Assembly (NCBI GenBank): GCA_041649115.1
Contig: JBAZNT010000001.1
Location: forward strand, 12,325-76,324
Reading direction: 5' to 3'
Length of the DNA: 64,000 nt
Origin: Candidatus Omnitrophota bacterium
Lineage (GTDB): Bacteria > Omnitrophota > Gorgyraeia > Gygaellales > Profunditerraquicolaceae
The notes beneath the pieces are model-generated. The model worked only from the letters and a program-made list of their open reading frames with translations. It was not told the DNA's origin and did not search any database. Both the position numbers and the translations under genes were made by a program. This document shows, one piece after another, positions 1 through 64,000 of this stretch. Numbering within the stretch: the first letter of the stretch is position 1; each line of letters opens with the position of its first letter.

Positions 1-1
1 T

Positions 2-613
2 TTTGCCGAACTGGTGCTGAGCGGCAAACTTCCCGTGGACGCCTGCAGGGTAAGCGAGCAGGATGCGAAAGAGAAGATTGCGCGCATCCTCGGCCAGAGC
101 CTGGGAAAGAGCATTAAGAAAATAGCGACCCTCCATTGTTACGGGGGGAAAAAAGTCAGCGACCGTTTCGTATATGCCGGGATAGAGGATTGCGTGGCAG
201 CGAATTTAGCCCTAGGTGGACAGAAGTCCTGCTCCTGGGGGTGCCTGGGTTTTGGAACCTGCGTTAAGGCCTGCCCCTTCGGAGCTATCAGTATGTCTGA
301 CGAAGGCCTGCCGGTAGTGGATGAGGCCAAATGCAAGGCCTGCAATAAATGCGTAGAGGCCTGCCCCAAAAAATTATTCAGCTTAGTGCCGTTAGCGCAG
401 AAGGTCTATATGGCATGCAGCTCTCATGATGCCGGCCGCGATACAAGGGCAGCATGCCCCGTAGGGTGTATTGCCTGCCGCCTCTGCGAGAAGGCCTGCA
501 AATTTGACGCCATTCATGTAGTTGATAACATCGCAATTATAGATTATAATAAATGCACTTCCTGCGGCGACTGCGTGAAGGTCTGCCCCATGAAGACTAT
601 CAGGACAAGATGA
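2..613 (+). CDS. rnfB: RnfB-type Fe-S electron-transport subunit / polyferredoxin (5' partial)
   Basis: The reading frame is open from nt 2 (FAELVLSGKLPVDAC...), so the gene starts upstream of the window. It has several 4Fe-4S cysteine motifs (CLGFGTCVKACP, CKACNKCVEACP, CIACRLCEKAC, CTSCGDCVKVCP) in the order typical of RnfB. Confidence 0.65.
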   Translation, partial: FAELVLSGKLPVDACRVSEQDAKEKIARILGQSLGKSIKKIATLHCYGGKKVSDRFVYAGIEDCVAANLALGGQKSCSWGCLGFGTCVKACPFGAISMSDEGLPVVDEAKCKACNKCVEACPKKLFSLVPLAQKVYMACSSHDAGRDTRAACPVGCIACRLCEKACKFDAIHVVDNIAIIDYNKCTSCGDCVKVCPMKTIRTR

Positions 614-1215
614 TGAATATAGCGGTTTTTGCTTCCGGGCGGGGGACAAATTTTTCAGCTATTGCCCGCGCGGCGAGAAAAGGCATGATAAAGGCCAGGC
701 TGGTCCTTCTGGTGTGTGACCAACCAGGCGCGGGAGTGTTAGCGCGCGCGCGGCGTTATAAGGTTAAGGTCGCCTTAGTGAAAAGGGAGGATTTTAAGGA
801 TAAGGGTGATTTTGAGGCCAGGATCATGCGGCACCTTCGGGATAATAAGGTTGAGCTTGTTGTGCTGGCAGGGTATATGCGCATGCTAAGCAAGGGGTTT
901 ATCGAGCGCTATAAAAATAAAATAATCAATATCCATCCGAGCATCCTGCCTGCCTTCAAGGGTACCGAGAGCATCAGGGATGCCTTTGAATACGGCTCCA
1001 AGCTTACCGGGGTAACGGTGCATTTTGTTGATGAGGAAATGGACCACGGACCCATTATCCTGCAGGGAGGGGTTGAGATAAGAGAGTCTGATACCGTAGA
1101 GTCGCTGGAGGCCAGGGTCCATAAGCTTGAGCACAAGCTTTACCCCAGGGCAATCGGTCTTTATTTGTCGGGGAAGCTTAAGGCGAAGGGAAGGAAGGTA
1201 AGGATTTCTACCTGA
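610..1215 (+). CDS. purN: phosphoribosylglycinamide formyltransferase
   Basis: N-terminus MMNIAVFASGRGTNF, HPSILPAF and VHFVDEEMDHGPII are classic GART motifs. The ATG at 610 overlaps the rnfB stop (ATGA). The ORF-track start at 553 lies inside rnfB. Confidence 0.9.
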   Translation: MMNIAVFASGRGTNFSAIARAARKGMIKARLVLLVCDQPGAGVLARARRYKVKVALVKREDFKDKGDFEARIMRHLRDNKVELVVLAGYMRMLSKGFIERYKNKIINIHPSILPAFKGTESIRDAFEYGSKLTGVTVHFVDEEMDHGPIILQGGVEIRESDTVESLEARVHKLEHKLYPRAIGLYLSGKLKAKGRKVRIST

Positions 1216-2113
1216 GTTGTTTTGACCACACCTGCTTGCGCGTCAGGACAATCTTGGTATTGCTTAAGAGGTTGTCAAATTCCATCCGGTCAAAATTTCT
1301 GAAATTATAATTCCTGATAGTATAGATTGCCGTTGCTACTATTTCCTTATCAATATCCTTGTCCTGTTTTACTTCCGGTTTCCTGAATTTTAATCTTACC
1401 CGCTGCTCAATCTGCTTCAGTATAAATTCCCTCATAGTAATCTCTTTCCAGTCCAGGTGCATGCCTTCCATGTCGCCGATAATCTGCTGGGGCGCTACGT
1501 TATAATCCTGGATGGTACGGTGGGTGTATTCGTAGGAGTCCATAATGCCGTAAGAGAGTTTCTTGAGGTCCGGGTAATACATTATTTCTTTAATCTCAAA
1601 GCCGTTTTTGATATCAGCCACCACCATGCAGAGGAAGCGGACCTTTTCTTGCTGCGAATATCCGGTATCATGCAACACGCGCAGCGCTACCTTGCTGAGC
1701 TTGCTGATTCTTTCCGATACCTCCTTGTTATACTGATACGGCGGGTTGGAGATTTGTTTTTCGTGAACGGGCTTGACGAGGTACTCCAGGGTTATGGTAT
1801 CGTCTAAGCCTTTGGCGGCATAATTAGCCTTGCAGTAATCTACCGTAAAAAGCTCCAGGTTTTTCTGGGGTTTTCCTTTAGCGGGGATAAAGATATCCTC
1901 TACCGGCAGGTAAATCCAGAGCGTATCTCCGGCAAACCTTGCGCGGCAGTCAATCCGGTATTCTTGGGCCGCGGCGTTATGGATGGCATTCTGGACGTAT
2001 TCTTTGCTGTAGGAGGCAAGAGGGGGAGAGGAACATCCGGCGAGCAGGGATGCCGTAAATAAGAGGCTAAGGGCGGTTCTTGCCAAACTCTTTGAAGATG
2101 GCCTCGATTTCAT
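1208..2113 (-). CDS. hypothetical lipoprotein
   Basis: 301-aa ORF with a signal peptide and lipobox (LLFTASLLAGCSS). I recognise no family. The start at 2113 overlaps the ftsH-like 3' end by 47 nt. A TTG at 2086 is an alternative start. Confidence 0.6.
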   Translation of the reverse strand: MKSRPSSKSLARTALSLLFTASLLAGCSSPPLASYSKEYVQNAIHNAAAQEYRIDCRARFAGDTLWIYLPVEDIFIPAKGKPQKNLELFTVDYCKANYAAKGLDDTITLEYLVKPVHEKQISNPPYQYNKEVSERISKLSKVALRVLHDTGYSQQEKVRFLCMVVADIKNGFEIKEIMYYPDLKKLSYGIMDSYEYTHRTIQDYNVAPQQIIGDMEGMHLDWKEITMREFILKQIEQRVRLKFRKPEVKQDKDIDKEIVATAIYTIRNYNFRNFDRMEFDNLLSNTKIVLTRKQVWSKQLR

Positions 2114-3734
2114 CGTAGTTCAATTCTCCCTTGGCAACCAGTTCCTTTGCGAGGCGTTCGAGGATGGCGTCTTCCTTGCGCAAGAGGTCTTCGACCTCTC
2201 TGAGGCACATATTCAATATGTCCTGTACATCTATGTCAAGGCGGTTCCTGGTGGATTCCGATACAAATTCGGCATTCTTGAAGACGTGGAAATTACCGAT
2301 GACCCCGGATTTGCCCATTCCCCAGCGCCATACCATATTATGGGCGATGTAAAGTGCTTTCTGGAAATCCGAGTCCACCCCGGCGGTGGTAGTGCCGAGC
2401 TTAAGCCTCTCGGCAGCGTAGGAGCCCAGGCAGGTCTTAATCTCGCCGAGCAGCTTTTGTTTGTCCGGTATGAAGATTTCTTCTTTTTCGGGGGTCCAGG
2501 TCACCCCTCCGGTATAACCGCGCGGGGTGATGGTTACTTTGAATACGTCCTGGGTAGGCACAAGCAGGTAAGTAACGATGGCGTGGCCGGCTTCGTGATA
2601 GGCGGCCTGCAGCTTTTCTTCCTCGCGTACCTTGATGCGGCGTTTAATGCCGAGCGAGATTCTTTCGCGGGCATCGTCAATCTCTTTCATGGAGATGAGG
2701 TTTTTCTTGCGGCGCACCGCTATTAATGCGGATTCACGCACGATATTGGCGATATCCGCCGGGCTGTTTCCTACGGTGATGCGGGCAAGCCGGTCGGTCT
2801 TGACGCTCGTCTGGTCGTATTTGACCTCTTTTAGGTAATATTCGAATAATTTCTGCCGGTCCTCGAGACTGGGCTTATCTACGTAGATCTTGCGGTCAAA
2901 CCTGCCGGGCCTCAGCAGCGCCACGTCTAAATAATTTTCCGGGGCATTGGTCGCCCCTATAATCACGATGTTGGTGTCTTTTTCCTTTAAGCCGTCCATC
3001 TCCACCAATAATTGGTTTAAGGTCTGGTTGTGCTCGGTGGTGCCGCCTCCGCCTGTTTCTATCCCGCGCCTGGCGCCTAGGGCGTCAAGTTCGTCAATAA
3101 AAATGATGCAGCCGCCCTCGATTTCGGCCAACTCTCGCGCGTTTTTAAAAAGATTGCGGATCCTCCCGGCGCCTACGCCTACGAACATCTCCACGAATTC
3201 CGAGCCTGACATGGAAATGAAAGGAATCCCGGCCTCGGTGGCGATGGCCTTGGCAAGATAGGTTTTGCCGCATCCGGGAGGTCCGAGCATCAAGAGTCCC
3301 CTCAGGATCCTGCCCCCGATGCGCTGTAATTCGGCGCGGTCCTTGATGAGATTGACGATCTCTGAGGCCTCTTCTTTGGCTTCATCCATCCCTATGACAT
3401 CGCTCCAATGGATGCCGACATCCTTTCCGGAAACCGATTTTTTGCTGCTGTGAGTGAATTGCTGGCCGCCCTTTTTAAACTGCATCCAGTAGAGCATAAA
3501 AACGAACATCGTAGTCTGGATGGCTCCTACGATGACCCAGATAAAAATCTGCAGCGGATACATCGCCAATTGGGCCTGCCGCACGTAAGATTCCGCTTCA
3601 AACCATGCCTTGATGCCCTTGATTAAGAGGATGGCCAGAAGTATTAAGGCGGTGCTGGCAACCAGCCAAAGGATCATCCTTATCCAGTATAGCCTGAAAA
3701 ACCTTTTGGTTTTCTTCAAGTTCATCCGAATCAA
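2067..3734 (-). CDS. FtsH-family AAA+ zinc metalloprotease (short form, 555 aa)
   Basis: N-terminal TM helices, Walker A GPPGCGKT, Walker B IIFIDELD, second region of homology, and the zinc site HEAGHAIV. Confidence 0.85.
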   Translation of the reverse strand: MIRMNLKKTKRFFRLYWIRMILWLVASTALILLAILLIKGIKAWFEAESYVRQAQLAMYPLQIFIWVIVGAIQTTMFVFMLYWMQFKKGGQQFTHSSKKSVSGKDVGIHWSDVIGMDEAKEEASEIVNLIKDRAELQRIGGRILRGLLMLGPPGCGKTYLAKAIATEAGIPFISMSGSEFVEMFVGVGAGRIRNLFKNARELAEIEGGCIIFIDELDALGARRGIETGGGGTTEHNQTLNQLLVEMDGLKEKDTNIVIIGATNAPENYLDVALLRPGRFDRKIYVDKPSLEDRQKLFEYYLKEVKYDQTSVKTDRLARITVGNSPADIANIVRESALIAVRRKKNLISMKEIDDARERISLGIKRRIKVREEEKLQAAYHEAGHAIVTYLLVPTQDVFKVTITPRGYTGGVTWTPEKEEIFIPDKQKLLGEIKTCLGSYAAERLKLGTTTAGVDSDFQKALYIAHNMVWRWGMGKSGVIGNFHVFKNAEFVSESTRNRLDIDVQDILNMCLREVEDLLRKEDAILERLAKELVAKGELNYDEIEAIFKEFGKNRP

Positions 3735-3814
3735 TCCTTATGTTATTGATGAAATTTAAGATAACACGACAGCCAATTTTAGTCAAACCTTATTTTTGCT
3801 TCCTCAACTTAAAC

Positions 3815-3906
3815 AGAAACGCTTTCCAAGCCAATCGGGAAACTGTTTCCGCTTTAAGCAGGAAAGTGTTTCTGCTTTGGGAGGGAAACTGTTTCTGGGG
3901 GTGCAA
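3815..3906. promoter_or_regulatory. four direct repeats with 23-bp phasing, each carrying a GGAAAC-N-GTTTCC-type palindrome
   Basis: Units start at 3815 (AGAAACGCTTTCC), 3838 (GGAAACTGTTTCC, perfect palindrome), 3861 (GGAAAGTGTTTCT) and 3884 (GGAAACTGTTTCT). The array ends 8 nt upstream of the eno -35 box. Confidence 0.6.
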
Positions 3907-3913
3907 GTTGTGC

Positions 3914-3941
3914 TTGACGGGAGAGCATGAGTATGTATAAT
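3914..3941 (+). promoter_or_regulatory. sigma70-like promoter for eno
   Basis: TTGACG (3914-3919), a 16-nt spacer, then an extended -10 TGTATAAT (3934-3941). A strong SD (TAAGGAG) precedes the ATG at 3996. Confidence 0.55.
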
Positions 3942-3983
3942 ATAATCCTCACGCAACAGATCTCTCATTACATCTTAAAATAA

Positions 3984-5536
<1,553 letters not shown>

Positions 5537-5680
5537 GCCGGGAAGGATAATTTTCGGGGTGACAGCGAGCGCCAGGGTGGGGGCGAAGCGTTCCAAGAAT
5601 CCGAGACAGGTAAAAGATACAGCAAAAACCGTTATTTGTTTACTATTCACGCTATAGAATAAGCAATAGCGTAACGACTT

Positions 5681-5757
<77 letters not shown>

Positions 5758-5765
5758 GATTAAAA

Positions 5766-5798
5766 AGGCAGCCAGGGCATCGGCTGCCTTTTTCTTTT
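5766..5798 (+). terminator. rho-independent terminator after the tRNA
   Basis: 8-bp stem AGGCAGCC/GGCTGCCT with an 8-nt loop, followed by TTTTTCTTTT. Confidence 0.8.
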
Positions 5799-5830
5799 AT
5801 GAGCAGGCAGCGCGCCGGTTTAAAAAGTTC

Positions 5831-5880
5831 TTGTAAAATCACCAAATGAATGGTATATTTTGTTTATGAACATTTGTTCA
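5831..5880 (+). promoter_or_regulatory. tetR promoter plus palindromic operator
   Basis: TTGTAA (5831-5836), 17-nt spacer, TATATT (5854-5859), then the operator TGAACATTTGTTCA (5867-5880). The module from 5848 to 5880 recurs at 6573-6605 with 29 of 33 positions identical. Confidence 0.6.
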
Positions 5881-5908
5881 ATAATTGGATAATATTGCAG
5901 AGGATAAA

Positions 5909-6511
5909 ATGACGATATTAAACAGAAAGGAAAGAGACAGGCAGCTGCGCCGGTCCGATATCCTGAAAGCGGCAGAGCACTTATTTGCCATTAAAGGGTA
6001 CAATAAAGCGACCATCAGGGATATTGCCAAAGAAGCCCAGTATGCTACGGGAACGGTTTACCTGCATTTTAAAGACAAGGAAGCGCTTTTTTTTGCCCTG
6101 TTTGAGGAAAAGCTCAAAAATTTATTATCTATCATAGAGGAAAAAATAAAGCAAGTTAAAGATGCCAGAAGCAAGCTTAGGATTTTTGTACGGGAAGGGC
6201 TGGATTTCTTTGCGAAGAACTCCAACTTCTTTAAAATTTTTGTTTCGGAAAGCGACAGGCTTCTGATAGAGAAGAGGATTTTGAAATCTCCTGCCGGACA
6301 ACAGTTTCAGGATTATACCGTAAGATTAATCAGGCAGGCGCAAGAACAACGGGTCATTAGCAGCGAGCTTGCCGCCAGGCAGGCGGCGGATGTTTTTTTT
6401 GCAATTTTAAAAATAGTTGGAATTGAATGCTTCAAAGAAAAAAATGGGAAGCTGCCGGATTTATCCGACCTTATACTTAGGTATTTTTTATACGGAACTG
6501 CAAACAAGTAA
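5909..6511 (+). CDS. TetR/AcrR family transcriptional regulator
   Basis: N-terminal HTH ILKAAEHLFAIKGYNKATIRDIAKEAQYATGTVYLHFKDKEALF. I prefer the ATG at 5909 over the TTG at 5885. Confidence 0.88.
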   Translation: MTILNRKERDRQLRRSDILKAAEHLFAIKGYNKATIRDIAKEAQYATGTVYLHFKDKEALFFALFEEKLKNLLSIIEEKIKQVKDARSKLRIFVREGLDFFAKNSNFFKIFVSESDRLLIEKRILKSPAGQQFQDYTVRLIRQAQEQRVISSELAARQAADVFFAILKIVGIECFKEKNGKLPDLSDLILRYFLYGTANK

Positions 6512-6554
6512 CCCTTCTTATTAACGCTCCCGCCCCCGTTTCATAAAAAATCAT

Positions 6555-6624
6555 CTTGACAAAAACCTGAACGAATGATATATTTTATTTGTGAACATAT
6601 GTTCATATAATGATGTATTGTTCA
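6555..6624 (+). promoter_or_regulatory. efflux-operon promoter plus palindromic operator(s)
   Basis: TTGACA (6555-6560), 18-nt spacer, TATATT (6579-6584), then the perfect palindrome TGAACATATGTTCA (6592-6605). A degenerate second site TGATGTATTGTTCA lies at 6611-6624. Confidence 0.6.
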
Positions 6625-6679
6625 TACAAAATGCAGGCGGTATATCTTGGCAGGGTAAGGGCGGCGGTGAAGAAAGACT

Positions 6680-8014
6680 ATGAAAAAATACAGGTATTTT
6701 ATTATAACTTTAGGAATTGCGGTAATGTTTACCTTGCAAACAGCGCTGGCAGCTGAGGCGCCGGAACACCGTGTCTTGAAGATAGACCTGAACACAGCTA
6801 TCAAAATGGCGATTGATGCCAGCGAGGAGTTAAAAATAAAGGAAAGGCAGGCTAATAAAAGCGAAGGGGCTTACCTGGAAGCGCGCGCAGGTTTACTCCC
6901 TCATATAAGCGCGGAATCCACCTTTCTTTATAATATAGATTACCCCGATTCAATGGAATTGGGAGATTACAACAGCGTATCAGGTATAACCGCTTCGCAG
7001 GTCTTGTGGTCCTTTGGCAGGGTAATGCACGCGGTTGACGCTGCCAAGAAGGCAGCGGAGGCAAGCGGATTTAGCAGGGAGGCGGGCAAACAGGAAGTTA
7101 TTTACGCCGCAAAGTTGAGTTATTACAGCAACTTACTTGCGAGAAATGCATTAGCAATAACCGAAAAGTCATACCAGAACGCCATTGACAATAAGAAACT
7201 CTTAGGGCAGCGTTCTTACGGAGGCCGCAGTTCTAAGTATGAAATCCTCAGGATGGACACCGAAGTGGCTGCCAGGGTTCCTACAGTGAATGAAGCGAGA
7301 GCCCAGCTGGGCATGGCAACGGAGACTTTAAAGAGGGTTATCGGCACGGATGCCTCTTCGGAACTTGAGCTTGCGGAGGATTTTAAAGAATACTACCACG
7401 GGCTTGATTATGAGCTGCTTGTGGCTGCGATGTATGAATACGAACCTTCCTTAAAAAGCCTTGCTAAATATATGGAGTCTGCCGAAGCGACGCTAAAGAG
7501 CAAAAAGGCAAGTTTCCTTCCTACTGTTTCAGGGTTTACCTTATGGGATTACCTGGGGTCTCCCAGCGATTCGATGTTAAACGGAAATGAGTCCGGCAGC
7601 TATGCCTTTGCCGGCGTCAAGGTAAGCATGCCGATCTGGGAAGGAGGCGAGAAGCAGGCGCAGCTGAGGCAGGCGCGCATGGAGAAGGAAATCGCGATAT
7701 TACAAAGGAAACAGGCTGAAAAAGACCTCCTTTTGGCCCTGAAGAAGGCTTCTTTGGAATACCGCCAATACACGGATAACTTAAAAGCCAATATTGAAGC
7801 AGTAAGGCTGGCAGGGGAGTCATTCCAGCAGACACAGGAGATGTTCGCTTCCGGCCAGGTAACCCTTACGGACTTAAACGACTCCGAACTTCTATTGACC
7901 AATCAAAGGCTTAACAAGGAAATGACCTTGTTTAATATCAATGTTACCCTGGCAAAAATAGAAAAATTGATTGCGGGGCATTATGATGAAAAAAATACCG
8001 GGGAAAAGTCTTAA
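6680..8014 (+). CDS. TolC-family outer-membrane efflux protein
   Basis: Signal peptide, 444 aa, two-repeat OEP architecture. It sits immediately upstream of the MFP and RND genes. Confidence 0.85.
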   Translation: MKKYRYFIITLGIAVMFTLQTALAAEAPEHRVLKIDLNTAIKMAIDASEELKIKERQANKSEGAYLEARAGLLPHISAESTFLYNIDYPDSMELGDYNSVSGITASQVLWSFGRVMHAVDAAKKAAEASGFSREAGKQEVIYAAKLSYYSNLLARNALAITEKSYQNAIDNKKLLGQRSYGGRSSKYEILRMDTEVAARVPTVNEARAQLGMATETLKRVIGTDASSELELAEDFKEYYHGLDYELLVAAMYEYEPSLKSLAKYMESAEATLKSKKASFLPTVSGFTLWDYLGSPSDSMLNGNESGSYAFAGVKVSMPIWEGGEKQAQLRQARMEKEIAILQRKQAEKDLLLALKKASLEYRQYTDNLKANIEAVRLAGESFQQTQEMFASGQVTLTDLNDSELLLTNQRLNKEMTLFNINVTLAKIEKLIAGHYDEKNTGEKS

Positions 8015-8702
8015 TTTCAGGACGCAGATATATGCGGCAGTAATGCTGGTTTTTGTCATTTCCGTGTTTATGACTATCAGGTCGGTGGATATCAGGCGTA
8101 ACCGCCCGATAATTAGTTTTGTTTCCGAATGGAGCAGGCGAGGCAAGCCGGTAACAGCCAGGGTGATAAAGGCAGCAGATACCCCGGCGTATACTAAATT
8201 TACGGTTGTCATTATCTCCGGTAATTCAGGGAAAGGCTTTGTGACCGCGGATATCAAGGATAAGATTAAGGTAGGACAAGAGGTTTATTTAGCGGATGGC
8301 GGCGCTGCCTGCGGAAGGATATCAAGGCTGGGCGGGGATCTGGATGTTAATACCGGCATGTTTGCGGTAGAAATAGAGTTTGATAAGCCTGTTGCGGCAT
8401 CCGGTTCAATGCTGGTAGTTTTTGCGCAAACCCAGACCTTGAGCCAGGCACTGGTAGTGCCTAACAGCATCCTGGATATTTCCGGAGACAATTATTATCT
8501 CTGGAAGATAGAAGATTTAAAGGCGCGAAGGGTCCCGGTTAAAATCGGATTGCGTAACGGCTACGGCACGGTTATCAATGAAGGTATCCGCTCGGGGGAT
8601 ATGGTGGTGTTCAGCGGCCAAGGCGCATTAAAAGAAGGGGATAAGGTTAATGTTATTGAGGATGACCCGCTCCAGATACGCGATGAGGTCAGGCAGAGAT
8701 GA
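7983..8702 (+). CDS. efflux RND periplasmic adaptor (MFP), unusually short
   Basis: TM anchor followed by beta-barrel/membrane-proximal-type sequence (VVPNSILDISGDNYYLWKIED...VPVKIGLRNGYGTVINEGIRSGDMVV). The position between tolC and the RND pump fits this call. I chose the ATG at 7983. Confidence 0.7.
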   Translation: MMKKIPGKSLNFRTQIYAAVMLVFVISVFMTIRSVDIRRNRPIISFVSEWSRRGKPVTARVIKAADTPAYTKFTVVIISGNSGKGFVTADIKDKIKVGQEVYLADGGAACGRISRLGGDLDVNTGMFAVEIEFDKPVAASGSMLVVFAQTQTLSQALVVPNSILDISGDNYYLWKIEDLKARRVPVKIGLRNGYGTVINEGIRSGDMVVFSGQGALKEGDKVNVIEDDPLQIRDEVRQR

Positions 8703-11700
8703 TTGAATTCTTTGTAAGGCATAAGGTAACCACGGTAATGTTCGTCCTGGTGTTCGTGGTTTTAGGAATCTTTAGCTATTCCAATATACTTATTGAAAAG
8801 TTCCCCAAAGTAGATTATCCGATTGTTACCGTCTCAATTACGTATCCCGGGGCAACCCCGCTAGAGGTAGAGACACTGGTAGTCAAGAAGGTAGAAGATG
8901 CGGTTTCAGAGGTATCGGAGATTAAAAAGATTAAGAGTAATTCTTACGACAGCCTGGGGTTTGTCTCGATAGAATTTTTATTGTCGGCCGACGTTAACGT
9001 AAAGTCCATTGAGGTTAAAGATAAGGTTGAGGCCATCCTCAACGACCTTCCTGACGCCATTGAAAAGCCGGTAATTGAAAAATACGACCCCCTGGTCCTT
9101 CCGGTAATGGAGCTGGTGCTTTCCAGCGACAGCATTGACGTGCGCGAACTCTACGAATACGCCGACAAGACCTTGAAGACGAAATTTTCCTCTATTGCCG
9201 GGGTGGCCAAGGTTGACGTTTACGGCGGCAGGGAACGCCAGATTAACGTCCGGCTTGACCCAATGCTGATGAAGCAGCATTATATCAGTATCGGGGAGGT
9301 AATCAGCCAGATGTTGATGAAAAACAAGAATATCCCCGCCGGCGACCTCGAGAAGGGTTTCAGTTCTCTTAATGTCAGGTTTATCGGTGAGTTCCAGAGC
9401 GTAGGCGAAATCGCCGAGATGGAGGTTGTTTCTTCAGACGGCACAGTCTTTGCTCTCAAGGATATTAGCTCGGTCGAAGACAGCTATAAAAAGATAAAGA
9501 CCAATGCCCGCTATAACGGCAAAGAGGTAGTCGGGCTTTCCATAAACAAGGCCTCTGACGGCAATGCGGTCTCAATCTCCAGGCAGATGCGCCGGGACCT
9601 TGATAGATTCAGGGCGATGCTGCCGAAAGGGATGAATCTGGACATTGCCACGGATACCACCACATTTATCATCAATGAAACAAATGGCACCGAGCAAAGC
9701 ATCTTCTTAGGCATCCTTCTTACGGCGCTGATACTTTATTTCTTCCTGGGCAGATGGGAGACGACATTTATCGCCTGCATCATTATCCCGACATCTGTTA
9801 TCTCAACATTTTTCCCGTTATGGATGTCGGGATTTTCCATTAATACCCTGACCTTATTGGCGATTGCTACGGTGTTGGGAACGCTTATCTCCAATGCCTT
9901 GGTTATTATTGAGAATATCATGGCGCACCTGGAGCGGCATGACAATCCGGAGCGGGCGGCAATTGAGGGGACAAAAGAGGTGTTTGTCCCCATTGTCGCG
10001 GCAACCGGGACAAACCTGGCAGTCTTTATGCCGATTGCCATGATGTCCGAAATGATAGGGGTATTCATGAGGTCTTTCGGTTTGACAGTCGTATACGCCA
10101 CCCTTTTTTCATTATTGGCTTCTTTTACCCTCACCCCTATGCTTTGTGCAGCCATACTTAAACCAAGGTCAAACAAAGAGGCGGGCGGTTCAAATAACGT
10201 ATTTCGTAAAATATTCTTCCCCTTAAAGTGGATACAAGACGGTCTTGACCGGGGCATGAGCTTTTTTAAGAAAGAATACAAATACCTCTTTGACGCAATT
10301 TTCCGGCATCCCAAGATGACCATTGCCGCGGTAGCCCTTTTATTTGTCGCGTCATTATTTCTCGTCCCTTATATTGAAAATGATTTGATCCCAAAGTCTG
10401 ACGAAGACCAGCTTAAAATAAATATAGTCTTACCTCAGGGCTCTACTGTCAAACGCACCATAGAAACCACAAAATTACTGGAGAGATACCTTGATAAGCT
10501 GCCGGAGAAAAAATCTTATTTGACCAATATAGGGGAAAACGGCGTGGAGAATGCCTCGATTACGCTGGATTTAATCCCTTTAAAAGAACGTAAGAGGAAA
10601 GATACCGATATCATAGATGCGCTTACCTTGTTTATGGCGGGGATCCCTGACGTGGAAGTAAGCTTTGAGCGCGGCACTACTACTATTGAACCCGGCAGCG
10701 GCGATATCGCCATAGACTTATACGGGCTTGATTATGATACCATGATTGAGCTGTCTAAAGAAATGAAGCGGATAATGGAGAAGAGCGGTTACTTTATAAG
10801 CGTGATTTCTTCTTATAAGACTCCTAAGAATGAAATACGCCTTCTGCCGCAGCAGGATAAGCTTATTGAATACGGCCTGACTGCCGTTGATAGCGGTTCG
10901 GCGCTGCGCGCTTCCATCTACGGGGAGGATTCCAATATCTATAAAGAAAAAGGTGAGGAATATAAGGTCAATATAGAATTAAACGATAAATACGCGGAGG
11001 ATTTTGAGGACTTAAAGATTGTTTCCATTCGTTCGCGCAAGGGCCTTATCCCCATAGATGAGTTAGGCGAATTGAAGACCGATAAGGCCATCCCGACTAT
11101 CAAGCATCGGGACAGGGAGCGCGTTATCCATCTTGACGGATTTCTCGGGAAGAGCGCATTCGGGTATGTCAGCGGAGTGCTGGATAAGAAATTCAAATCC
11201 ATACAGTTCCCCGAAGGGTATGGATACCGCTATGTAGGGAATGCTGAAAACATGTATGAAACTAACCGGGAAATAACCAAGGCATTCGCGCTTGCAATTA
11301 TACTGACGTTTATGCTTTTATGCGCCCTGATGAATTCCGTTATTGCCTATCCCATCGCCGTTATGACAAGCGTCGCTACCTCAATCATCGGGATGATATT
11401 CGCTCTGTTTTCCCTAGGGTATTCCATTAATGTTGCTTCGTTAATGGGGGTTGTTATGTTGGTCGGGATGGTGGTAAATAACGCCATTCTTCTGTTGGAT
11501 TACGCACTTATTAAGATTAAAGAAGGCATACCTGTCAAGGAAGCGCTTTGGCTGGGGGCATCGGAGAAGTTCAGGGCAATTATTATGACTTCGCTTGCGA
11601 TTATTCTTGGGGTATTGCCGCAGTTTTGGGCAATAATGGAAGCGAAACAGTCTATGGGTGCGGTGATGACTGGCGGGATGCTTGCTTCCGTTATATTTAC

Positions 11701-11767
11701 GTTCGTCCTGGTCCCGGTGGTTTTCTGGTATTTGGAGCCTCTTGAGAGAAGATTTTCAAGGCGTTAG
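8699..11767 (+). CDS. RND (AcrB/HAE1-like) inner-membrane efflux transporter
   Basis: 1022 aa with a 12-TM/2-large-loop layout. The N-terminus MIEFFVRHKVTTVMFVLVFVVLG is typical of the ACR_tran family. The start overlaps the MFP stop (ATGA). Confidence 0.92.
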   Translation: MIEFFVRHKVTTVMFVLVFVVLGIFSYSNILIEKFPKVDYPIVTVSITYPGATPLEVETLVVKKVEDAVSEVSEIKKIKSNSYDSLGFVSIEFLLSADVNVKSIEVKDKVEAILNDLPDAIEKPVIEKYDPLVLPVMELVLSSDSIDVRELYEYADKTLKTKFSSIAGVAKVDVYGGRERQINVRLDPMLMKQHYISIGEVISQMLMKNKNIPAGDLEKGFSSLNVRFIGEFQSVGEIAEMEVVSSDGTVFALKDISSVEDSYKKIKTNARYNGKEVVGLSINKASDGNAVSISRQMRRDLDRFRAMLPKGMNLDIATDTTTFIINETNGTEQSIFLGILLTALILYFFLGRWETTFIACIIIPTSVISTFFPLWMSGFSINTLTLLAIATVLGTLISNALVIIENIMAHLERHDNPERAAIEGTKEVFVPIVAATGTNLAVFMPIAMMSEMIGVFMRSFGLTVVYATLFSLLASFTLTPMLCAAILKPRSNKEAGGSNNVFRKIFFPLKWIQDGLDRGMSFFKKEYKYLFDAIFRHPKMTIAAVALLFVASLFLVPYIENDLIPKSDEDQLKINIVLPQGSTVKRTIETTKLLERYLDKLPEKKSYLTNIGENGVENASITLDLIPLKERKRKDTDIIDALTLFMAGIPDVEVSFERGTTTIEPGSGDIAIDLYGLDYDTMIELSKEMKRIMEKSGYFISVISSYKTPKNEIRLLPQQDKLIEYGLTAVDSGSALRASIYGEDSNIYKEKGEEYKVNIELNDKYAEDFEDLKIVSIRSRKGLIPIDELGELKTDKAIPTIKHRDRERVIHLDGFLGKSAFGYVSGVLDKKFKSIQFPEGYGYRYVGNAENMYETNREITKAFALAIILTFMLLCALMNSVIAYPIAVMTSVATSIIGMIFALFSLGYSINVASLMGVVMLVGMVVNNAILLLDYALIKIKEGIPVKEALWLGASEKFRAIIMTSLAIILGVLPQFWAIMEAKQSMGAVMTGGMLASVIFTFVLVPVVFWYLEPLERRFSRR

Positions 11768-11770
11768 AAT

Positions 11771-12337
11771 ATGGATGACCTTGAGCCTCTGATTTCAATC
11801 GTAAGGATACTCAGCAGGAATGAGGGTATATTTGTCCATGGAAGGCGTGTTGCCCGTTTATCCTGTGATATCGCTGGAGCGATGAAATATTGCGATAAAG
11901 GGGTCAGGCTTATCCGTATTGCAGCGGTTACCCATGACATCGGGAAAATCCAGTTACCGGAAGAAATTATCAATAAACCGGCTGCCCTGGATAAAGGCGA
12001 GAGGGAGTTAATCAGGAAGCATCCGGAACTGGGGTATCAGCTGCTGCAGGTTTTAAAGGCCGAATCTATTGTTGCGGAAGTGGCGCTTCAACACCATGAA
12101 AGGCTCGACGGTTCCGGTTATCCGTTTGGCCTGCAGGCAAAGGATATCAACCCGGTTGCAAGGATAATCGCGGTTGCCGATGTGATAGATACCATGATTT
12201 CCCCGCAGACATATAGGCCGGCATTAACTGCCGAGGAGGCCTTGCGGGAGATTAAACAAAATAGCGGTCTGCTATACGATCCAGAAGTGGTTGCTGTCAG
12301 CCTGGCGTTTATCGAGAAAGGCTGGTTTCGTGTCTGA
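11771..12337 (+). CDS. stand-alone HD-GYP domain protein (putative c-di-GMP phosphodiesterase)
   Basis: Motifs VTHDIGKIQLPEEII and HHERLDGSGYPFGL. It starts 3 nt after the RND stop. Confidence 0.85.
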   Translation: MDDLEPLISIVRILSRNEGIFVHGRRVARLSCDIAGAMKYCDKGVRLIRIAAVTHDIGKIQLPEEIINKPAALDKGERELIRKHPELGYQLLQVLKAESIVAEVALQHHERLDGSGYPFGLQAKDINPVARIIAVADVIDTMISPQTYRPALTAEEALREIKQNSGLLYDPEVVAVSLAFIEKGWFRV

Positions 12338-12779
12338 AGAGCCGTATTATTTAAGAATTTTTAGCTTATTCCACAGGCTTATGCGGAGCTTACATCTTTG
12401 CGCTCAGCATTATTCCTTGAACCAAAAAATTTCTCTTTCAGAGTCTTATCTCTTATTTCTCCTGCGCAACGGTAAGCCGGTTGAGATGAGCAGGATAAAA
12501 AGAGACTTCTCTGTCAGCGGGGCGTTTGCGACAAGCCTCGTTGACCGGCTTGTTAAACATGAGTTAGCCGAACGCCAGCGAAACGATAAAGACCGCAGGA
12601 AAGTGACTGTCGTGCTTTCCGGTAAGGGGAAACACTATTTGGCAAAATTAGAGGCGCAGAGAAAACATTTTTTCATGACACTTGTTGATAGTATCAAAGA
12701 AGAAGATAAAAGAATAATGGAGAAGGGCGTCTCAATGCTGGTCGGGTCTTTAGAATCCGCGGAGAGATTAAACGCATAG
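12333..12779 (+). CDS. MarR family transcriptional regulator
   Basis: Winged-HTH pattern LSESYLLFLLRNGKPVEMSRIKRDFSVSGAFATSLVDRLVKHELAERQRNDKDRRKVTVVLSGKG. The start is uncertain: GTG 12333 overlaps the upstream stop, and TTG 12291 and ATG 12381 are alternatives. Confidence 0.75.
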   Translation, partial: SEEPYYLRIFSLFHRLMRSLHLCAQHYSLNQKISLSESYLLFLLRNGKPVEMSRIKRDFSVSGAFATSLVDRLVKHELAERQRNDKDRRKVTVVLSGKGKHYLAKLEAQRKHFFMTLVDSIKEEDKRIMEKGVSMLVGSLESAERLNA

Positions 12780-12795
12780 CCCTTAAGGTCATTTT

Positions 12796-13455
12796 ATGAA
12801 AATCCTTTTACGGCACAAACCGGTACAGAATAAATATTATCACCTGTTGGCGGCGCTTATCGTTTTATTTTTTATCATACCGTTCAATATCGCTGAAGAA
12901 ATACGCTATTTTATATTCCCGTTTATATTCCTGTCCGCAATCCTATTCTCTATAAGGGCGCTGGAGGTAAAAAGGTCGTTTTATATTTTTATTGCCTTAA
13001 CTGGGATCTTAGCGGTGATTCTGGATTTATTGTTCAAATTCTTTGATGCGTCAGCAGGATTGGTGTTACAAGGAATTCCAGTTATAATTTTTGTAATTTT
13101 TTTATTAATTTCCATAGCGCTCTTAATCTCTAGAATGTTTTCTGCCCCGAGAGTTACCAGCGATACGATAGCCGGCGGCATCAGTGTTTATTTACTTTTA
13201 GGCTTTATGTGGACTGTCCTCTATTATGCAATTTATATATTTGATCACAATGCATTTAGTTTTTCCCATCAGTTCAACGAGTTTAGTCTATTCTATTTCA
13301 GTTTTGCTACCCTGACTACGCTCGGTTACGGTGATATCTATCCAATTAACAAGCTGGCGATGTCTCTTTCCAACCTTGAAGTTATTACAGGGCAGATGTA
13401 TATTGCAATCTTTATTGCCAGGCTCGTAGGGCTGCATTCGGCCGGTAATAAATAG
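12796..13455 (+). CDS. potassium channel family protein (Ion_trans_2-like pore)
   Basis: Multi-TM protein with the canonical K+ selectivity filter TTLGYGD (FATLTTLGYGDIYP). Confidence 0.8.
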   Translation: MKILLRHKPVQNKYYHLLAALIVLFFIIPFNIAEEIRYFIFPFIFLSAILFSIRALEVKRSFYIFIALTGILAVILDLLFKFFDASAGLVLQGIPVIIFVIFLLISIALLISRMFSAPRVTSDTIAGGISVYLLLGFMWTVLYYAIYIFDHNAFSFSHQFNEFSLFYFSFATLTTLGYGDIYPINKLAMSLSNLEVITGQMYIAIFIARLVGLHSAGNK

Positions 13456-13467
13456 ATAAGCGATTAA

Positions 13468-14670
13468 ATGTCTAAAAAACACCTTTTGTTTATTTTGCTC
13501 CTTTTTATCTGCGGCTGCGCAAACGTGCGCCATGTCGTGCCGGCAGATTCATTAAGCAGCGCCTGGATTCTCGGGAGGCAGGATATCAGGGCTTTTAGCG
13601 GGATGCCGAGCGTTGCTTTTAAGAACGATTTTCTTGTTTTATTGGAACAGGAAGAGAAGGAAAGCCCGTCTCTGCTGGCTTTTACAAACAGCCGCACTTA
13701 CTCCGTGCTTGCTATCTCAGGAGGCGCTGCCAACGGGGCATATGGCGCAGGGTTGCTTAGCGGGTGGTCAGAGAGGGGGACGCGTCCGGTTTTTAAGGTG
13801 GTTACAGGGATAAGCACCGGGGCAATAACCGCTCCGTATGCCTTTTTAGGAAGCGGTTACGATGACAGATTGAAGGAAATCTACACCAGGTATTCCACCA
13901 AAGATATTATGAAGATACGGTTCCCGCTGATAAAGATACCTTTTAGCAATTCTATTAGCAGCACTAAGCCTTTAGAGCGCCTTATTGGAAAGCATTTTGA
14001 TGCCGCCATGCTAAAGAAAATAGCTGCCGAATATAACAAAGGCCGCAGGCTTTATGTAGGGACTACCAATCTTGATGCGCAGCGGCTGGTAATATGGGAT
14101 ATGGGTAAAATCGCTTCTATGGGCGATGAGCGGGCCTTAAAGCTGTTCCGTAAGATTATATTGGCTTCTGCGTCAGTGCCGGTTGCATTCCCCCCTGTTT
14201 TTTTATACGTAGAGGCCAACGGTAAAATGTATGATGAGATGCACGTTGACGGAGGGATAAGCAAACAGGTATTTTTCCTTTACGATGTCTTACAGGGGTT
14301 TGAGAAGGCCTTGAAAGAAAGGGGCATTGATGCCTCCAGGAACAAATACGCGATTTACATTATAAGGAACGGGTACGTCGAGCCGTTATATAAAGGAGTT
14401 CAGGACAAGCTCGTAGCAATTGCCGAGCGCACGGTTGATACTATGACGAACGCCCAGGGCATCGGGGACCTTTATCAAATCTACGTGTTTACCAAAGACG
14501 GCAAGGGAGATTTTAACCTTGCCTATATCCCTGCGTCCCACGTTTCAAAAGCCAAGGAGCTTTTTGACCCGGTTGAAATGCGGGAACTTTTTGAATTGGG
14601 ATTCAAGGAAGGGCTGGAGGGTTACCATTGGAAGAAGAATCCGCCGGGCCTGGGAGCGGAGCAATATTAA
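13468..14670 (+). CDS. patatin-like phospholipase, predicted lipoprotein
   Basis: Lipobox LLLFICGCAN, oxyanion-hole motif SGGAANGAYGAG, nucleophile elbow GISTGA (GxSxG) and catalytic HVDGG. Confidence 0.85.
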   Translation: MSKKHLLFILLLFICGCANVRHVVPADSLSSAWILGRQDIRAFSGMPSVAFKNDFLVLLEQEEKESPSLLAFTNSRTYSVLAISGGAANGAYGAGLLSGWSERGTRPVFKVVTGISTGAITAPYAFLGSGYDDRLKEIYTRYSTKDIMKIRFPLIKIPFSNSISSTKPLERLIGKHFDAAMLKKIAAEYNKGRRLYVGTTNLDAQRLVIWDMGKIASMGDERALKLFRKIILASASVPVAFPPVFLYVEANGKMYDEMHVDGGISKQVFFLYDVLQGFEKALKERGIDASRNKYAIYIIRNGYVEPLYKGVQDKLVAIAERTVDTMTNAQGIGDLYQIYVFTKDGKGDFNLAYIPASHVSKAKELFDPVEMRELFELGFKEGLEGYHWKKNPPGLGAEQY

Positions 14671-14683
14671 AAGGAGGGGCACC

Positions 14684-14833
14684 ATGAAGAAAAAATGCGA
14701 TGAGAGGAACTTGGACGATAAGATCAGAGAAAAGGCAAGGCAGCTGTGGGAGAATGGCGGCTGCCAGCAGGGGAAGGACTTGGAGTATTGGCTGGAAGCA
14801 GAAAGAATAATAAAAAGAAAGATTAAAAAATAA
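14684..14833 (+). CDS. DUF2934-like small protein
   Basis: 49-aa ORF preceded by a strong SD (AAGGAGG, 14671-14677). The sequence IREKARQLWENGGCQQGKDLEYWLEAERII matches the DUF2934 signature. The longer ORF-track form (14519) overlaps the patatin gene. Confidence 0.65.
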   Translation: MKKKCDERNLDDKIREKARQLWENGGCQQGKDLEYWLEAERIIKRKIKK

Positions 14834-15073
14834 GATACCTTAAAACTTACAGATAAGGCATTTAGGCCGTCTTTTTTTGCCCGCTTTATTTATGCCTTTA
14901 AAAAGAACTTCTTTATTATTCAATTATTTGCCGGGCTCTTCCTAAAAACCCTTCGCCAGACAATTTACCGGATAATAACATCAAGTAATAGCTTTGAAGG
15001 ATGCGTAAAAAAGGTAGAGATAGGCAGCGCCTTTTTTATTTGCAAATATTTTAACTTAGTATAAGATAAAGTC

Positions 15074-15469
15074 ATGCGTAAAAAAAGGGTTCAGGTCGTA
15101 TTAATAACGGCAGCCATGGTCTTTGCGGCGGGATTGTTTATGAGGGGGATTAAACATCCTCTCCGGAGGAGCCCATCCAAGAATATCGAGGTTAAGGCAG
15201 GAGAAAGATTCATTATCGGCCTCGGCGCCAATCATACTACCGGTTACCAGTGGCAACTTGCTTCTCCCGCCGACCCCAAGATATTGGAGTTTGTCTCCAG
15301 CGAATACCGTCCCCTTGAGCCTGACCGCATTGGAGCAGGAGGCAAAGAGGCCTGGACCTTTAAGGCAACCGGCAAGGGGAAGGCAGAGATTATCTTTAAC
15401 TATGTGCGCCCATGGGAGGAAGATGCCAAACCCGCAGAAACCGAAGTTTTCCTTATTACGGTAAGATAG
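15074..15469 (+). CDS. chagasin-family (I42) cysteine-peptidase inhibitor, membrane-anchored or secreted
   Basis: N-terminal hydrophobic anchor, then GANHTTGYQWQL (NPTTGY-type motif), GAGG and RPWE, which are typical of Inhibitor_I42. Confidence 0.75.
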   Translation: MRKKRVQVVLITAAMVFAAGLFMRGIKHPLRRSPSKNIEVKAGERFIIGLGANHTTGYQWQLASPADPKILEFVSSEYRPLEPDRIGAGGKEAWTFKATGKGKAEIIFNYVRPWEEDAKPAETEVFLITVR

Positions 15470-15471
15470 GG

Positions 15472-15501
15472 TTGACGCAAGGGCATAGAATATGTTATAA
15501 T
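15472..15501 (+). promoter_or_regulatory. candidate sigma70 promoter in the chagasin/GGDEF intergenic region
   Basis: TTGACG (15472-15477), 18-nt spacer, then an extended -10 TGTTATAAT (15493-15501). Confidence 0.45.
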
Positions 15502-15558
15502 TAACATACCAGCCAAGATAGGCTTACTATGAGACAAAATTAAAAACAAACAAGTGAC

Positions 15559-15594
15559 AAGGCAACTCTTGAGGGGAGAGTTGCCTTTTTTATT
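15559..15594 (+). terminator. rho-independent terminator or attenuator hairpin
   Basis: 11-bp stem AAGGCAACTCT/AGAGTTGCCTT with loop TGAGGGG, followed by TTTTTTATT. It ends 6 nt before the annotated ATG at 15600. Confidence 0.75.
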
Positions 15595-15599
15595 CTCTG

Positions 15600-18500
15600 A
15601 TGACATTCAAAGATAAAGATAAGAACGAGATGGAAGAATCTGGTAGCGGCGCCAGGCGCCAGTCTATCGGTACGAGAGAGATGGGATTCCTCTGCGGCAG
15701 TTGCGATGAGGATGTCTTAAGCCAGTGCCGGCAGCTGATTTCGATATTCGACAACATAGATGAAATCATTTATGTGGCAGATCCCGCTACCCACGAGATA
15801 TTGTATGCCAACCGCACGCTGGTTAAGGAGCGCGGAAATATCGTGGGCAAGAAGTGTTATGAAGCCCTGCAGGGTTTTGAAGAGCCCTGCCCTTTCTGTA
15901 CCAATAAATACATTTTTAGCGGGGAGAACATCAGCCGTTCCTACATCTGGGAATTCCAGAATACCGTCAACCAGCGCTGGTATCATTGTATCGATAAGGC
16001 AATACACTGGCCGGACGGCAGGCTGGTGCGTTACGAGATGGCGATTGACATTACGGAAAGCAGGCTTTACGGTAAGCGTATCAGCCGCATTAATGAATGC
16101 CTCCTGAAGTTCAAGCACAATCCTAACGAAAACATCGATTCCCTGGTTGCGCTTTGCGGAGAATTGTTGGCAGCGGACTGCGCCCTTTACAATCGGCTTG
16201 AAGGGGACAGGTTGCATACCTTAAACATCTGGAATGAGCCTTCCGGATACCAGAGGAGCGACAGCGCCGAAGGGCATATCTGTTACGATGTGGTTACTCA
16301 CAATGCCGAAGATATTGTGGTAGTGCGCAATCTAGGGAATACCGGATACGCCGTGACCGATCCAAACGTAGGACGTTATAACCTGCAGACCTATGTCGGC
16401 TCGCCGGTTAAGCTTTCCGGGGAACGCATAGGCGTGCTCTGCGCGCTTTACCAGCGCGATATTGAGCCTTGCGAGGATGATAAGAACGTATTAGGTATTA
16501 TCGCCGCTGCGATCGCGGTAGAGGAATCTCGCTACAGCATTAAGAAGAGCCTGGAGCATAGCATTGAATTTGAGAGGCTCATCAGCAGGCTCTCCACTGT
16601 TTTTATTAACCTTTCTCCGGCAGAAATAGATAGTGCGATTAACCGGGCCCTGGAGGCGATAGGTAGATTCTCCGGGGTCGACCGCAGTTATATATTCTCG
16701 GTATACGATAACAAAACCAAGGCAGATAATATCTACGAGTGGTGCCTGGAAGGGGTAGAATCTAGAATGTCAGTTTTAAAAGGCATAACCGACGAAATGA
16801 TGCCTTGGTTTGCCAAGAAAATCAGGAATAACGAAGTAATTCATATCCGTAACATCGATGATATGCCTGAAGAGGCAGCCAGGGAAAAGGATTTCATGAA
16901 GAGAGAGGGGCTCAAATCCGTTATTATTGTGCCGCTGCTCTATGACAATGACATTATGGGCCTGATAGGATTTGATTCGATTAAGATTGAGAAGGTTTGG
17001 TCTGAGAACGATATTTCGCTCTTACGGACAGCGGGCTCTATCTTTGCCAGCGCCTTAAAGCATAAAGAAGCGGATCAGGCCCTGCGTGCCGGCGAGGCAT
17101 TCCTCAGCAGTATATTTAAGAGTATCCAGGACGGCATCAGCGTATTGGATGAGGATTACAATATTATCCGCGTTAATTCCTCTATGGAGAAGTGGTATGC
17201 CCATAATATGCCCCTGGTAGGGAAGAAGTGTTATGAGGCTTATCACGGCAGGAGCAGCCCCTGCGAGATCTGCCCTACCCGCCGCACAATCGCAACGAAA
17301 GAGGCGGCTTATGAGATTGTTCCGCATACGGGAAAGAATGGCGAGGCTATAGGGTGGTTAGACCTCTACAGCTTTCCTCTGGTTGACGTCGGGACCGGCA
17401 AGATCTCCGGGGCAATCGAATACGTGCGCGATATTACGGCGCGCAAGCAGTCAGACGAGGCCCTGCGCGCATCAGAGAGCAAGTACCGTGCGGTATTCGA
17501 GAATACCGGCAGCGCTACCATTATAATAGAGGATGATTCTACGATATCGCTTGCGAATTCGCAGTTCGCCGTATTGTCGGGATATACCATTAAAGAGATA
17601 GAGTGGCTCAAGAGCTGGAAGGATTTTGTGGCCAAAGAGGACCTTGCCAAGCTGGAGAGGTATCATCAGTTGCGCATTGTTGATCCCAATACCGCCCCGA
17701 AGAGATACGAATTCCGCTTTGTGGATAAAATAGGAAACATCAAGGACATTTATATTGTCGTTGATATGATCCCCGGCACCAAAAAGAGCGTTGCCTCGCT
17801 GATAGACATTAGCGACCGCCGTAAGAACGAAACGGAGCGCGAGAAACTCAACAATGATCTCTTGAGGTCCAACGAGAAGCTCAAGCAGATGGCGCTGCTG
17901 GACCCGCACACCGGGCTTTACAACCACCGTTATCTTGTTGAGGTGCTGGAGCGCGAGTTCTACCGCGCCAAGAGGCACGCCCATCCGATTTCCGTAATCA
18001 TGCTGGATTTGGACTATTTCAAATCCATCAATGACGTTTACGGCCATGCCTTCGGGGATCTGGTTTTGAAGCAGCTCTCCCGTCAACTTAAGCAGATGGT
18101 CCGCGAATATGACATCGTAGTGCGTTACGGAGGCGAGGAATTTGTAATCATTTCGCCCGCTACCGATAATACCCAGGGGGTGACCCTGGCGCACAGGATC
18201 CTTGACGCCCTGACCCTTTATAATTTCGGCAACGACAAGCACACGGTAAAGCTGAAACTGAGCCTTGCGGTTGCTTCATACCCCGAAGACCATGTATTAA
18301 AAGGAATTGAGCTGGTGGAGCTTACCGAGAAGATACTCAGCAAGGCCAAGGAATCAGGCGGTAACCGGGTTTATTCCTCTTCGGACCTCATTAAGGATAA
18401 AGGCGATGCCCTGATTGTAAGCAAGGCCAATACCGAGGCAAGGTTCCTGAAGGATAAGATTGAGAAGCTTACCAAGCGCACCAACCAGGGGTTGATTGAG

Positions 18501-19046
18501 TCCGTTTCCGCCTTTGCCAAGACCATCGAGCTTAAGGACCAGTGTACCGGCGAACACGTTGAGAGGACGGTGCGTTATGCCACGGATTTGGCCAAGGAGC
18601 TGGGGTTATCCAAGGGCGAGATTGAGCTTGTCAAGCGGGCGGCCATGCTGCACGATTTAGGTAAAATTGGCATTAGTGAAGAAATCCTGCGCAAGCGCAG
18701 CAAGCTCACCAGAAAAGAGTTCGAGCAGATTAAAAAACACCCCCAGATCGGGGTAGATATCATAAGGCCTATCCAGTTTTTGCATTCCATCATTCCCCTT
18801 ATGCTTTATCATCACGAGCACTGGGACGGCAAGGGGTATCCTTACGGCCTAAAAGGAGACGAGATACCTGTCGGAGCCAGGATAGTAGCTCTTGCTGATG
18901 TATACCAGGCCTTGACGTCAGACCGGCCTTATCGCAAGGCTTACAGCAGGACCAAGGCCATCAAGCTCATAAAGCAAAATGCAGGAAGCCAGTTTGACCC
19001 TGACATCGTCAACGTCTTCCTGAACATGCTTAGGAATAATAGGTAG
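15600..19046 (+). CDS. multidomain c-di-GMP signalling protein: PAS/GAF sensors - GGDEF - HD-GYP
   Basis: Diguanylate cyclase core RYGGEEF with the I-site REYD five residues upstream. The C-terminal HD-GYP has LHDLGKIGISEEIL and HHEHWDGKGYPYGL. Several PAS-like and GAF-like segments lie N-terminal. The exact start is uncertain because no SD precedes 15600. Confidence 0.9.
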   Translation: MTFKDKDKNEMEESGSGARRQSIGTREMGFLCGSCDEDVLSQCRQLISIFDNIDEIIYVADPATHEILYANRTLVKERGNIVGKKCYEALQGFEEPCPFCTNKYIFSGENISRSYIWEFQNTVNQRWYHCIDKAIHWPDGRLVRYEMAIDITESRLYGKRISRINECLLKFKHNPNENIDSLVALCGELLAADCALYNRLEGDRLHTLNIWNEPSGYQRSDSAEGHICYDVVTHNAEDIVVVRNLGNTGYAVTDPNVGRYNLQTYVGSPVKLSGERIGVLCALYQRDIEPCEDDKNVLGIIAAAIAVEESRYSIKKSLEHSIEFERLISRLSTVFINLSPAEIDSAINRALEAIGRFSGVDRSYIFSVYDNKTKADNIYEWCLEGVESRMSVLKGITDEMMPWFAKKIRNNEVIHIRNIDDMPEEAAREKDFMKREGLKSVIIVPLLYDNDIMGLIGFDSIKIEKVWSENDISLLRTAGSIFASALKHKEADQALRAGEAFLSSIFKSIQDGISVLDEDYNIIRVNSSMEKWYAHNMPLVGKKCYEAYHGRSSPCEICPTRRTIATKEAAYEIVPHTGKNGEAIGWLDLYSFPLVDVGTGKISGAIEYVRDITARKQSDEALRASESKYRAVFENTGSATIIIEDDSTISLANSQFAVLSGYTIKEIEWLKSWKDFVAKEDLAKLERYHQLRIVDPNTAPKRYEFRFVDKIGNIKDIYIVVDMIPGTKKSVASLIDISDRRKNETEREKLNNDLLRSNEKLKQMALLDPHTGLYNHRYLVEVLEREFYRAKRHAHPISVIMLDLDYFKSINDVYGHAFGDLVLKQLSRQLKQMVREYDIVVRYGGEEFVIISPATDNTQGVTLAHRILDALTLYNFGNDKHTVKLKLSLAVASYPEDHVLKGIELVELTEKILSKAKESGGNRVYSSSDLIKDKGDALIVSKANTEARFLKDKIEKLTKRTNQGLIESVSAFAKTIELKDQCTGEHVERTVRYATDLAKELGLSKGEIELVKRAAMLHDLGKIGISEEILRKRSKLTRKEFEQIKKHPQIGVDIIRPIQFLHSIIPLMLYHHEHWDGKGYPYGLKGDEIPVGARIVALADVYQALTSDRPYRKAYSRTKAIKLIKQNAGSQFDPDIVNVFLNMLRNNR

Positions 19047-19052
19047 CCGTTT

Positions 19053-19130
19053 TAGGGACGGTTCTTGAGTTAATCTTAACCTGTCCCCTGAAAAGGGGGC
19101 AGGTTAGCTTTACCTTCAGAACCGTCCCTA
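19053..19130. repeat. nested-hairpin intergenic repeat, copy 1
   Basis: TAGGGACGGTTCT...AACCTGTCCCC-TGAAAA-GGGGGCAGGTT...AGAACCGTCCCTA. It starts 7 nt after the stop of the GGDEF/HD-GYP gene. Confidence 0.9.
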
Positions 19131-19139
19131 CTTTTTTAT

Positions 19140-19167
19140 TTGCCAAATGCGTTATTTCTGATATAAT
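19140..19167 (+). promoter_or_regulatory. candidate promoter for purB
   Basis: TTGCCA (19140-19145), 16-nt spacer, then an extended -10 TGATATAAT (19159-19167). Confidence 0.5.
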
Positions 19168-19218
19168 AAACCCTCTGGCTTTTAAGGGTATCCTAACCGC
19201 TTACTTACAGGAGTGGAT

Positions 19219-20514
19219 ATGATTGAGCGCTATAGCCTGCCTATGATGGCGCGTATCTGGAAAGAGGAATTCAAGTTCCAGACCATGCTGGAGATAGAAC
19301 TCCTTGCCCTGGAAGCCCTTACTATACAAAAGCAAATCCCTCCGGGAGTAGCAGGACGCATCCGCAAAAAAGCACGTTTTAGCCTCTCCAGAATCAAGAA
19401 ATTAGAAGAGAAAACACAACATGATGTAGTAGCGTTCGTTACCGATGTGGCACAAAATATTGGGTCGGATGCAAAATACCTACATTTAGGGTTGACCTCT
19501 TCTGATTTGCTGGACACAACACTTGGGGTTCAATTAACGGCTGCTTCCGATATTCTTATTGAAGACCTGGAGAGTCTATTGCGATTATTGGCTGATAAAT
19601 CCGTAAGGTACAAGGATATGGTATGCATCGGGCGCACCCACGGTATTCATGCCGAACCCACCACTTTCGGCTTAAAGCTTGCGCTTTGGTTTGACGAAAC
19701 GCGCCGCAACCTGAAACGGCTTAAGGATGCGCGGGCAGAGGTTGCCGTAGGCAAGGTCTCCGGGGCTGTCGGAACATATTCTAATGTTGATCCTGCAGTA
19801 GAAGCATATATCTGTAAAAAGTTGAAGCTTAAGGCCGCAGGTATCTCTACCCAGGTAATCCAGCGCGATATCTACGCCTATTACATGACTACCCTTGCCG
19901 TGCTCGCCGCCAGCCTTGAGAAATTCGCTTTAGAGATCCGCCACCTGCAGCGTACCGAGGTGCGCGAAGCGGAGGAGCCTTTTGGCAAAGGACAGAAGGG
20001 TTCTTCTGCCATGCCGCATAAGCGTAATCCCGTAATCTGCGAGAGGATCTGCGGCCTGAGCCGCATCCTGCGCGCCAACGCTGTTGTAGCGCTTGAGAAT
20101 GTTGCCCTCTGGCATGAGCGCGATATCAGCCATTCCTCTGTCGAACGCGTGATTATGCCGGATTCTACTATCGCGCTCGATTATATGCTGCATAAGTTTA
20201 TTGAGGTCTTAAGCGGCATGACGGTATACCCCGAAAGGATGCTTGCTAACCTGGTAGAGACAAGAGGTCTGATATTTTCGCAGCGGGTCCTCCTTACCCT
20301 TATGGAAAAAGGGCTGACCCGTCCGGTTGCTTATGATATAGTGCAGCGCAACGCCTTAAGGTGCTGGCGGGAAGGCAGGGATTTTAAGACCCTGCTGTTA
20401 GCGGATAAGCAAGTAGCGCGTTACCTTAAGCCGCGTGAATTAGAGATGATTTTTGACCTGGATTATTACCTGCGTAATACTGACAGGATTTTTAAAAAGG
20501 TCGGCTTGTTATAA
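19219..20514 (+). CDS. purB: adenylosuccinate lyase
   Basis: N-terminus MIERYSLPMM, GLTSSD, and the signature GSSAMPHKRNP. The SD AGGAG lies 5 nt upstream of ATG 19219. Confidence 0.95.
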   Translation: MIERYSLPMMARIWKEEFKFQTMLEIELLALEALTIQKQIPPGVAGRIRKKARFSLSRIKKLEEKTQHDVVAFVTDVAQNIGSDAKYLHLGLTSSDLLDTTLGVQLTAASDILIEDLESLLRLLADKSVRYKDMVCIGRTHGIHAEPTTFGLKLALWFDETRRNLKRLKDARAEVAVGKVSGAVGTYSNVDPAVEAYICKKLKLKAAGISTQVIQRDIYAYYMTTLAVLAASLEKFALEIRHLQRTEVREAEEPFGKGQKGSSAMPHKRNPVICERICGLSRILRANAVVALENVALWHERDISHSSVERVIMPDSTIALDYMLHKFIEVLSGMTVYPERMLANLVETRGLIFSQRVLLTLMEKGLTRPVAYDIVQRNALRCWREGRDFKTLLLADKQVARYLKPRELEMIFDLDYYLRNTDRIFKKVGLL

Positions 20515-20556
20515 GAGAGAGACTGCTGTCCTTCCTTAAATTCCCTTAAATTATCG

Positions 20557-23460
20557 ATGTTATACCGCATCCAGATTACGGAAAGACCGGGTATTTTTGA
20601 CGCTGTCGGCTCCGGCATTGCCAGGGATATCCGCGACCTCGGCATTAAGGCGGTCGAGTCGGTGCATTTTGCCCAGATTTATAATATCGAAGGAGAGCTT
20701 TCCGTTTCGGATGCCGAGACCATTGCCCGCGAACTGCTGGTAGACAGGCTGACCCAGAATTATATTATTAATGCCCGTCGCAATACTGGCGAGGGTCCTG
20801 ACGAATCCGTGGTGGAAATAGCTTATAACCCCGGCGTAATGGATCCCGTTGAGGATTCGGTCTTGAAGGCTATCAGCGACCTGGGGATTAGAGGCGTACG
20901 TTGCGTTAAGACTGCCAAGAGGTACCTGCTTAAAGGCAGGCTCAACGCGCAGCAGCTAAAGACCATTTCAGAAAAATTGCTCTACAATAAATTAATCCAG
21001 CACAGCGTGGACCTATCTTTGCCGGAAGCTACGGCTCCTGAGATAGCGCCATACCGCTTTAGACTCATTACGGTTGAGTTGTTAGGGGCCGACGATAGAG
21101 AACTTAAAAGAATAAGCAGGGACGGCCAGTTATTCCTGAATCTGGCCGAGATGCAGAGAATCAGGAGGTACTTTAAGGATATCGGACGCAACCCCACCGA
21201 CTGCGAACTGGAGACCGTTGCCCAGACCTGGTCGGAGCACTGCGGGCATAAGACCTTTCGCGGGGACATTGAGTATAAATTCAAAGATAGCCCTCTCGCC
21301 ACCCGTTTCAAGACGCGCAAGATAAAAAATCTCCTTAAGTCTACCATTATGAAGGTAACCCGCGAGCTTGCTAAGCCCTGGTGCGTGTCGGTATTTGAGG
21401 ATAATTCCGGGGTTATCAGGTTTGACGATAAATACAACGTTTGTTTTAAGGTAGAGACCCATAACCATCCTTCGGCGCTGGAGCCGTTCGGAGGCGCCAA
21501 TACCGGTATCGGCGGAGTAATCCGTGATCCTTTGGGAACAGGTCTGGGCGCCAGGCCGTTTTTAAACACCGATGTTTTTTGTTTCGGTCCGACGGATTAT
21601 CCCTTCAGCAAGCTGCCGCCTGGAGTGCTGCATCCCAAGCGGGTAATGAAAGGGGTAGTTTCCGGGGTGCGCGATTACGGGAACAAGATGGGTATTCCTA
21701 CCGTTAACGGCGCGGTGTTATTCCATGAAGGTTTTGTAGGAAATCCCCTCGTTTATTGCGGCACTGCCGGTTTAATACCCAAGGATAAGACCGCCAAGCG
21801 CGTGCGGCCGGGGGATTTGGTGGTAGTGGTTGGGGGCAGGACCGGCAGGGACGGTATCCACGGCGCAACATTTTCTTCGGGAGAGCTGACCCATGAATCC
21901 GAGAGCGTCTCAAGCGGCGCAGTGCAGATCGGAAACCCTATCCAGGAGAAAAAGATGCTCGATACGATTATGGAGGCGCGCGACTTGAACCTTTACAGCG
22001 CCATTACAGATTGCGGCGCCGGCGGCTTATCTAGCGCTGTCGGAGAAATGGGCAAGGATATCGGAGCGCGGGTTGACCTGGAGAAGGTGCCTTTGAAATA
22101 TACGGGCTTATCATATACCGAGATATGGATTTCGGAATCGCAGGAACGCATGGTCTTAGCAGTGCCGAGGAAGAACGCCGGCAGGTTAATCCAAATATTC
22201 AGCCGCGAGGATACGGAGGCCACGGTTATCGGGGAGTTTGTCCCTACCGGGAAGCTCGAGCTTTATTACGAAAGTAACAAGGTCTGCGAGCTGGATATGG
22301 AATTTCTGCATAATGGCTTTCCGCGCCTGAGCAAAAAAGCAGTATACCTTGCCTCCCGCCACCGCGAACCAAGGCTGCAATGCCCTTCGGGATTAACTGA
22401 TACCCTGTTGAAGCTTCTCTCGCGTTATGATGTCTGCTCCAAGGAATGGATTATCAGGCAATACGACCATGAGGTGCAGGGAGGTTCGGTAATCAAGCCC
22501 CTGGCAGGCATCGACAATGACGGGCCTTCGGACGCCGCAGTGGTAAAACCCGTTCTCTGGAGCCCCAGGGCGGTCGTTATTTCCTGCGGTATCAATTTCA
22601 GATACGGTTTTGTCGACCCTTACTGGATGGCGGCCTCCTGCATTGACGAAGCCCTGCGGCAGATTGTTGCAACAGGAGGGTCGCTGAAACAGGCGGCGCT
22701 CCTGGATAATTTCTGCTGGGGTAATCCCGATAAGCCGGATCGGCTGGGGGGGCTCGTGCGGGCAGCGCTGGCATGTTATGACATCGCCAAAGGTTTCGGC
22801 GTGCCTTTTATCTCCGGCAAGGACAGCCTCAATAACGAATATGCGGTAGGAGGCAAATCAATAGCTATCCCCGGCACGCTTTTGATATCCGCCATGGCGG
22901 TGATGGATGACGCAAAGAATGCAGTTTCCATGTATGCCAAGGAGGCGGGGGATTTAATCTATGTCGTAGGCAAGACCTATCATGAGTTAGGAGGCTCACA
23001 TTATTATGACCTTTTAGGTTTTACGGGCAACAGCGTTCCGAAAGTAAATACCCGCATTGCCAGAGAGACATTCTTGAGGTTAAGCCGTGCCTCCGGGTCG
23101 GGGGTTATCAAGGCAATGCACGATTGTTCCGAGGGTGGCTTGGCAGTGGCAGCTGCCGAGATGGCCTTTGCCGGAGGCCGCGGGATGGAACTGTTTCTTT
23201 CCGAGGTGCCTTATTCCGCAAAAGGCAAAAAGAGCAACGATACCGTTTTGTTTTCAGAATCAAATTCCCGTTTTATTGTGGAGGTAGACAGGCGCAGGCA
23301 GAAACAATTTGAGCGGATGCTTGCGGGGGTTCCGTTCGGGCTGATGGGGTGTATATCAGAGGGGAGCGATTTTAAGGTCTGGGGCCTGGATAACAAGCTT
23401 TGCGTATCAACTGATATCGCGAGACTTAAAGAGGCCTGGCAGGCGCCATTGAGGTGGTAA
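20557..23460 (+). CDS. purL: FGAM synthase subunit PurL with two N-terminal PurS-like modules (PurS-PurS-PurL fusion)
   Basis: The PurL core starts near residue 180 (TWSEHCGHKTF, VETHNHPSALEPFGGANTG, GKDSLNNEY). The N-terminal ~175 aa form two ~85-aa segments resembling PurS. Confidence 0.92.
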   Translation: MLYRIQITERPGIFDAVGSGIARDIRDLGIKAVESVHFAQIYNIEGELSVSDAETIARELLVDRLTQNYIINARRNTGEGPDESVVEIAYNPGVMDPVEDSVLKAISDLGIRGVRCVKTAKRYLLKGRLNAQQLKTISEKLLYNKLIQHSVDLSLPEATAPEIAPYRFRLITVELLGADDRELKRISRDGQLFLNLAEMQRIRRYFKDIGRNPTDCELETVAQTWSEHCGHKTFRGDIEYKFKDSPLATRFKTRKIKNLLKSTIMKVTRELAKPWCVSVFEDNSGVIRFDDKYNVCFKVETHNHPSALEPFGGANTGIGGVIRDPLGTGLGARPFLNTDVFCFGPTDYPFSKLPPGVLHPKRVMKGVVSGVRDYGNKMGIPTVNGAVLFHEGFVGNPLVYCGTAGLIPKDKTAKRVRPGDLVVVVGGRTGRDGIHGATFSSGELTHESESVSSGAVQIGNPIQEKKMLDTIMEARDLNLYSAITDCGAGGLSSAVGEMGKDIGARVDLEKVPLKYTGLSYTEIWISESQERMVLAVPRKNAGRLIQIFSREDTEATVIGEFVPTGKLELYYESNKVCELDMEFLHNGFPRLSKKAVYLASRHREPRLQCPSGLTDTLLKLLSRYDVCSKEWIIRQYDHEVQGGSVIKPLAGIDNDGPSDAAVVKPVLWSPRAVVISCGINFRYGFVDPYWMAASCIDEALRQIVATGGSLKQAALLDNFCWGNPDKPDRLGGLVRAALACYDIAKGFGVPFISGKDSLNNEYAVGGKSIAIPGTLLISAMAVMDDAKNAVSMYAKEAGDLIYVVGKTYHELGGSHYYDLLGFTGNSVPKVNTRIARETFLRLSRASGSGVIKAMHDCSEGGLAVAAAEMAFAGGRGMELFLSEVPYSAKGKKSNDTVLFSESNSRFIVEVDRRRQKQFERMLAGVPFGLMGCISEGSDFKVWGLDNKLCVSTDIARLKEAWQAPLRW

Positions 23461-23461
23461 G

Positions 23462-24115
23462 ATGAAGAGACCAGCATTGCACGATGATTTTACCAGCGAG
23501 GATACCTGGCGGATATTCCGCATCATGTCGGAATTTGTGGACGGTTTTGAGGTATTGTCGCAGATAGGCAAGGCCGTATCAATTTTCGGCTCCAGCCGTT
23601 CAAAACCGCACGATAAATATTACAAATTGACCGAGGAGGTTGCGTATCTGCTGGCCAAGAACGGCTTTGCCGTTATCACCGGAGGCGGCCCCGGCATCAT
23701 GGAGGCTGCCAATAAAGGAGCCCGCCGGGCAAAGGGGCATTCCATCGGGCTCAATATCCAGATACCATCGGAGCAGAAACCCAATCCCTACATAGATACC
23801 CTGCTGGATTTCCACTATTTCTTCGTGCGTAAGGTAATGTTTGTAAAATACGCCAAGGCCTTCGTGATTATGCCGGGGGGTTACGGAACGCTGGATGAAT
23901 TTTTTGAAGCCGCTAATCTTATTCAGACGCGCAGGATAAAGCGTTTCCCGGTAGTCCTCTTCGGGAGCAAATACTGGGAAGGGATGATTGGCTGGCTTAA
24001 ACGGGAAGTATTGCGCCAGGGCAATATCAGCCCCGCAGACCTGGATATCTTTAAGGTGGCCGATACCCCGCGGCAGGCAGCGGAAATCGTAAAAAGATTC
24101 TATGAAAAGACCTAA
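23462..24115 (+). CDS. LOG-family (TIGR00730 / lysine-decarboxylase-like) nucleotide phosphoribohydrolase
   Basis: Motifs ITGGGPGIMEAANKGA and MPGGYGTLDEFFE (PGGxGTxxE). Confidence 0.85.
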   Translation: MKRPALHDDFTSEDTWRIFRIMSEFVDGFEVLSQIGKAVSIFGSSRSKPHDKYYKLTEEVAYLLAKNGFAVITGGGPGIMEAANKGARRAKGHSIGLNIQIPSEQKPNPYIDTLLDFHYFFVRKVMFVKYAKAFVIMPGGYGTLDEFFEAANLIQTRRIKRFPVVLFGSKYWEGMIGWLKREVLRQGNISPADLDIFKVADTPRQAAEIVKRFYEKT

Positions 24116-24902
24116 GGCATGTATCTTAAGGACCGCAGGCACCAATTGCGACAGGGAGACCGCATACGCATTCTTAAAGGCCGGCGCGGAGCCCTCGGCC
24201 GTACATATCAACAGTTTTATCAGCGCGCGGGATAAGCTTGATAGTTACCAAATCCTTGCTATCCCGGGAGGTTTTAGCTACGGGGACGATGTTGCAGCCG
24301 GAAAGATCCTGGCAAATGAGTTAAAATGTAAATTGAGGGAGAAGCTAGAGGTTTTTATTAGTTCTGGCAAGCCCATTATCGGCATCTGCAACGGCTTTCA
24401 GGTGCTCATTAAGTGCGGGCTCCTGCCCGGCAACAGCGGCCTTGAACAGGAGGCCAGCCTGTTCATCAACGATTCCGGCAGGTTCGAAGACCGCTGGGTA
24501 TATTTGAAGAATTTTTCCTTTAACCGTAAACAGAAATGCATCTGGACAAAGGGGTTGCCCGGAGTCATTTATCTTCCGGTGGCGCACGGAGAGGGTAAAT
24601 TCGTGGCGCGCAATAAAGAATCCTTGAAGGCGATTAAGAAGAATAGCCAGGTGGTCTTTCAGTATTGCGATCAGGAAGCCGGGCCTGCGGGTTATCCCGC
24701 CAATCCTAACGGCTCACAGGAGAATATCGCCGGGATATGCGATGTGACCGGCAGGATACTGGGGTTGATGCCGCACCCGGAGAGGCACATTGCGAATTTC
24801 CAGCACCCCCGCTGGACCGCAGGAGCCAGACGCTTCGGGTCCGGAGAGGGCGACGGTTTGCTTATTTTTAAGAATGGAGTGGAATATGCCAGAAAACTTT
24901 AA
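24102..24902 (+). CDS. purQ: FGAM synthase glutaminase subunit
   Basis: Class-I amidotransferase with GICNGFQVL (nucleophile Cys) and MPHPER. Confidence 0.92.
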   Translation: MKRPKACILRTAGTNCDRETAYAFLKAGAEPSAVHINSFISARDKLDSYQILAIPGGFSYGDDVAAGKILANELKCKLREKLEVFISSGKPIIGICNGFQVLIKCGLLPGNSGLEQEASLFINDSGRFEDRWVYLKNFSFNRKQKCIWTKGLPGVIYLPVAHGEGKFVARNKESLKAIKKNSQVVFQYCDQEAGPAGYPANPNGSQENIAGICDVTGRILGLMPHPERHIANFQHPRWTAGARRFGSGEGDGLLIFKNGVEYARKL

Positions 24903-26325
24903 CGATCGGCCAAAGGAGTTCTGCGGTTTGTTCGGGATATACGGCCACAAGCAGGCGAGCTGGCTTACGTATTTAGGGCTGTATGCCCTTCAGCACCGCG
25001 GCCAGGAGGCCTGCGGTATCGCAGTTAATAACAAGGGAAGCATCCTTGTGCACAGGCAGACGGGCCTGGTCAGCGATGCCTTTGGGGGCGAGATGCTCAA
25101 CAGGTTAAAAGGGGATATGGCGGTAGGGCACGTGCGTTATTCGACCACGGGCTCCAGCATTCTAAAGAATGCCCAGCCTCTTTTAATAGATTATGCCAAG
25201 GGGTCGGTCTGCATTGCCCACAACGGAAACCTTGTAAATTCGCTTATCCTGCGTCAGTACCTTGAGAGGCGCGGTTCGATATTCCAGACTACCACGGATT
25301 CCGAGCTTATCATCCACCTGATGGCCAGGGCCCAATCGCGCGGCTTAAAAGAGAGCCTTTTCTACGCCCTCCGGCGTATCAGGGGCGCTTATTCTTTGGT
25401 AATGATGGATGAAAAGAACTTAATCGGGGTACGCGACCCGCTGGGGTTCAGGCCCCTAGCCTTGGGGAAGCTCGGCAGCAGCTGGTGCCTGGCCTCGGAG
25501 ACCTGCGCATTTGATTTGATAGGCGCCAGGTTTATCCGCGAGGTAGAGCCCGGAGAGGTAATTTTTATCAATAACCAAGGCCTTAAGTCCTTTAGGCCGA
25601 AGGAGTGGAATAAGAAGGCGCATCATGCCTTCTGTACTTTCGAGCACGTTTATTTTTCCAGGCCGGATTCGGTTGTTTTCGGAGAGACAGTGCATCTGGT
25701 GCGGCGTAAGCTCGGTGCGCAATTGGCGCGCGAATATCCGGTGGATGCGGATTTTGTAATACCGGTGCCGGACTCCGGATTTTCCGCAGCCCTAGGGTTT
25801 TCACAGGAATCAGGCATCCCCTTAGAGCTGGGCATCATTCGCAATCACTACGTAGGCAGGACATTTATCCAGCCGGCGCAGGATATCCGCGACCTGGGGG
25901 TGCGGGTGAAATTCAATTTATTGCGCGATATCATCAAGGGCAAGAGTATAGTCATCGTAGATGATTCCATCGTGCGCGGCACTACTTCAAAGATACGCGT
26001 GCGCAACCTCCGCGCTGTCGGCGTAAAAGAGGTGCATCTGCGAATTTCGTGCCCGGCACACCGTTTCCCGTGTTTTTACGGGATTGATTTTCACCGTTCC
26101 TCCGAATTGATCGCCAACCGCTATGATTCCGCAGAGATGATAAAGCGATATCTGGGGGTAGACAGCCTTGGCTATTTGAGCCTGGGAGGGATGTTAGGGT
26201 GCCTAAAGAACCCCAGGGATAATTATTGCACTGCCTGCTGGACGGGTAAGTATCCGGTTATCCCGGAGAAGAAAGCGGGTAAATTTTCACTGGAGGCCCG
26301 TTGCTGCGGCCAGGGGGATATTTAG
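24886..26325 (+). CDS. purF: amidophosphoribosyltransferase
   Basis: Short propeptide then CGLFGIYG (Ntn Cys), the PRPP loop VIVDDSIVRGTT, and Fe-S cysteines (CFYGID, CTACWTGKYP). I chose the ATG at 24886; the ORF-track start lies inside purQ. Confidence 0.95.
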   Translation: MPENFNDRPKEFCGLFGIYGHKQASWLTYLGLYALQHRGQEACGIAVNNKGSILVHRQTGLVSDAFGGEMLNRLKGDMAVGHVRYSTTGSSILKNAQPLLIDYAKGSVCIAHNGNLVNSLILRQYLERRGSIFQTTTDSELIIHLMARAQSRGLKESLFYALRRIRGAYSLVMMDEKNLIGVRDPLGFRPLALGKLGSSWCLASETCAFDLIGARFIREVEPGEVIFINNQGLKSFRPKEWNKKAHHAFCTFEHVYFSRPDSVVFGETVHLVRRKLGAQLAREYPVDADFVIPVPDSGFSAALGFSQESGIPLELGIIRNHYVGRTFIQPAQDIRDLGVRVKFNLLRDIIKGKSIVIVDDSIVRGTTSKIRVRNLRAVGVKEVHLRISCPAHRFPCFYGIDFHRSSELIANRYDSAEMIKRYLGVDSLGYLSLGGMLGCLKNPRDNYCTACWTGKYPVIPEKKAGKFSLEARCCGQGDI

Positions 26326-26327
26326 GG

Positions 26328-27350
26328 ATGGGGAAGCTGACTTACCGCAAGGCAGGCGTGGATATAGAGAAGGCGAGGGATTTTAAGAACAATATCAAAT
26401 TCCTGCTGCGGCGCTCTTTTAGGTCCGGCGCGCGCCGCGACATAGGAGGGTTCGGCGGTTTCTTTGACCTTTCTGCGATTAAAATGAAGAGCCCGGTTTT
26501 GGTTTCTTCAGCGGACGGGGTGGGGACGAAGCTTAAGATCGCAACCCTTGCCCATAAACACGATACTGTCGGGATTGACCTGGTGGGCATGAATGTCAAT
26601 GATATACTTTGCACCGGCGCAGAGCCGTTGTTTTTTCTTGATTATATCGCCTGCAGCAAACTGGATGCGTCTGTTCTCTACGAGGTAGTGCGTGGCATAA
26701 CCGCAGGTTGCGTGCAGGCAGGTTGCGCCCTGGTCGGGGGAGAGACTGCCGAGATGCCCGGGATGTATGCAAAGGGAGAATATGACCTGGCAGGTTTTTG
26801 CGTGGGCGCCGCGGAAAAGGCCGATATTATTGACGGCAGCCGCATTGAAGCCGGTGACGTAATCTTGGGTATTGAGTCCAGCGGCCTGCACTCCAACGGG
26901 TTCTCCCTGGTAAGAAAGGTCTTTAGCCAGAAAACGCTGAAAAGCTTATCAGCAGAACTTCTTAAGCCAACCCGTATTTACGTGAAGCCGCTTTTGTCAT
27001 TGTTGCGCAGCAAGGCGCTTAAGCAGCGCTTAAGCCGTGCAGTAAAAGGCATCGCGCATATCACCGGCGGAGCATTTTATGACAAGATCGCCAGGATCCT
27101 GCCTTCTAATGCAGACGCCTTGATTAGAAAGTATTCCTGGGATATCCCAAAGATATTCTTTCTCATTCAGAATAAAGGCGCTATCCCTGAGCGGCAGATG
27201 TATCATACCTTGAATATGGGTATCGGGATGGTTTTAATTGTGAGGCCGGCATTTGAGAGGCGGATAAAATCCGAGCTTGCCTGCCTCGGGGTTAAATCAT
27301 GGAGCATCGGGGAGATTATTAAGGGTAGTGGCAGGGTTGATATTGTTTAG
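26328..27350 (+). CDS. purM: phosphoribosylformylglycinamidine cyclo-ligase (AIR synthetase)
   Basis: Motifs LTYRKAGVDI, DGVGTKLKIA, DYIA, GGETAEMPG and HSNGFSL. Confidence 0.95.
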   Translation: MGKLTYRKAGVDIEKARDFKNNIKFLLRRSFRSGARRDIGGFGGFFDLSAIKMKSPVLVSSADGVGTKLKIATLAHKHDTVGIDLVGMNVNDILCTGAEPLFFLDYIACSKLDASVLYEVVRGITAGCVQAGCALVGGETAEMPGMYAKGEYDLAGFCVGAAEKADIIDGSRIEAGDVILGIESSGLHSNGFSLVRKVFSQKTLKSLSAELLKPTRIYVKPLLSLLRSKALKQRLSRAVKGIAHITGGAFYDKIARILPSNADALIRKYSWDIPKIFFLIQNKGAIPERQMYHTLNMGIGMVLIVRPAFERRIKSELACLGVKSWSIGEIIKGSGRVDIV

Positions 27351-27383
27351 CGCTAAGAGGTAGCAGCCGGCGCTATGTTGTAC

Positions 27384-27761
27384 CTGACGTAAAAAGGAAT
27401 TACGTCAGTATTCGCCCCGTAGCGAAAATTGCTCCGGCGTTCCGATTTTAATTTACGCCCAAACCTATCGTACCTTGACTTAAAGGAATGTCAAGTACGC
27501 CCTTTCTGGGCTGGATGGTTTGGCGTGCGTCTCTACGATTTACACCCAATCCTAAAGGATGGATTGGTGTTCGCCTCGTGGCGAAATTGCGTTGGTAGCG
27601 CAGAAGCGCACACTTGCCTATCCGGTAAGGCAAGGTGTGTTCTGTCTCTACAGCTAACACCCAACGCCAAGTGGAATTGCGTTGGTGTTCTGTCTCTACA
27701 GCTAACACCCAACGCCAAGTGGAATTGCGTTGGTGTTCTGTCTCTACAGAAGGAGGGTAGG
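27384..27761 (+). ncRNA. highly structured leader or candidate regulatory RNA with GGA-loop hairpins
   Basis: Stem-loops lie at 27384-27408 (loop AAAGGAA), 27474-27495 (loop TTAAAGGAAT), 27546-27567 (loop TAAAGGAT), 27570-27585, 27609-27639, 27661-27685 and 27709-27733 (loops CAAGTGGAATT). The SD AAGGAGGG is at 27750-27757. No credible ORF explains the region. Confidence 0.55.
27637..27749 (+). repeat. 48-bp exact tandem repeat (2.35 units)
   Basis: The unit GTGTTCTGTCTCTACAGCTAACACCCAACGCCAAGTGGAATTGCGTTG starts at 27637 and 27685, and again (truncated) at 27733. A diverged older unit lies at about 27522-27572. Confidence 0.95.
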
Positions 27762-28436
27762 ATGAGGTTTTTAAAGGTATTTTTGGCGTTGGTTTTGATG
27801 TTGCAATTGGCAGCACCGTTTGGCATCTCTGCCGATGATGTCAATGTCAATCTCCTGCTGCAGGAGACGCAGAAAAGAAGCGAGAAGTCAGGCGAGATAA
27901 ATTTCATCTGGTGGATACCCGAGGAATACTGGAGGGCAAGCCTTGCCCAGAATCCCAGCACCACTCCTCAGCAGGTCGATGCGATTGTGAGCGTTTTTAA
28001 GCCTTATGTGGTAGTGGCGGTAGTGGAAGGCAAGGTTGACGTCTCCGGAAACATTGCCTACAACAGCGAGGCGGACATCCGTTCCAAATTGCGGCTTGTC
28101 GATTCTCAAGGAAACGTATATTCTCCGCTTGCCGATGACGGGATAAACGTAAGCACCAAGAGTTTCCTGGCAATGATGAAGCCGATGCTGGCAAATATCC
28201 TTGGCCCCATGGGGCAGAATATGTATTTTTACACATTTGTTGCCAAAGACAAAAACGGGACGGATATCGCTGACCCCAGAAAAGAAGGCGCCTTTAGCGT
28301 AAGGTTGGGCGAGAAGGATTTTAAGTGGGAACTGCCTTTGAGTTCGTTGGTGCCGGAGAAGATATGCCCTAGCTGTAAACGCAAACTAAACGGTACCTAT
28401 AAGTATTGTCCTTTTGACGGGACGCCGCTGCCTTAA
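27762..28436 (+). CDS. hypothetical secreted protein with a C-terminal Cys-rich (zinc-ribbon-like) tail
   Basis: SD plus ATG at 27762, signal peptide MRFLKVFLALVLMLQLAAPFGISA, and the C-terminus CPSCKRKLNGTYKYCPFDGTPL. The 111-codon N-terminal extension in the ORF track is read-through of the in-frame 48-bp repeats. Confidence 0.7.
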   Translation: MRFLKVFLALVLMLQLAAPFGISADDVNVNLLLQETQKRSEKSGEINFIWWIPEEYWRASLAQNPSTTPQQVDAIVSVFKPYVVVAVVEGKVDVSGNIAYNSEADIRSKLRLVDSQGNVYSPLADDGINVSTKSFLAMMKPMLANILGPMGQNMYFYTFVAKDKNGTDIADPRKEGAFSVRLGEKDFKWELPLSSLVPEKICPSCKRKLNGTYKYCPFDGTPLP

Positions 28437-28442
28437 GAGAGA

Positions 28443-29735
28443 ATGAGGATCTTGGTCGTTGGTTCGGGGGGAAGGGAGCACGCATTAGTCTGGAAGATTG
28501 CCCAGTCGAGTCTTGCGGATAAGATTTTTTGCGCCCCGGGTAACGGCGGGATTTCCGATCCCGCAGAATGTGTTGACATCAAGGCCGATGATATCCCGGC
28601 CCTTCTTGATTTTAGCCGGCGCCAGAAGATAGACCTGACAGTGGTGGGTCCGGAGGCCCCCCTGGTTTCTGGTATTGCCGATGAATTCGCGCATTACGGC
28701 CTGGATGTTTTTGCGCCTTCCCGCGCCGCCGCTTGCTTAGAGGCAAGTAAGGTTTTTGCCAAAGAGCTTATGGCGAAATACAACGTTGCTACGGCGGATT
28801 TTAAGGTTTTTGATAATGCCGCAGATGCCAAGAGGTATGTCCAAAAGAAAGGTGCGCCCTGCGTAGTCAAGGCTGAGGGGTTGGCGCAGGGCAAGGGAGT
28901 GGTGGTTTCCGAGACAACAGAGGAAGCTATCGGCGCAATCTCTGACATGATGGAGAAGAGGATCTTTGGAGACGCCGGCAGGCGGATAGTGATTGAGGAT
29001 TGCCTTGCGGGGCAGGAGGCGTCGATTTTGGTGCTAACCGATTCCAAGACCGTAGTTCCGCTCGCTTCAAGCCAGGACCATAAAAGGGTTTTTGACGGGG
29101 ATAAAGGTCCGAATACCGGAGGCATGGGGGCTTACTCTCCGGCTCCGGTAGTAAGCAGCAGTTTATGGGATGAAATCCTGAATAATATTATTTGTCGGAC
29201 CGTTGACGGCCTGGCGAGAGAAGGCATAGAATACCGCGGGGTGCTTTATGCGGGCATTATGGTGACCAGGGAGGGCCCGAAGGTGTTAGAGTTTAACGTC
29301 CGTTTCGGGGACCCGGAGACACAGGCCATTTTGCCGCGGCTGGAATCCGATCTGGTTGAGGTCATGCTGGCCTGCGCAAAGGCAGGATTAGCGGGCTTTA
29401 AAAACCTAAAGTGGAGCAGCCGTGCCTGCGTTTCGGTAGTAATGTCTTCCGGCGGATACCCCGGCAATTATGAGAAAGGCAAGGATATCTCAGGGTTGGA
29501 TGAGGCGGCCAAGACGGGCGAGGTGGTGGTGTTTCATGCCGGCACTAAAAAGTTGCCTGCAGGCAGCGGGCAGGCGTCTGCCAGATACGTAACTAACGGA
29601 GGGCGGGTGCTGGATGTTACCGGCCTGGATACTACCATTAAAGGGGCCATTGAGAAGACATATCAGGCAGTAGAAAAGATTAAATTCGAGGGGGCGCATT
29701 ACCGCAGGGATATAGGACGTAAGGCATTGGCTTAG
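28443..29735 (+). CDS. purD: phosphoribosylamine-glycine ligase
   Basis: MRILVVGSGGREHAL, ATP-grasp motifs, EFNVRFGDPE. Confidence 0.95.
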   Translation: MRILVVGSGGREHALVWKIAQSSLADKIFCAPGNGGISDPAECVDIKADDIPALLDFSRRQKIDLTVVGPEAPLVSGIADEFAHYGLDVFAPSRAAACLEASKVFAKELMAKYNVATADFKVFDNAADAKRYVQKKGAPCVVKAEGLAQGKGVVVSETTEEAIGAISDMMEKRIFGDAGRRIVIEDCLAGQEASILVLTDSKTVVPLASSQDHKRVFDGDKGPNTGGMGAYSPAPVVSSSLWDEILNNIICRTVDGLAREGIEYRGVLYAGIMVTREGPKVLEFNVRFGDPETQAILPRLESDLVEVMLACAKAGLAGFKNLKWSSRACVSVVMSSGGYPGNYEKGKDISGLDEAAKTGEVVVFHAGTKKLPAGSGQASARYVTNGGRVLDVTGLDTTIKGAIEKTYQAVEKIKFEGAHYRRDIGRKALA

Positions 29736-29753
29736 TGTATAGGGGGGGAATAT

Positions 29754-30242
29754 ATGAAAAATCCGCTTGTCAGCGTTGTAATGGGGAGCCAGTCAGACCT
29801 TGAGGTAGTCAGGGAGGCCATAGAGGTATTAAAGGGGCTCAGTATTAAGTTTGAGGTCAAGGTGTTGTCCGCTCACCGCACCCCTAAGGAATTGGCCGCT
29901 TACGTAGAGGGGTGTTCTAAGAGAGGGGTGAAGATATTGATTGCCGCAGCCGGCGGAGCAGCAGCATTGGCAGGAGTTATTGCTGCGCACACCACCCTGC
30001 CTGTTATCGGCATACCGATTGAGACCAGGAGTCTTAAAGGGCTGGATTCGCTCTTATCTACGGTACAGATGCCTGCCGGGGTAGCGGTAGCATCGATGGC
30101 TATCGGTAAGGCCGGGGCCAAAAACGCCGCTCTCTTTGCAGCTGCGATACTTGCGCTTGGCGACAGAAGGATTGCCAGAGACCTGGCGGATTTGCGCAGG
30201 CAATCGCGTCTTAAGATACGCAAAATTAAAATCAAAATCTAA
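29754..30242 (+). CDS. purE: N5-CAIR mutase / PurE family
   Basis: VMGSQSDL, LSAHRTP, QMPAGVAV, AIGKAGAKNAAL. Confidence 0.9.
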   Translation: MKNPLVSVVMGSQSDLEVVREAIEVLKGLSIKFEVKVLSAHRTPKELAAYVEGCSKRGVKILIAAAGGAAALAGVIAAHTTLPVIGIPIETRSLKGLDSLLSTVQMPAGVAVASMAIGKAGAKNAALFAAAILALGDRRIARDLADLRRQSRLKIRKIKIKI

Positions 30243-30246
30243 TCTT

Positions 30247-31308
30247 ATGCCTAATACCAGGATTGTCAAGGTTGACCCGTTGCATCCGGCTCCGGAATAT
30301 CTCTCAGAGGCAGCTGATGTCGTAATGACCGGGGGCCTGGCGATAATACCTACGGAGACCGTTTACGGGATTGCCGCTAATATGGCGAACAAAAAAACCT
30401 TGGAGCGCCTCTATGAAATCAAGAAGAGGCCGAAGGATAAGCCATTTTCACTGCATATTGATAACAGGGAGGAGGCGGAGAAGTTTTGCGCGGACATACC
30501 GGTCGCTGCCTACAAGCTTATGGACAGGTTTTGGCCCGGTCCTCTTACGCTGGTGTTAAAATCACGCGACAGCGGCAAGATAGGGATAAGGCTTCCCGAT
30601 AATGCGATTGCGCAGAAGGTAATCGCGGATTCGGGGGTGGCGGTAGTATGCCCTTCTGCCAATCTTTCAGGAAAGGCTGCGCCGGTTGATTTTCAAGAGG
30701 CTATTGCGGATTTAAGAGGCCTGGTAGATTTTGCCATTGATGCAGGCCCTACCGTATTGAAGATGGAATCTTCTGTGGTGGATGCCTCGGCCGTGCCGGT
30801 ACGTATCCTGCGGGAAGGCGCGCTTGTCAGTAAGGATATCGAGGTTGTTGCTGCCAGGAAAATAGTTTTGTTTGTCTGTACCGGAAACTCTTGCCGTTCG
30901 GTAATGGCTGCGGCGTTGCTTAAGAAGAAGTTGCAGGATAAAAAGAGGGATGACGTGGATGTGCTTTCAGCCGGCATTATGCTGGGAGGGGGCTTTGGCG
31001 CAACAGATGAAACGCGCCAACTCCTCAAGGAGGAAGGCATTGACGTTTCGCGGCACCAATCCCGCGGCATCAATAGGGATATCATCCATAAGGCCGATAT
31101 TATCCTGGTAATGGAGCGTTTCCACGAGCAGAGGGTGCTGCAGATGGTGCCCGAGGTAAAAAATAGGGTGTTTTTATTGAAGGAATTTGCTAAAATAAAG
31201 GATAACAAGCTGGATATAGAAGATCCCATCGGCAGAGAGGATGGTTTTTACCGCCGGACCTTTGAATTGATTAAAGAGGCGATAGAGAGAGTGAGCGATA
31301 TTATATGA
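30247..31308 (+). CDS. fusion: L-threonylcarbamoyladenylate synthase (TsaC/YwlC, Sua5/YrdC domain) + low-molecular-weight phosphatase (YwlE-like)
   Basis: The N-terminal half has IIPTETVYGIAAN, KKRPKDKPFSLH and WPGPLTLVL. The C-terminal half has the LMW-PTP P-loop VCTGNSCRS and the DP acid loop (IEDPIG). Confidence 0.85.
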   Translation: MPNTRIVKVDPLHPAPEYLSEAADVVMTGGLAIIPTETVYGIAANMANKKTLERLYEIKKRPKDKPFSLHIDNREEAEKFCADIPVAAYKLMDRFWPGPLTLVLKSRDSGKIGIRLPDNAIAQKVIADSGVAVVCPSANLSGKAAPVDFQEAIADLRGLVDFAIDAGPTVLKMESSVVDASAVPVRILREGALVSKDIEVVAARKIVLFVCTGNSCRSVMAAALLKKKLQDKKRDDVDVLSAGIMLGGGFGATDETRQLLKEEGIDVSRHQSRGINRDIIHKADIILVMERFHEQRVLQMVPEVKNRVFLLKEFAKIKDNKLDIEDPIGREDGFYRRTFELIKEAIERVSDII

Positions 31309-31751
31309 AGCCGATATTATTAGCCGCAGACCACGCCGGTTTTTTGTTGAAAGAGAAGCTCAAGGCATATTTAGGCAAGGCCGGCTTTAAAACCCTTGAC
31401 CTGGGGACTTATTCCGGTGAACGCTGCGATTACCCCCGTTTGGCTTATGCCCTGGCAAGAGAGATTTCGCGCGGAAGGTACTCCAGGGGGATTCTTGTCT
31501 GCAAGAGCGGGATCGGGAATTCCATTGTAGCGAATAAATTAAAAGGGGTGCGTGCGGCGCTCTGCTATAATGTACGCGCAGCGCGCCTTTCGCGGGAACA
31601 CAACGATAGCAATGTCCTGGTGTTGGGGTCGGCATTTGTGAATGCCGCGCTTGCCAGGAGGATCTCTGGTGTTTGGCTTAAGACGCCATTTCTGGGAGGC
31701 AGGCATAGGAGACGCCTGAGCCAGCTCAGGAAAATCGAGAGGCTTATTTAA
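31305..31751 (+). CDS. rpiB: ribose-5-phosphate isomerase B
   Basis: [41 protein letters not shown]. Confidence 0.9.
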
Positions 31752-31764
31752 GGAGGGGGCAAGG

Positions 31765-33024
31765 TTGTTTGAGATATTAAAGAAGTCCGACCCAGAGATA
31801 TACGCCGCGATAAGGAAAGAAGTCCAGAGGCAAGAGGAGCATCTGGAGCTTATTGCCTCGGAGAACTTTACCTCCCCGGCGGTGCTGGAGGCGCAAGGCT
31901 CGGTTATGACCAATAAATACGCCGAGGGATATCCCGGCGCCCGCTGGTACGGAGGATGCGAAAATGTTGACGCTGCCGAGGAGCTTGCGATCGCGCGCGC
32001 AAAAAAGCTTTTTGGTGCCGAACACGTCAACGTCCAGGCGCATTCCGGGACACAGGCGAATATGGCGGTGTATTTTTCGCTGCTTAAGCTTAAAGATACC
32101 GTGTTGGCAATGGATCTGGCATGCGGCGGCCACCTTTCTCACGGTCATCCCCATAATTTCTCCGGGATGTTTTATAAAGTGATAGGCTACGGCGTGGACC
32201 GGAAAACAGAGCGTCTTGACTACGATTACATCATGCATCTTGCCAAGAAGCATAAACCCAAGATGATTATTGCCGGTGCCTCGGCTTACCCGCGCACCAT
32301 TGATTTCAAGGCCTTCCGGAAAATCTGCGATAAGGTAGGGGCTTATTTATTCGTAGATATGGCGCACATCGCGGGTCTGGTTGCCGCCGGGGTCCATCCT
32401 AACCCCGTGCCTTACGCGGATTTTGTGACTTCCACTACCCATAAGACGCTGCGCGGGCCGCGGGGAGGTTTTGTGATTTGCAGAAAAGAATTCGCCAGGA
32501 GACTTGACAGCCGGATTTTCCCCGGCATACAGGGCGGGCCATTGATGCATGTTATCGCCGCCAAGGCCGTGGCGTTCAAGGAAGCGATGACCGCGGATTT
32601 CAAGAGATACCAGCGTCAGATCGTTCGTAATTCCCGGGAGCTCTCCCGTTGTCTCGCTAAAAAGGGTTTTCGTATTGTTTCCGGAGGCACGGATACCCAT
32701 CTTTTGCTGGTAGACCTTACGGAAAAAGGGATTACCGGCTCGGATGCCTCCCGCGCCCTGGGGGAAGCAAACATCACGGTTAATAAGAATCTCATTCCTT
32801 TTGATAAGAAGAGCGCGGCTGTCACCAGCGGCATACGCCTTGGCACGGCGGCAGTAACCACCCGCAGGATGAAGGAATGTCAGATGCGCCAGGTCGCGGC
32901 ATTTATCGACAGGGCAATTGAGGCCAGCGATAACAGCAGGACATTGGAGCATATAAGAGGCGAGGTTATCGCGCTTACCAAAAAATACACCCTTTATCCG
33001 CAGCTATTCAAGGGTATAAAATGA
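31765..33024 (+). CDS. glyA: serine hydroxymethyltransferase
   Basis: [45 protein letters not shown] start preceded by AAGGAGGGGG. Confidence 0.96.
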
Positions 33025-33485
33025 AAAGAAAATCAAAGCATAAGAGACCAAGCTGGGACGAATATTTTCTGGAGGTGGCAGGGCTCGTTGCCAAGAGGGC
33101 TACCTGCCTGCGCCGCCAGGTGGGGGCGGTATTGGTGAAGGATAAGAAAATCCTCTCTACCGGTTATAACGGGGCCCCTTCCGGGTTAGACCATTGCTTT
33201 GACATCGGATGCATCCGCCAGAAACTCAAAGTTCCTTCCGGAGAGCGCCATGAGCTTTGCCGGGGGCTGCATGCCGAACAGAACGTAATCCTGCAGGCGG
33301 CGTTATACGGCACAAGCACCAGGGGCAGCATCCTTTATATCACCAATCAGCCGTGCGCTATCTGCGCCAAGATGCTTATCAACGCCGGCATCAAAGAAGT
33401 CATAATCGCGGATGGCTATCCCGACAAGCTGGCGCAGGATTTTTTGAAGCAGGCGGGGATAAAGGTAAAGAGGATTAAGGGGTAA
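33021..33485 (+). CDS. comEB: dCMP deaminase (ComEB family)
   Basis: Zinc motifs HAEQNVI and [14 protein letters not shown]. The N-terminal SWDEYFL is typical of dCMP deaminases. Confidence 0.88.
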
Positions 33486-33529
33486 AGGTTTTTGTTCTTT
33501 TGCGCGCACTATCTATTACGTGTTAAATT

Positions 33530-33997
33530 ATGAGATGCCCTTACTGCGGCTGTAAAGAGGATAAGGTGGTGGATTCGCGCGCTACCCAGGAAGAAGCGGC
33601 AATCCGGCGCCGTCGCGAATGCCTGGAATGCGGCAAGCGTTTTACCACTTACGAGTATGTAGAGGAGGCATCGCTTTTGGTTATTAAGAAGGACGGCCGG
33701 CGAGAGCCTTTTGACCGCAAGAAGATATTAAACGGCATTATCAAGGCATGCGAAAAGCGCCCCATCAGCATCGAGAACATGGAAGATATCGTTACCCAGA
33801 TTGAACGCACGATCCAAAAGAAATATGAGCGCGAGGTCCCCGCGGAGAAAATCGGAGAACTGGTGGCCGAGAAGCTCAAGGCATTAGATGACGTTGCCTA
33901 CGTGAGGTTTGCATCCGTCTACCGGCAGTTCAAGGATGTGGGGCAGTTTATGGTGGAATTGGAAGATATGCTCAAGAAAGAGAAACGCAAACGCTAA
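33530..33997 (+). CDS. nrdR: transcriptional repressor NrdR
   Basis: MRCPYCG...[12 protein letters not shown] zinc ribbon plus an ATP-cone ([13 protein letters not shown]...[12 protein letters not shown]). Confidence 0.96.
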
Positions 33998-34010
33998 AGG
34001 ATAGACGGCT

Positions 34011-34421
34011 ATGTTAGAGATGGAGTTAAATAAGATCGTGATTGACGAAAAGAGACACGACCAGCTTATAGTGTTGAAGGAAAAAAACGGCAGCCGCGTC
34101 CTGCCGATTGTAATCGGATTGGCAGAGGCCTCGGCTATAAAATTAAAAATCAGCGGATTCAATCCTCCCCGGCCGCTGACCCACGACCTTTTCTACAGCG
34201 CTATCGAGAACCTTGACGCCGCGGTAGAACGGATTATCATCGATAAATTAGAAGATAGCACCTTCCATGCTAAGCTGGTTCTTAAGACCTCCTCCGGCGA
34301 GAACAAGGTTATCGACGCCCGGCCATCGGATAGTATTGCCCTGGCAGTCAGGGCGCGCGCGCCTATCTTCGTAGAAGACGAAGTGCTGAAGAATTCCGAG
34401 GCATTCAAAGAGAGCCAATGA
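34011..34421 (+). CDS. bifunctional nuclease (BFN/DUF151) family protein
   Basis: LPIVIGLAEASAI, PPRPLTHDL, IDARPSDSIALAVRARAPIFV. Confidence 0.82.
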   Translation: MLEMELNKIVIDEKRHDQLIVLKEKNGSRVLPIVIGLAEASAIKLKISGFNPPRPLTHDLFYSAIENLDAAVERIIIDKLEDSTFHAKLVLKTSSGENKVIDARPSDSIALAVRARAPIFVEDEVLKNSEAFKESQ

Positions 34422-34891
34422 AAATCGGCATCATCTCAGACAGTCACGATAACATCCCGCGGCTGGAGAAGGCCGTGCGTTTTTTCAACAGAAAGAAGGT
34501 TGCCTTCCTGCTGCACGCCGGAGACTTTATAGCCCCCTTTGCGGTGCAAAAGCTGAATCTTCTGGAGATGCCCTGGCAGGGGGTATTCGGGAATAACGAC
34601 GGAGAGAAAAGCGGCCTGACCAAGATTTCCGCAGGCAGGATCCGGCAGGGGCCTTTAAGGCTGCGCCTGGAAGGCAGAAGGATCACCCTGGTGCACGATG
34701 TTAACAGCATCAATCTTCATACCGAGAAGGCGGACCTCATAATCTCTGGCCATACCCATAAGCCGGAGATTAATAAGATCGAAGGCAAGCTTATCGTTAA
34801 TCCGGGGGAATGCGGCGGCTGGCTCAGCGACAGAGCGACTGCGGCAATCGTGGATTTAAATAAGCTTAGCGCCAAGATTGTTAAAATCTAG
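34418..34891 (+). CDS. YfcE/MJ0936-family metallophosphoesterase
   Basis: MKIGIISDSHDN, HAGDF, GNNDGE, GHTH, NPGE. Confidence 0.82.
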   Translation: MKIGIISDSHDNIPRLEKAVRFFNRKKVAFLLHAGDFIAPFAVQKLNLLEMPWQGVFGNNDGEKSGLTKISAGRIRQGPLRLRLEGRRITLVHDVNSINLHTEKADLIISGHTHKPEINKIEGKLIVNPGECGGWLSDRATAAIVDLNKLSAKIVKI

Positions 34892-34898
34892 ACCCTCC

Positions 34899-36341
34899 AT
34901 GCATTTCAAGCTCGAACCCCAGGTTAAAAAACTGCTTCAGCGTACCTCGCGTTTTTCCGGGGATAAAAAGGCAGGGCTTTATCTTGTAGGGGGTTATCTG
35001 CGCGATTTCGTTTTAAGGCGCCGAAGGCAGAACCCCGATATTGATATCTGCCTGCCCAGGGGAGCCGTGGGTTTTGCCGCCGGACTCGCCGGTTATCTTA
35101 AGGCGGGTTTTGTTGTTTTGGACAGGGAACACGGTTCCTGCCGTATCGTTAAGAAGCTCAAGGATGATGTCTATACCCTGGATTTTTCAGATTGGCGCGG
35201 CCCAACCCTGGCAGATGATTTGTTGCACCGCGATTTCACAATCAATACCCTGGCCCTCTCCTTGAGGGATGCCTTGGCTTCTAAGCCGCAACGCGGATCG
35301 TGGATTGACCTTTACGGCGCAGCCAAGGATCTTAAAAGCAATACAATACGTACCGTAAATCCGCGCGCTTTTGACGAGGACCCCTTAAGAATCTTAAGGG
35401 CATTTAGCCTGGCTGCAATCCTTGGTTTTAAAATTGAAAAACAAACCCTTTCCCTTGCGCAGGCAAAAGCCGCCAAGCTACGGCGCGTTTCCTTTGAGCG
35501 CGTACGCGATGAGCTATTCAAAATCCTGGATACCCCGCATTCACATAAATGCCTTTCCTTGATGGACGGTTTGGGGATCCTTAAAATCATTATCCCGGAG
35601 TTTGAGCCGATGCGCGGGGTAAGTCAGGGGCCTTATCACCACCTGGACATCTTAAAACACACCTTTGAGACCTTAAGGCAGTTGGAGGATTTGTTAGAGG
35701 AGCTGCGCCATAAAAAGCAGCTGAAGGATTACCTTGATGAGCCGCTTTCGGCCAGCAGGAGGCGATTTGCGCTGATGAAATTAGGGGCCTTGCTGCACGA
35801 CATCGGTAAGCCGCGGGCGAGGAGGCGGGAAGGAAGGAAGATAAAATTCCACGGCCATGAAAGGATAGGTTGCCGCATCTCGGAAGATATTTCACGGAGG
35901 CTTAAGCTTTCCAATGCGGAATGGCGGGCGTTGGAGAAGATGGTCTTTTGGCATCTGCGTCCCGGCTATCTCGGAGACTATGAGGAGCCCAGCCGTCGCG
36001 CAATATTCCGTTACCTGCGCGATACTTCCGAAGAAGCGGCAAGCGTGCTTCTCATATCCCTGGCTGACCAGCGCGCCACGCGAGGGCCTCTTACTACCCG
36101 CAGTTCGCGCCTGAGGCATGAGAGGGTTTGCTTCAGGTTGATAGGAGAATATTTCAGGGAGAAGAGAAGAAAGGCGCCGCAGAGGCTTGTTACCGGAGAT
36201 GATTTAATAAGGGAATTTAAGTTATCCCCTTCTCCGCTTATCGGTAAGTTACTGGGGGAGCTTAAGGAATTACAGGCCATCGGCAGGATTACTAACCGCC
36301 GGGAAGCCCTGGAGGCTGCCGGCAAATACCTGAAGAGGTAA
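34899..36341 (+). CDS. cca: CCA-adding enzyme / poly(A) polymerase family nucleotidyltransferase with HD domain
   Basis: LYLVGGYLRDFVL...DIDI, RDFTINTLA, EDPLRILRA, and the C-terminal LLHDIGKP HD motif. Confidence 0.8.
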   Translation: MHFKLEPQVKKLLQRTSRFSGDKKAGLYLVGGYLRDFVLRRRRQNPDIDICLPRGAVGFAAGLAGYLKAGFVVLDREHGSCRIVKKLKDDVYTLDFSDWRGPTLADDLLHRDFTINTLALSLRDALASKPQRGSWIDLYGAAKDLKSNTIRTVNPRAFDEDPLRILRAFSLAAILGFKIEKQTLSLAQAKAAKLRRVSFERVRDELFKILDTPHSHKCLSLMDGLGILKIIIPEFEPMRGVSQGPYHHLDILKHTFETLRQLEDLLEELRHKKQLKDYLDEPLSASRRRFALMKLGALLHDIGKPRARRREGRKIKFHGHERIGCRISEDISRRLKLSNAEWRALEKMVFWHLRPGYLGDYEEPSRRAIFRYLRDTSEEAASVLLISLADQRATRGPLTTRSSRLRHERVCFRLIGEYFREKRRKAPQRLVTGDDLIREFKLSPSPLIGKLLGELKELQAIGRITNRREALEAAGKYLKR

Positions 36342-36380
36342 AGCAAAATTATCAAAGTCATAAATTTAATCCGCAACCAG

Positions 36381-36986
36381 GTGCGTACTTTCAAGGTGCC
36401 CTGGGTAACGCGGATTGCTGAAAAAAAAGACCCCTACCGCGTTCTGGTTTCATGCATCCTGAGCTTAAGGACAAAGGATAAGACCACGGCTGAGGCAAGC
36501 TTCAGGTTGTTTAGGGAGGCGGATAGTCCTGCCCGTATGCTCGCTCTTAAAAAATCCAGCATATCCAGGCTTATATATCCGGTGGGGTTTTACCGTAATA
36601 AGGCAGGATATATCAGGGGGTTGAGCTTTCAGATTATCGCTGATTTCGGCGGAAAGGTCCCGGATAATTTAGATGACCTCCTGAAGCTCAAGGGGGTTGG
36701 CAGGAAGACCGCTAATCTGGTCCTGGGGCTGGGCTATGGCATAGCTGCTATTTGCGTGGATACTCACGTGCATCGCATCTCAAACCGTCTTGGCTGGGTA
36801 AAGACGTTGACTCCCGGAGATACGGAATTTGCGTTGATGAAGATTCTGCCACGCAGGTACTGGATTGAGTTGAATACGCTTTTGGTCGCTTTTGGACAGC
36901 ATATCTGCCTTCCGGTTTCTCCGTTATGCAGCCGCTGCCGCGTTAGCGGATTATGCCCTAAAAAAGGAGTCAAGCAACGGCGCTAA
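36381..36986 (+). CDS. nth: endonuclease III (HhH-GPD with Fe-S cluster loop)
   Basis: [63 protein letters not shown] start. Confidence 0.85.
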
Positions 36987-37052
36987 TGGGTTAAAGCCCT
37001 TGCCAGGGCGAGGTTACCTGTAGTAGAATAAGAGGACCTATGCGTAAATCAT

Positions 37053-37568
37053 ATGCTTAATCGCGAAGAATTAGAAAGTTTAATAGTAAAGGACAAGCTC
37101 GTCGAGGGGTACATAGAACTCAAGACGCAGCTTACTCCCAATGGTTTTGACCTCACCGCAGAGAAGATATTCGAATTTGAGGAGGCAGGCGTATTGGACT
37201 TTTCTAATAAGGAGCGCCGTCTCCCCCGGGGGCGTGAGCTCATTCCCCAGAAATCCGCAGCAGAAGACAAATTCGGCTGGTGGGATTTAAAAAAGGGTAT
37301 ATATAAGGTAAGGACGAATGAAGTAGTAAATATGCCTTGTGACCTGGCAGGCCTGGCTTTTACGCGCACTTCATTATTAAGGATGGGGGTTTTTACCCAG
37401 CATGGGGTTTGGGACGCCGGGTTCCGCGGTAAGAGCGAATTCGTCTTAGTAATAGATAACCCTAAGGGCGCTAGAATCAAACAAAACGCCAGGGTGGCGC
37501 AGATGGTTTTCTTAAGGATTAACGAGACGCAAGAGGGCTACCAAGGCATCTACAACAACATAAAGTAG
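37053..37568 (+). CDS. dCTP deaminase / dUTPase-superfamily protein
   Basis: 171 aa with LTPNGFDLT and VWDAGFRGKSEFVLVIDNPKGARIKQNARVAQMVF, a typical Dcd/Dut beta-barrel family pattern. I cannot separate the deaminase and dUTPase subfamilies by eye. Confidence 0.7.
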   Translation: MLNREELESLIVKDKLVEGYIELKTQLTPNGFDLTAEKIFEFEEAGVLDFSNKERRLPRGRELIPQKSAAEDKFGWWDLKKGIYKVRTNEVVNMPCDLAGLAFTRTSLLRMGVFTQHGVWDAGFRGKSEFVLVIDNPKGARIKQNARVAQMVFLRINETQEGYQGIYNNIK

Positions 37569-37641
37569 GGACGGTTCTGAACTCAAAGCTAAAGCGTCCC
37601 TTTTAAGGGGACGGGTTTAGTTCACCTTGAGAACCGCCCCT
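37566..37641. repeat. nested-hairpin intergenic repeat, copy 2
   Basis: TAGGGACGGTTCTGAACTCAAAGCTAAAGCGTCCCTTTTAAGGGGACGGGTTTAGTTCACCTTGAGAACCGCCCCT. Its first three bases are the TAG stop of the dcd-like gene. Confidence 0.9.
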
Positions 37642-37656
37642 GACTGAAGAGGGGAT

Positions 37657-38613
37657 ATGGTTATAAAGGATACGGAGATTAAGATTGTGCAGGGTGATAT
37701 CACGGCATTGAAGGTTGATGCTATCGTCAATGCCGCCAATAATAAGCTGCTGATGGGCGGCGGGGTTGCCGGGGCGATTAAAAGAAGAGGCGGCAAGATC
37801 ATTGAAGAAGAGGCAATAAACAAAGGCCCCATCAAGATAGGGGAAGCGGCGGTTACCTCTGCTGGAACGCTCCCTGTCAGATTCGTGATACATGCCGCAA
37901 CCATGGGCATGGATTTTAAAACCGACGAGATAAAAATAAGGGATTCTGCCAGAAGCGCATTGAAGGCAGCCGAAGAGCTGAAAATAAATTCTATTGCCTT
38001 TCCGGCGCTCGGCTGCGGAGTGGGTGGGTTTCCTCTTTTGGCTTCAGCCAAGATTATGGCCCAGGAGGTACTCAGGCACTTACGCAGCACAGACACTAGC
38101 TTACGGGAGATTCTTTTTTGTCTTTATGATAAAGAGGCCTTTGATATTTTTGACAAAGGAGTAATCGGTTACCTGGATTACGTAACACATAAGCTCGCAG
38201 CAGGGCCATTTCTTACCGTAGATGCTATTATCGAGATAGCGGAAGCGGGGAAAGAGCCGGGCATCATTATTATCCGGCGCAGCAATCCTCCTTTTGGCTG
38301 GGCATTGCCAGGCGGATTCGTGGATTACGGGGAGAGCCTGGAGGATGCCGTTAAAAGGGAAGCCAGGGAGGAAACCGGCATGGACTTGTCCGATATCCGC
38401 CAACTGCATACATATTCCGATCCCTCCCGCGACCCGCGGTTTCATACCGTATGCACGGTATTTATTGCCAAAGGTAACGGTAAACCCAGGGCAGGGGACG
38501 ACGCAGCAGATTTAAGGGTGATTAAATTGAGCGAAATCAAAAAAATCAATTTTGCCTTTGACCACGCTAAAATTCTGCAGGATTATCTGTCTTGCGTGGG
38601 ATACCCCCTTTAA
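37657..38613 (+). CDS. fusion: macro domain (ADP-ribose binding/hydrolase) + Nudix hydrolase
   Basis: The N-terminus has [30 protein letters not shown] and [11 protein letters not shown]. The C-terminus has the Nudix box [23 protein letters not shown]. Confidence 0.85.
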
Positions 38614-38748
38614 TAGCAATAAAAAGAAAGCCCTTTCTTAGATGTAGCTACCCGCATTGAAAACCACGATATAATAAGTTATACTTGTAGTAACAATACA
38701 CATAAGCATTTCCTGGCTATAAAAGCCACGAATTTTAAAGAAGGATAG

Positions 38749-38778
38749 TCGCGTTGCGCGGCAACGCGATTTTTTATT
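38749..38778 (+). terminator. rho-independent terminator
   Basis: 9-bp GC-rich stem TCGCGTTGC/GCAACGCGA with loop GCG, followed by TTTTTTATTT. Confidence 0.8.
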
Positions 38779-38825
38779 TGCCGTTTCATTAAAGAGATTA
38801 ATAAAATTTGGAAAAGGAGCGGGAC

Positions 38826-39416
38826 ATGAAAAATAAAATGGTGCTGATATTGGCGTTATGTATTGTTTTTACAGGGGCAGCATCCTCTTTGCTCTGGGCC
38901 AAGCCGGCAGAGGTCGCAGATACAGGCGGCATAGCAACGATGCCGGTCTATAGTCCGAGTCTTGGCGTTACGATTCCGGCGATACAAAAGACAGGGGAGA
39001 CGGACATAAAAGTGCAGGAAATATCTTCTTCTCAGCAAGGGCAGGGCAATGGCACCATCGAGGTCGGGGATACGGTAGTTTTTGACGGGGACTTTACGTA
39101 TTATACCCGCAATGAAAACCCCATAAACAATTACGGAGGAGCTTATGTACAGGCACAGACTCCTATTCCGGAAGGGACTACCTTCGAAGTGGTTTCGATG
39201 GGCAGCTATACCGTTTCTAATTTTCAATACGAAGGCAAGAACCTTCTGACAGATATGTTCGTGGAATTAGGGATCGGTTACCAGCAGATTGAGCTTAAGG
39301 TTCTGGACGGTCCGATGGCCGGACAGACGGTTTATGGTTTGGCGCTCACAAATGATTTTGTGGGTTTCGTGGCGGGTTTAGTCACCGACGCCCCTACGAT
39401 GTCGGAAGCAAAATAA
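38826..39416 (+). CDS. hypothetical secreted protein
   Basis: SD AAGGAG plus ATG at 38826 and signal peptide MKNKMVLILALCIVFTGAASSLLWA. I recognise no family. Confidence 0.6.
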   Translation: MKNKMVLILALCIVFTGAASSLLWAKPAEVADTGGIATMPVYSPSLGVTIPAIQKTGETDIKVQEISSSQQGQGNGTIEVGDTVVFDGDFTYYTRNENPINNYGGAYVQAQTPIPEGTTFEVVSMGSYTVSNFQYEGKNLLTDMFVELGIGYQQIELKVLDGPMAGQTVYGLALTNDFVGFVAGLVTDAPTMSEAK

Positions 39417-39476
39417 GACAGATCGGCACAAAAGAATGAAGAGCCGGCAGGATGCTTGACGGAATTCCATCGCGGT

Positions 39477-41354
39477 TTATCCTTCCCTCAGTTGTTTTTC
39501 CGCATCTACAATATCCCTGTTAATCACGCGTACCGTTTCTTTAATGCGTTCCTTTAAGACGTAGGAAGCTACCTGGGCGTCGTGGATTTCCCTAAGCACT
39601 TGTACGCTCATGCGAAAATAACGGATTACCTCTCCCTCGTCGGTATCCGTGTATTGGAGGATCTTATCGAAGCGCGTGCCCCTGAGCCAGGCCTCCATGC
39701 AGGGGCTTAGATGGAAATAAGGCTTTTTGCTGATAGGGTAAATGCGGTATTTACGTTCCCTTTCTTTTATCTCTTCGTATAATTCATCGCAGGCATTCCT
39801 GATATGGCGGCTGTTTTTGGAGATGTTGGATATGCGCTGGTTCTTGCGCGGCTCAAAGACAACCGCAGCAGCAAGGACCCCAAGCCCGAATTCATCAACC
39901 TGCTCCAGGACATTACGGCTGTAAAGCTCGCTCAATAGCAGCTCGTATCCGTAGACGTTCTTGGCAAATTGCCCTTTATCGGTGAGGTCTCTGTTTTGGA
40001 TATAACCTAATTCCTCCAGGAGATTCAATTTTGCCTGCATGAGCCTCAAGGCTTCTTTCTGTTCGTATTTCTTGGATTGGTAGTAATGCAGGGATGAGGG
40101 GTAAATGTCGAATATCCCCTCTTTGTGTTTTTCGTAAAGGTTGAGCACCGTAGCATAAGAGGTATTTAACTGGCTGCGCACTTCCTCGGGTGGGCTATAG
40201 ATAACCCGTTTTACCTCCTCAAATTTTAGGCGCAGAGGGTTTATGCGGCAGTAGACGAAGCCTTCCTTATCCATCCCGCGCCTGCCTGCGCGTCCCGCCA
40301 TCTGGTAAAAATCCCTGGTTTTAAGCGGCCGCACAAAACGACCGTAGTATTTGCGCAGGTCGTCGAAGATAACCGAACGGCTCGGCATATTTATCCCCAG
40401 CGCAAAGGTCTCGGTAGTGAATATGACCCGTAGTAGGCGGCTGGTAAAAAGCCTTTCGATTACTTCTTTAAGGGTAGGCAGCATGCCGGCATGGTGGTAT
40501 GCGACCCCCTTTTGAACCAAGGGCCTCATCTGGCCGGCAGATTTCTCGTGGGATAGTTCAAAGCGCCTGCAGAGATCGTCGTAATATTCCAGGATTTTCT
40601 CTTTCTCTGCAGTGTCGAGGAAATCGTGGCTATAGACTTCCGAGGCGAGGTCCTCGGCCCGCCGCCTGCCGAAGACAAAGTATATGCAGGGAAGGCCGTT
40701 TTTCTGCTGTACGTATCTAATCAGGGTAGCGAGCTTGTTGGGGCAGCCGTATTTTATTTTTTTAAAATCCGCGAGGTTATTCATTATCTCGTTGCGGCAC
40801 TGGTAGAGAAAATGCAGCGGCACCGGCCTTTTTTCTTCCGTTACGGTTTTGACTGGCCTGCTATGGATGCTTTCAATCCATGATGCAAATTCCCCGATGT
40901 TCGGGATGGTGGCAGAGAGGGCCAGTATATTCATGTGTTTGGGCAGGAATATCAGCGATTCCTCCCAGACAGTGCCGCGCTCCGGATTATCGATATAATG
41001 CACCTCGTCAAAAATAATCCATTCGTAAGCGGCCAGGCTCTCAGGTTCATCGAGGACCTTGTTGCGGAATATCTCGGTAGTCATAATCAGGACCGGCGCA
41101 TGCGGGTTTAGCGAGACGTCCCCCGTTAATATTCCGATATTGTCTCCGTATTCTGCCTGGAAATCGCGGAATTTCTGGTTGGAGAGAGCCTTGATAGGCG
41201 CAGTGTAGATTACTCCGGCTTGCTTTTTAATGCAGGTGGTTATGACGTGCTCGGCAATGGCGGTTTTGCCGGCCCCCGTAGGCGCAGATACGATTACCGA
41301 AAGCCCGTCGTTAATATGATCAATTGCTTCTTGCTGGAATCTGTCGTAAATCAT
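39477..41354 (-). CDS. Ski2/Mtr4/HelY-like superfamily-2 helicase with DSHCT-like C-terminus
   Basis: Helicase motifs APTGAGKT, DEVH (FDEVHYI), SAT, HHAGMLP and QMAGRAGRRG. The C-terminal WLRGTRFDKILQYTDTDEGEVIRYFRMSVQVLREI resembles the DSHCT domain. Confidence 0.82.
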   Translation of the reverse strand: MIYDRFQQEAIDHINDGLSVIVSAPTGAGKTAIAEHVITTCIKKQAGVIYTAPIKALSNQKFRDFQAEYGDNIGILTGDVSLNPHAPVLIMTTEIFRNKVLDEPESLAAYEWIIFDEVHYIDNPERGTVWEESLIFLPKHMNILALSATIPNIGEFASWIESIHSRPVKTVTEEKRPVPLHFLYQCRNEIMNNLADFKKIKYGCPNKLATLIRYVQQKNGLPCIYFVFGRRRAEDLASEVYSHDFLDTAEKEKILEYYDDLCRRFELSHEKSAGQMRPLVQKGVAYHHAGMLPTLKEVIERLFTSRLLRVIFTTETFALGINMPSRSVIFDDLRKYYGRFVRPLKTRDFYQMAGRAGRRGMDKEGFVYCRINPLRLKFEEVKRVIYSPPEEVRSQLNTSYATVLNLYEKHKEGIFDIYPSSLHYYQSKKYEQKEALRLMQAKLNLLEELGYIQNRDLTDKGQFAKNVYGYELLLSELYSRNVLEQVDEFGLGVLAAAVVFEPRKNQRISNISKNSRHIRNACDELYEEIKERERKYRIYPISKKPYFHLSPCMEAWLRGTRFDKILQYTDTDEGEVIRYFRMSVQVLREIHDAQVASYVLKERIKETVRVINRDIVDAEKQLREG

Positions 41355-41357
41355 TTG

Positions 41358-41435
41358 TAGGGAGGGTTCTTAAGGTGAACTAAGCCCGTCCCCTTAAAAG
41401 GGACACTTTAGCTTTGAGTTCAGAACCGTCCCCTA
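41358..41435. repeat. nested-hairpin intergenic repeat, copy 3 (reverse complement of copy 2)
   Basis: TAGGGAGGGTTCTTAAGGTGAACTAAGCCCGTCCCCTTAAAAGGGACACTTTAGCTTTGAGTTCAGAACCGTCCCCTA. It begins 3 nt from the helicase start codon. Confidence 0.9.
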
Positions 41436-41488
41436 TATTATAATCTAAATTGTTGATTTATCTATCTAAAAATACTACAATAGTGGGC

Positions 41489-42040
41489 ATGGGCTATGAG
41501 ACAGCCTTAAGCAAGGGCTGGGGCGAACTTCAGAAAGCCGGTTTTTCTCAGGATAACACTATTAGATTTCTAGCGCAAGAGTATGCCCTGAATTTTGACT
41601 CGCGCAGGGTGATGTCTTTGTCTTCTAACGCGCCAGCCAATGATATTGCGGCAATTTTGATTTTACATTACCTGGCAGCCGCTTCCCGCGGGATGCCGCC
41701 TCTTAAGCGTCATTGGGTTTCATTCAAGGAATTGGCGGGGATAGAGGGGTATTCCGCGGCTTTCCATAAGCGCGCCATCGAACCGATACTGCGTAAATAC
41801 GGCGATAGCCCTGAAAGCTTATGGGGCGCATTGGAAAGATTGCCCGGCCAGAGATCTTCCGAGGCGGACGCAGGCATCATCCTTGAAGTATTTAAAGGGG
41901 TACCGGCGATGATTTTGCTCTGGGGTTCTGATGAGGAATTTACCCCCGCAGCAGCCATGCTTTTTGACGCCGGCATCAAAGATGTTTTTTGTACCGAGGA
42001 TATCGCGGTCCTGGCAGGGGTTATTGCCAGCGCGCTTTAG
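41489..42040 (+). CDS. hypothetical protein, possibly DUF3786-like
   Basis: 183 aa. The pattern YETALSKGW...ILILHYL...FKELAGIEGY...ILLWGSDEEFTPAAAMLFD resembles my recollection of DUF3786. This is unverified. Confidence 0.45.
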   Translation: MGYETALSKGWGELQKAGFSQDNTIRFLAQEYALNFDSRRVMSLSSNAPANDIAAILILHYLAAASRGMPPLKRHWVSFKELAGIEGYSAAFHKRAIEPILRKYGDSPESLWGALERLPGQRSSEADAGIILEVFKGVPAMILLWGSDEEFTPAAAMLFDAGIKDVFCTEDIAVLAGVIASAL

Positions 42041-42056
42041 AAAAGGGAGGATAGGG

Positions 42057-42620
42057 GTGAAAAGGGTAAGCGTTGTCATTTCCGTTATTCTATTGCTGTT
42101 GACAGTTGCTTTTATCTTTGCATCCGATGAGCCGTTTAAAATTTATAGCAGCGGGGACGGCAAACTCAGCATCCCTTTCGGTAAAGCTTACAATTACTCC
42201 GACATCTATGTCAGGAGGGTCATTGACGGAGATACCATCCAGTTAGAGGACGGGCAACGGGTGCGGTTTATCGGCATTGATACGCCGGAGATGCACGAGT
42301 CTGATAAGCTTTACCGTGACAGCGAGCGGACCGGCCAGGATGTCAAGGCTATCAAAAAGATGGGGCAGCGTTCCTATGAGTTTACCAGGAAGCTGGTGGA
42401 GGGTAAGCGCGTCGGCCTTGAATTTGACGCTGAAAAATACGACAAATACAACAGGCTCCTGGCATATGTTTATTTAAAAGACGGCACATTTGTCAACGCC
42501 GAGATTATCAAAGAGGGCTACGCTTCGCTTCTAACCATACCGCCTAACGTCAGGTATGCGGATTTATTTTCCAAACTTTACCGCCAGGCCCGCGAGGACA
42601 AGCGCGGCCTTTGGCGGTAG
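42057..42620 (+). CDS. thermonuclease (staphylococcal nuclease homologue), secreted or membrane-anchored
   Basis: GTG start after GGGAGG, then an N-terminal hydrophobic helix. Motifs VIDGDTI, VRFIGIDTPE, YNRLLAYVY, ARE..RGLW. Confidence 0.85.
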   Translation: MKRVSVVISVILLLLTVAFIFASDEPFKIYSSGDGKLSIPFGKAYNYSDIYVRRVIDGDTIQLEDGQRVRFIGIDTPEMHESDKLYRDSERTGQDVKAIKKMGQRSYEFTRKLVEGKRVGLEFDAEKYDKYNRLLAYVYLKDGTFVNAEIIKEGYASLLTIPPNVRYADLFSKLYRQAREDKRGLWR

Positions 42621-42628
42621 TCAGTCAA

Positions 42629-42706
42629 GAGGGACGGTTCTTGGGGTGAAGCTAACCTGTCCCCTTGTTGAGGGACAGGTTAGCTTTGAGTTCAGAACCG
42701 TCCCTA
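42629..42706. repeat. nested-hairpin intergenic repeat, copy 4 (most symmetric copy)
   Basis: Outer stem GGGACGGTTCT/AGAACCGTCCC, inner 14-bp stem AGCTAACCTGTCCC/GGGACAGGTTAGCT, loop CTTGTTGA. It starts 9 nt after the thermonuclease stop. Confidence 0.92.
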
Positions 42707-42735
42707 ACTAAAAAGGGCTAAAAAGGGAGGTATTT

Positions 42736-43776
42736 ATGTTGAGATTTTTATCTGCAGGTGAATCGCACGGCAAAGGTATCCTGGCGATACTGGATGGCAT
42801 ACCTGCTGGCTTACGGCTGGAGGAGGCTTACATTAACGCGGAATTGAAACGCCGCCAGGCCGGATTTGGCCGCGGCAGGCGCATGAGCATTGAGAGTGAC
42901 CGCGCCGAAATCATCTCGGGCCTTAAGCACAATATTACCTTGGCAAGCCCCCTGGCGATACTTGTCAGGAATAAGGATTTTAGTATTGAAAAGATGCCCG
43001 GGGTATTTTCCGCCCGGCCGGGGCATGCGGATTTGGCAGGGTTTTTAAAATACGGATTTAGCGATATCCGCGAGGTTCTGGAGCGTGCCTCGGCGCGCAG
43101 CACCGTAGCAACGGTAGCTGCGGGCGCAGTATGCAAGAGGTTTTTGAGTGAGTTTGACATCGGACTTAGCAGCAAGGCACTTTCCATAGGAGACGAGGCG
43201 ACGCCCATACGGATGAAGAGAAAAATCCAAGAGGCGATTAAAAGGAAGGATACCGTAGGCGGGATATTTGAAGTGACAGCCTCTTTTGTGCCGCCGGGCC
43301 TGGGCAGTTATGTCCAGGCTGACCGGCGGCTTGATGCAAGGCTGGCTGCGGCAGTAATGGCAATCCCCGGCGTTAAGGCAGTCGGTTTTGGCTTGGGGTT
43401 TGGCTACGCCAGGTATTTCGGCTCCGAGGTGCACGACCCCATTTATTACAATAGAAGCAGGGGGTATCTACGCAGGACCAACAACGCCGGAGGTATTGAA
43501 GGCGGGATATCAAACGGAAGCAGCGTAGTGCTGCGCGCCTGCATGAAGCCCATCTCCACGCTGCTTAAGCCGTTAGATTCGGTCAACCTTATCAACAGAC
43601 GCGCCAGTAAGGCCAGTATTGAGCGTTCGGATATCTGCGTAGTTGAGGCGGCGGGGGTAGTGGCGGAGTCTGCCGCAGCCCTGGTATTAGCCGATGCGTT
43701 TATTGAGAAATTCGGAAGCGATTCCTTAAAGGATATAAAGGAAAGCTACCGGCGTTACCTTAAAAGAATACGTTAG
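42736..43776 (+). CDS. aroC: chorismate synthase
   Basis: FLSAGESHGKG, RRQAGFGRG, RPGHADL, ERASARST, NNAGGIEGGISNG. Confidence 0.93.
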   Translation: MLRFLSAGESHGKGILAILDGIPAGLRLEEAYINAELKRRQAGFGRGRRMSIESDRAEIISGLKHNITLASPLAILVRNKDFSIEKMPGVFSARPGHADLAGFLKYGFSDIREVLERASARSTVATVAAGAVCKRFLSEFDIGLSSKALSIGDEATPIRMKRKIQEAIKRKDTVGGIFEVTASFVPPGLGSYVQADRRLDARLAAAVMAIPGVKAVGFGLGFGYARYFGSEVHDPIYYNRSRGYLRRTNNAGGIEGGISNGSSVVLRACMKPISTLLKPLDSVNLINRRASKASIERSDICVVEAAGVVAESAAALVLADAFIEKFGSDSLKDIKESYRRYLKRIR

Positions 43777-43813
43777 AAACCCCTGCTTCCTTCGTCTATT
43801 AACGCAGAAGGAG

Positions 43814-44077
43814 GTGATTAAAGTGGAGGGAGCGGATTTAAAGGTAGTGCGGCTTTACCGCCTGGAAGGAGATTCCAAGACCAAGGCCTTTGCGGATATA
43901 GCGATAGGCGACTTTATCGTTAAAGGCCTGAAGGTCCTGGAGGGTAAAAACGGGCTGTTCCTCGGAATGCCGCAGGAGAAGGCTAAAGACGGAAGATGGT
44001 ACAATGCCTTTTACCCTGCAACGAAAGAGGCGCGCCTTAGCCTTACGGACGCGGTTTTAGCCGCTTACCAGAGTTAG
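43814..44077 (+). CDS. spoVG: SpoVG family protein
   Basis: The pattern KAFADIAIGDFIVKGLKVLEGKNGLFLGMPQEK..DGRWYNAFYPATKEARLSLTDAVLAAY matches SpoVG. The start is uncertain (GTG 43814 or 43823). Confidence 0.85.
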   Translation: MIKVEGADLKVVRLYRLEGDSKTKAFADIAIGDFIVKGLKVLEGKNGLFLGMPQEKAKDGRWYNAFYPATKEARLSLTDAVLAAYQS

Positions 44078-44177
44078 GGTCAAGCCCCGCCTCAAAAGCG
44101 GGGCTTAAAATAACACAGTAACTTTCCTGCCTGGTTGGAAGGCCGAGGCGGTGGGGCCTGCCGGAAAGATGAGAGGC

Positions 44178-44729
44178 ATGAATAACATTTATTTAGTGGG
44201 TTTTATGGCTACCGGTAAAACAGCGGTAGGCAAAGAGCTTGCCCGCAGGAAAAAATTGTGTTTTATCGACCTGGATGAGCTGATTGAGCTTAAGACAGGC
44301 AGGCCCATCAGTGATATCTTTGCAAAGAAAGGCGAGCTTTATTTCCGCAAATTGGAAAAAGAGATTTTAAAAGAGGTCGCGAGGGAGAATAATTTTGTGG
44401 TTGCCTGCGGAGGCGGTATCGTTATAGATGAAGAGAATATTGCTATCATGAAAGGAACGGGAAGCGTTATCTGCCTGAGCGCCCAGCCAGGGGTGATTTT
44501 AAAGAGGACGGCGGGATTCAGCCATCGCCCCCTCTTGAACGTCAAAAACCCTCAAAGGCAGATAGAATTATTGCTTAAGCTGCGCGCCCCTTATTACAGC
44601 AGGGCTGATAAGATTTTGGATACTTCCAGATTGACGGTAAAGGGAGCGGCGGGAAAGATCCTGGGGATGATTAAGCCGCCTAAGCCCGCCGGACACAAGA
44701 AGAGCGGCAGGAGCAAACAGCGCAGATGA
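44178..44729 (+). CDS. aroK: shikimate kinase
   Basis: IYLVGFMATGKTAVG (P-loop), DLD, ACGGG. The ATG at 44169 is an equally possible start. Confidence 0.88.
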   Translation: MNNIYLVGFMATGKTAVGKELARRKKLCFIDLDELIELKTGRPISDIFAKKGELYFRKLEKEILKEVARENNFVVACGGGIVIDEENIAIMKGTGSVICLSAQPGVILKRTAGFSHRPLLNVKNPQRQIELLLKLRAPYYSRADKILDTSRLTVKGAAGKILGMIKPPKPAGHKKSGRSKQRR

Positions 44730-45826
44730 CTGATAAGGAGGCGCTGCTCGCTCTGAATTTAATAGGCAATATCGGCAGCAGAAGGCTTCAGGGTCTCTTG
44801 CGTTGTTTCGGTTCCGCCAGCCGCATATTCTCTGCCAGGCGCCAGGAATTAGTCCGTGCCTGCGGGATTGGGGAAAATATCGCTTCCAGGATAGCTTCTT
44901 TTAACAGCGAGGCGCTTTCCAGGGAATTTTCCTTAGCCAAAAGTCACGGGCTTAGCATTATTACGCAGTCGGAAAGAGACTACCCCGAGAATCTGAAGAA
45001 TATCCCGGATCCGCCCCTGGTGCTTTACGTAAGAGGTAGCTTAAGCCGGGATGACAATCTTGCCTTTGCTATCGTAGGCTCACGCCTAGCTTCCGTTTAC
45101 GGCTTAACCAATTCAGAGCATCTTGCAGGAGAACTGGCCTGTTTGGGTTTTACCGTTGTCTCAGGTATGGCGCGCGGCATTGACACCGCAGCCCACCGCG
45201 GGGCCCTAAGGGCAGGCGGCCGAACCATTGCGGTCATCGGCAGCGGGTTTAACCATATCTATCCCAGAGAAAACAAAGGCCTGGCGGAGAGGATCTCCGA
45301 AAACGGCGCCGTAATATCGGAATTCCCGATAGATACCGTCCCGTTAAAACAAAATTTCCCGCGGCGTAACCGTGTTATCAGCGGGTTAAGCCTCGGGGTT
45401 TTAGTGGCAGAGGCAGCTTTAAACAGCGGGGCCCTTATCACTGCGGATTTTGCACTTGAGCAGGGGAGAGAGGTTTTCGCCCTGCCGGGCAAGATTGACG
45501 CCATGACATCCTCCGGGACCAATGGCTTAATCAAACAAGGCGCAAAGCTGGTTTCTGGCATAGAGGACATTCTGGAAGAGCTAAAGTCTCCTCTTATGGC
45601 AAGGGTCTGCCGCAGGCAAAAAGAAGGCTCCCCCGAAATAAATAGAGATTCTGTTGACAGGGAAGAAGCGCTGTTATATAACTTGATTCCGAAGGATCCG
45701 GTATCACTGGATGATATTATAGAAAAAAGCAGCTTTGGCATCCCGCGCTTATCCGCGCTGCTGTTGAGTCTGGAGTTTAAGAGGTTAATCCGGGAACTGC
45801 CAGGCAAAAATTTCGTCAGGGCCTGA
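44726..45826 (+). CDS. dprA: DNA-processing protein DprA (Smf)
   Basis: YPENLKNIPDPPLVLYVRG, AIVGSR, SGMARGIDTAAHRGAL, FPRRNRVISGLS, and a C-terminal winged-helix tail. It has the conserved dprA-topA adjacency. Confidence 0.92.
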   Translation: MTDKEALLALNLIGNIGSRRLQGLLRCFGSASRIFSARRQELVRACGIGENIASRIASFNSEALSREFSLAKSHGLSIITQSERDYPENLKNIPDPPLVLYVRGSLSRDDNLAFAIVGSRLASVYGLTNSEHLAGELACLGFTVVSGMARGIDTAAHRGALRAGGRTIAVIGSGFNHIYPRENKGLAERISENGAVISEFPIDTVPLKQNFPRRNRVISGLSLGVLVAEAALNSGALITADFALEQGREVFALPGKIDAMTSSGTNGLIKQGAKLVSGIEDILEELKSPLMARVCRRQKEGSPEINRDSVDREEALLYNLIPKDPVSLDDIIEKSSFGIPRLSALLLSLEFKRLIRELPGKNFVRA

Positions 45827-45827
45827 T

Positions 45828-47795
45828 ATGAAGGATAAAAGCTTAGTGATAGTCGAGTCACCCACCAAGGCCAAGACTATCGGCAAGATCCTGGGTAGCA
45901 ATTTCAGCGTGGTCTCTTCCATGGGGCATCTTATTGACCTGCCGCAGAAGAAATTGGGAGTAGAGATTGAAGATAAATTCCAGCCTTCTTACGTGGTAAT
46001 CCCGGGAAGGAAAAAGACCTTGAGCAGCTTAAAAAAGGAAGCCAAGGGCATAGAGCACATCTATGTTGCTACGGACCCCGACCGCGAGGGAGAGGCTATC
46101 GGCTGGCACATCAAGGAGAGGCTTTTTCAAGATAAGGATGTCAAGCGGGTTGTCTTTCACGAGATTACCTCCCAGGCGGTAAATGAGGCCTTCAGGCAGC
46201 CGCGGGATTTTGATATAAATATGGTGGAGGCACAGATCAGCCGCCGGGTCCTTGACAGGGTGGTAGGATATTTCTTAAGCCCCCTTCTCTGGAAGAAGAT
46301 TGCCCGCGGTTTAAGCGCCGGGAGGGTGCAGTCCGTTGCCTTGAAGCTGATAGTGGAACGGGAGAAGGAAATCGGCAGGTTCATCCCGCAGGAATACTGG
46401 GAGATTACGGCGGAGTTCAAAAATAAAAACGGCGATTCATTTCTCGCCAAGCTCGAAAAGGTCAATGACCAGAAGCCGAAGATAGATAATAAGGAGGAGG
46501 CTGAGGCAGTTGCCTCCGGTATCAGGGCCAAGGACTTTACGGTATCGAACATTGAAAAGAAGCAGAAACGGCGATATCCCTACGCGCCTTTTATTACCAG
46601 CACCCTCCAGCAGGAGGCCTTTAATAAATTGCGCTTCAATGCCTCCCGGACCATGATGCTGGCGCAGCAGCTTTATGAAGGTATTGATATCGGAGAGAGC
46701 GGGCCGGTGGGGCTTATCACCTATATGCGTACGGATTCCACGCGCGTAGCTCCGGAGGCAATCACAGAGGTAAGGGAACTGATAACCTCTAAGTACGGCG
46801 GGCATTACCTTCCCGAATCCCCGAATATTTATAAAGTAAAAAAATTTGCCCAGGAGGCGCATGAGGCAATCCGGCCCAGCATGGTCAATCGCCCGCCGGA
46901 GTCGCTTAGCCGTTACCTGACTCCCGACCAAATGAAACTGTACGATTTAATCTACCGCCGTTTTGTGGCAAGCCAGATGGTTCCGGCGCTTTATGCGGTC
47001 ACTACCGTAGACATCAAGGCAGAGAATTATTTGTTCAGCGCCTCTTCCACCGAGCTCGTCTTTGACGGATTCAGCGCTGTTTATAACTCCAATAACGAAG
47101 AGGAGGATAAGAAAAACAGAATCCCGCCGCTGGAGAGCGGCGAAACACTGCAGCTGTTGAATCTTCTGCCTTCCCAGCATTTTACCAAGCCGCCCTCGAG
47201 ATTCTCCGACAGCTCCCTCGTGAAGGCCCTGGAGGAAGACGGCATCGGCAGGCCTTCTACCTACGCCCCGATTATCTATACCCTTATCCACCGCGATTAC
47301 GTTCGCCGGCTCAAAGGATATTTTCACCCTACTGAATTAGGGACCAAGGTATGCGAGCTTTTGATGGAATATTTCCCAAAAATAATGGACGAAGGATTCA
47401 CCGCAGCGATGGAAGAGGAATTGGACGAAATTGAGGAGGGCAGGATAGAGCGCCTGAAGGTATTGGAGGATTTCTATCAGCCTTTCAAGGAAAGCCTGGA
47501 TTTTGCCCAGAACAACATTAAAAAAGAAGTGGTGGAGACCGGGGAGGTATGCCCCCAGTGCGGCAAGCCCATAATTATAAAATGGGGAAGGAGGGGCAAA
47601 TTCTTGAGTTGTTCCGGTTTTCCGGAATGCAAATACTCCAAGTCTATTACCACCGGCGTAAAATGCCCCGAAGCCGGATGCGGAGGGGAATTGATCGAAA
47701 GGCGCTCCAGCAGAGGATTCTTCTACGGTTGTTCTAATTATCCCAGATGCCGCTTCGTTTCAAAGGCCCTTCCTGATCAGAAAAAAGACGCATGA
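45828..47795 (+). CDS. topA: DNA topoisomerase I
   Basis: TOPRIM LVIVESPTKAKTI and ATDPDREGEAI, active-site region GLITYMRTDS, and C-terminal Cys4 zinc ribbons (CPQCGKP...CSGFPEC, CPEAGCGG...CSNYPRC). Confidence 0.96.
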   Translation: MKDKSLVIVESPTKAKTIGKILGSNFSVVSSMGHLIDLPQKKLGVEIEDKFQPSYVVIPGRKKTLSSLKKEAKGIEHIYVATDPDREGEAIGWHIKERLFQDKDVKRVVFHEITSQAVNEAFRQPRDFDINMVEAQISRRVLDRVVGYFLSPLLWKKIARGLSAGRVQSVALKLIVEREKEIGRFIPQEYWEITAEFKNKNGDSFLAKLEKVNDQKPKIDNKEEAEAVASGIRAKDFTVSNIEKKQKRRYPYAPFITSTLQQEAFNKLRFNASRTMMLAQQLYEGIDIGESGPVGLITYMRTDSTRVAPEAITEVRELITSKYGGHYLPESPNIYKVKKFAQEAHEAIRPSMVNRPPESLSRYLTPDQMKLYDLIYRRFVASQMVPALYAVTTVDIKAENYLFSASSTELVFDGFSAVYNSNNEEEDKKNRIPPLESGETLQLLNLLPSQHFTKPPSRFSDSSLVKALEEDGIGRPSTYAPIIYTLIHRDYVRRLKGYFHPTELGTKVCELLMEYFPKIMDEGFTAAMEEELDEIEEGRIERLKVLEDFYQPFKESLDFAQNNIKKEVVETGEVCPQCGKPIIIKWGRRGKFLSCSGFPECKYSKSITTGVKCPEAGCGGELIERRSSRGFFYGCSNYPRCRFVSKALPDQKKDA

Positions 47796-48664
47796 TACAA
47801 AGGTACATCGAGAAATTCATCCGATACCTCCAGATCGAAAAGAATTATTCCAGCCACACCGTCCTCAACTATAAACTGGATCTTGATGACTTCGGAAATT
47901 TTTTGCAAGAGACGCCGCCAGAGAAGATAGATTACCTTCTGCTGCGTAAATACCTGGCCTGTCTTAAAGAGAAGAATCTTAATACCCGCAGCGTGGCGCG
48001 GCGCCTTTCGACCCTGCGCTCATTTTTTAAGTTCCTTACCCGCGAAGGGCTCATCAAGGATAACCCTACCTTGAGCCTTTCCAGCCCCAAGCTCGATAAG
48101 CACCTTCCGCAATTCCTGACCGAGGAAGAGGTAGGGAGATTGATATCCTCCGTGATGCTAAAGGATAAGAATGACGAGAGGGGGTTGCGCGACCTGGCAA
48201 TACTGGAGGTATTTTACAGCACGGGAATGCGTATTTCCGAGTTGGTGGGTTTGAGCCTTGAGGATATCGATTTCATCGGGGGAGTGGTAAAGGTAAAAGG
48301 CAAGGGCAAAAAAGAGCGCATGCTTCCAATAGGCGACTGCGCCATATCAGCTATCCGCGGCTACCTTGATAAGAGAAAAAGACAATCCGCAGCGCTCTTC
48401 CTGAACAAAAACGGCAGCGCCATTACCGGGCGCGGGGTGAGGAATATCGTAAAAAAGTACCTGCGGCTGGCAAGTATCAAACAGGGGGTATCGGCGCATA
48501 CCCTGCGGCATTCCTTTGCCACGCATCTTTTGGATCGCGGCGCGGACTTAAGGAGCGTTCAGGAACTGCTCGGGCACGCCAACCTTTCCACTACCCAGAT
48601 ATACACCCATCTTACTACCGAGAGGCTGAAGAAGATTTATGATAAGTCCCATCCCCGGGCATAG
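47792..48664 (+). CDS. xerC: site-specific tyrosine recombinase XerC/XerD
   Basis: N-terminal SAM-like core-binding domain. Catalytic residues lie in GMRISE, HTLRHSFATHLL and LLGHANLSTTQIYTH. Confidence 0.88.
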   Translation: MIQRYIEKFIRYLQIEKNYSSHTVLNYKLDLDDFGNFLQETPPEKIDYLLLRKYLACLKEKNLNTRSVARRLSTLRSFFKFLTREGLIKDNPTLSLSSPKLDKHLPQFLTEEEVGRLISSVMLKDKNDERGLRDLAILEVFYSTGMRISELVGLSLEDIDFIGGVVKVKGKGKKERMLPIGDCAISAIRGYLDKRKRQSAALFLNKNGSAITGRGVRNIVKKYLRLASIKQGVSAHTLRHSFATHLLDRGADLRSVQELLGHANLSTTQIYTHLTTERLKKIYDKSHPRA

Positions 48665-48676
48665 AAGGAGCGGGCA

Positions 48677-49960
48677 ATGTATCTTTTGTACAATTTAATA
48701 GCGCTGGCAGTAATCGTGATGTATCTTCCGGCGTACCTGGCACGCCGTAAGTTTCATCGCGGCTTTTTAAGACGGTTAGGCGTCCTTCCGCAAGGCCTGA
48801 TGATGAAACGTCCTGTCTGGGTTCATGCTGTTAGCCTGGGAGAGGCCAGGTCAGTCAGGGCGCTGGTAGAGATGCTGCGCAGCGCTTACCCTCAAAAGCA
48901 GTTTGTATTATCGACGGTTACCGCTACCGGCAATAAAGTTGCCCGGCAGATGGCAAGGGAAGTAGACCTGGTAACCTATCTGCCGCTGGATTTCAGTTTC
49001 ATCGTAAGAAATACCATTGCCAGGACTAACCCCTGTATTTTTATTATTGCGGAGACCGAGATCTGGCCGAATCTTATCTCCTGTCTTTTCAAGAGAAACA
49101 TACCCATAGTGATAGTCAACGGTAGGATATCGGACCGCTCCTTGCGGGGCTACCGGCTTATAAGGTTTCTTATTGAGCCGATACTTAGAAAGGTAAGCCT
49201 TTTTTGCGTGCAGAGCGATAGCGATGCCGCCAGGTTCGCCAGCCTGGGGGTAAAGCCGCAAAATATCCGCGTAAGCGGCAATATAAAGTTTGATATTGAG
49301 GATAATCCGCGGCCGAAAGAAGAAGCCGCCGGCTATCGCCGGAAACTCGGGCTTGGAGAAGGCGACAGGCTTTTGGTCTGCGGCTCTACCCATCCCGGGG
49401 AAGAGGAGAACCTTTTGAATATATATAGGCAGTTATCTAGAGACTACCGCGGCCTCCGTTTGCTTATTGCGCCGCGTCACCCTGAAAGGGCGATGCAGAT
49501 AGAGGGGCTTGTACGCAAGGCAGGTTTTGAAGCTTTTGCGACCGGCCGTTTAGCTGAGGGGGGAACAAAAGACGGGAAGGTGTTTGTCGTCGACAGCATA
49601 GGAGAATTAATGGGTTATTATGCTGCCGCAGACCTGGTTTTCGTCGGCGGCAGTCTTGTAAAAAAAGGGGGGCACAACATACTGGAGCCGGCGGTATTGG
49701 CAAAGCCGGTTATCTTCGGCCCCTATATGTTTAATTTCAGGGATATCGTCAGGATGTTTTTAGATAATCAAGCTGCGCTTTCGGTGCGCGACAGCGCGGA
49801 GTTAGAATTAGGGCTCAGGGGCCTGCTGGATAATCCTGCGAAGGCCCTGGATTTAGGAAGCCGCGGCCGGCAGTTGATATTGGCAAATCGCGGGGCTACC
49901 GGAAGAGTCCTGAAAGAAATCAAACCATTTTTTAGTTCCCCGGACCATCCCTTCATCTAG
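48677..49960 (+). CDS. waaA: 3-deoxy-D-manno-octulosonic acid (Kdo) transferase
   Basis: VWVHAVSLGE, ETEIWPN, GNIKFD, GGSLVKKGGHNILEPA. Confidence 0.9.
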   Translation: MYLLYNLIALAVIVMYLPAYLARRKFHRGFLRRLGVLPQGLMMKRPVWVHAVSLGEARSVRALVEMLRSAYPQKQFVLSTVTATGNKVARQMAREVDLVTYLPLDFSFIVRNTIARTNPCIFIIAETEIWPNLISCLFKRNIPIVIVNGRISDRSLRGYRLIRFLIEPILRKVSLFCVQSDSDAARFASLGVKPQNIRVSGNIKFDIEDNPRPKEEAAGYRRKLGLGEGDRLLVCGSTHPGEEENLLNIYRQLSRDYRGLRLLIAPRHPERAMQIEGLVRKAGFEAFATGRLAEGGTKDGKVFVVDSIGELMGYYAAADLVFVGGSLVKKGGHNILEPAVLAKPVIFGPYMFNFRDIVRMFLDNQAALSVRDSAELELGLRGLLDNPAKALDLGSRGRQLILANRGATGRVLKEIKPFFSSPDHPFI

Positions 49961-50003
49961 GCATAGACGTTTTTTATTTCAAACTGCAAGGGTTCCTGAT
50001 AAG

Positions 50004-50939
50004 ATGACCGTTTTTAAAAGAATAACCTTACTGGCGTTAATATTTTCCTTTTTCTCGGCGGGTATTTCCGCGGCCGAGGAAAAAACGAAACAGGCCGCAC
50101 TCCCGGGGGTTACGGAATTCCGCCAGGCGCTTCGTAAGGTCATTGTGGTGAAAGAGGAGCAATTTGCAGGCGAGCTTGATTCCTATCTGCGCTATATGCC
50201 TTCCAGCGGCGCCTCCGGGCAATCCGGAAAAGTAGGCATAGTGGATTCCGTTTCAGAGTATAGCTATGAGGCCAAGGCCTTCGGCAAGCTGCCGGTGGAG
50301 CTGGTAATAGGGACCGAATATATGCAGATAAAGAATACTACTGCCATAGAGCTTCCTTCGCATCTGACATCGGTATCTTTCGGTCTTGAAACCATAGTCC
50401 CGTTTTTTAATCTCAATAAGGTCTATTTTTCGGCAGGCCTGGCCTCTCTCTTTACCAGCGATGATTGGGATTTTCATTCCTCTTCCTTCAGGATACCGCA
50501 GAGGTATTTTTTGATTTATCAGCCGAACGAGCAATTAACATTGGTTTGCGGAGTAGGGGTATGGCCGGATTATAAAGAGACGGTCTGGCCGATTGTAGGT
50601 TTTATATATAAGCCTAACGAGAAGCTTATTTTTAACCTCGTGCCCAAGACACCCGAGATCTCCTATGCCGTAGATGAAAGATTAACCCTTTTCGCACAGG
50701 CTGATATGTCGCAGAGTGAATACGAGGTTACGCAGGGAGAGCGTAAGAATGCGGTATTGGAGTATAATGAGATGCACCTCGGCGCAGGGGTAAGGTATAA
50801 ATTCAACCGCCGCCTTAGGTGTTCTCTCTCTGCCGGAAGCATATTTAACCGTTCCATCAAATACCGGGATGATAGTCTCGGTAAGGTAGCGGTTGAGGAT
50901 GGCTTCTATACCGAATTCCGCTTGGACTTCGGCTTCTAA
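50004..50939 (+). CDS. hypothetical outer-membrane beta-barrel-like protein
   Basis: Signal peptide ending in SAGISAAEE, alternating beta-strand-like sequence, and a C-terminal aromatic residue (RLDFGF). Confidence 0.55.
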   Translation: MTVFKRITLLALIFSFFSAGISAAEEKTKQAALPGVTEFRQALRKVIVVKEEQFAGELDSYLRYMPSSGASGQSGKVGIVDSVSEYSYEAKAFGKLPVELVIGTEYMQIKNTTAIELPSHLTSVSFGLETIVPFFNLNKVYFSAGLASLFTSDDWDFHSSSFRIPQRYFLIYQPNEQLTLVCGVGVWPDYKETVWPIVGFIYKPNEKLIFNLVPKTPEISYAVDERLTLFAQADMSQSEYEVTQGERKNAVLEYNEMHLGAGVRYKFNRRLRCSLSAGSIFNRSIKYRDDSLGKVAVEDGFYTEFRLDFGF

Positions 50940-51030
50940 TATTCCATTGCCGCCCTGCCTTAATCATGCTATGTCCCAATATAGGATTTATCTATAACGC
51001 CTTGTGTGCTATAATATTAGTTTGGCTAAC

Positions 51031-51324
51031 ATGATAAAATACAAGAAGATAAAGGCCGGCAAAGGGATTGTAGAGGCGCTGGTAATGGACCTCGCCAAAA
51101 AGCGCCTTATAGTCTTAAGGGGCAGGCGCGGCTATGTGATGTGCGGCTACCTTAATCTTAAGGTTGCCCAGAGGTTTAATGAGGCGGCAGTAAAAATTAC
51201 GGGTGTCTCCAGTATCAGGGAAGCCCTGAAGGCCAGGGTATCCGCTAGCACCTCCGGGGCGCGGAAGATGGGGATATATCCAGGCCAGCCGATAAAAGAA
51301 ACGCTTAAACTCATAGCCCGATGA
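51031..51324 (+). CDS. DUF1805 (YunC-like) domain protein
   Basis: GYVMCGYLNLKVAQRFNEAAVKITGVSSIREALKARV resembles the YunC/DUF1805 signature. The ATG at 51031 follows an extended -10 TGCTATAAT (51007-51015). Confidence 0.5.
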   Translation: MIKYKKIKAGKGIVEALVMDLAKKRLIVLRGRRGYVMCGYLNLKVAQRFNEAAVKITGVSSIREALKARVSASTSGARKMGIYPGQPIKETLKLIAR

Positions 51325-51740
51325 AAATTATTAACGAGAAAATCTATCTTAACACCAAGGGGAACTCGGACCTCGTTAATATCACCGGCGATGTTGAAAG
51401 GATACTCGGTGCTACTAACCTTAGGCGGGGCAGCGTTACGGTTTTTGTGGTCGGTTCCACCGTAGCCATTACCACCTTTGAATATGAGCCCGGCCTCCTT
51501 AAGGATATGCAGGAGGTTTTCGAGAAGCTCATTCCTTGCCGAAAGGGTTATCACCACGACGATACCTGGGGAGACGCCAATGGTTTCAGCCACCTGCGCG
51601 CTGCCTTGCAGGGGCCTTCTTTGACCATCCCCTTTGACGAAGGGAAACTTTTGCTGGGCACCTGGCAGCAGGTAGTACTGGCCGAATTTGACAATCGGCC
51701 GCGTAAACGCCAGGTGTTAGTCCAGGTGATAGGCGAATAA
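51321..51740 (+). CDS. yjbQ: YjbQ/UPF0047 family (secondary thiamine-phosphate synthase) protein
   Basis: VFVVGSTVAITTFEYEPGLLKDM, HHDDTWGDANGFSHLRAAL, LGTWQQVVLAEFD. Confidence 0.82.
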   Translation: MKIINEKIYLNTKGNSDLVNITGDVERILGATNLRRGSVTVFVVGSTVAITTFEYEPGLLKDMQEVFEKLIPCRKGYHHDDTWGDANGFSHLRAALQGPSLTIPFDEGKLLLGTWQQVVLAEFDNRPRKRQVLVQVIGE

Positions 51741-51742
51741 AG

Positions 51743-52816
51743 ATGCGCAATTACCTCTATAATCTTGCCACAGATGCATCCGACGGTATTATTGCCGCGT
51801 TTATGAAGGCATTGTTGTTGGCATTGTCATGGCTTTACGGGTTGACGGTGCGGGTGCTCATCCTGATGCGTTCCAGCAGGCCTAAAAAAGCGGGCTGCCC
51901 TGTTATCAGTGTCGGGAATATTACGGTGGGGGGCACGGGCAAGACAAGCCTGGTGGAATTCATCTGCCGTTATCTTAAGGACAACGGTCACAAGCCCGCG
52001 GTGATTACCCGCGGTTACAAGAAACCGCGGCTGGCAGGCCGCCTGCCGCAGAGCGCTTATGAGACAATGGGCGATGAACCGTATATGCTGCAGAGGAACC
52101 TCAGGGACGTGTTGGTGATAGTTGATGCCGACCGCTTGCGCGGGGCCAGGCAGGCGCACGATTACTACGGGGTTGATACGATAGTCTTGGATGACGGATT
52201 CCAACAGTGGGGCATCAAGAAGGACCTGGATATAGCAGCTATCGACGCAACAAATCCTTTCGGTAACCGTAATATGCTTCCCCGCGGCATCCTGCGCGAG
52301 CCGCTTTCTTCCCTCAGGCGCGCGGATATCCTGGTTTTGACCAAGACAAACCTCAATCCCGATAGCCAGGATATCAAGGATTTTTTAAGCCGCATAAATC
52401 CAGGCGCCTTAATAGTAGAGAGCGCCCATCAACCGCTGGGGTGTTATTTCTTAGGGAGAGAGAAAGAAATGCTGGCAACGGATTTTCTTAAAGGCAAGAC
52501 CCTGGCTTTATTTTCGGGTATTGCCGACCCCGATTCGTTCGAAAGCCTGGTTTTAAGCCTGGGCGGCCAGGTGGGGCTTTCCTTTACCTTTGACGACCAC
52601 CACCGTTATACAAAAGATGACATCGAGGGCATCGTAGCTGCGAGCCGCAGGAAAGGCATCTCTGTTGTTGTCACTACTGAAAAGGATTCCGTGAGGCTGA
52701 GGTCGGTCTGTCCCGCAGCGGGCAATATCGCGATATTGGTACTGCGCATTGAATTGAAGGTTACGCATAATGAAAAACGACTACTGGATAGATTACTGGG
52801 GATATACCGCTCTTAA
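51743..52816 (+). CDS. lpxK: tetraacyldisaccharide 4'-kinase
   Basis: VISVGNITVGGTGKT P-loop, ITRGY, DDGFQ. Confidence 0.9.
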   Translation: MRNYLYNLATDASDGIIAAFMKALLLALSWLYGLTVRVLILMRSSRPKKAGCPVISVGNITVGGTGKTSLVEFICRYLKDNGHKPAVITRGYKKPRLAGRLPQSAYETMGDEPYMLQRNLRDVLVIVDADRLRGARQAHDYYGVDTIVLDDGFQQWGIKKDLDIAAIDATNPFGNRNMLPRGILREPLSSLRRADILVLTKTNLNPDSQDIKDFLSRINPGALIVESAHQPLGCYFLGREKEMLATDFLKGKTLALFSGIADPDSFESLVLSLGGQVGLSFTFDDHHRYTKDDIEGIVAASRRKGISVVVTTEKDSVRLRSVCPAAGNIAILVLRIELKVTHNEKRLLDRLLGIYRS

Positions 52817-54716
52817 ATTGCTGGGGCCGTTGATCCGCGCCTTTCCTCTGTTTTTTAGTTTTTTTATCGGCCGCCGGCTGGGAGATTTATTTTATTGTCT
52901 GGACGGCCGCCACCGCGCCATCGCGTATTCCAACATCAAGAGGGCATTAGGGAATAATCTTTCCTGCCGCAGCGCAAAGAAGATTACCCGCCAGTTTTAC
53001 CAGGCCTACGGCCAGAATTTTATTGAGATTTTTCTGATACCGCGCATTGACCGCGCCTATATCGATAAATACGTCAGCTTCGAAGGGCTGCCTTATGTTA
53101 AGGATGCGATTGCACGCGGCAGGGGGCAGATATTCCTTGGCGTGCACGCCGGGAGCTGGGAATTGTCTTCTTTGTTTTGCATGAGGTTTGGGGTTGCCTA
53201 TAATATCTTTGTGCGCAACCAGAGATATCCGCGTCTGGGCCGACTCCTTGACTCTTACCGTACCCGAAAAGGGGCGCGCATGATTAAGAAGGAAAACGAA
53301 TTGCGCCAGCTCCTCCGCGCCTTCGAGAATAACGAGGCAGTGGGAATGAGCCTGGACCAGGGTGGCAGGGAAGGGATGCTTTTGGATTTCTTCGGCAGGG
53401 ACGCCTCTTTTGCTACCGGAGCCGTAAGGCTAGCACTTAAATACAACCTGGCTATCGTGCCGACATTCAATACCAGGGTCAGAGGGCCATATTTAAAATT
53501 TATGCTGGGTCCGATATTCGAGGTTCAGAGAAGCGGTGATCTCGAAGATGATCTCAGGAGCAACCTTAAGCGCTTAGTCGCATTTTACGAGGATTACATA
53601 CGCAGATACCCCAAGGATTACCTCTGGTCCTATAAGGTGTGGAAATATAGCTTAAAGAGAGAAATCCTTATTTTGAGCGACGGTAAAACAGGCCACCTCA
53701 GGCAATCCCAGGCGCTGGCGCGGATTGCCGGGGATTGCCTGGCGTCCCGCGGGTTTACGGTAAGCACCGCTGTGAGTGAAATAAGATTCCGAAACCGCCG
53801 GAGCAGTTTCTTTCTAAGGCTTAAGGCCATGTTTTCGGGCAGGTACAGCTGCCAGGGGTGCCTATGCTGTTTAAGGAATGCGCTTAGCCGCGATGCTTAC
53901 CAGTCGTTAACGGGGAAGGCTCCGGATATCGTGATATCATGCGGCTCATCGTTGGCGGCGGTTAACTGGTACCTTACGCGCGAAAGCCTCGCTAAATCCA
54001 TCGTGATTATGAAGCCGCCGTTGATGAGCTCCAAAAAATTTGATTTGATGCTCTTGCCGCAACACGACCTGCCGGCTGTTGCCAGAAATGTAGCAGTAAC
54101 CCGGGGCGCACTGAATATGGTTGATGCCGAATATTTACGGCTGCAAGGTCAGAGATTAAAGCGGCATCTTGGGGATAAGAAGGTTTCCGAGGCTTGTATT
54201 GGTGTCCTCTTTGGCGGAGACAGCAAGGGGTTTTCTCTTGAGGCGCCGTTGGTATCGAAGGTCATCCGTCAGCTCAAAGACGCGGCAGAGGCCTTAGGTG
54301 CCGATATCCTCGTGACTACCTCCAGGCGCACATCCTCCGAGGTTGAAGAGTTAGTTAAAAATGAATTTGGGGATTACCCCCGGTGTAAATTTCTGGTGAT
54401 TGCAAGCAAGGAGAACTATGATTTTGCTGTGGGTGGCATTTTATCCCTGAGTTCTCTCTTGATCGTTTCTCCGGAGAGTATCTCGATGATATCGGAGGCG
54501 GTAAGCAGCGCCAGATACGTCGTGGTTTTTGAAGGCGGCGGATTAAGCCCGCGGCACCAGAGGTTTCTTGAATCGGCATCAGAAAACAGGCACATCTACC
54601 TTTCCGGGGCATCTTCGCTGGCCAGCCTTATTAACGGCCTTTGGAAGGATAAACCGGAGGTTCCCGTCTGGGATGATAACAGGGCGGTAAAAGAGGCGCT
54701 GGAGAGGGTTTTGTAA
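52770..54716 (+). CDS. fusion: lipid A late acyltransferase (LpxL/HtrB family) + ELM1/DUF1022-like domain
   Basis: The N-terminal ~290 aa resemble LpxL (HAGSWELS HX4-type motif, LDQGG, YLWSYKVWK). The C-terminal ~350 aa begin ILILSDGKTGHLRQSQALA, the hallmark start of ELM1/DUF1022 proteins. Confidence 0.75.
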   Translation: MKNDYWIDYWGYTALKLLGPLIRAFPLFFSFFIGRRLGDLFYCLDGRHRAIAYSNIKRALGNNLSCRSAKKITRQFYQAYGQNFIEIFLIPRIDRAYIDKYVSFEGLPYVKDAIARGRGQIFLGVHAGSWELSSLFCMRFGVAYNIFVRNQRYPRLGRLLDSYRTRKGARMIKKENELRQLLRAFENNEAVGMSLDQGGREGMLLDFFGRDASFATGAVRLALKYNLAIVPTFNTRVRGPYLKFMLGPIFEVQRSGDLEDDLRSNLKRLVAFYEDYIRRYPKDYLWSYKVWKYSLKREILILSDGKTGHLRQSQALARIAGDCLASRGFTVSTAVSEIRFRNRRSSFFLRLKAMFSGRYSCQGCLCCLRNALSRDAYQSLTGKAPDIVISCGSSLAAVNWYLTRESLAKSIVIMKPPLMSSKKFDLMLLPQHDLPAVARNVAVTRGALNMVDAEYLRLQGQRLKRHLGDKKVSEACIGVLFGGDSKGFSLEAPLVSKVIRQLKDAAEALGADILVTTSRRTSSEVEELVKNEFGDYPRCKFLVIASKENYDFAVGGILSLSSLLIVSPESISMISEAVSSARYVVVFEGGGLSPRHQRFLESASENRHIYLSGASSLASLINGLWKDKPEVPVWDDNRAVKEALERVL

Positions 54717-54718
54717 TT

Positions 54719-56809
54719 ATGAATATCATGCAGATATTGCCGGAGCTGAACGTCGGCGGCGTGGAGAGCGGGACCCTGGATCTGTCCAGGCACTTGGTGA
54801 AGGCCGGACACAAGGCGGTGGTGGTTTCTCACGGCGGCGGATTAGTGAAAAATATAGAGGCAGTCGGCGCCGTCCATTACACCCTGCCGGTGCATAAGAA
54901 ATCTTTTTTTTCGATGATGAGGATGGTGCCGCGCCTTGCAGAAATTATCAGGAAGGAGAATATTGATATCGTGCATGCCCGTTCTCGCGTGCCTGCCTGG
55001 ATTGCCTATTTTGCCTGCCGCCGCACCAGGACAGTTTTTATTACCACCTGTCACGGTTATTACCGGAGGCACCCTTTTAGCTATGTGATGGGCTGGGGCA
55101 AAAGAGTGATTGTCCTAAGCAATGTCATCGGCAGGCACATGATTGACGATTTCGGGGTGCCCCACGAGAGAATCAGGTTTATACCGCGAAGCGTAGACCT
55201 CCAGAGGTTTAAATATATAAGCCCCGATGCCAAAAGGAAACAGGATTTTAACGTCGGCATTATCGGCAGGATTACGCCGCTTAAAGGACACCTCCATTTT
55301 ATCAAGGCGATGAGCAGGGTTGCCCGTCAGATTCCCCGTTTGCGCATCTGGATTGTCGGCGATGCCCCGGCATCCAAAGAGGCATACCGCGAGCAGGTGC
55401 AGGTCCTGGTGCGCCGGCTTGGCCTCTGGCACTGTACGGAATTTCTCGGTATCCAGAGGGACATCCCGGCGATTATGACGCAGTTGGATGCGTTGGTCCT
55501 GGCTACTACTACGCATGAGGCTTTCGGAAGGGTGATTGTAGAGGCGCAGGCAGCGGGGGTTCCGGTAGTGGCTACAAAGGTAGGGGGGGTAGTGGATATC
55601 ATCGAGGATAACAGGACCGGTTTCCTGGTGGCGCCGGCTGAAGAGGAGGACATGGCAGAGGCGGTCTTGAAGATTTATCGCGACCCGGGATTAGCCGCAG
55701 GCCTGGCTGAGCGTGCCTACCGAAAGATCCAGGAGAAATACAGCGTAGAGCTGATGGTCAAGAGCACCATGGATGTTTACGGGGAAGCGCTCGATAATTT
55801 TAAGGCCCTGGTTATGAAGTTTAGCTCGGTGGGAGACGTAATCCTGTCGGTTCCGGCAATCCGCGCCCTTAAGAAGAAATTCGGCAGGCGTTATAAAATT
55901 AGCTGCCTGGTGGGGGAGTCTTCAAAGGACGTCCTGATGCGCTGTCCTTATCTTGACGAATTATTGGTATGCGATTTCAAAAACCGCGATCTCGGAGCAA
56001 AGGGGTTGCTCGGATTGGGACGGATGCTTAGAAAGAGGAATTTCGACATAGCGATAGACCTGCAAAACAACCGCAGGAGCCATATACTGGCAGCGTTGAG
56101 CATGAGCCCGGACCGCTATGGTTACGATAACAGGAAGCTGGGTTTTCTTCTGAACCACCGCCTCAAGGATTCCAAGGCTTTGATTGAACCGGTAAAGCAC
56201 CAGTTTAGGGTTTTGAATATGTTGGGCATCGGGCTGGAAGATGCGTACCTGGAGTTGTGGCCGTCTGAAGACGACCGGCGCTACATAGATGAGTTTTTGG
56301 ATTCGGAATGGCTAAGCGCAAAACAGGCGCTGGTGGGGGTAAATATCAGCGCCAGCAGCCGTTGGCTTACCAAAGACTGGCCGCTGGAACACATCGCCAG
56401 GCTATGCGAGGAGCTGAAAGAACAGGATATACGCGTGGTAGTAACGGGGACATCCGGAGATATTGCGCAAGCCAGGGCGCTTTTGGGGATGACGCGGGAT
56501 GCCAGGCCTATCAACGCCTGCGGTAAGACTACCGTAAATCAGCTCGCCTGCCTCATCAAGAGATGCGGCGCCTACATATCTTCTGATTCCGCGCCGCTGC
56601 ATGTGGCAGCCGCAGTCGGCACCCCCTTTGTTGCGCTTTTCGGCCCGACTGACCCCAGGAGACACCTTCCTCCGGCTGAAAATTTTATCGTGATAAGAAA
56701 AGACCTAAGCTGCGGACCATGCTATAAATCCAAATGCCGCAGACCAAAATGCATGCAGTTGATACGGCCGGAAGAGGTGCTGGAGGCGGTCGGCAGATTT
56801 TTAAAATGA
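54719..56809 (+). CDS. fusion: GT4-type glycosyltransferase + GT9 heptosyltransferase domain
   Basis: The N-terminal half has GGVESGTLDLSRHL and EAFGRVIVEAQAAGVPVVAT (E-x7-E region). The C-terminal half starts VMKFSSVGDVILSVPAIRALKK and ends ISSDSAPLHVAAAVGTP, as in GT9. Confidence 0.82.
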   Translation: MNIMQILPELNVGGVESGTLDLSRHLVKAGHKAVVVSHGGGLVKNIEAVGAVHYTLPVHKKSFFSMMRMVPRLAEIIRKENIDIVHARSRVPAWIAYFACRRTRTVFITTCHGYYRRHPFSYVMGWGKRVIVLSNVIGRHMIDDFGVPHERIRFIPRSVDLQRFKYISPDAKRKQDFNVGIIGRITPLKGHLHFIKAMSRVARQIPRLRIWIVGDAPASKEAYREQVQVLVRRLGLWHCTEFLGIQRDIPAIMTQLDALVLATTTHEAFGRVIVEAQAAGVPVVATKVGGVVDIIEDNRTGFLVAPAEEEDMAEAVLKIYRDPGLAAGLAERAYRKIQEKYSVELMVKSTMDVYGEALDNFKALVMKFSSVGDVILSVPAIRALKKKFGRRYKISCLVGESSKDVLMRCPYLDELLVCDFKNRDLGAKGLLGLGRMLRKRNFDIAIDLQNNRRSHILAALSMSPDRYGYDNRKLGFLLNHRLKDSKALIEPVKHQFRVLNMLGIGLEDAYLELWPSEDDRRYIDEFLDSEWLSAKQALVGVNISASSRWLTKDWPLEHIARLCEELKEQDIRVVVTGTSGDIAQARALLGMTRDARPINACGKTTVNQLACLIKRCGAYISSDSAPLHVAAAVGTPFVALFGPTDPRRHLPPAENFIVIRKDLSCGPCYKSKCRRPKCMQLIRPEEVLEAVGRFLK

Positions 56810-57885
56810 GAATACTGTATCTTGTCAACCACCTCAATATCGGAGGCATCACTAGCTATATCTTATCCCTGGCCTGCGGGATGAAGGCCAGGGGGCATAC
56901 GGTTTATGTCGCTTCCAGCGGCGGGAGGATGGAGGATGACTTAAGGCGCAGAGGCATTGTCTGCATCAGGGCGCCGCTTAACACCAAATCCGAGGCAAGC
57001 CCGCGCTTGCTTTTGAGTTTTTTAAAGCTGCTGCCTCACCTTAAAAAAAACAGCATTGACCTCGTTCATTGTAATACCAGGGTAACGCAGGTATTAGGGT
57101 GTTTCCTGGAGCGTGCCAGCGGGATAGCGCATATTTCCACCTGCCACGGGTTCTTTAAAAGGAGGGCCTCGCGTCTGCTCTTTCCTTGCTGGGGGAGGAA
57201 GGTCATCGCTATCAGCGAGGCGGTACGCGAACACCTGATGAGAGATTTTAGAGTTAATCCCAAAAATATCGTCGTAATCCACAACGGTATTGACGCGGAA
57301 AGGTTTGTGGTCGGAGTTAAGAAAGACCCGGGTTTAGGGCAGGGGCCGGTGGTCGGGATCATCGCGAGACTTTCCGACGTAAAAGGACATGCTTATCTTA
57401 TCCGGGCAATGCAGGAGGTCGTAGCGAGATTACCATCGGCGAGGCTTTTGATTGTGGGTGAAGGCAAAATGAAAAGGGAGCTTATGGAGTTGACGGTAAG
57501 CCTGGGGCTGGAGGAGAGCGTCAGATTTTCACCGGAGGTAAGCGATAGCCGGGATGCCTTATCGGAAATGGACGTGTTTGTCTTGCCTTCCCTGGCAGAG
57601 GGATTGGGCTTAAGCCTGATGGAGGCGATGGCAGCCGGCCTGCCGGTAATCGGCTCCGATATCGGAGGCATCAGAAACCTGATTCAAAATGGATACAACG
57701 GCCTCCTGTTTGAGAGCCGCAACATAGACGCATTGAGCCGGGCGATTTTAGAATTATTGCAGGATCAAGAAAAGAGACAGCGGCTGGGGGCTAACGCCGC
57801 AAGGTTCATCAGGGAGAATTTTTCTCTCTCACGGATGACGGAAGAAACGGAGGAAGTTTATAAAAAATGTTTTGGCGCAGGTTAA
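56806..57885 (+). CDS. glycosyltransferase family 4 (GT-B)
   Basis: MRILYLVNHLNIGGITSY and EGLGLSLMEAMAAGLPVIGSDIGG. The ATG overlaps the upstream stop (ATGA). Confidence 0.85.
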   Translation: MRILYLVNHLNIGGITSYILSLACGMKARGHTVYVASSGGRMEDDLRRRGIVCIRAPLNTKSEASPRLLLSFLKLLPHLKKNSIDLVHCNTRVTQVLGCFLERASGIAHISTCHGFFKRRASRLLFPCWGRKVIAISEAVREHLMRDFRVNPKNIVVIHNGIDAERFVVGVKKDPGLGQGPVVGIIARLSDVKGHAYLIRAMQEVVARLPSARLLIVGEGKMKRELMELTVSLGLEESVRFSPEVSDSRDALSEMDVFVLPSLAEGLGLSLMEAMAAGLPVIGSDIGGIRNLIQNGYNGLLFESRNIDALSRAILELLQDQEKRQRLGANAARFIRENFSLSRMTEETEEVYKKCFGAG

Positions 57886-58676
57886 CGATATTTGTTTTGA
57901 TAATTCTTATGATTCTGGGGGGAGGCGTTTATCTTTGGTTCAATAAGCTGATGCAGGAGCATTACGTGGCACCGATACTGATGTACCACTCTATAAATCC
58001 CAAGAGCGATAAGGTCCTCAGGCGGCTGATAGTAAGTCCCCGCTCCTTTGAGCGCCAGATGCGTTTTTTCAAAGAGCATCGTTATAATGTGATGCCCCTC
58101 GTATCCCTGGCGGCATTAATCCGTGATAAAAAACCCATACCTCCGAAGACCGTCGCCATTACCTTTGACGACGGCTACAGGGATTTTTACACCTACGCCT
58201 TCCCGGTACTTGAAAAATACAGGCTCCCTGCCACGATGTTTATCATTGTGGATGAAGTAGGCCGGTCCGGAGGGGACAGGCTTAGCTGGCAGGAGATCAT
58301 CCGGATGCAGGAATCGGGCCTGGTTACATTTGGCAGCCATGCCATGGGACCGGAGCCGCTCATAAAGATTAAGTCCCCGTCAGAGTTAAAAAGGCAGATA
58401 TTTTTATCCAAGAGGATACTGGAGGAGAAGCTGGGGCAGCGGGTAAAGGCGTTCAGTTATCCCGAAGGGATGTTTAATCCCGTTATCCGGCAGACGGTTA
58501 TTGACGCCGGTTATAAACTCGCGGTAGCTACCCATCCCGGCAGAGACCATCCCGATGACGATGCCTTTGCCCTGAAGAGGCTGAGGATATCTTACAGCTC
58601 CGATAATCTTTTGGTGTTTTGGTTTGAGACGTCCGGGGTATATAATTTTATCCGCGAGTGCGACAAAGACAACTAA
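57867..58676 (+). CDS. polysaccharide deacetylase (NodB/CE4 family), membrane-anchored
   Basis: N-terminal TM helix, ITFDDGYRDFYTYAFPVL, ATMFI, FGSH. Confidence 0.85.
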   Translation: MFWRRLTIFVLIILMILGGGVYLWFNKLMQEHYVAPILMYHSINPKSDKVLRRLIVSPRSFERQMRFFKEHRYNVMPLVSLAALIRDKKPIPPKTVAITFDDGYRDFYTYAFPVLEKYRLPATMFIIVDEVGRSGGDRLSWQEIIRMQESGLVTFGSHAMGPEPLIKIKSPSELKRQIFLSKRILEEKLGQRVKAFSYPEGMFNPVIRQTVIDAGYKLAVATHPGRDHPDDDAFALKRLRISYSSDNLLVFWFETSGVYNFIRECDKDN

Positions 58677-58686
58677 AAAACCAAAG

Positions 58687-59712
58687 ATGTCCAAGCGCAT
58701 ACTTATCTTTAACGTAAACTGGCTGGGTGACGTGCTTTTCTCTACCGCCGTAATCAGAAACCTGCGGCGTAATTTCAGAGAGGGTTATCTGGCCTGTGTC
58801 GTCCCCAGCCGCTGTTACGCCGTCCTGAAAGATAATCCTTACCTGGACGAAATTATTATTTATGACGAGAAGGACAGACACAGAGGCCTTTTGGCAAAAC
58901 TGCGTTTTATCGGCTACCTCAAAAGCAAGAGGTTTGACACCGTTTTCCTGTTGCACCGTTCCGCAAGCAGGGCCTTTATCTGCTGGATGGCAGGGATACC
59001 CGAACGCATAGGTTATTACACCCCCAAACGGGGGTTTCTGCTTACCAAAAGGATTGCGCCCCTGCCTCAGGATAGCCTTCATCGCATTGATTATTATCTT
59101 AATATCATAGAGAAAGCAGGGTTGAGGGTTGAGGATAGGTTCAGCGATTTCTTTGTCAGTGACAATGACCGTGAGGCAGCCGGGCGCTTCCTCGAGACCA
59201 ACGGGGTGGAAGATAATGATTTCCTGGTAGGGATAAATCCCGGGGGCAACTGGATCCCTAAGCGCTGGCCAAAGGGGCATTGGGCGCGCCTGGCCGATAT
59301 GCTGATTGAGAAGCTTGGCGCCAAGGTTATCATTACCGGCAGCCCCTCCGACGCCGCTCTCGCAGGAGAGATCAGGCTTTTGATGAAGGGTAAGCCTTTG
59401 GCCGCCTGCGGTGAAATCAATCTCAAGCAGTTCGCTGCCATGGCGATGAGGATGGATCTATTTATCTCAGCCGACAGCGGTCCGTTACACATTGCCAATT
59501 CTGCGGGGTGTAAGAATATTATTGCTATTTTCGGCCCTACCTCCCTGAAGGTTACCTCGCCGTATCCGTTAAAGAACGTAAATATAATGCAGAAGGAGGT
59601 CGGTTGCGTTATCCCCTGTTATGATAAGGATTGCCGGGATAACCGTTGTATGCAGGCCGTGACGCCGGAAGACGTTTTCCGGCAGGCCGCCGAGATTAAA
59701 AACAAGAGATGA
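58687..59712 (+). CDS. GT9 heptosyltransferase-family glycosyltransferase
   Basis: ILIFNVNWLGDVLFSTAVIRNL, GGNWIPKRWP, ISADSGPLHIANSAG. Confidence 0.85.
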   Translation: MSKRILIFNVNWLGDVLFSTAVIRNLRRNFREGYLACVVPSRCYAVLKDNPYLDEIIIYDEKDRHRGLLAKLRFIGYLKSKRFDTVFLLHRSASRAFICWMAGIPERIGYYTPKRGFLLTKRIAPLPQDSLHRIDYYLNIIEKAGLRVEDRFSDFFVSDNDREAAGRFLETNGVEDNDFLVGINPGGNWIPKRWPKGHWARLADMLIEKLGAKVIITGSPSDAALAGEIRLLMKGKPLAACGEINLKQFAAMAMRMDLFISADSGPLHIANSAGCKNIIAIFGPTSLKVTSPYPLKNVNIMQKEVGCVIPCYDKDCRDNRCMQAVTPEDVFRQAAEIKNKR

Positions 59713-61757
59713 AAATCCTATTTGTTACTTTGAGTAATATCGGGGATGCCATCCTTACCCTTCCTGTTCTGGATAGCCTGCGCAGTAATTTAGCTTCCCC
59801 GCGCATTACGGTAGTAGCTACCAGCCGCACCGGAGAGATATTCCAGGGTGTCCCTGAAGTCGAAGAGGTGATAGTTTACGACAAGCACGCCCCCTTAAGG
59901 GAAAAGATCGCGCTTTTGAGGAGGCTGCGGGAGAAGGGGTTTGATGCGGTAGTGGACCTGCGCAACAGTCTCCTGGGGGTTTTGACCCCGGCCAGGCAGA
60001 AGACCTCTTCTCTCCTGCATCCGCCGGCCGCGATAAGGCACATGAAGGACAGGCATCTTTATAAAATCAGCCGCATTATCAGTAAATTGAAAGATAAGAA
60101 TGCTGCCAGCCGCGGCAGTATGCTTGGGGCGAGGCCGGAGGATGAGGATTACATCAACAGGCTCCTGGAGGGATGCGGTATTTCCTCCCGGGATAAGATT
60201 GTCGTTGTAGGTGCGGGGGCCAGAAGCAACACCAAGAGGTGGCCGAGCGATAAATTTCTGGAGCTGGCCGCTGAGCTCGTCAGGGAATTGCGTCTTGCGG
60301 TCATTCTCTCCGGAGACAAAGGCGACGCGCCGACCAACAGCTATATCAGTCAACGTATCGGAGACGGCGTCTTTGACTTCTCGGGATTGACTACTATCCC
60401 GCAACTGGCATCTCTTATCAGGAGGGCGATGGTCGTTGTCACTAACGACAGCGCCCTGCTGCATCTGGCAAGCTACTTAGATGTGCCTGTGGTTGCCATA
60501 TTCGGACCGACCGATGAGGATAAATACGGCCCCTGGTCGCAAAATAAGGCGGTGGTAAAAAAAGATATCTTCTGCCGGCCGTGCCAGAAGGCCCAGTGCC
60601 GTTACTCTTCGCTTAAATGCCTGCAGATTATAAGTGTAGAGGATGTCATGCGCCAGGTGAGGAAGATGGTTGACCCGCAGGCCAGAGAGGCGGCATTGCG
60701 TCCAAATGCCCCCGGTAAGGATTTTAAGCGCATCTTAGTGGTGCGTACCGACAGGATAGGGGACGTAGTTCTTTCTACTCCCGTCATCAGGGCGCTCAGG
60801 GATAGTTATCCGCATGCCTATATCGCGATGATGGTCTCTGCCTATGCCAAGGATGTAGTAGAAGGCAATCCCTGCCTTGACGAGGTGATTATTTACGATA
60901 AGGAAGCCGAGCATAAGGGCTGGCTTGGCAGTTTCAAGTTCGCCAGAAACCTCAAGAAAAAAAGGTTTGAGCTGGCGTTGATTCTGCACCCTGCCAACCG
61001 GGCGCATCTGGTTACTTTTATCGCCGGCATACCCATGCGCGTAGGATATGACCGTAAATTAGGATTCCTGCTTAGCGATAAGGTTAAACACCTCAAGCAC
61101 CTCGGCCAGAAACACGAGCTGGAATACAATCTTGATCTTTTGCGTTACCTGGGCATCGAGGCAGATGATAAAAAAACATTTATGCCTATAAAAGCGGAGT
61201 CAGAACGCTGGGTTGAGAATGTATTGCTAAAAGAAGGGGTAAAACCAGCTGATAAACTCTTGGCTTTGCATCCGGGCGCCAGTTGTCCTTCTAAGATCTG
61301 GCCTTCGGGAAGATTCGCCGAGGTCGCCGATAAATTATCGTTGAAGCACGGTCTCAAGGTTATCATCCTGGGCGGTCCGAAGGATGCTGTTTTGGCCGGG
61401 AGGCTCGCAGGCCAGATGCGCACGAAGGCCTTTAACCTGGCAGCAAAGACATCAGTCAGTCAACTGGCAAGCATCATCAGGCGCTGCAGGCTTTTTATAT
61501 CCAATGATTCCGGGCCGGTGCATATCGCCTCTGCAGTAGGCACGCCGGTGATATCGATATTCGGACGTTCGCAGGAGGGCTTAAGCCCGAGGCGCTGGGG
61601 GCCATTAGGGCTAAAGGATAGAATACTGCATACAAAGGTGGGTTGCATTGAATGCCTGGCGCATAATTGCACGAAAGATTTCGCCTGTCTTAAGGCAATC
61701 GGCGTAGATGACGTTTTGGCTGCCGCAGATTCCATTCTTAGAGATGGAGGGGGCTAA
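59709..61757 (+). CDS. tandem GT9-GT9 double heptosyltransferase-family protein
   Basis: It contains two complete GT9 modules. The first runs MKILFVTLSNIGDAILTLPV...VTNDSALLHLASYLDVP. The second runs ILVVRTDRIGDVVLSTPVIRAL...ISNDSGPVHIASAVGTP. Confidence 0.85.
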   Translation: MKILFVTLSNIGDAILTLPVLDSLRSNLASPRITVVATSRTGEIFQGVPEVEEVIVYDKHAPLREKIALLRRLREKGFDAVVDLRNSLLGVLTPARQKTSSLLHPPAAIRHMKDRHLYKISRIISKLKDKNAASRGSMLGARPEDEDYINRLLEGCGISSRDKIVVVGAGARSNTKRWPSDKFLELAAELVRELRLAVILSGDKGDAPTNSYISQRIGDGVFDFSGLTTIPQLASLIRRAMVVVTNDSALLHLASYLDVPVVAIFGPTDEDKYGPWSQNKAVVKKDIFCRPCQKAQCRYSSLKCLQIISVEDVMRQVRKMVDPQAREAALRPNAPGKDFKRILVVRTDRIGDVVLSTPVIRALRDSYPHAYIAMMVSAYAKDVVEGNPCLDEVIIYDKEAEHKGWLGSFKFARNLKKKRFELALILHPANRAHLVTFIAGIPMRVGYDRKLGFLLSDKVKHLKHLGQKHELEYNLDLLRYLGIEADDKKTFMPIKAESERWVENVLLKEGVKPADKLLALHPGASCPSKIWPSGRFAEVADKLSLKHGLKVIILGGPKDAVLAGRLAGQMRTKAFNLAAKTSVSQLASIIRRCRLFISNDSGPVHIASAVGTPVISIFGRSQEGLSPRRWGPLGLKDRILHTKVGCIECLAHNCTKDFACLKAIGVDDVLAAADSILRDGGG

Positions 61758-61764
61758 ATAAATT

Positions 61765-62184
61765 ATGCCGGAATTCGGGGTCGGTCTTAAAAAGGAAAAG
61801 ATGTTGCATGATAAGATGCGCCAGCTGGGGGTAAGAGAAGATGATATCGTCGAGAAATTCAGCCGTTCCCAGGGTCCTGGCGGACAGAATGTCAATAAGA
61901 CCTCCACTTCCGTCTGGCTTAAACATATCCCCAGCGGCATACAGGTGAAATGCCAGCAGGAGCGTTCCCAGGCACTTAACCGTTATATAGCCCGCAGGAT
62001 CCTTTTAAATAAGATTGAAAATGTGGTATTAGGGAGGCTTTCCGAGGAGAGGAAGCGCATTGAGAAAATACGCAGGCAGAAGCGCAGGCGTTCGCGCAGG
62101 GCGAAGATAAAGATATTGGAAGCCAAGCGCCGCCAGGCAGAAAAGAAGCTGTTACGCCAGAAGGTTTCAGGTCCCGATTATTAA
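61765..62184 (+). CDS. arfB: ArfB-like peptidyl-tRNA hydrolase (mini release factor with GGQ motif and basic tail)
   Basis: RSQGPGGQNVNKTSTSV...CQQERSQ..N followed by a Lys/Arg-rich C-terminal tail. 139 aa. Confidence 0.75.
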   Translation: MPEFGVGLKKEKMLHDKMRQLGVREDDIVEKFSRSQGPGGQNVNKTSTSVWLKHIPSGIQVKCQQERSQALNRYIARRILLNKIENVVLGRLSEERKRIEKIRRQKRRRSRRAKIKILEAKRRQAEKKLLRQKVSGPDY

Positions 62185-62185
62185 G

Positions 62186-62262
62186 CAGGGACGGTTCTGA
62201 AGTTGTTCTTAACCTGTCCCCGGGCAGGGGACGGGTTAGCTTCACCTCAGGAACCGCCCCTG
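62186..62262. repeat. nested-hairpin intergenic repeat, copy 5
   Basis: CAGGGACGGTTCTGAAGTTGTTCTTAACCTGTCCCCGGGCAGGGGACGGGTTAGCTTCACCTCAGGAACCGCCCCTG. It starts 2 nt after the arfB-like stop. Confidence 0.9.
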
Positions 62263-62320
62263 CTTAAGGTGGTTAAAAAGGTTGATTTAGCGCTATTTTA
62301 TGATAAAATTATAGACTCAT

Positions 62321-63250
62321 ATGCTTAATATAAATAAAATAAAGACATATTCCATAAGAAGAAGGCATAGCAAGGTGGATAAGGGCAGCTTTGCCAAGCC
62401 CCCTGCCAAGGCAAGGAGTTTTTTGGGGTTTTACCGTTCCCTGCCGCGGATCCTAAAGGCCCGGGATTTACACGAGGTAGTAGACGCGTTGGTAAAATCC
62501 AGACGCGCCAAAAAGGGGATAATTTTTATGGCCGGCGCGCATGTGATTAAATGCGGCTTAAATCCGGTCTTGATTGAGTTAATCAAAAAAAAGGTTATCA
62601 CCTGTCTTTGCCTTAACGGCGCAGGCATGATTCATGATTTTGAGATTGCCTTTCAGGGGAGGACATCAGAGGACGTAGCCAGCAGCCTTAAGACCGGAAG
62701 GTTCGGGATGGGCCGCGAAACCGCGGATTTTATAAACGGCGCCGCCAAGGAAGGTGTGACAGCCGGGTTAGGCCTGGGGGCTTCGCTGGGTTATAAGATT
62801 TCAGTTTCCAGATTACCTTACCGCTCCAACAGCATTATATACCAGGCGTATAAACATAAGGTCCCGGTGTGCGTCTTTGTCGCAATCGGAACCGACATTA
62901 TTCATCAGCATCCTTCGTTTGAGCCCGCCTTGACCGCAAAAGGCAGTCTCAGGGATTTCCATCTTTTGGCAGAAGAGATATCCAGGATTAATAACGGGGG
63001 AGTGGTTTTGAATTTTGGCTCCGCCGTAATATTGCCGGAGGTATTCCTAAAGGCCCTGAATCTGGCGCGTAATCTGGGAATGAGGGTGCATAATTTTACG
63101 AGCGCGAATTTCGACATGAGTTATCATTACCGTCCGCAGCAAAACGTGGTATCAAGACCTGTTGCCTCCGGAGGGAGAGGTTACTATATCGTCGGCCATC
63201 ACGAGATTATGTTGCCTCTCTTGGCCCAGGCGGTGCTGGAAAAGATATGA
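62321..63250 (+). CDS. hypothetical protein, possibly deoxyhypusine-synthase-like fold
   Basis: 309-aa ORF. The segment IIFMAGAHVIKCGLNPVLIELIKKKVITCLCLNGAGMIHDFEIA parallels, from memory, the DHS segment IFLGYTSNLISSGIRE..L....VDVLVTTAGGVEEDLIK. The assignment is weak. Confidence 0.35.
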   Translation: MLNINKIKTYSIRRRHSKVDKGSFAKPPAKARSFLGFYRSLPRILKARDLHEVVDALVKSRRAKKGIIFMAGAHVIKCGLNPVLIELIKKKVITCLCLNGAGMIHDFEIAFQGRTSEDVASSLKTGRFGMGRETADFINGAAKEGVTAGLGLGASLGYKISVSRLPYRSNSIIYQAYKHKVPVCVFVAIGTDIIHQHPSFEPALTAKGSLRDFHLLAEEISRINNGGVVLNFGSAVILPEVFLKALNLARNLGMRVHNFTSANFDMSYHYRPQQNVVSRPVASGGRGYYIVGHHEIMLPLLAQAVLEKI

Positions 63251-64000
63251 ACACCAAACGTCTAAAGGAAATCATCTCCAAGTTTCACCAGGCGAGGATT
63301 CTCGTAATCGGCGACCTTATACTGGACGAGTATATCTGGGGAGATGTGCAGAGGATTTCCCCCGAGGCCCCCGTCCCGGTGGTCTGGGCTAACAGGAGGA
63401 CATTCGTGCCCGGAGGCGCCGCCAACGTCGCCAATAACATCTCGGCCCTGGACGGCAAGGTATGGTTATTAGGCGTTACCGGCAGCGATAAGAATTCCGC
63501 TATCCTGCGCAGCGAACTGAAGAAAAGAGGGATAAATACCAAGGCTGTATTTACAGAGCCTAAGCGCCACACTACGGTTAAGACCCGTATCGTAGCAGGA
63601 CACCAGCAGATGGTCAGGTTAGATTGGGAGCATACCGATGCCCTTCCCCCTGCCCTAAACCGTAAAATCGCGTCTTTTATTGAAAGTAACATCAAAAGGT
63701 TCGATGCGGTGATTATCGAGGATTACGGTAAAGGCGTGATTAATACCCATCTTCTGCGGGAGCTATCGGATATTTGCCATCGTAATAAAAAGATTATTAC
63801 CGTTGACCCCAAGGAGGAGAATTTTCAGTATTACCGCGGCGTTACCGCCATTACCCCTAACCGCAAGGAACTGGAGAACGCCATCCGCAACCTTAAGATC
63901 AGAGATACTACCAATAGCTTCAAGGTGCATAACGACAAGCTTTTGAGGGATAGCGATATTGAGCTGGCAGCCCGCGAGATAATTAAGTACCTTTGCCTGG
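63247..64000 (+). CDS. hldE: D-glycero-beta-D-manno-heptose-7-phosphate kinase (HldE/RfaE domain I), 3' partial
   Basis: This gene is absent from the ORF track because it runs off the window. My own translation from ATG 63247 gives [46 protein letters not shown]...[16 protein letters not shown], the RfaE kinase signature. The start overlaps the upstream stop. Confidence 0.85.
   Translation, partial: [251 protein letters not shown]

Follow-up and report, generated by a model that had tools for sequence, protein, structure and literature searches.

TIRYT genes encode RAYT-like Y1 transposases with a C-terminal helix-turn-helix (HTH) and are flanked by inverted repeats (PMC3733652, PMC6006769). 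The flanking repeats share the sequence GGGGWSAS, i.e., GGGG[AT][CG]A[CG] (Di Nocera et al. 2013, PMC3733652). In some genomes repeats of this type are dispersed as dimers or clusters, and the published cases come mainly from Proteobacteria, Acidobacteria and Planctomycetes (PMC3733652, PMC6006769). TIRtrons/TIRYTs are equivalent to Y1 subclass 2.1, and no REP-like hairpins were found adjoining the genes of this subclass (Quentin et al. 2018, PMC6006769).

The DNA analyzed here (the window) is a 64-kb stretch of a Candidatus Omnitrophota genome. It contains five repeats that we regard as probable members of a non-autonomous, palindromic family of the REP/REPIN type. Compared with the TIRtron/TIRYT repeats, the inner arms of the window copies (GGGGACAG) fit the consensus exactly, and the outer arms (GGGGACGG or AGGGACGG) are off consensus at one position. 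The REPINs of Pseudomonas fluorescens SBW25 (Bertels and Rainey 2011; PMC3116915, PMC3337134) likewise comprise two inverted imperfect palindromes and a spacer, forming one hairpin of 70–90 nt. Both systems have tens or more extragenic copies per genome, homo- and hetero-dimeric forms with several spacer-length classes, singlets that resemble decayed doublets, doublets that are better conserved than their surroundings, and a repeat motif tied to a Y1 transposase family. Unlike the SBW25 REPINs, the Omnitrophota elements have no GTAG tag (only 17% of ends carry G at position −3), their motif is of the GGGGWSAS type, and their hosts are Omnitrophota, not Proteobacteria. In addition, searches of the window and about 0.6 Mb of Omnitrophota slices (profile HMM, six-frame translations; tblastn) detected neither a cognate RAYT nor any other Y1 transposase gene. 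The motif-linked transposases of other lineages measure ~250 aa with an HTH tail, in contrast to the ~165 aa of classical RAYTs.

The REPs and BIMEs of Escherichia coli are also extragenic palindromes, often in inverted pairs and often soon after stop codons, and they share the Y1 association (TnpA-REP). Their sequence and GTAG tag are unrelated, however, and neither the linker motifs nor the IHF sites of BIMEs were seen in the Omnitrophota elements. Correia elements, the TA-duplicating MITEs of Neisseria, are similarly small and gene-adjacent, with terminal inverted repeats and frequent terminal TA, but they are 100–155 bp long, with unrelated termini and a DDE-type origin, whereas the Omnitrophota elements have YA...TR flanks and an arm motif linked to Y1 transposases. 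No description of the nested doublet of Omnitrophota was found in the searchable literature, and the element had no match in Rfam. The original prediction did not recognize the sequence as a described REP, BIME, ERIC or MITE family; to place it outside every described kind would be too strong, in view of its REPIN architecture and the agreement of its arm motif with GGGGWSAS (PMC3733652, PMC6006769).

Five nested elements in the window

A covariance model derived from 75 related elements detected only five strong copies in the window (51–77 bits; E 1e-11 to 9e-19), the sixth-ranked match (22.7 bits) being a different repeat. A search for direct and inverted repeat families within the window recovered the same five, at the positions originally proposed. 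Strand is assigned by convention (the half with the CAAAGCT spacer first), the element being a DNA palindrome that scores on both strands. Both orientations occur, as had been noted, with copies 2 and 5 opposed to copies 3 and 4; copy 1 sides with the latter.

Copy 1 (19053..19130, minus strand; 77.1 bits), a nested-hairpin REPIN-like element, lies 6 nt past the TAG stop of a GGDEF/HD-GYP gene (15600–19046) and ends 84 nt before an adenylosuccinate lyase gene. Copy 2 (37566..37642, plus strand; 74.3 bits) was correctly recognized as the source of the stop codon of a dcd-like gene (37053–37568): the TAG (37566–37568) is formed by the terminal TA and first G of the element, which ends 14 nt before a Macro/NUDIX gene (37657). 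Copy 3 (41358..41435, minus strand; 63 bits), the most degenerate copy, occupies the divergent intergenic region between a minus-strand DEAD/DSHCT helicase gene (39477–41354) and a DUF3786 gene. Located 3 nt upstream of the helicase ATG (41352–41354), it separates this codon from a promoter-like −10 box (TATAAT, ending at 41437, minus strand). Copy 4 (42629..42706, minus strand; 73.2 bits) is found between an SNase-like gene (stop 42618–42620) and chorismate synthase (42736), beginning 8–9 nt after the stop. Copy 5 (62186..62262, plus strand; 62.9 bits) follows the TAA stop of an RF-1-domain (ArfB-like) gene (61765–62184) by 1 nt, and its palindrome reaches beyond the element (TTAAGCA / TGCTTAA; flanks CA...TG). 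Of the four copies said to begin just after a stop codon, copies 1, 4 and 5 do so and copy 3 does not. The TAA preceding copy 3 (41347–41349) falls inside the 5' end of the minus-strand helicase gene and was rejected as a stop.

The nested architecture was described correctly from the outset: outer arms of 11–12 bp, an internal loop, an inner stem of 10–14 bp and an apical loop of 5–8 nt. In copy 4, the outer arms are GGGACGGTTCT (42631–42641) and AGAACCGTCCC (42694–42704), and the inner arms (42651–42664 and 42672–42685) enclose a loop at 42665–42671. All five copies are long interrupted hairpins, with fold energies of −29 to −54 kcal/mol as RNA (z −2.9 to −11.5) and −16 to −30 kcal/mol as DNA (z −3.5 to −9.3). 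The underlying unit is an imperfect palindrome of ~35 nt, GGGACGGTTCT-spacer-(A)CCTGTCCC, and two such palindromes joined head to head constitute one element, the inverted arrangement that characterizes REPINs. The inner arms (GGGGACAGGTT) are a degenerate version of the outer arms (GGGACGGTTCT), and the recognition motif GGGAC(R)G(G)TT occurs four times per element, in the order → ← → ←. Either one long or two short hairpins are possible in single-stranded DNA. Each half of copy 4 folds separately as a 9-bp bulged hairpin, and single halves as DNA reach −6.3 and −6.4 kcal/mol (z −2.2 and −3.5).

Where the 75 aligned sequences do not vary, they preserve sequence motifs; there is little covariation, and about half of the elements carry a mismatch at one pair of the inner stem. 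Since the scan pattern demanded exact outer arms, the invariant outer stem of this alignment reflects ascertainment and is no evidence of constraint. Sequence conservation and pairs without covariation, together with a ~10-nt motif present four times at fixed spacing, would also fit clustered double-stranded sites for a DNA-binding protein (e.g., a nucleoid-associated or HTH protein), bound as two dimers, the hairpin potential being incidental. The conserved C-terminal HTH of the associated transposase family (PMC6006769) is in keeping with such sites. We nevertheless consider this explanation very improbable: the window yielded no candidate for such a protein, the spacers differ between subfamilies, apical loops range from 3 to 19 nt across the family, and the half, deleted and empty orthologous sites described below argue against a required operator. 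Binding sites and a REPIN-type element would overlap as explanations if the bound protein were the transposase itself.

Position of the elements relative to genes

The tendency toward gene ends proposed for the window copies is real across the family. Among 53 co-directional gene pairs, the median distance from stop codon to element was 6 nt and that from element end to the next start 17 nt; the element was nearer to the stop in 40 pairs (p = 2.7e-4) and began within 12 nt of it in 39. Such placement could reflect a structural element that is selected by the host and acts mainly in gene expression, whatever its origin. As RNA, a stable hairpin no more than about 10 nt from the stop might shield the upstream mRNA against 3' exonucleases, attenuate operon read-through or slow terminating ribosomes. 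All three effects have reportedly been seen for REPs of E. coli, in work attributed to Newbury (1987) and to Liang, Rudd and Deutscher (2015). The great stability of the RNA hairpins and the T-run after copy 1 are compatible with an expression role, as is the conservation in three orthologous pairs, in which the elements are 93–97% identical and the flanking, mostly coding, DNA 81–90%.

A main role in expression appears unlikely, however, when the strands are compared. The more stable RNA fold was the sense one in 28 cases and the antisense one in 25 (p = 0.81), G-U pairs numbered 96 in sense versus 94 in antisense folds, and elements were found in both orientations relative to genes (17 versus 11); RNA folding and orientation show no bias toward the transcribed strand. 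Moreover, convergent gene pairs showed no enrichment, with 3 of the 66 classified elements as compared with 58 of 495 intergenic spacers, and some copies, e.g., copy 3, lie at 5' ends. The motif-like invariance, slight covariation and frequent inner-stem mismatch noted above also argue against this role, as do the orthologous sites that are empty, half-filled or flipped with no visible gene change. The elements are not plain intrinsic terminators, in agreement with the original prediction; a T-run follows copy 1 only among the five window copies. The canonical terminator after tRNA-Met in the same window looks quite different from the elements.

Spread in Omnitrophota and flanking sequences

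The five window hairpins are genuine representatives of a small palindromic repeat that fills gaps between genes in many Omnitrophota genomes. A pattern search of one genome per species matched more than 113 stretches, which is a lower bound, and at least 79 of the matches were nested-type elements. These came from at least 20 MAGs, nearly all with the label Candidatus Omnitrophota. The richest MAG among the matches listed carried at least 16. Arrays of loop hairpins with the same motif also occur in Omnitrophota MAGs (L022, L026, L047, L051, L080, L109 and L113). The original view of a dispersed palindromic family, probably mobile, is supported.

Orthologous sites may be full, half, internally deleted, flipped or empty, in keeping with mobile DNA. 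The Omnitrophota MAG JBAZKK01 shares gene order with the window, at a flank identity of 88–89%. In a distant relative (L039), the element is present at the copy 2 site, where the dcd-like gene stops 4 nt before it, and the copy 3 site is empty. At the copy 4 site, a full element in flipped orientation was found in L069, a half element in L039, an internally deleted element in L030 and an empty site in L081. Overall, the element was flipped in two of seven orthologous pairs.

Copies 1 and 3 bear TA on both sides, as first noted, while the flanks are TA/TG for copy 2, CA/TG for copy 5 and GA/TA for copy 4. The TA flanks had been considered compatible with a target-site duplication of a MITE. A MITE derived from an IS630/Tc1-mariner-type DDE transposon would insert at TA and duplicate it, and the outer arms (11–12 bp) would be terminal inverted repeats bound by a transposase acting in trans. 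TA/TA is indeed the commonest flank pair (24 of about 70 elements), a filled site in L049 (aaaTA[element]TAA) and its empty counterpart in L104 (aaaTAA) would suit a TA-duplicating DDE transposon, and the copy 3 site, compared with the empty site in L039, also permits TA insertion. Over 79 elements, however, the consensus flanks are YA...TR: position −1 is A in 89%, and position −2 is T in 54% but C in 39%. The remaining pairs include TA/TG (12), CA/TA (12), CA/TG (9) and CA/CA (1), such that a left CA is joined with a right TG or TA and only once with CA. The flanks are therefore inverted rather than direct, with no clean TA duplication. No DDE (IS630/Tc1-like) transposase with matching (YAGGGACGGTTCT) termini was seen, and about 0.6 Mb of Omnitrophota sequence held neither an IS-spaced motif pair nor a transposase beside the elements. 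Four-motif doublets and half elements are typical of REP/REPIN repeats and not of MITEs, and a DDE-derived MITE is in our opinion quite unlikely.

Association with Y1 transposases

The 11-mer GGGACGGTTCT, a motif of the GGGGWSAS class, is likewise present in Clostridia, Lachnospiraceae and other groups. In these it flanks genes of a very large family of Y1 (IS200-like) transposases of ~250 aa, named RayT in databases. At one Lachnospiraceae locus (L067), arrays of the 11-mer bracket the gene for a 251-aa protein that matches Pfam Y1_Tnp (PF01797) at E 2e-12, above the curated cut-off, and whose top NCBIfam match is REP-associated tyrosine transposase. Among 80 metagenome loci selected solely on similarity to this protein, GGGACGGTTCT (≤1 mismatch) was present within 400 bp in 51, the estimated chance being about 0.01 per locus, usually with one motif ~70 nt before the gene and another, inverted, ~15 nt after it. 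That the motif brackets Y1 rather than DDE transposase genes at these loci further weakens the MITE explanation. Family members without the exact 11-mer bear variants of it; one of these, GGGGACAGGTTCC, is the sequence found in the inner arms of the window elements. The source names of the proteins are RayT or REP-associated tyrosine transposase, and the family carries a conserved C-terminal HTH; they are RAYT/TIRYT proteins of Y1 subclass 2.1, of the HUH type.

At the Y1 loci, the motif forms the loop of a hairpin whose stem differs from one lineage to another; stems of ≥5 bp were present at 102 of 148 motif sites, versus 7 of 400 control positions. Unlike the findings of Quentin et al., the motif thus appears in hairpin loops with lineage-specific stems beside most genes of a Clostridia-rich clade. 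In the window elements, by contrast, the motif is base-paired in stems, and convergence could in principle account for the 11 nt that repeat families of different phyla have in common. The suggestion to search for a RAYT held for other lineages, in which the same motif flanks Y1 genes, and not for the Omnitrophota sequence searched, in which there was no such gene; no Omnitrophota-labelled family member was among the best 120 protein-search matches. The suggestion was a productive lead.

We infer that a Y1 enzyme mobilizes the Omnitrophota REPIN-type elements, presumably by a single-strand mechanism. Such an enzyme would recognize the hairpin when the DNA is single-stranded, probably at replication forks, cut at the element boundaries, and then move or copy the doublet. 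Insertions would survive only in the tiny intergenic spacers, mostly just past a stop codon and before the next ribosome-binding site, which would give the impression of placement at gene ends. The elements may have some effect on the expression of neighboring genes. Since the repeat fills intergenic gaps in Omnitrophota and its end motif flanks RAYT-type genes in other phyla, the elements most likely represent mobile DNA of an ordinary, non-autonomous sort, and not a novel regulatory RNA.

Structure of the five repeat copies

Five ~77-bp nested-hairpin repeats, at 19053-19130 (copy 1), 37566-37642 (copy 2), 41358-41435 (copy 3), 42629-42706 (copy 4) and 62186-62262 (copy 5), had been described in the window, and all five stretches indeed read so, with both direct and inverted families appearing in the repeat search. 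Once oriented alike, the copies show a mean column identity of 80%, in which the arms stand out as invariant blocks. A covariance model built from 75 related elements out of other genomes recovered exactly these five loci in the window, with scores of 51-77 bits (E 1e-11 to 9e-19). The next-best match to the model, at 3813-3875 (22.7 bits), was rejected as a sixth copy and proved to be an unrelated 23-bp tandem repeat. This sole weak extra match consists of 2.7 copies of the unit GGGAAACTGTTTCTGCTTTAAGA (3837-3897), yielding three copies of GGAAASTGTTTC; it is located in a divergent spacer, bounded by a minus-strand gene that ends at 3734 and a plus-strand gene that starts at 3996, and looks like an operator.

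Every copy folds into a long interrupted hairpin, both as RNA (-29 to -54 kcal/mol; z -2.9 to -11.5) and as DNA (-16 to -30 kcal/mol; z -3.5 to -9.3). The inner stem (AACCTGTCCC / GGGACAGGTT) is a degenerate version of the outer arms (GGGACGGTTCT / AGAACCGTCCC), and each element therefore comprises four copies of a single ~10-nt motif, arranged -> <- -> <-. Each half of the element is an imperfect palindrome in its own right; when folded singly, the halves of copy 4 both form bulged hairpins of 9 bp (z -2.2 and -3.5). This layout is that of a REPIN, in which two REP sequences are joined head to head (PMC3337134), and the hairpin character of REPINs is evident in the whole-element DNA fold, the half folds and the motif arrangement.

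The proposal that copy 2 supplies the TAG stop of the dcd-like gene was borne out; in the orthologous locus L039 (one of the genome slices retrieved around scan matches, designated L0xx or L1xx below), the stop is located 4 nt before the element. Copy 3, on the other hand, was wrongly placed after a stop codon, as it occupies a divergent region and precedes the ATG of a DEAD/DSHCT helicase gene, encoded on the minus strand, by 3 nt. On that strand it is preceded by a promoter-like TAGATA-16-TATAAT (41464-41437) and followed by the helicase ATG at 41354. In the L039 ortholog, which lacks the element, TATAAT is positioned only 6 nt from the helicase ATG, which suggests a leaderless transcript; copy 3 may thus turn a near-leaderless helicase transcript into one with a hairpin leader of ~80 nt, without a Shine-Dalgarno sequence. 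Immediately after copy 4, CTAAAAAGGG occurs as a tandem duplicate (42708-42727) overlapping the chorismate synthase ribosome-binding region, while the L069 ortholog carries it as a single copy. Elsewhere in the window, a perfect 48-bp tandem repeat (27637-27749; 2.4 copies, 100% identity) within the ORF at 27429-28436 either duplicates 16 residues in frame or is an artefact of the assembly.

Occurrence, gene context and orthologous sites

When each bacterial species, represented by one genome, was scanned for suitably spaced arms, more than 113 stretches were found among the matches listed. At least 79 of these are nested elements like those of the window; they are spread over at least 20 MAGs, of which nearly all are labelled Candidatus Omnitrophota. 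At least 16 copies were present in slices of one MAG, and the five copies in 64 kb of the window are all intergenic, as are 63 of the 66 elements whose context was classified; the family thus shows the many dispersed, mostly extragenic copies per genome that are characteristic of REPINs. The window itself belongs to Omnitrophota, and its flanks are syntenic with those of the Omnitrophota MAG JBAZKK01 (88-89% identity). The elements fall into subfamilies that differ in spacer sequence and loop length, and the half types form both homo- and hetero-dimers. The outer-arm motif (11-mer) was also detected among the scan matches listed in Lachnospiraceae, Blautia, Clostridia, Bacteroidales, Elusimicrobia and some Omnitrophota MAGs, where its layout differs and consists of tandem units and short hairpins. 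A blastn search of copy 4 against plasmid and phage collections returned no match.

Most of the classified elements (53 of 66) lie between co-directional genes, with seven in divergent and three in convergent spacers and three inside called ORFs. Among 495 intergenic spacers, the corresponding numbers are 383 co-directional, 54 divergent and 58 convergent, such that the contexts of the elements mirror the available spacers, with no excess at convergent ends. Within the 53 co-directional pairs, the elements begin a median of 6 nt past the stop codon and end 17 nt ahead of the next start, and 40 of them are nearer to the stop (p = 2.7e-4). The ORF calling was crude, and since the called starts, if anything, err upstream, the estimate of this asymmetry is conservative. 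In eight cases the TAG of the upstream gene is formed by the terminal TA and the first G. Placement on the stop side would fit a scenario in which elements persist only where they leave the downstream ribosome-binding site intact, and it would equally fit insertion at the TA of stop codons.

The inference that the repeats are not plain intrinsic terminators was supported, as a T-run follows copy 1 only, and neither a strand bias in fold stability nor an excess between convergent genes was observed. The more stable RNA fold was the sense one in 28 and the antisense one in 25 of the 53 co-directional elements (Wilcoxon p = 0.81), and the folds contain 96 sense versus 94 antisense G-U pairs. Relative to transcription, the two orientations occur 17 and 11 times in one subfamily, and 6 and 3 times in a second. 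There is thus no sign of selection on a strand-specific RNA. Covariation was considered as evidence for RNA structure and set aside: the pair counts show invariant sequence blocks with little covariation, one inner-stem pair is mismatched in about half of the elements, and the invariance of the outer arms carries no weight because the search pattern fixed them. With an inner stem that is also mostly invariant, the pairs say little. In the Rfam search of the window at the gathering threshold, tRNA-Met alone passed, and a permissive scan of copies 3 and 4 gave chance hits only, far under threshold. By way of contrast, a canonical intrinsic terminator (AAAAAGGCAGCC...GGCTGCCTTTTTCTTTT) follows tRNA-Met (CAT) at 5681-5800 of the window and illustrates the form that genuine terminators take in this genome. 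A hairpin of two-way terminator form, AAAAAAGGGGACGGTTCTATTTTTT...AAAAAATAGAACCGTCCCCTTTTTT, was observed in another Omnitrophota MAG (SO_2017_LW3_37; locus L051, 230-1210), where it occurs twice with a tRNA 3' end, ~0.85 kb apart, surrounding a 181-aa Cys-rich ORF in what looks like a small integrated islet.

Comparison of orthologous sites revealed the elements in several states. The copy 4 site is occupied by a full element in L069, whose best match is in the flipped orientation (86% versus 74%), by a half element in L039 and by an internally deleted form in L030, and is empty in L081; in L039 the copy 3 site is empty and the copy 2 site filled. A half element was also found at an orthologous site in L057. 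Two pairs of orthologous elements (copy 4 at 42629-42706 versus L069 5707-5781, and L009 7558-7628 versus L044 2203-2271) are in opposite internal orientation within flanks that are 88-91% identical, which implies that the element was either flipped in place, between its outer inverted arms, or replaced at that site. In three orthologous pairs the elements are 93-97% identical versus 81-90% for their flanks, in a small sample whose outer arms were set by the search pattern. Singlet remnants and better-conserved doublets, both features of REPINs, are accordingly present, within the same limits of a small sample and pattern-fixed outer arms.

A TA target-site duplication, as would be expected of a MITE, had been suggested by the flanks of several copies. 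Among the 79 elements listed, the position preceding the element (-1) is A in 89% of ends, and the one before it (-2) is T in 54% and C in 39%; the flanks combine as TA/TA (24), TA/TG (12), CA/TA (12), CA/TG (9) and CA/CA (1). The flanks thus read YA...TR, with CA/TG far outnumbering CA/CA, and a direct repeat is not what is observed. As the pattern is inverted and its proportions are those expected for independent ends, YA...TR more plausibly belongs to the element, or reflects a constraint acting on each end, than results from duplication of a TA. The filled L049 and empty L104 junctions read aaaTA[GGG...CCC]TAA and aaaTAA, respectively, the empty sites compared being too diverged to place the junction to the nucleotide. 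The search for a transposase with matching termini next to the elements yielded, within the retrieved loci, neither motif pairs at IS-like spacing nor a transposase. An IS630/Tc1-mariner-derived MITE was therefore considered improbable, in view of flanks that are not a direct TA repeat and of retrieved loci in which no DDE gene with matching termini adjoins the elements.

A Y1 transposase family sharing the motif

In a Lachnospiraceae locus (L067), arrays of the motif are located on both sides of an ORF of 251 aa. The ORF matches the Pfam family Y1_Tnp (IS200-like) with an E value of 2e-12, above the curated cut-off, and its best NCBIfam match is the REP-associated tyrosine transposase, under the cut-off of that model. 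The L067 protein belongs to a family of more than 7,000 clusters (90% clustering) at E below 1e-10, whose members, where named by the sources, are annotated as transposase, RayT or REP-associated tyrosine transposase. A conserved C-terminal segment, ...SIRQISRLTG..., is visible in the family proteins. Classical RAYTs are single-copy, whereas this RAYT-like family is not always so, since Sporomusa silvacetica DSM 10669 carries at least two members (P0340 and P0348).

In 80 metagenome loci fetched by protein similarity alone, GGGACGGTTCT (with up to one mismatch) was found within 400 bp of the transposase gene in 51, versus about 0.01 matches per locus expected by chance according to our own estimate. 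Typically, one motif is positioned ~70 nt upstream and an inverted one ~15 nt downstream, such that inverted motif copies bracket an HTH-bearing Y1 gene in L067 and in these 51 loci of a Clostridia-rich clade. At the transposase loci the motif forms the loop of a hairpin, the stems of which vary by lineage (e.g., GAGTCAA/TTGACTC, GGAGACAG/CTGTCTCC and TGTCAA/TTGACA); perfect stems of 5 bp or more were present at 102 of 148 motif sites versus 7 of 400 control positions. Family members lacking the exact 11-mer carry variants at the same position, such as GGGGACAGGTTCC, GGGGACGGGTTCC and GGGGACAGATCT, the first of which is the inner-arm sequence of the window copies.

The RAYT-like genes termed TIRYTs have inverted repeats with a common GGGGWSAS on either side (Di Nocera 2013, PMC3733652), and Y1 subclass 2.1 is distinguished by a C-terminal helix-turn-helix (Quentin 2018, PMC6006769); no REP-like structures were reported for this subclass in that earlier survey. 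The inner arms of the elements, GGGGACAG and GGGGACAC, fit the TIRYT consensus GGGG[AT][CG]A[CG] (PMC3733652, PMC6006769) exactly, while the outer arms, GGGGACGG and AGGGACGG, are one position off. Judged by sequence, the L067 transposase family and its motif match the descriptions of TIRYTs and Y1 subclass 2.1. The GTAG tag of the REP superfamily (Di Nocera 2013) is not a feature of the elements, whose ends read N-Y-A-G, the position that should be G being G in 17% of ends and T in 52%. CGTC-tagged REPs were considered because the reverse complement of the motif contains CGTC; with 8-9-bp stems started by AT, 4-5-nt loops, CCA tails and no link to a transposase, they were rejected.

Neither the window nor ~0.6 Mb of Omnitrophota slices yielded a Y1 gene, whether searched by tblastn with the L067 protein or by a family profile HMM against six-frame translations; these searches recovered L067 itself and nothing else. 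When the E. coli RAYT YafM was used as the tblastn query, no significant match appeared in any of the loci or in the window. In the protein database, which was queried with the protein of L067 and with two profiles built from divergent members, no family member labelled as Omnitrophota appeared among the best 120 hits, and the named proteins among them were all from Bacillota or Chloroflexota.

Nature and significance of the elements

These observations are best explained by a non-autonomous, REPIN-like element from the RAYT/TIRYT (Y1 HUH) world, which has colonised the short intergenic spacers of Omnitrophota. By analogy with the IS200/IS605 and RAYT enzymes, the hairpin would be recognised in single-stranded DNA and cleaved at the boundaries of the element, which would then be reinserted. 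In E. coli, REP hairpins close to a stop codon are reported to protect mRNA 3' ends or slow termination, and comparable effects of the Omnitrophota elements on expression are possible.

The elements could alternatively be maintained components of operon junctions, rather than merely parasitic, which have a role in translation termination or mRNA processing and, without a resident transposase, are served by a foreign Y1 enzyme. Their position a few nt after stops, in small and tightly packed genomes, and their greater uniformity relative to neighbouring coding DNA would be in keeping with such a role; other bacteria would be the origin or the supplier of the Y1 enzyme that moves, flips or homogenises the elements, and the Clostridia-centred RAYT family would be a candidate source because the recognition motif is identical. 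We consider this very improbable; if true, it would imply a REPIN-RAYT relationship that crosses phyla and has a host-level role.

As a REPIN-like element, the repeat is of a kind already known and explained, and in this sense fairly ordinary. A full-text literature search with the 11-mer retrieved unrelated primer sequences only, and a search for Omnitrophota together with REP retrieved nothing. As far as this literature shows, the host phylum Omnitrophota, the nested four-motif form and the loop-displayed GGGGACGGTTCT hairpins beside a Clostridia-rich RAYT clade are new. To our knowledge, REPIN-RAYT systems have been studied almost only in Proteobacteria.

A REPIN-like family is thus documented for Omnitrophota, an uncultivated phylum with small genomes, and its sequence connects it to a very large RAYT/TIRYT clade, which at 90% clustering numbers more than 7,000 proteins and for which the loop motif GGGGACGGTTCT, displayed on a hairpin of variable stem, is a candidate recognition element. 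For annotation, a recurrent intergenic feature of Omnitrophota, which could be mistaken for terminators or small RNAs, is explained, and the cases in which the element provides the stop of a gene (dcd) or comes between promoter and start codon (helicase) can be flagged.

Follow-up and report, generated by a model that had tools for sequence, protein, structure and literature searches.

Two-part palindromic repeats fill a hairpin-rich gap in an Omnitrophota purine operon and probably belong to a dispersed family

The hairpin-packed gap downstream of purM in a Candidatus Omnitrophota bacterium is a pile-up of at least eight copies of a 41–46-nt, two-part palindromic repeat, six of them intact and two split, accompanied by further remnants. 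The gap lies in the 64,000-nt stretch of DNA analysed here (the window). Units of the same kind are scattered before unrelated genes and also occur inside genes, indicating a repeat family rather than an operon-specific regulator, and it is probable that the gap represents a local accumulation of a new, dispersed family of small repeats.

The gap (27351–27761, 411 nt) is bounded by the purM stop codon TAG (27348–27350) and the ATG at 27762. It had been described as lacking a credible open reading frame, and the gene caller of the source assembly likewise leaves the stretch uncalled. Repeat units or remnants fill 27362–27749, amounting to 388 nt or approximately 94% of the gap. A promoter and terminator scan of the gap gave only background-level signals, and the gap RNA folds with z = −5.2 (plus strand) and z = −7.7 (minus strand) relative to dinucleotide shuffles. 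The 224-aa product of the downstream gene had no match in Pfam or NCBIfam; among 80 Omnitrophota loci (numbered with the prefix L), homologues of this gene were found in L001 (88%) and L034 (49%) only, with no units upstream of the L034 homologue.

All five GGA-loop hairpins of the original prediction and the Shine–Dalgarno (SD) sequence AAGGAGGG (27750–27757) lie where they had been placed: 27384–27408 (arms CTGACGTAA and TTACGTCAG, loop AAAGGAA), 27474–27495 (arms CTTGAC and GTCAAG, loop TTAAAGGAAT), 27546–27567 (arms CCAATCC and GGATTGG, loop TAAAGGAT), and 27661–27685 and 27709–27733 (both with arms CCAACGC and GCGTTGG and loop CAAGTGGAATT). The reported homology among units whose stems differ by paired, compensatory changes was borne out at these positions, as was the abutment of the last unit of the array on the SD AAGGAGGG. 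Several features had been overlooked: a second small hairpin with a pyrimidine-rich loop (hp2; for example TTCGCCtcgtGGCGAA, GCCCtttctGGGC and CTGTctctACAG) 3′ of each GGA hairpin (hp1), one reversed unit, an exact 48-nt tandem repeat, units nested within other units' loops (Table 1), and the occurrence of units outside this locus. Each hp1 in the gap is closed by conserved YAC...GTR pairs and contains a bulged C, and GGA is present in the hp1 loop of 6 of 6 intact units when each is read on its own strand (the minus strand for the reversed unit).

Table 1. Repeat units, remnants and flanking genes of the purM gap, in window positions.
Feature	Position	Strand	Remarks
purM (AIR synthetase), upstream gene	26301..27350	+	Pfam AIRS, AIRS_C; TIGR00878 6e-119
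Intercistronic gap	27351..27761	+	No gene called here in source assembly
Probable 5′ half of degenerate long-loop (type B) unit, split by U1; AGCAGCCGGCGC TATGTTG	27362..27380	+	
Unit U1	27381..27426	+	Covariance model 39.4 bits
Probable 3′ half of split type-B unit; AATT GCTCCGGCG TTC	27427..27442	+	75% identity to AATTGCGTTGGTGTTC of U5/U6
5′ half of unit split in its loop by U2; ACGCC-CAAACC-TATCG	27455..27470	+	Rejoins with 27513–27537
Unit U2, nested in loop of split unit	27471..27512	+	Covariance model 36.9 bits
3′ half of split unit, GGAT-GGTTTG-GCGTG, plus hp2 CGTctctACG	27513..27537	+	Direct repeat; rejoining
Unit U3	27543..27585	+	52.7 bits, best covariance-model match in window
Remnant 3′ half of type-B hp1, AATTGCGTTGGTA	27585..27597	+	First 12 nt identical to U5/U6
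Unit U4, reversed	27598..27637	−	44 bits on minus strand
Exact 48-nt tandem repeat, 2.4 copies, holding U5 and U6	27637..27749	+	Tandem Repeats Finder
SD AAGGAGGG (27750–27757) and ATG (27762) of downstream gene	27750..27764	+	U6 hp2 abuts SD
Downstream gene, orphan 224-aa protein with predicted signal peptide, between purM and purD	27762..28436	+	

Within the intact units, U1 comprises hp1 at 27381–27410 (TACC-TGACGTAA-aaaggaa-TTACGTCA-GTA) and hp2 at 27411–27426 (TTCGCcccgtaGCGAA), U2 comprises hp1 at 27471–27497 (loop TTAAAGGAAT) and hp2 GCCCtttctGGGC, and U3 comprises hp1 at 27543–27569 (CACC-CAATCC-taaaggat-GGATTG-GTG) and hp2 at 27570–27585 (TTCGCCtcgtGGCGAA). The reversed U4 has hp1 at 27611–27637 and hp2 at 27598–27609 (GCGCttctGCGC on the minus strand). 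U5 (hp1 27658–27687, hp2 27688–27701) and U6 (hp1 27706–27735, hp2 27736–27749) are both of type B with the loop CAAGTGGAATT, and the tandem repeat that holds them (27637–27749) scored 226 with 100% matches in Tandem Repeats Finder; the remnant segment 27585–27596 is identical to the loop-and-arm segment of these two units. Rejoining 27455–27470 with 27513–27537 restores a canonical unit, ACGCCCAAACC-TATCGGAT-GGTTTGGCGTG followed by CGTctctACG, with the loop TATCGGAT. Rejoining 27362–27380 with 27427–27442 yields a stem GCCGGCGC/GCTCCGGC with one mismatch and a loop, TATGTTGAATT, that resembles the L014 loop TTATTTGAATT. From these sequences U1 (27381–27426) is probably nested in a split type-B unit, an assignment less certain than that of the other split unit.

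Across the family, hp1 is 27–30 nt long and reads R-YAC, a bulged C, a 5–8-bp stem of nearly any sequence, the loop TAWNGGAT and GTR; hp2 has a 4–7-bp stem and loops such as yTTCT, TTACT and CTCCT, and was present 3′ of 178 of 207 hp1 hairpins compared with approximately 10% of random positions. The emphasis that had been placed on GGA loops was well founded, as hp1 loops throughout the family are built around a conserved GGA core: it occurred in 184 of 208 hp1 loops versus 1 of 16 control loops, and of 78 loops picked up without a GGA-containing search pattern, 54 had it. Arrays throughout the family run mostly in one direction rather than alternating.

Pairing was assessed among metagenomic matches to the pattern CACCC-N5-TATCGGAT-N5-GGTG, which leaves the arms unconstrained, so that the test is not circular. 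Among the matches listed, the N5 arms were perfectly complementary in 109 of 129, 41 distinct arm sequences occurred in 125 hairpins, and the variable stem pairs were Watson–Crick in 609 of 625 cases and G·T in 2 of 625. The compensatory stem changes had been taken as a sign of selection on RNA structure; the paired changes are real, but the near-absence of G·U (2/625) suggests that pairing is kept in DNA rather than through selection on RNA. Of 178 full units, 172 are unique in sequence while their stems remain perfect, which counts against a decaying, purely selfish element. Such diverse copies with perfect stems suggest that each copy is under selection, implying a host function, or that the arms are actively corrected.

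Comparisons of filled and empty sites show that new copies arise through DNA insertion. The purQ genes of L022 and L018 carry exactly 42 extra nt (14 aa) between GGC and AAC, constituting an in-frame unit, relative to five empty-site comparators (the window, L048, L023, L076 and L013); the two orthologous purQ units differ by a compensatory change in hp2 (GTGC/GCAC in L022 versus GCGC/GCGC in L018). In purL, inserts of 17 extra aa (L048) and 25 extra aa (L076) coincide with a unit, and pheT of L158 contains a unit in frame. The purM-to-SPFH spacer reads TAA..AAAGGAGG when empty, and when filled holds a unit wedged directly 5′ of AAGGAGG. Nested copies were found in at least 11 of 178 units, compared with 8 of 712 control excisions. 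Insertion occurs in stop-to-SD spacers, in hp1 loops of resident copies, beside tRNA genes and occasionally in frame inside genes. Filled/empty junctions were ambiguous by 1–2 G residues, compatible with a duplication of 0–2 nt, and the junctions examined defined no target-site duplication or sharp target motif. The idea that hp2 is an inverted copy of the target flank was ruled out, as the 3′ arm of hp2 is missing where a site is empty.

Tandem duplication further enlarges arrays, which are homogenised genome by genome. In L001, the closest relative (about 88% amino acid identity), the gap measures 308 nt versus 411 nt in the window, and U3 and the tandem units are all that the two have in common. 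The L001 counterpart of U3 by position (L001:4548–4593) has a different stem. L001 has the same tandem arrangement with its own sequence variants, in which the orthologous tandem units read CAAGCGGTATT; its SD-proximal units carry GGT instead of GGA, and the 5′ 250 nt of the leader are unalignable. Copies are identical within each genome and different between the window and L001.

A covariance model of the unit (R1) identified 24 units in 14 of the 80 Omnitrophota purM loci, and in the 64-kb window it found units in the purM gap only, as one cluster. This low copy density in the source genome segment (one cluster per 64 kb) counts against a proliferating element. In 1.6 Mb of related sequence, a unit scanner detected 208 units versus 16 in the reversed sequence; most are intergenic, some adjoin tRNA genes and some lie in frame within coding sequences. 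Between co-directional genes, 75 units were in sense and 25 in antisense orientation (3:1). A metagenome scan with the unit pattern matched at least 120 stretches, with Omnitrophota-level protein identities in four contigs only, and 2.9 million viral contigs gave 0 matches. Open reading frames bracketed by inverted unit pairs were considered as candidate transposases and proved to be pheT and a lipoprotein-like gene. No mobilising enzyme was found near any unit in the 1.6 Mb, and no report of such repeats was found in the literature on Omnitrophota.

Units are sharply positioned relative to translation starts. An SD and start codon lie downstream in sense orientation at 80 of 208 units, and in 63 of these 80 a long open reading frame begins 23–29 nt after hp1 (antisense control, 12), while the distance to the upstream stop codon varies (0–7 nt or more). 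The junction of hp2 with the SD seen in the window recurs across the family. The possibility that the SD is itself a component of the unit was rejected: among units lacking a start codon close by, 12 of 114 had an SD-like motif, versus 7% at random. In predicted folds, the mean unpaired probability of the SD was 0.66 with the native unit, 0.43 with a shuffled unit and 0.81 with the unit removed, and the SD was more open than with the shuffled unit in 52 of 64 cases (P = 2 × 10−8). The minimum-free-energy fold of the last unit in the window pairs UCUCU with GGAGG; sequestration of the SD by an anti-SD-like hp2 loop was nonetheless discarded as a general property, given that the SD was more open than in shuffled controls across the 64 units.

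We consider the array most plausibly to be one of a proliferating, structure-conserved palindromic DNA element, carried as a co-transcribed passenger that leaves the SD fairly open. A trans-acting protein, other than the RAYT examined, would recognise the folded single strand through the closing pairs, the bulged C and the GGA loop, and strict Watson–Crick pairing would be preserved at the DNA level, with hairpin-templated correction as one possible route. Units in the spacer between purM and the downstream gene would be co-transcribed passengers and the array neither a gene-specific nor a purine-specific regulator. With every unit folding on itself, the array would place stable hairpins upstream while the SD stays reasonably accessible, and it may buffer the downstream cistron against decay. 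The 3:1 sense bias, the sharp SD-adjacent position and the conserved GGA loop are compatible with a role as RNA and count against the passenger reading. In an alternative, which we judge unlikely, the unit is a host-domesticated modular 5′ leader that works as RNA, its copy-and-paste origin being secondary; it could guard the downstream cistron against 5′-end-dependent decay, insulate the SD from the sequence before it, present GGA to the 30S subunit as a standby site or act as ligand of an abundant RNA-binding protein. The fixed distance from hp1 to the start codon in 63 of 80 units alongside variable stop-codon distances, the sense bias, stems that are perfect though nearly every copy is unique, the hp2 compensatory change between the L022 and L018 purQ units, the greater SD accessibility than with shuffled units, and the polarity of the loops (purine GGA in hp1 versus pyrimidine-rich, anti-SD-like YTTCT/CTCCT in hp2) all fit such a leader. 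However, the near-lack of wobble pairs is atypical of selected RNA helices; antisense, intragenic and loop-nested copies need no RNA function; removing the unit opens the SD further in silico (0.81 versus 0.66); and the leader is not conserved along with the gene.

Two other explanations fare worse. The original prediction proposed a CsrA/RsmA target or sponge. In this reading, which we regard as very unlikely, CsrA dimers would bind the hp1-loop GGA and the SD GGA and so repress or titrate the translation of the gene downstream. It draws on GGA being better conserved than any other loop element in the family, on several loop-exposed GGA motifs and one at the SD, on the sense bias, and on the match of TAAAGGATGG to ARGGAUG, the core of the CsrA SELEX consensus. 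CsrA dimers bridge sites 10–63 nt apart, and the loop GGA lies approximately 30 nt upstream of the SD GGA. As flagellar genes are present in some Omnitrophota (PMC11607428), a fliW–csrA pair is conceivable. Yet tblastn searches for csrA, rsmE and fliW, a weak test that covered only the 64-kb window of this genome and 1.6 Mb of related loci, found none. The orthologous SD-proximal units of L001 carry GGT, and L014 and L072 have TGA or GGT; a quarter of units are antisense and one in the purM-gap array is reversed; copies also lie inside coding sequences and beside tRNA genes; the closing pairs, bulged C and hp2 play no part in CsrA recognition; and G·U pairs are essentially absent (2/625). Rfam at gathering thresholds returned only a tRNA elsewhere in the window, two spurious eukaryotic matches alone in the gap region at E values up to 10, and, in ten loci with canonical units, matches confined to rRNA, tRNA and a group I intron; no Rfam family, CsrB and Rsm included, explains the array. 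Units that are dispersed, also within coding sequences and partly antisense, together with GGT in L001, speak against a locus-specific target, and the binding motifs that such a target should keep at orthologous positions were not conserved, L001 sharing only the SD-proximal units, with GGT loops, and the remaining leader being unalignable. CsrA binding to the array is unsupported. Still more improbable is that the units belong to the classical REP/BIME elements, with a RAYT (Y1 HUH transposase) as the mobilising enzyme. REPs are short palindromic multi-copy units that occur in arrays and in some cases within genes and carry an unpaired terminal GTAG or CGTC tag (PMC3733652); they flank their cognate RAYT gene (PMC2817692). 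The units are likewise short, palindromic, multi-copy, arrayed and in part intragenic, and a genuine Y1_Tnp gene lies in an Omnitrophota pur cluster (L080:3118–3825, Pfam 7.7e-12). The units nevertheless lack the GTAG/CGTC tag, having a purine at −1 and a weak bias at −3 to −2 (A/T at −3), and position profiles show no such tag 3′ of hp2 either. The YACC unit is absent from the flanks of four RAYT-like genes (that of L080 and three of its homologues, in L202, L203 and L204); those of the L080 and L202 Y1_Tnp genes instead carry a different palindrome, GGGGTCAGACCCC-CTAC, with a full GTAG tag in L202. A tblastn search of the window and all loci with IS608 TnpA and E. coli RAYT queries gave one weak RAYT match (L080). 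REPs lie near the 3′ end of the upstream open reading frame at variable distance from the downstream gene, the opposite of the placement here, and the arrays here are mostly single-orientation, not alternating.

A more far-reaching interpretation, which we raise tentatively, is a new class of element that homes to translation-initiation regions, as either a hairpin mini-transposon or a domesticated protein platform, with structure corrected at the DNA level. As a mini-transposon, it would move as a single-strand hairpin and target the purine-rich GGA tracts of SDs and of its own loops; as a platform, it would serve a global GGA-loop-binding protein, CsrA-like or new, and would have spread before many Omnitrophota genes. 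In both versions the sequence would be free and the structure kept by active DNA-level correction.

Taking the array as a passenger repeat family, long, hairpin-packed ‘leaders’ of Omnitrophota and comparable uncultured lineages can turn out to be repeat pile-ups, and a riboswitch-like or CsrA-type reading of such leaders needs a prior check of other loci. The unit also explains short lineage-specific peptide inserts in PurQ, PurL and PheT. Its mix of two hairpins, free yet Watson–Crick stems, a GGA loop, nested self-insertion and an SD-locked position is rarely met. Should the SD association reflect targeting or function, the family would offer a simple natural system in which elements coexist with, or tune, initiation in compact genomes.

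The element is without the defining features of REP/RAYT elements and appears to lack those of MITEs, although it resembles several known systems in part. Like CsrA-binding RNAs (CsrB, RsmY/Z and the glgC and hag leaders), the array shows several GGA-loop hairpins, the final site being located at or close to the SD; unlike them, its units are homologous copy-and-paste copies that also conserve features outside the loop and include a second hairpin, units of either orientation exist and some lie within coding sequences, and the nearest relative does not keep GGA at the orthologous positions. With REP/BIME elements the units have in common a short (27–30 nt), imperfect palindrome, a conserved bulge, numerous copies that are mainly intergenic, arrayed, occasionally intragenic and plausibly transcribed as hairpins, and sequence types that differ between lineages. 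The unit here, however, combines two unlike hairpins and is tied to the SD downstream of it rather than to the stop codon upstream, and its stems are nearly free to vary (41 arms in 125 hairpins, among the matches listed). MITEs such as Correia, RUP and ERIC are likewise small non-autonomous repeats, often co-transcribed and able to alter the stability or translation of their neighbours, but the unit comprises two separate hairpins without terminal inverted repeats spanning it and without a clear target-site duplication, is much smaller and is not kept in near-identical copies. In-frame insertion into protein genes, here purQ, purL and pheT, recalls the Rickettsia palindromic elements, which are about 100–150 bp long and not known outside Rickettsia; the units are 41–46 nt, lie mostly between genes beside SDs and belong to a different phylum. 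Integron attC sites are 57–141 nt long and have RYYYAAC/GTTRRRY boxes at the 3′ ends of gene cassettes beside an integrase. None of the boxes, cassette position or integrase was seen for the units, but both are imperfect palindromes with an extrahelical base whose structure is kept while sequence varies, the pattern expected if a protein reads a folded single strand.

The 411-nt gap between the end of purM (27350) and the next ATG (27762) is best explained as an array built from copies of a two-hairpin DNA repeat that proliferates and keeps its structure. It is packed with stem-loops (fold z = -5.2 on the plus strand and -7.7 on the minus strand versus shuffles), and a search against Rfam returned no family match to the gap. 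The original prediction, which read the gap as a CsrA/RsmA-type target or sponge, was accurate in its description: its hairpins are all present with the stems and loops it gave, as is the Shine-Dalgarno sequence (SD) AAGGAGGG at 27750-27757. It missed that the closing pairs YAC...GTR and a bulged C are conserved in each GGA-loop hairpin (hp1), and that a second small hairpin with a pyrimidine-rich loop (hp2) lies directly 3' of it, the two forming one unit of 41-46 nt. Repeat material makes up 388 of the 411 nt. A scan of the gap picked out neither a promoter nor a terminator, so co-transcription of the array is probable.

Two-hairpin units and related features in the window and in compared purM loci (L-numbered).
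Feature	Location	Strand	Remark
U1	27381-27426	+	intact unit
U2	27471-27512	+	intact unit, in loop of split unit
U3	27543-27585	+	intact unit
U4	27598-27637	- (reversed)	intact unit
U5	27658-27701	+	intact unit
U6	27706-27749	+	intact unit
Unit split in loop by U2	27455-27470 + 27513-27537		rejoined halves form a canonical unit, loop TATCGGAT
Probable second split unit	around U1
Unit remnant	27585-27597
Exact 48-nt tandem repeat	27637-27749
Unit	L006, upstream of purF
Units	L034, downstream of the downstream-gene homologue	both
Units	L012, L014, L035, L041, L058, L062, upstream of SPFH gene
Unit	L072, after purD
Units	inside purQ and purL

The window belongs to a Candidatus Omnitrophota genome and lies on a 128-kb contig assembled from a metagenome. 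Within the genome collection, the 80 nearest purM loci come from Omnitrophota MAGs (a few TPA records are labelled otherwise), the nearest relative being L001 (JBAZKK010000002; PurM identity 85%). A covariance model based on 20 units gave hits within the 64-kb window only in the gap; across the 80 loci it detected 24 units, spread over 14 loci and varied contexts. Scanning metagenomes with the pattern CACCC-N5-TATCGGAT-N5-GGTG matched at least 120 stretches, with no match in 2.9 million viral contigs. Since the pattern imposes no arm pairing, it demonstrates the hairpin non-circularly: among the matches listed, the N5 arms were perfectly complementary in 109 of 129 and had one mismatch in 16. 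Assignment to Omnitrophota is backed by protein similarity for only four of the matched contigs, whose orthologues of window proteins are 66-77% identical, as is usual among Omnitrophota. Our own scanner recovered 208 units in 1.6 Mb versus 16 in reversed-sequence controls, with GGA in the hp1 loop of 184 (1 in controls) and TAAAGGAT, TATCGGAT and TATAGGAT as the commonest loops in the 78 units outside the scan pattern. hp2, with loops such as TTTCT, CTTCT, TTACT and CTCCT, follows hp1 in 86% of cases, compared with 10% at random positions. No account of such repeats in Omnitrophota turned up in the literature searched.

Evidence that copies arise by insertion comes from genes, from intergenic spacers and from units nested in one another. 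PurQ of L022 and L018 is 14 residues longer precisely where the unit lies, owing to a 42-nt insert between GGC and AAC that is absent from the window, L048, L023, L076 and L013. In-frame units also occur in PurL of L048 and L076 and in PheT of L158, the L048 PurL and L158 PheT inserts encoding the identical peptide HPALSDRPVRASA. Empty purM-SPFH spacers consist of TAA, a few bases and then AAAGGAGG, whereas filled ones have the unit wedged immediately 5' of AAGGAGG. Of 178 units, at least 11 are nested in the hp1 loop of a second unit, versus 8 of 712 control excisions. The hp2 arm is missing from empty sites, so hp2 comes with the unit and a target-derived hp2 was rejected; the SD was likewise rejected as part of the unit.

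Selection on RNA structure had been proposed from compensatory stem changes, and the structural half of that proposal held: in an unbiased set, 609 of 625 variable stem pairs are Watson-Crick, across 41 distinct arm sequences in 125 hairpins. The RNA half fits less well: RNA-selected helices normally tolerate wobble pairs and only 2 pairs are G·T (11 of the remaining non-Watson-Crick pairs are T·C at the loop-closing position), a scarcity that suggests the pairing is kept at the DNA level. Quasi-palindromes are known to undergo hairpin-templated correction, which may keep the stems paired here; alternatively, the folded single strand may be read by a protein. With 172 of 178 full units unique in sequence and pairing nonetheless kept, simple decay of selfish copies is disfavoured, and each copy would appear to be under some constraint or correction.

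The array turns over between relatives. The gap is 308 nt in L001, no alignment is possible over the 5' 250 nt, and the two genomes have in common U3, whose L001 counterpart differs in stem and loop, and the SD-proximal tandem units. The tandem copies (L001:4630-4740 in the relative) are 100% identical within each genome, and where the two genomes differ, both copies differ at the same sites. This pattern indicates concerted evolution, or an array that has been re-duplicated repeatedly. The tandem-copy sequence is CAAGTGGAATT in the window and CAAGCGGTATT in L001, so in the latter the SD-proximal sites have lost GGA. The downstream gene (27762-28436), between purM and purD, encodes a 224-aa orphan with a signal-peptide-like N-terminal segment, a C-terminal CPSC…CPFDG motif and no match in Pfam or NCBIfam. 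Its only homologues among the 80 loci are in L001 (88%) and L034 (49%); the L034 homologue has no units upstream, and the leader is thus not conserved with the gene.

A sense SD and start codon of a long ORF lie downstream of 80 of the 208 units, and in 63 of these the start falls 23-29 nt past hp1 (12 in the antisense control), so that hp2 touches the SD. Units between co-directional genes are sense and antisense in a ratio of 75:25, and those within one contig mostly share orientation. For 64 units next to an SD, the predicted accessibility of that SD was 0.66 natively, 0.43 with the unit shuffled (p = 2e-8) and 0.81 with it removed, suggesting that the unit folds on itself and would interfere little with the SD. 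An alternative helix, UCUCU/GGAGG, is predicted to be possible in the window's last unit; this pairing is not general. At two tRNA-Gly genes a unit directly adjoins the 5' end (L133:3695-3737 and L147:6977-7019; GCC and TCC anticodons across the pair); there the hp2 3' arm extends over the tRNA's first 3 nt and the hp2 loop is AGGT rather than pyrimidine-rich. Nearby in L147, a group I intron (6621-6910; Rfam, 102.6 bits) starts within tRNA-Thr 6581-6653 (ARAGORN and Rfam), and 6581-6910 may be an intron-containing tRNA gene.

Other repeats occur in the compared loci. The palindrome GGGACWGTCCC is present in exact form 32 times, spread over 15 of 201 loci (about 0.8 expected), including L022:7015-7072, L022:908-918, L010:631-675, L170 and L194, with further sites in its group at L080:3076-3088 and in L202 upstream of 554. 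It is intergenic, lies also within purL of L022, encoding GTVP, and is often fused to hp2 of a unit (..GCGGGGACAGTCCC). A third hairpin-like repeat (…cattgcgag…cgaagcaatc…, for example TTGCGAGCCCCGAAGGGGCGAAGCAA) forms an in-frame insert in purL of L022 (~598-650) and occurs in the purM-SPFH spacers of L074 and L078. A RAYT-like Y1_Tnp gene (L080:3118-3825; Pfam PF01797, 7.7e-12) sits between purE and a Sua5/YrdC gene in an Omnitrophota pur cluster, with a 71% identical orthologue at the same position in L202. The related GTAG-GGGTCAGACCCC-CTAC lies 5' of the L202 gene, the L080 palindrome lacking the full GTAG tag; palindrome and transposase look like a canonical GTAG-type REP/RAYT pair. The window's purine cluster has three unusual features (20557-23460, 23462-24115 and 30136-31308): a 967-aa PurS-PurL fusion, a LOG/TIGR00730 'lysine decarboxylase-like' gene between purL and purQ and, after purE, Sua5/YrdC fused to a low-molecular-weight phosphotyrosine phosphatase.

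Like CsrA-type RNAs, the units present GGA loops near an SD, but they show neither orthologous conservation nor strand restriction. Searches covering the window and 1.6 Mb of related sequence yielded no csrA; reading the gap as a CsrA/RsmA target or sponge finds no support and is improbable. As in attC sites, structure is what defines the units while sequence varies, yet they have none of the attC boxes; they resemble RPEs in inserting in frame into genes, although they are about threefold shorter. REP/BIME elements are closest in kind; these are anchored to the upstream stop codon (PMC3733652), whereas the two-hairpin units are anchored to the downstream SD and bear no GTAG or CGTC tag. None lies beside the RAYT-like Y1 transposase genes examined, whose flanks in L080 and L202 read GGGGTCAGACCCC-CTAC, with the full GTAG tag in L202. 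We rate the repeat as an element of the REP/RPE kind, and the purM gap as an ordinary locus for this repeat family; what is unusual, and testable, is the family's position locked at the SD and its pairing that is strict yet sequence-free.
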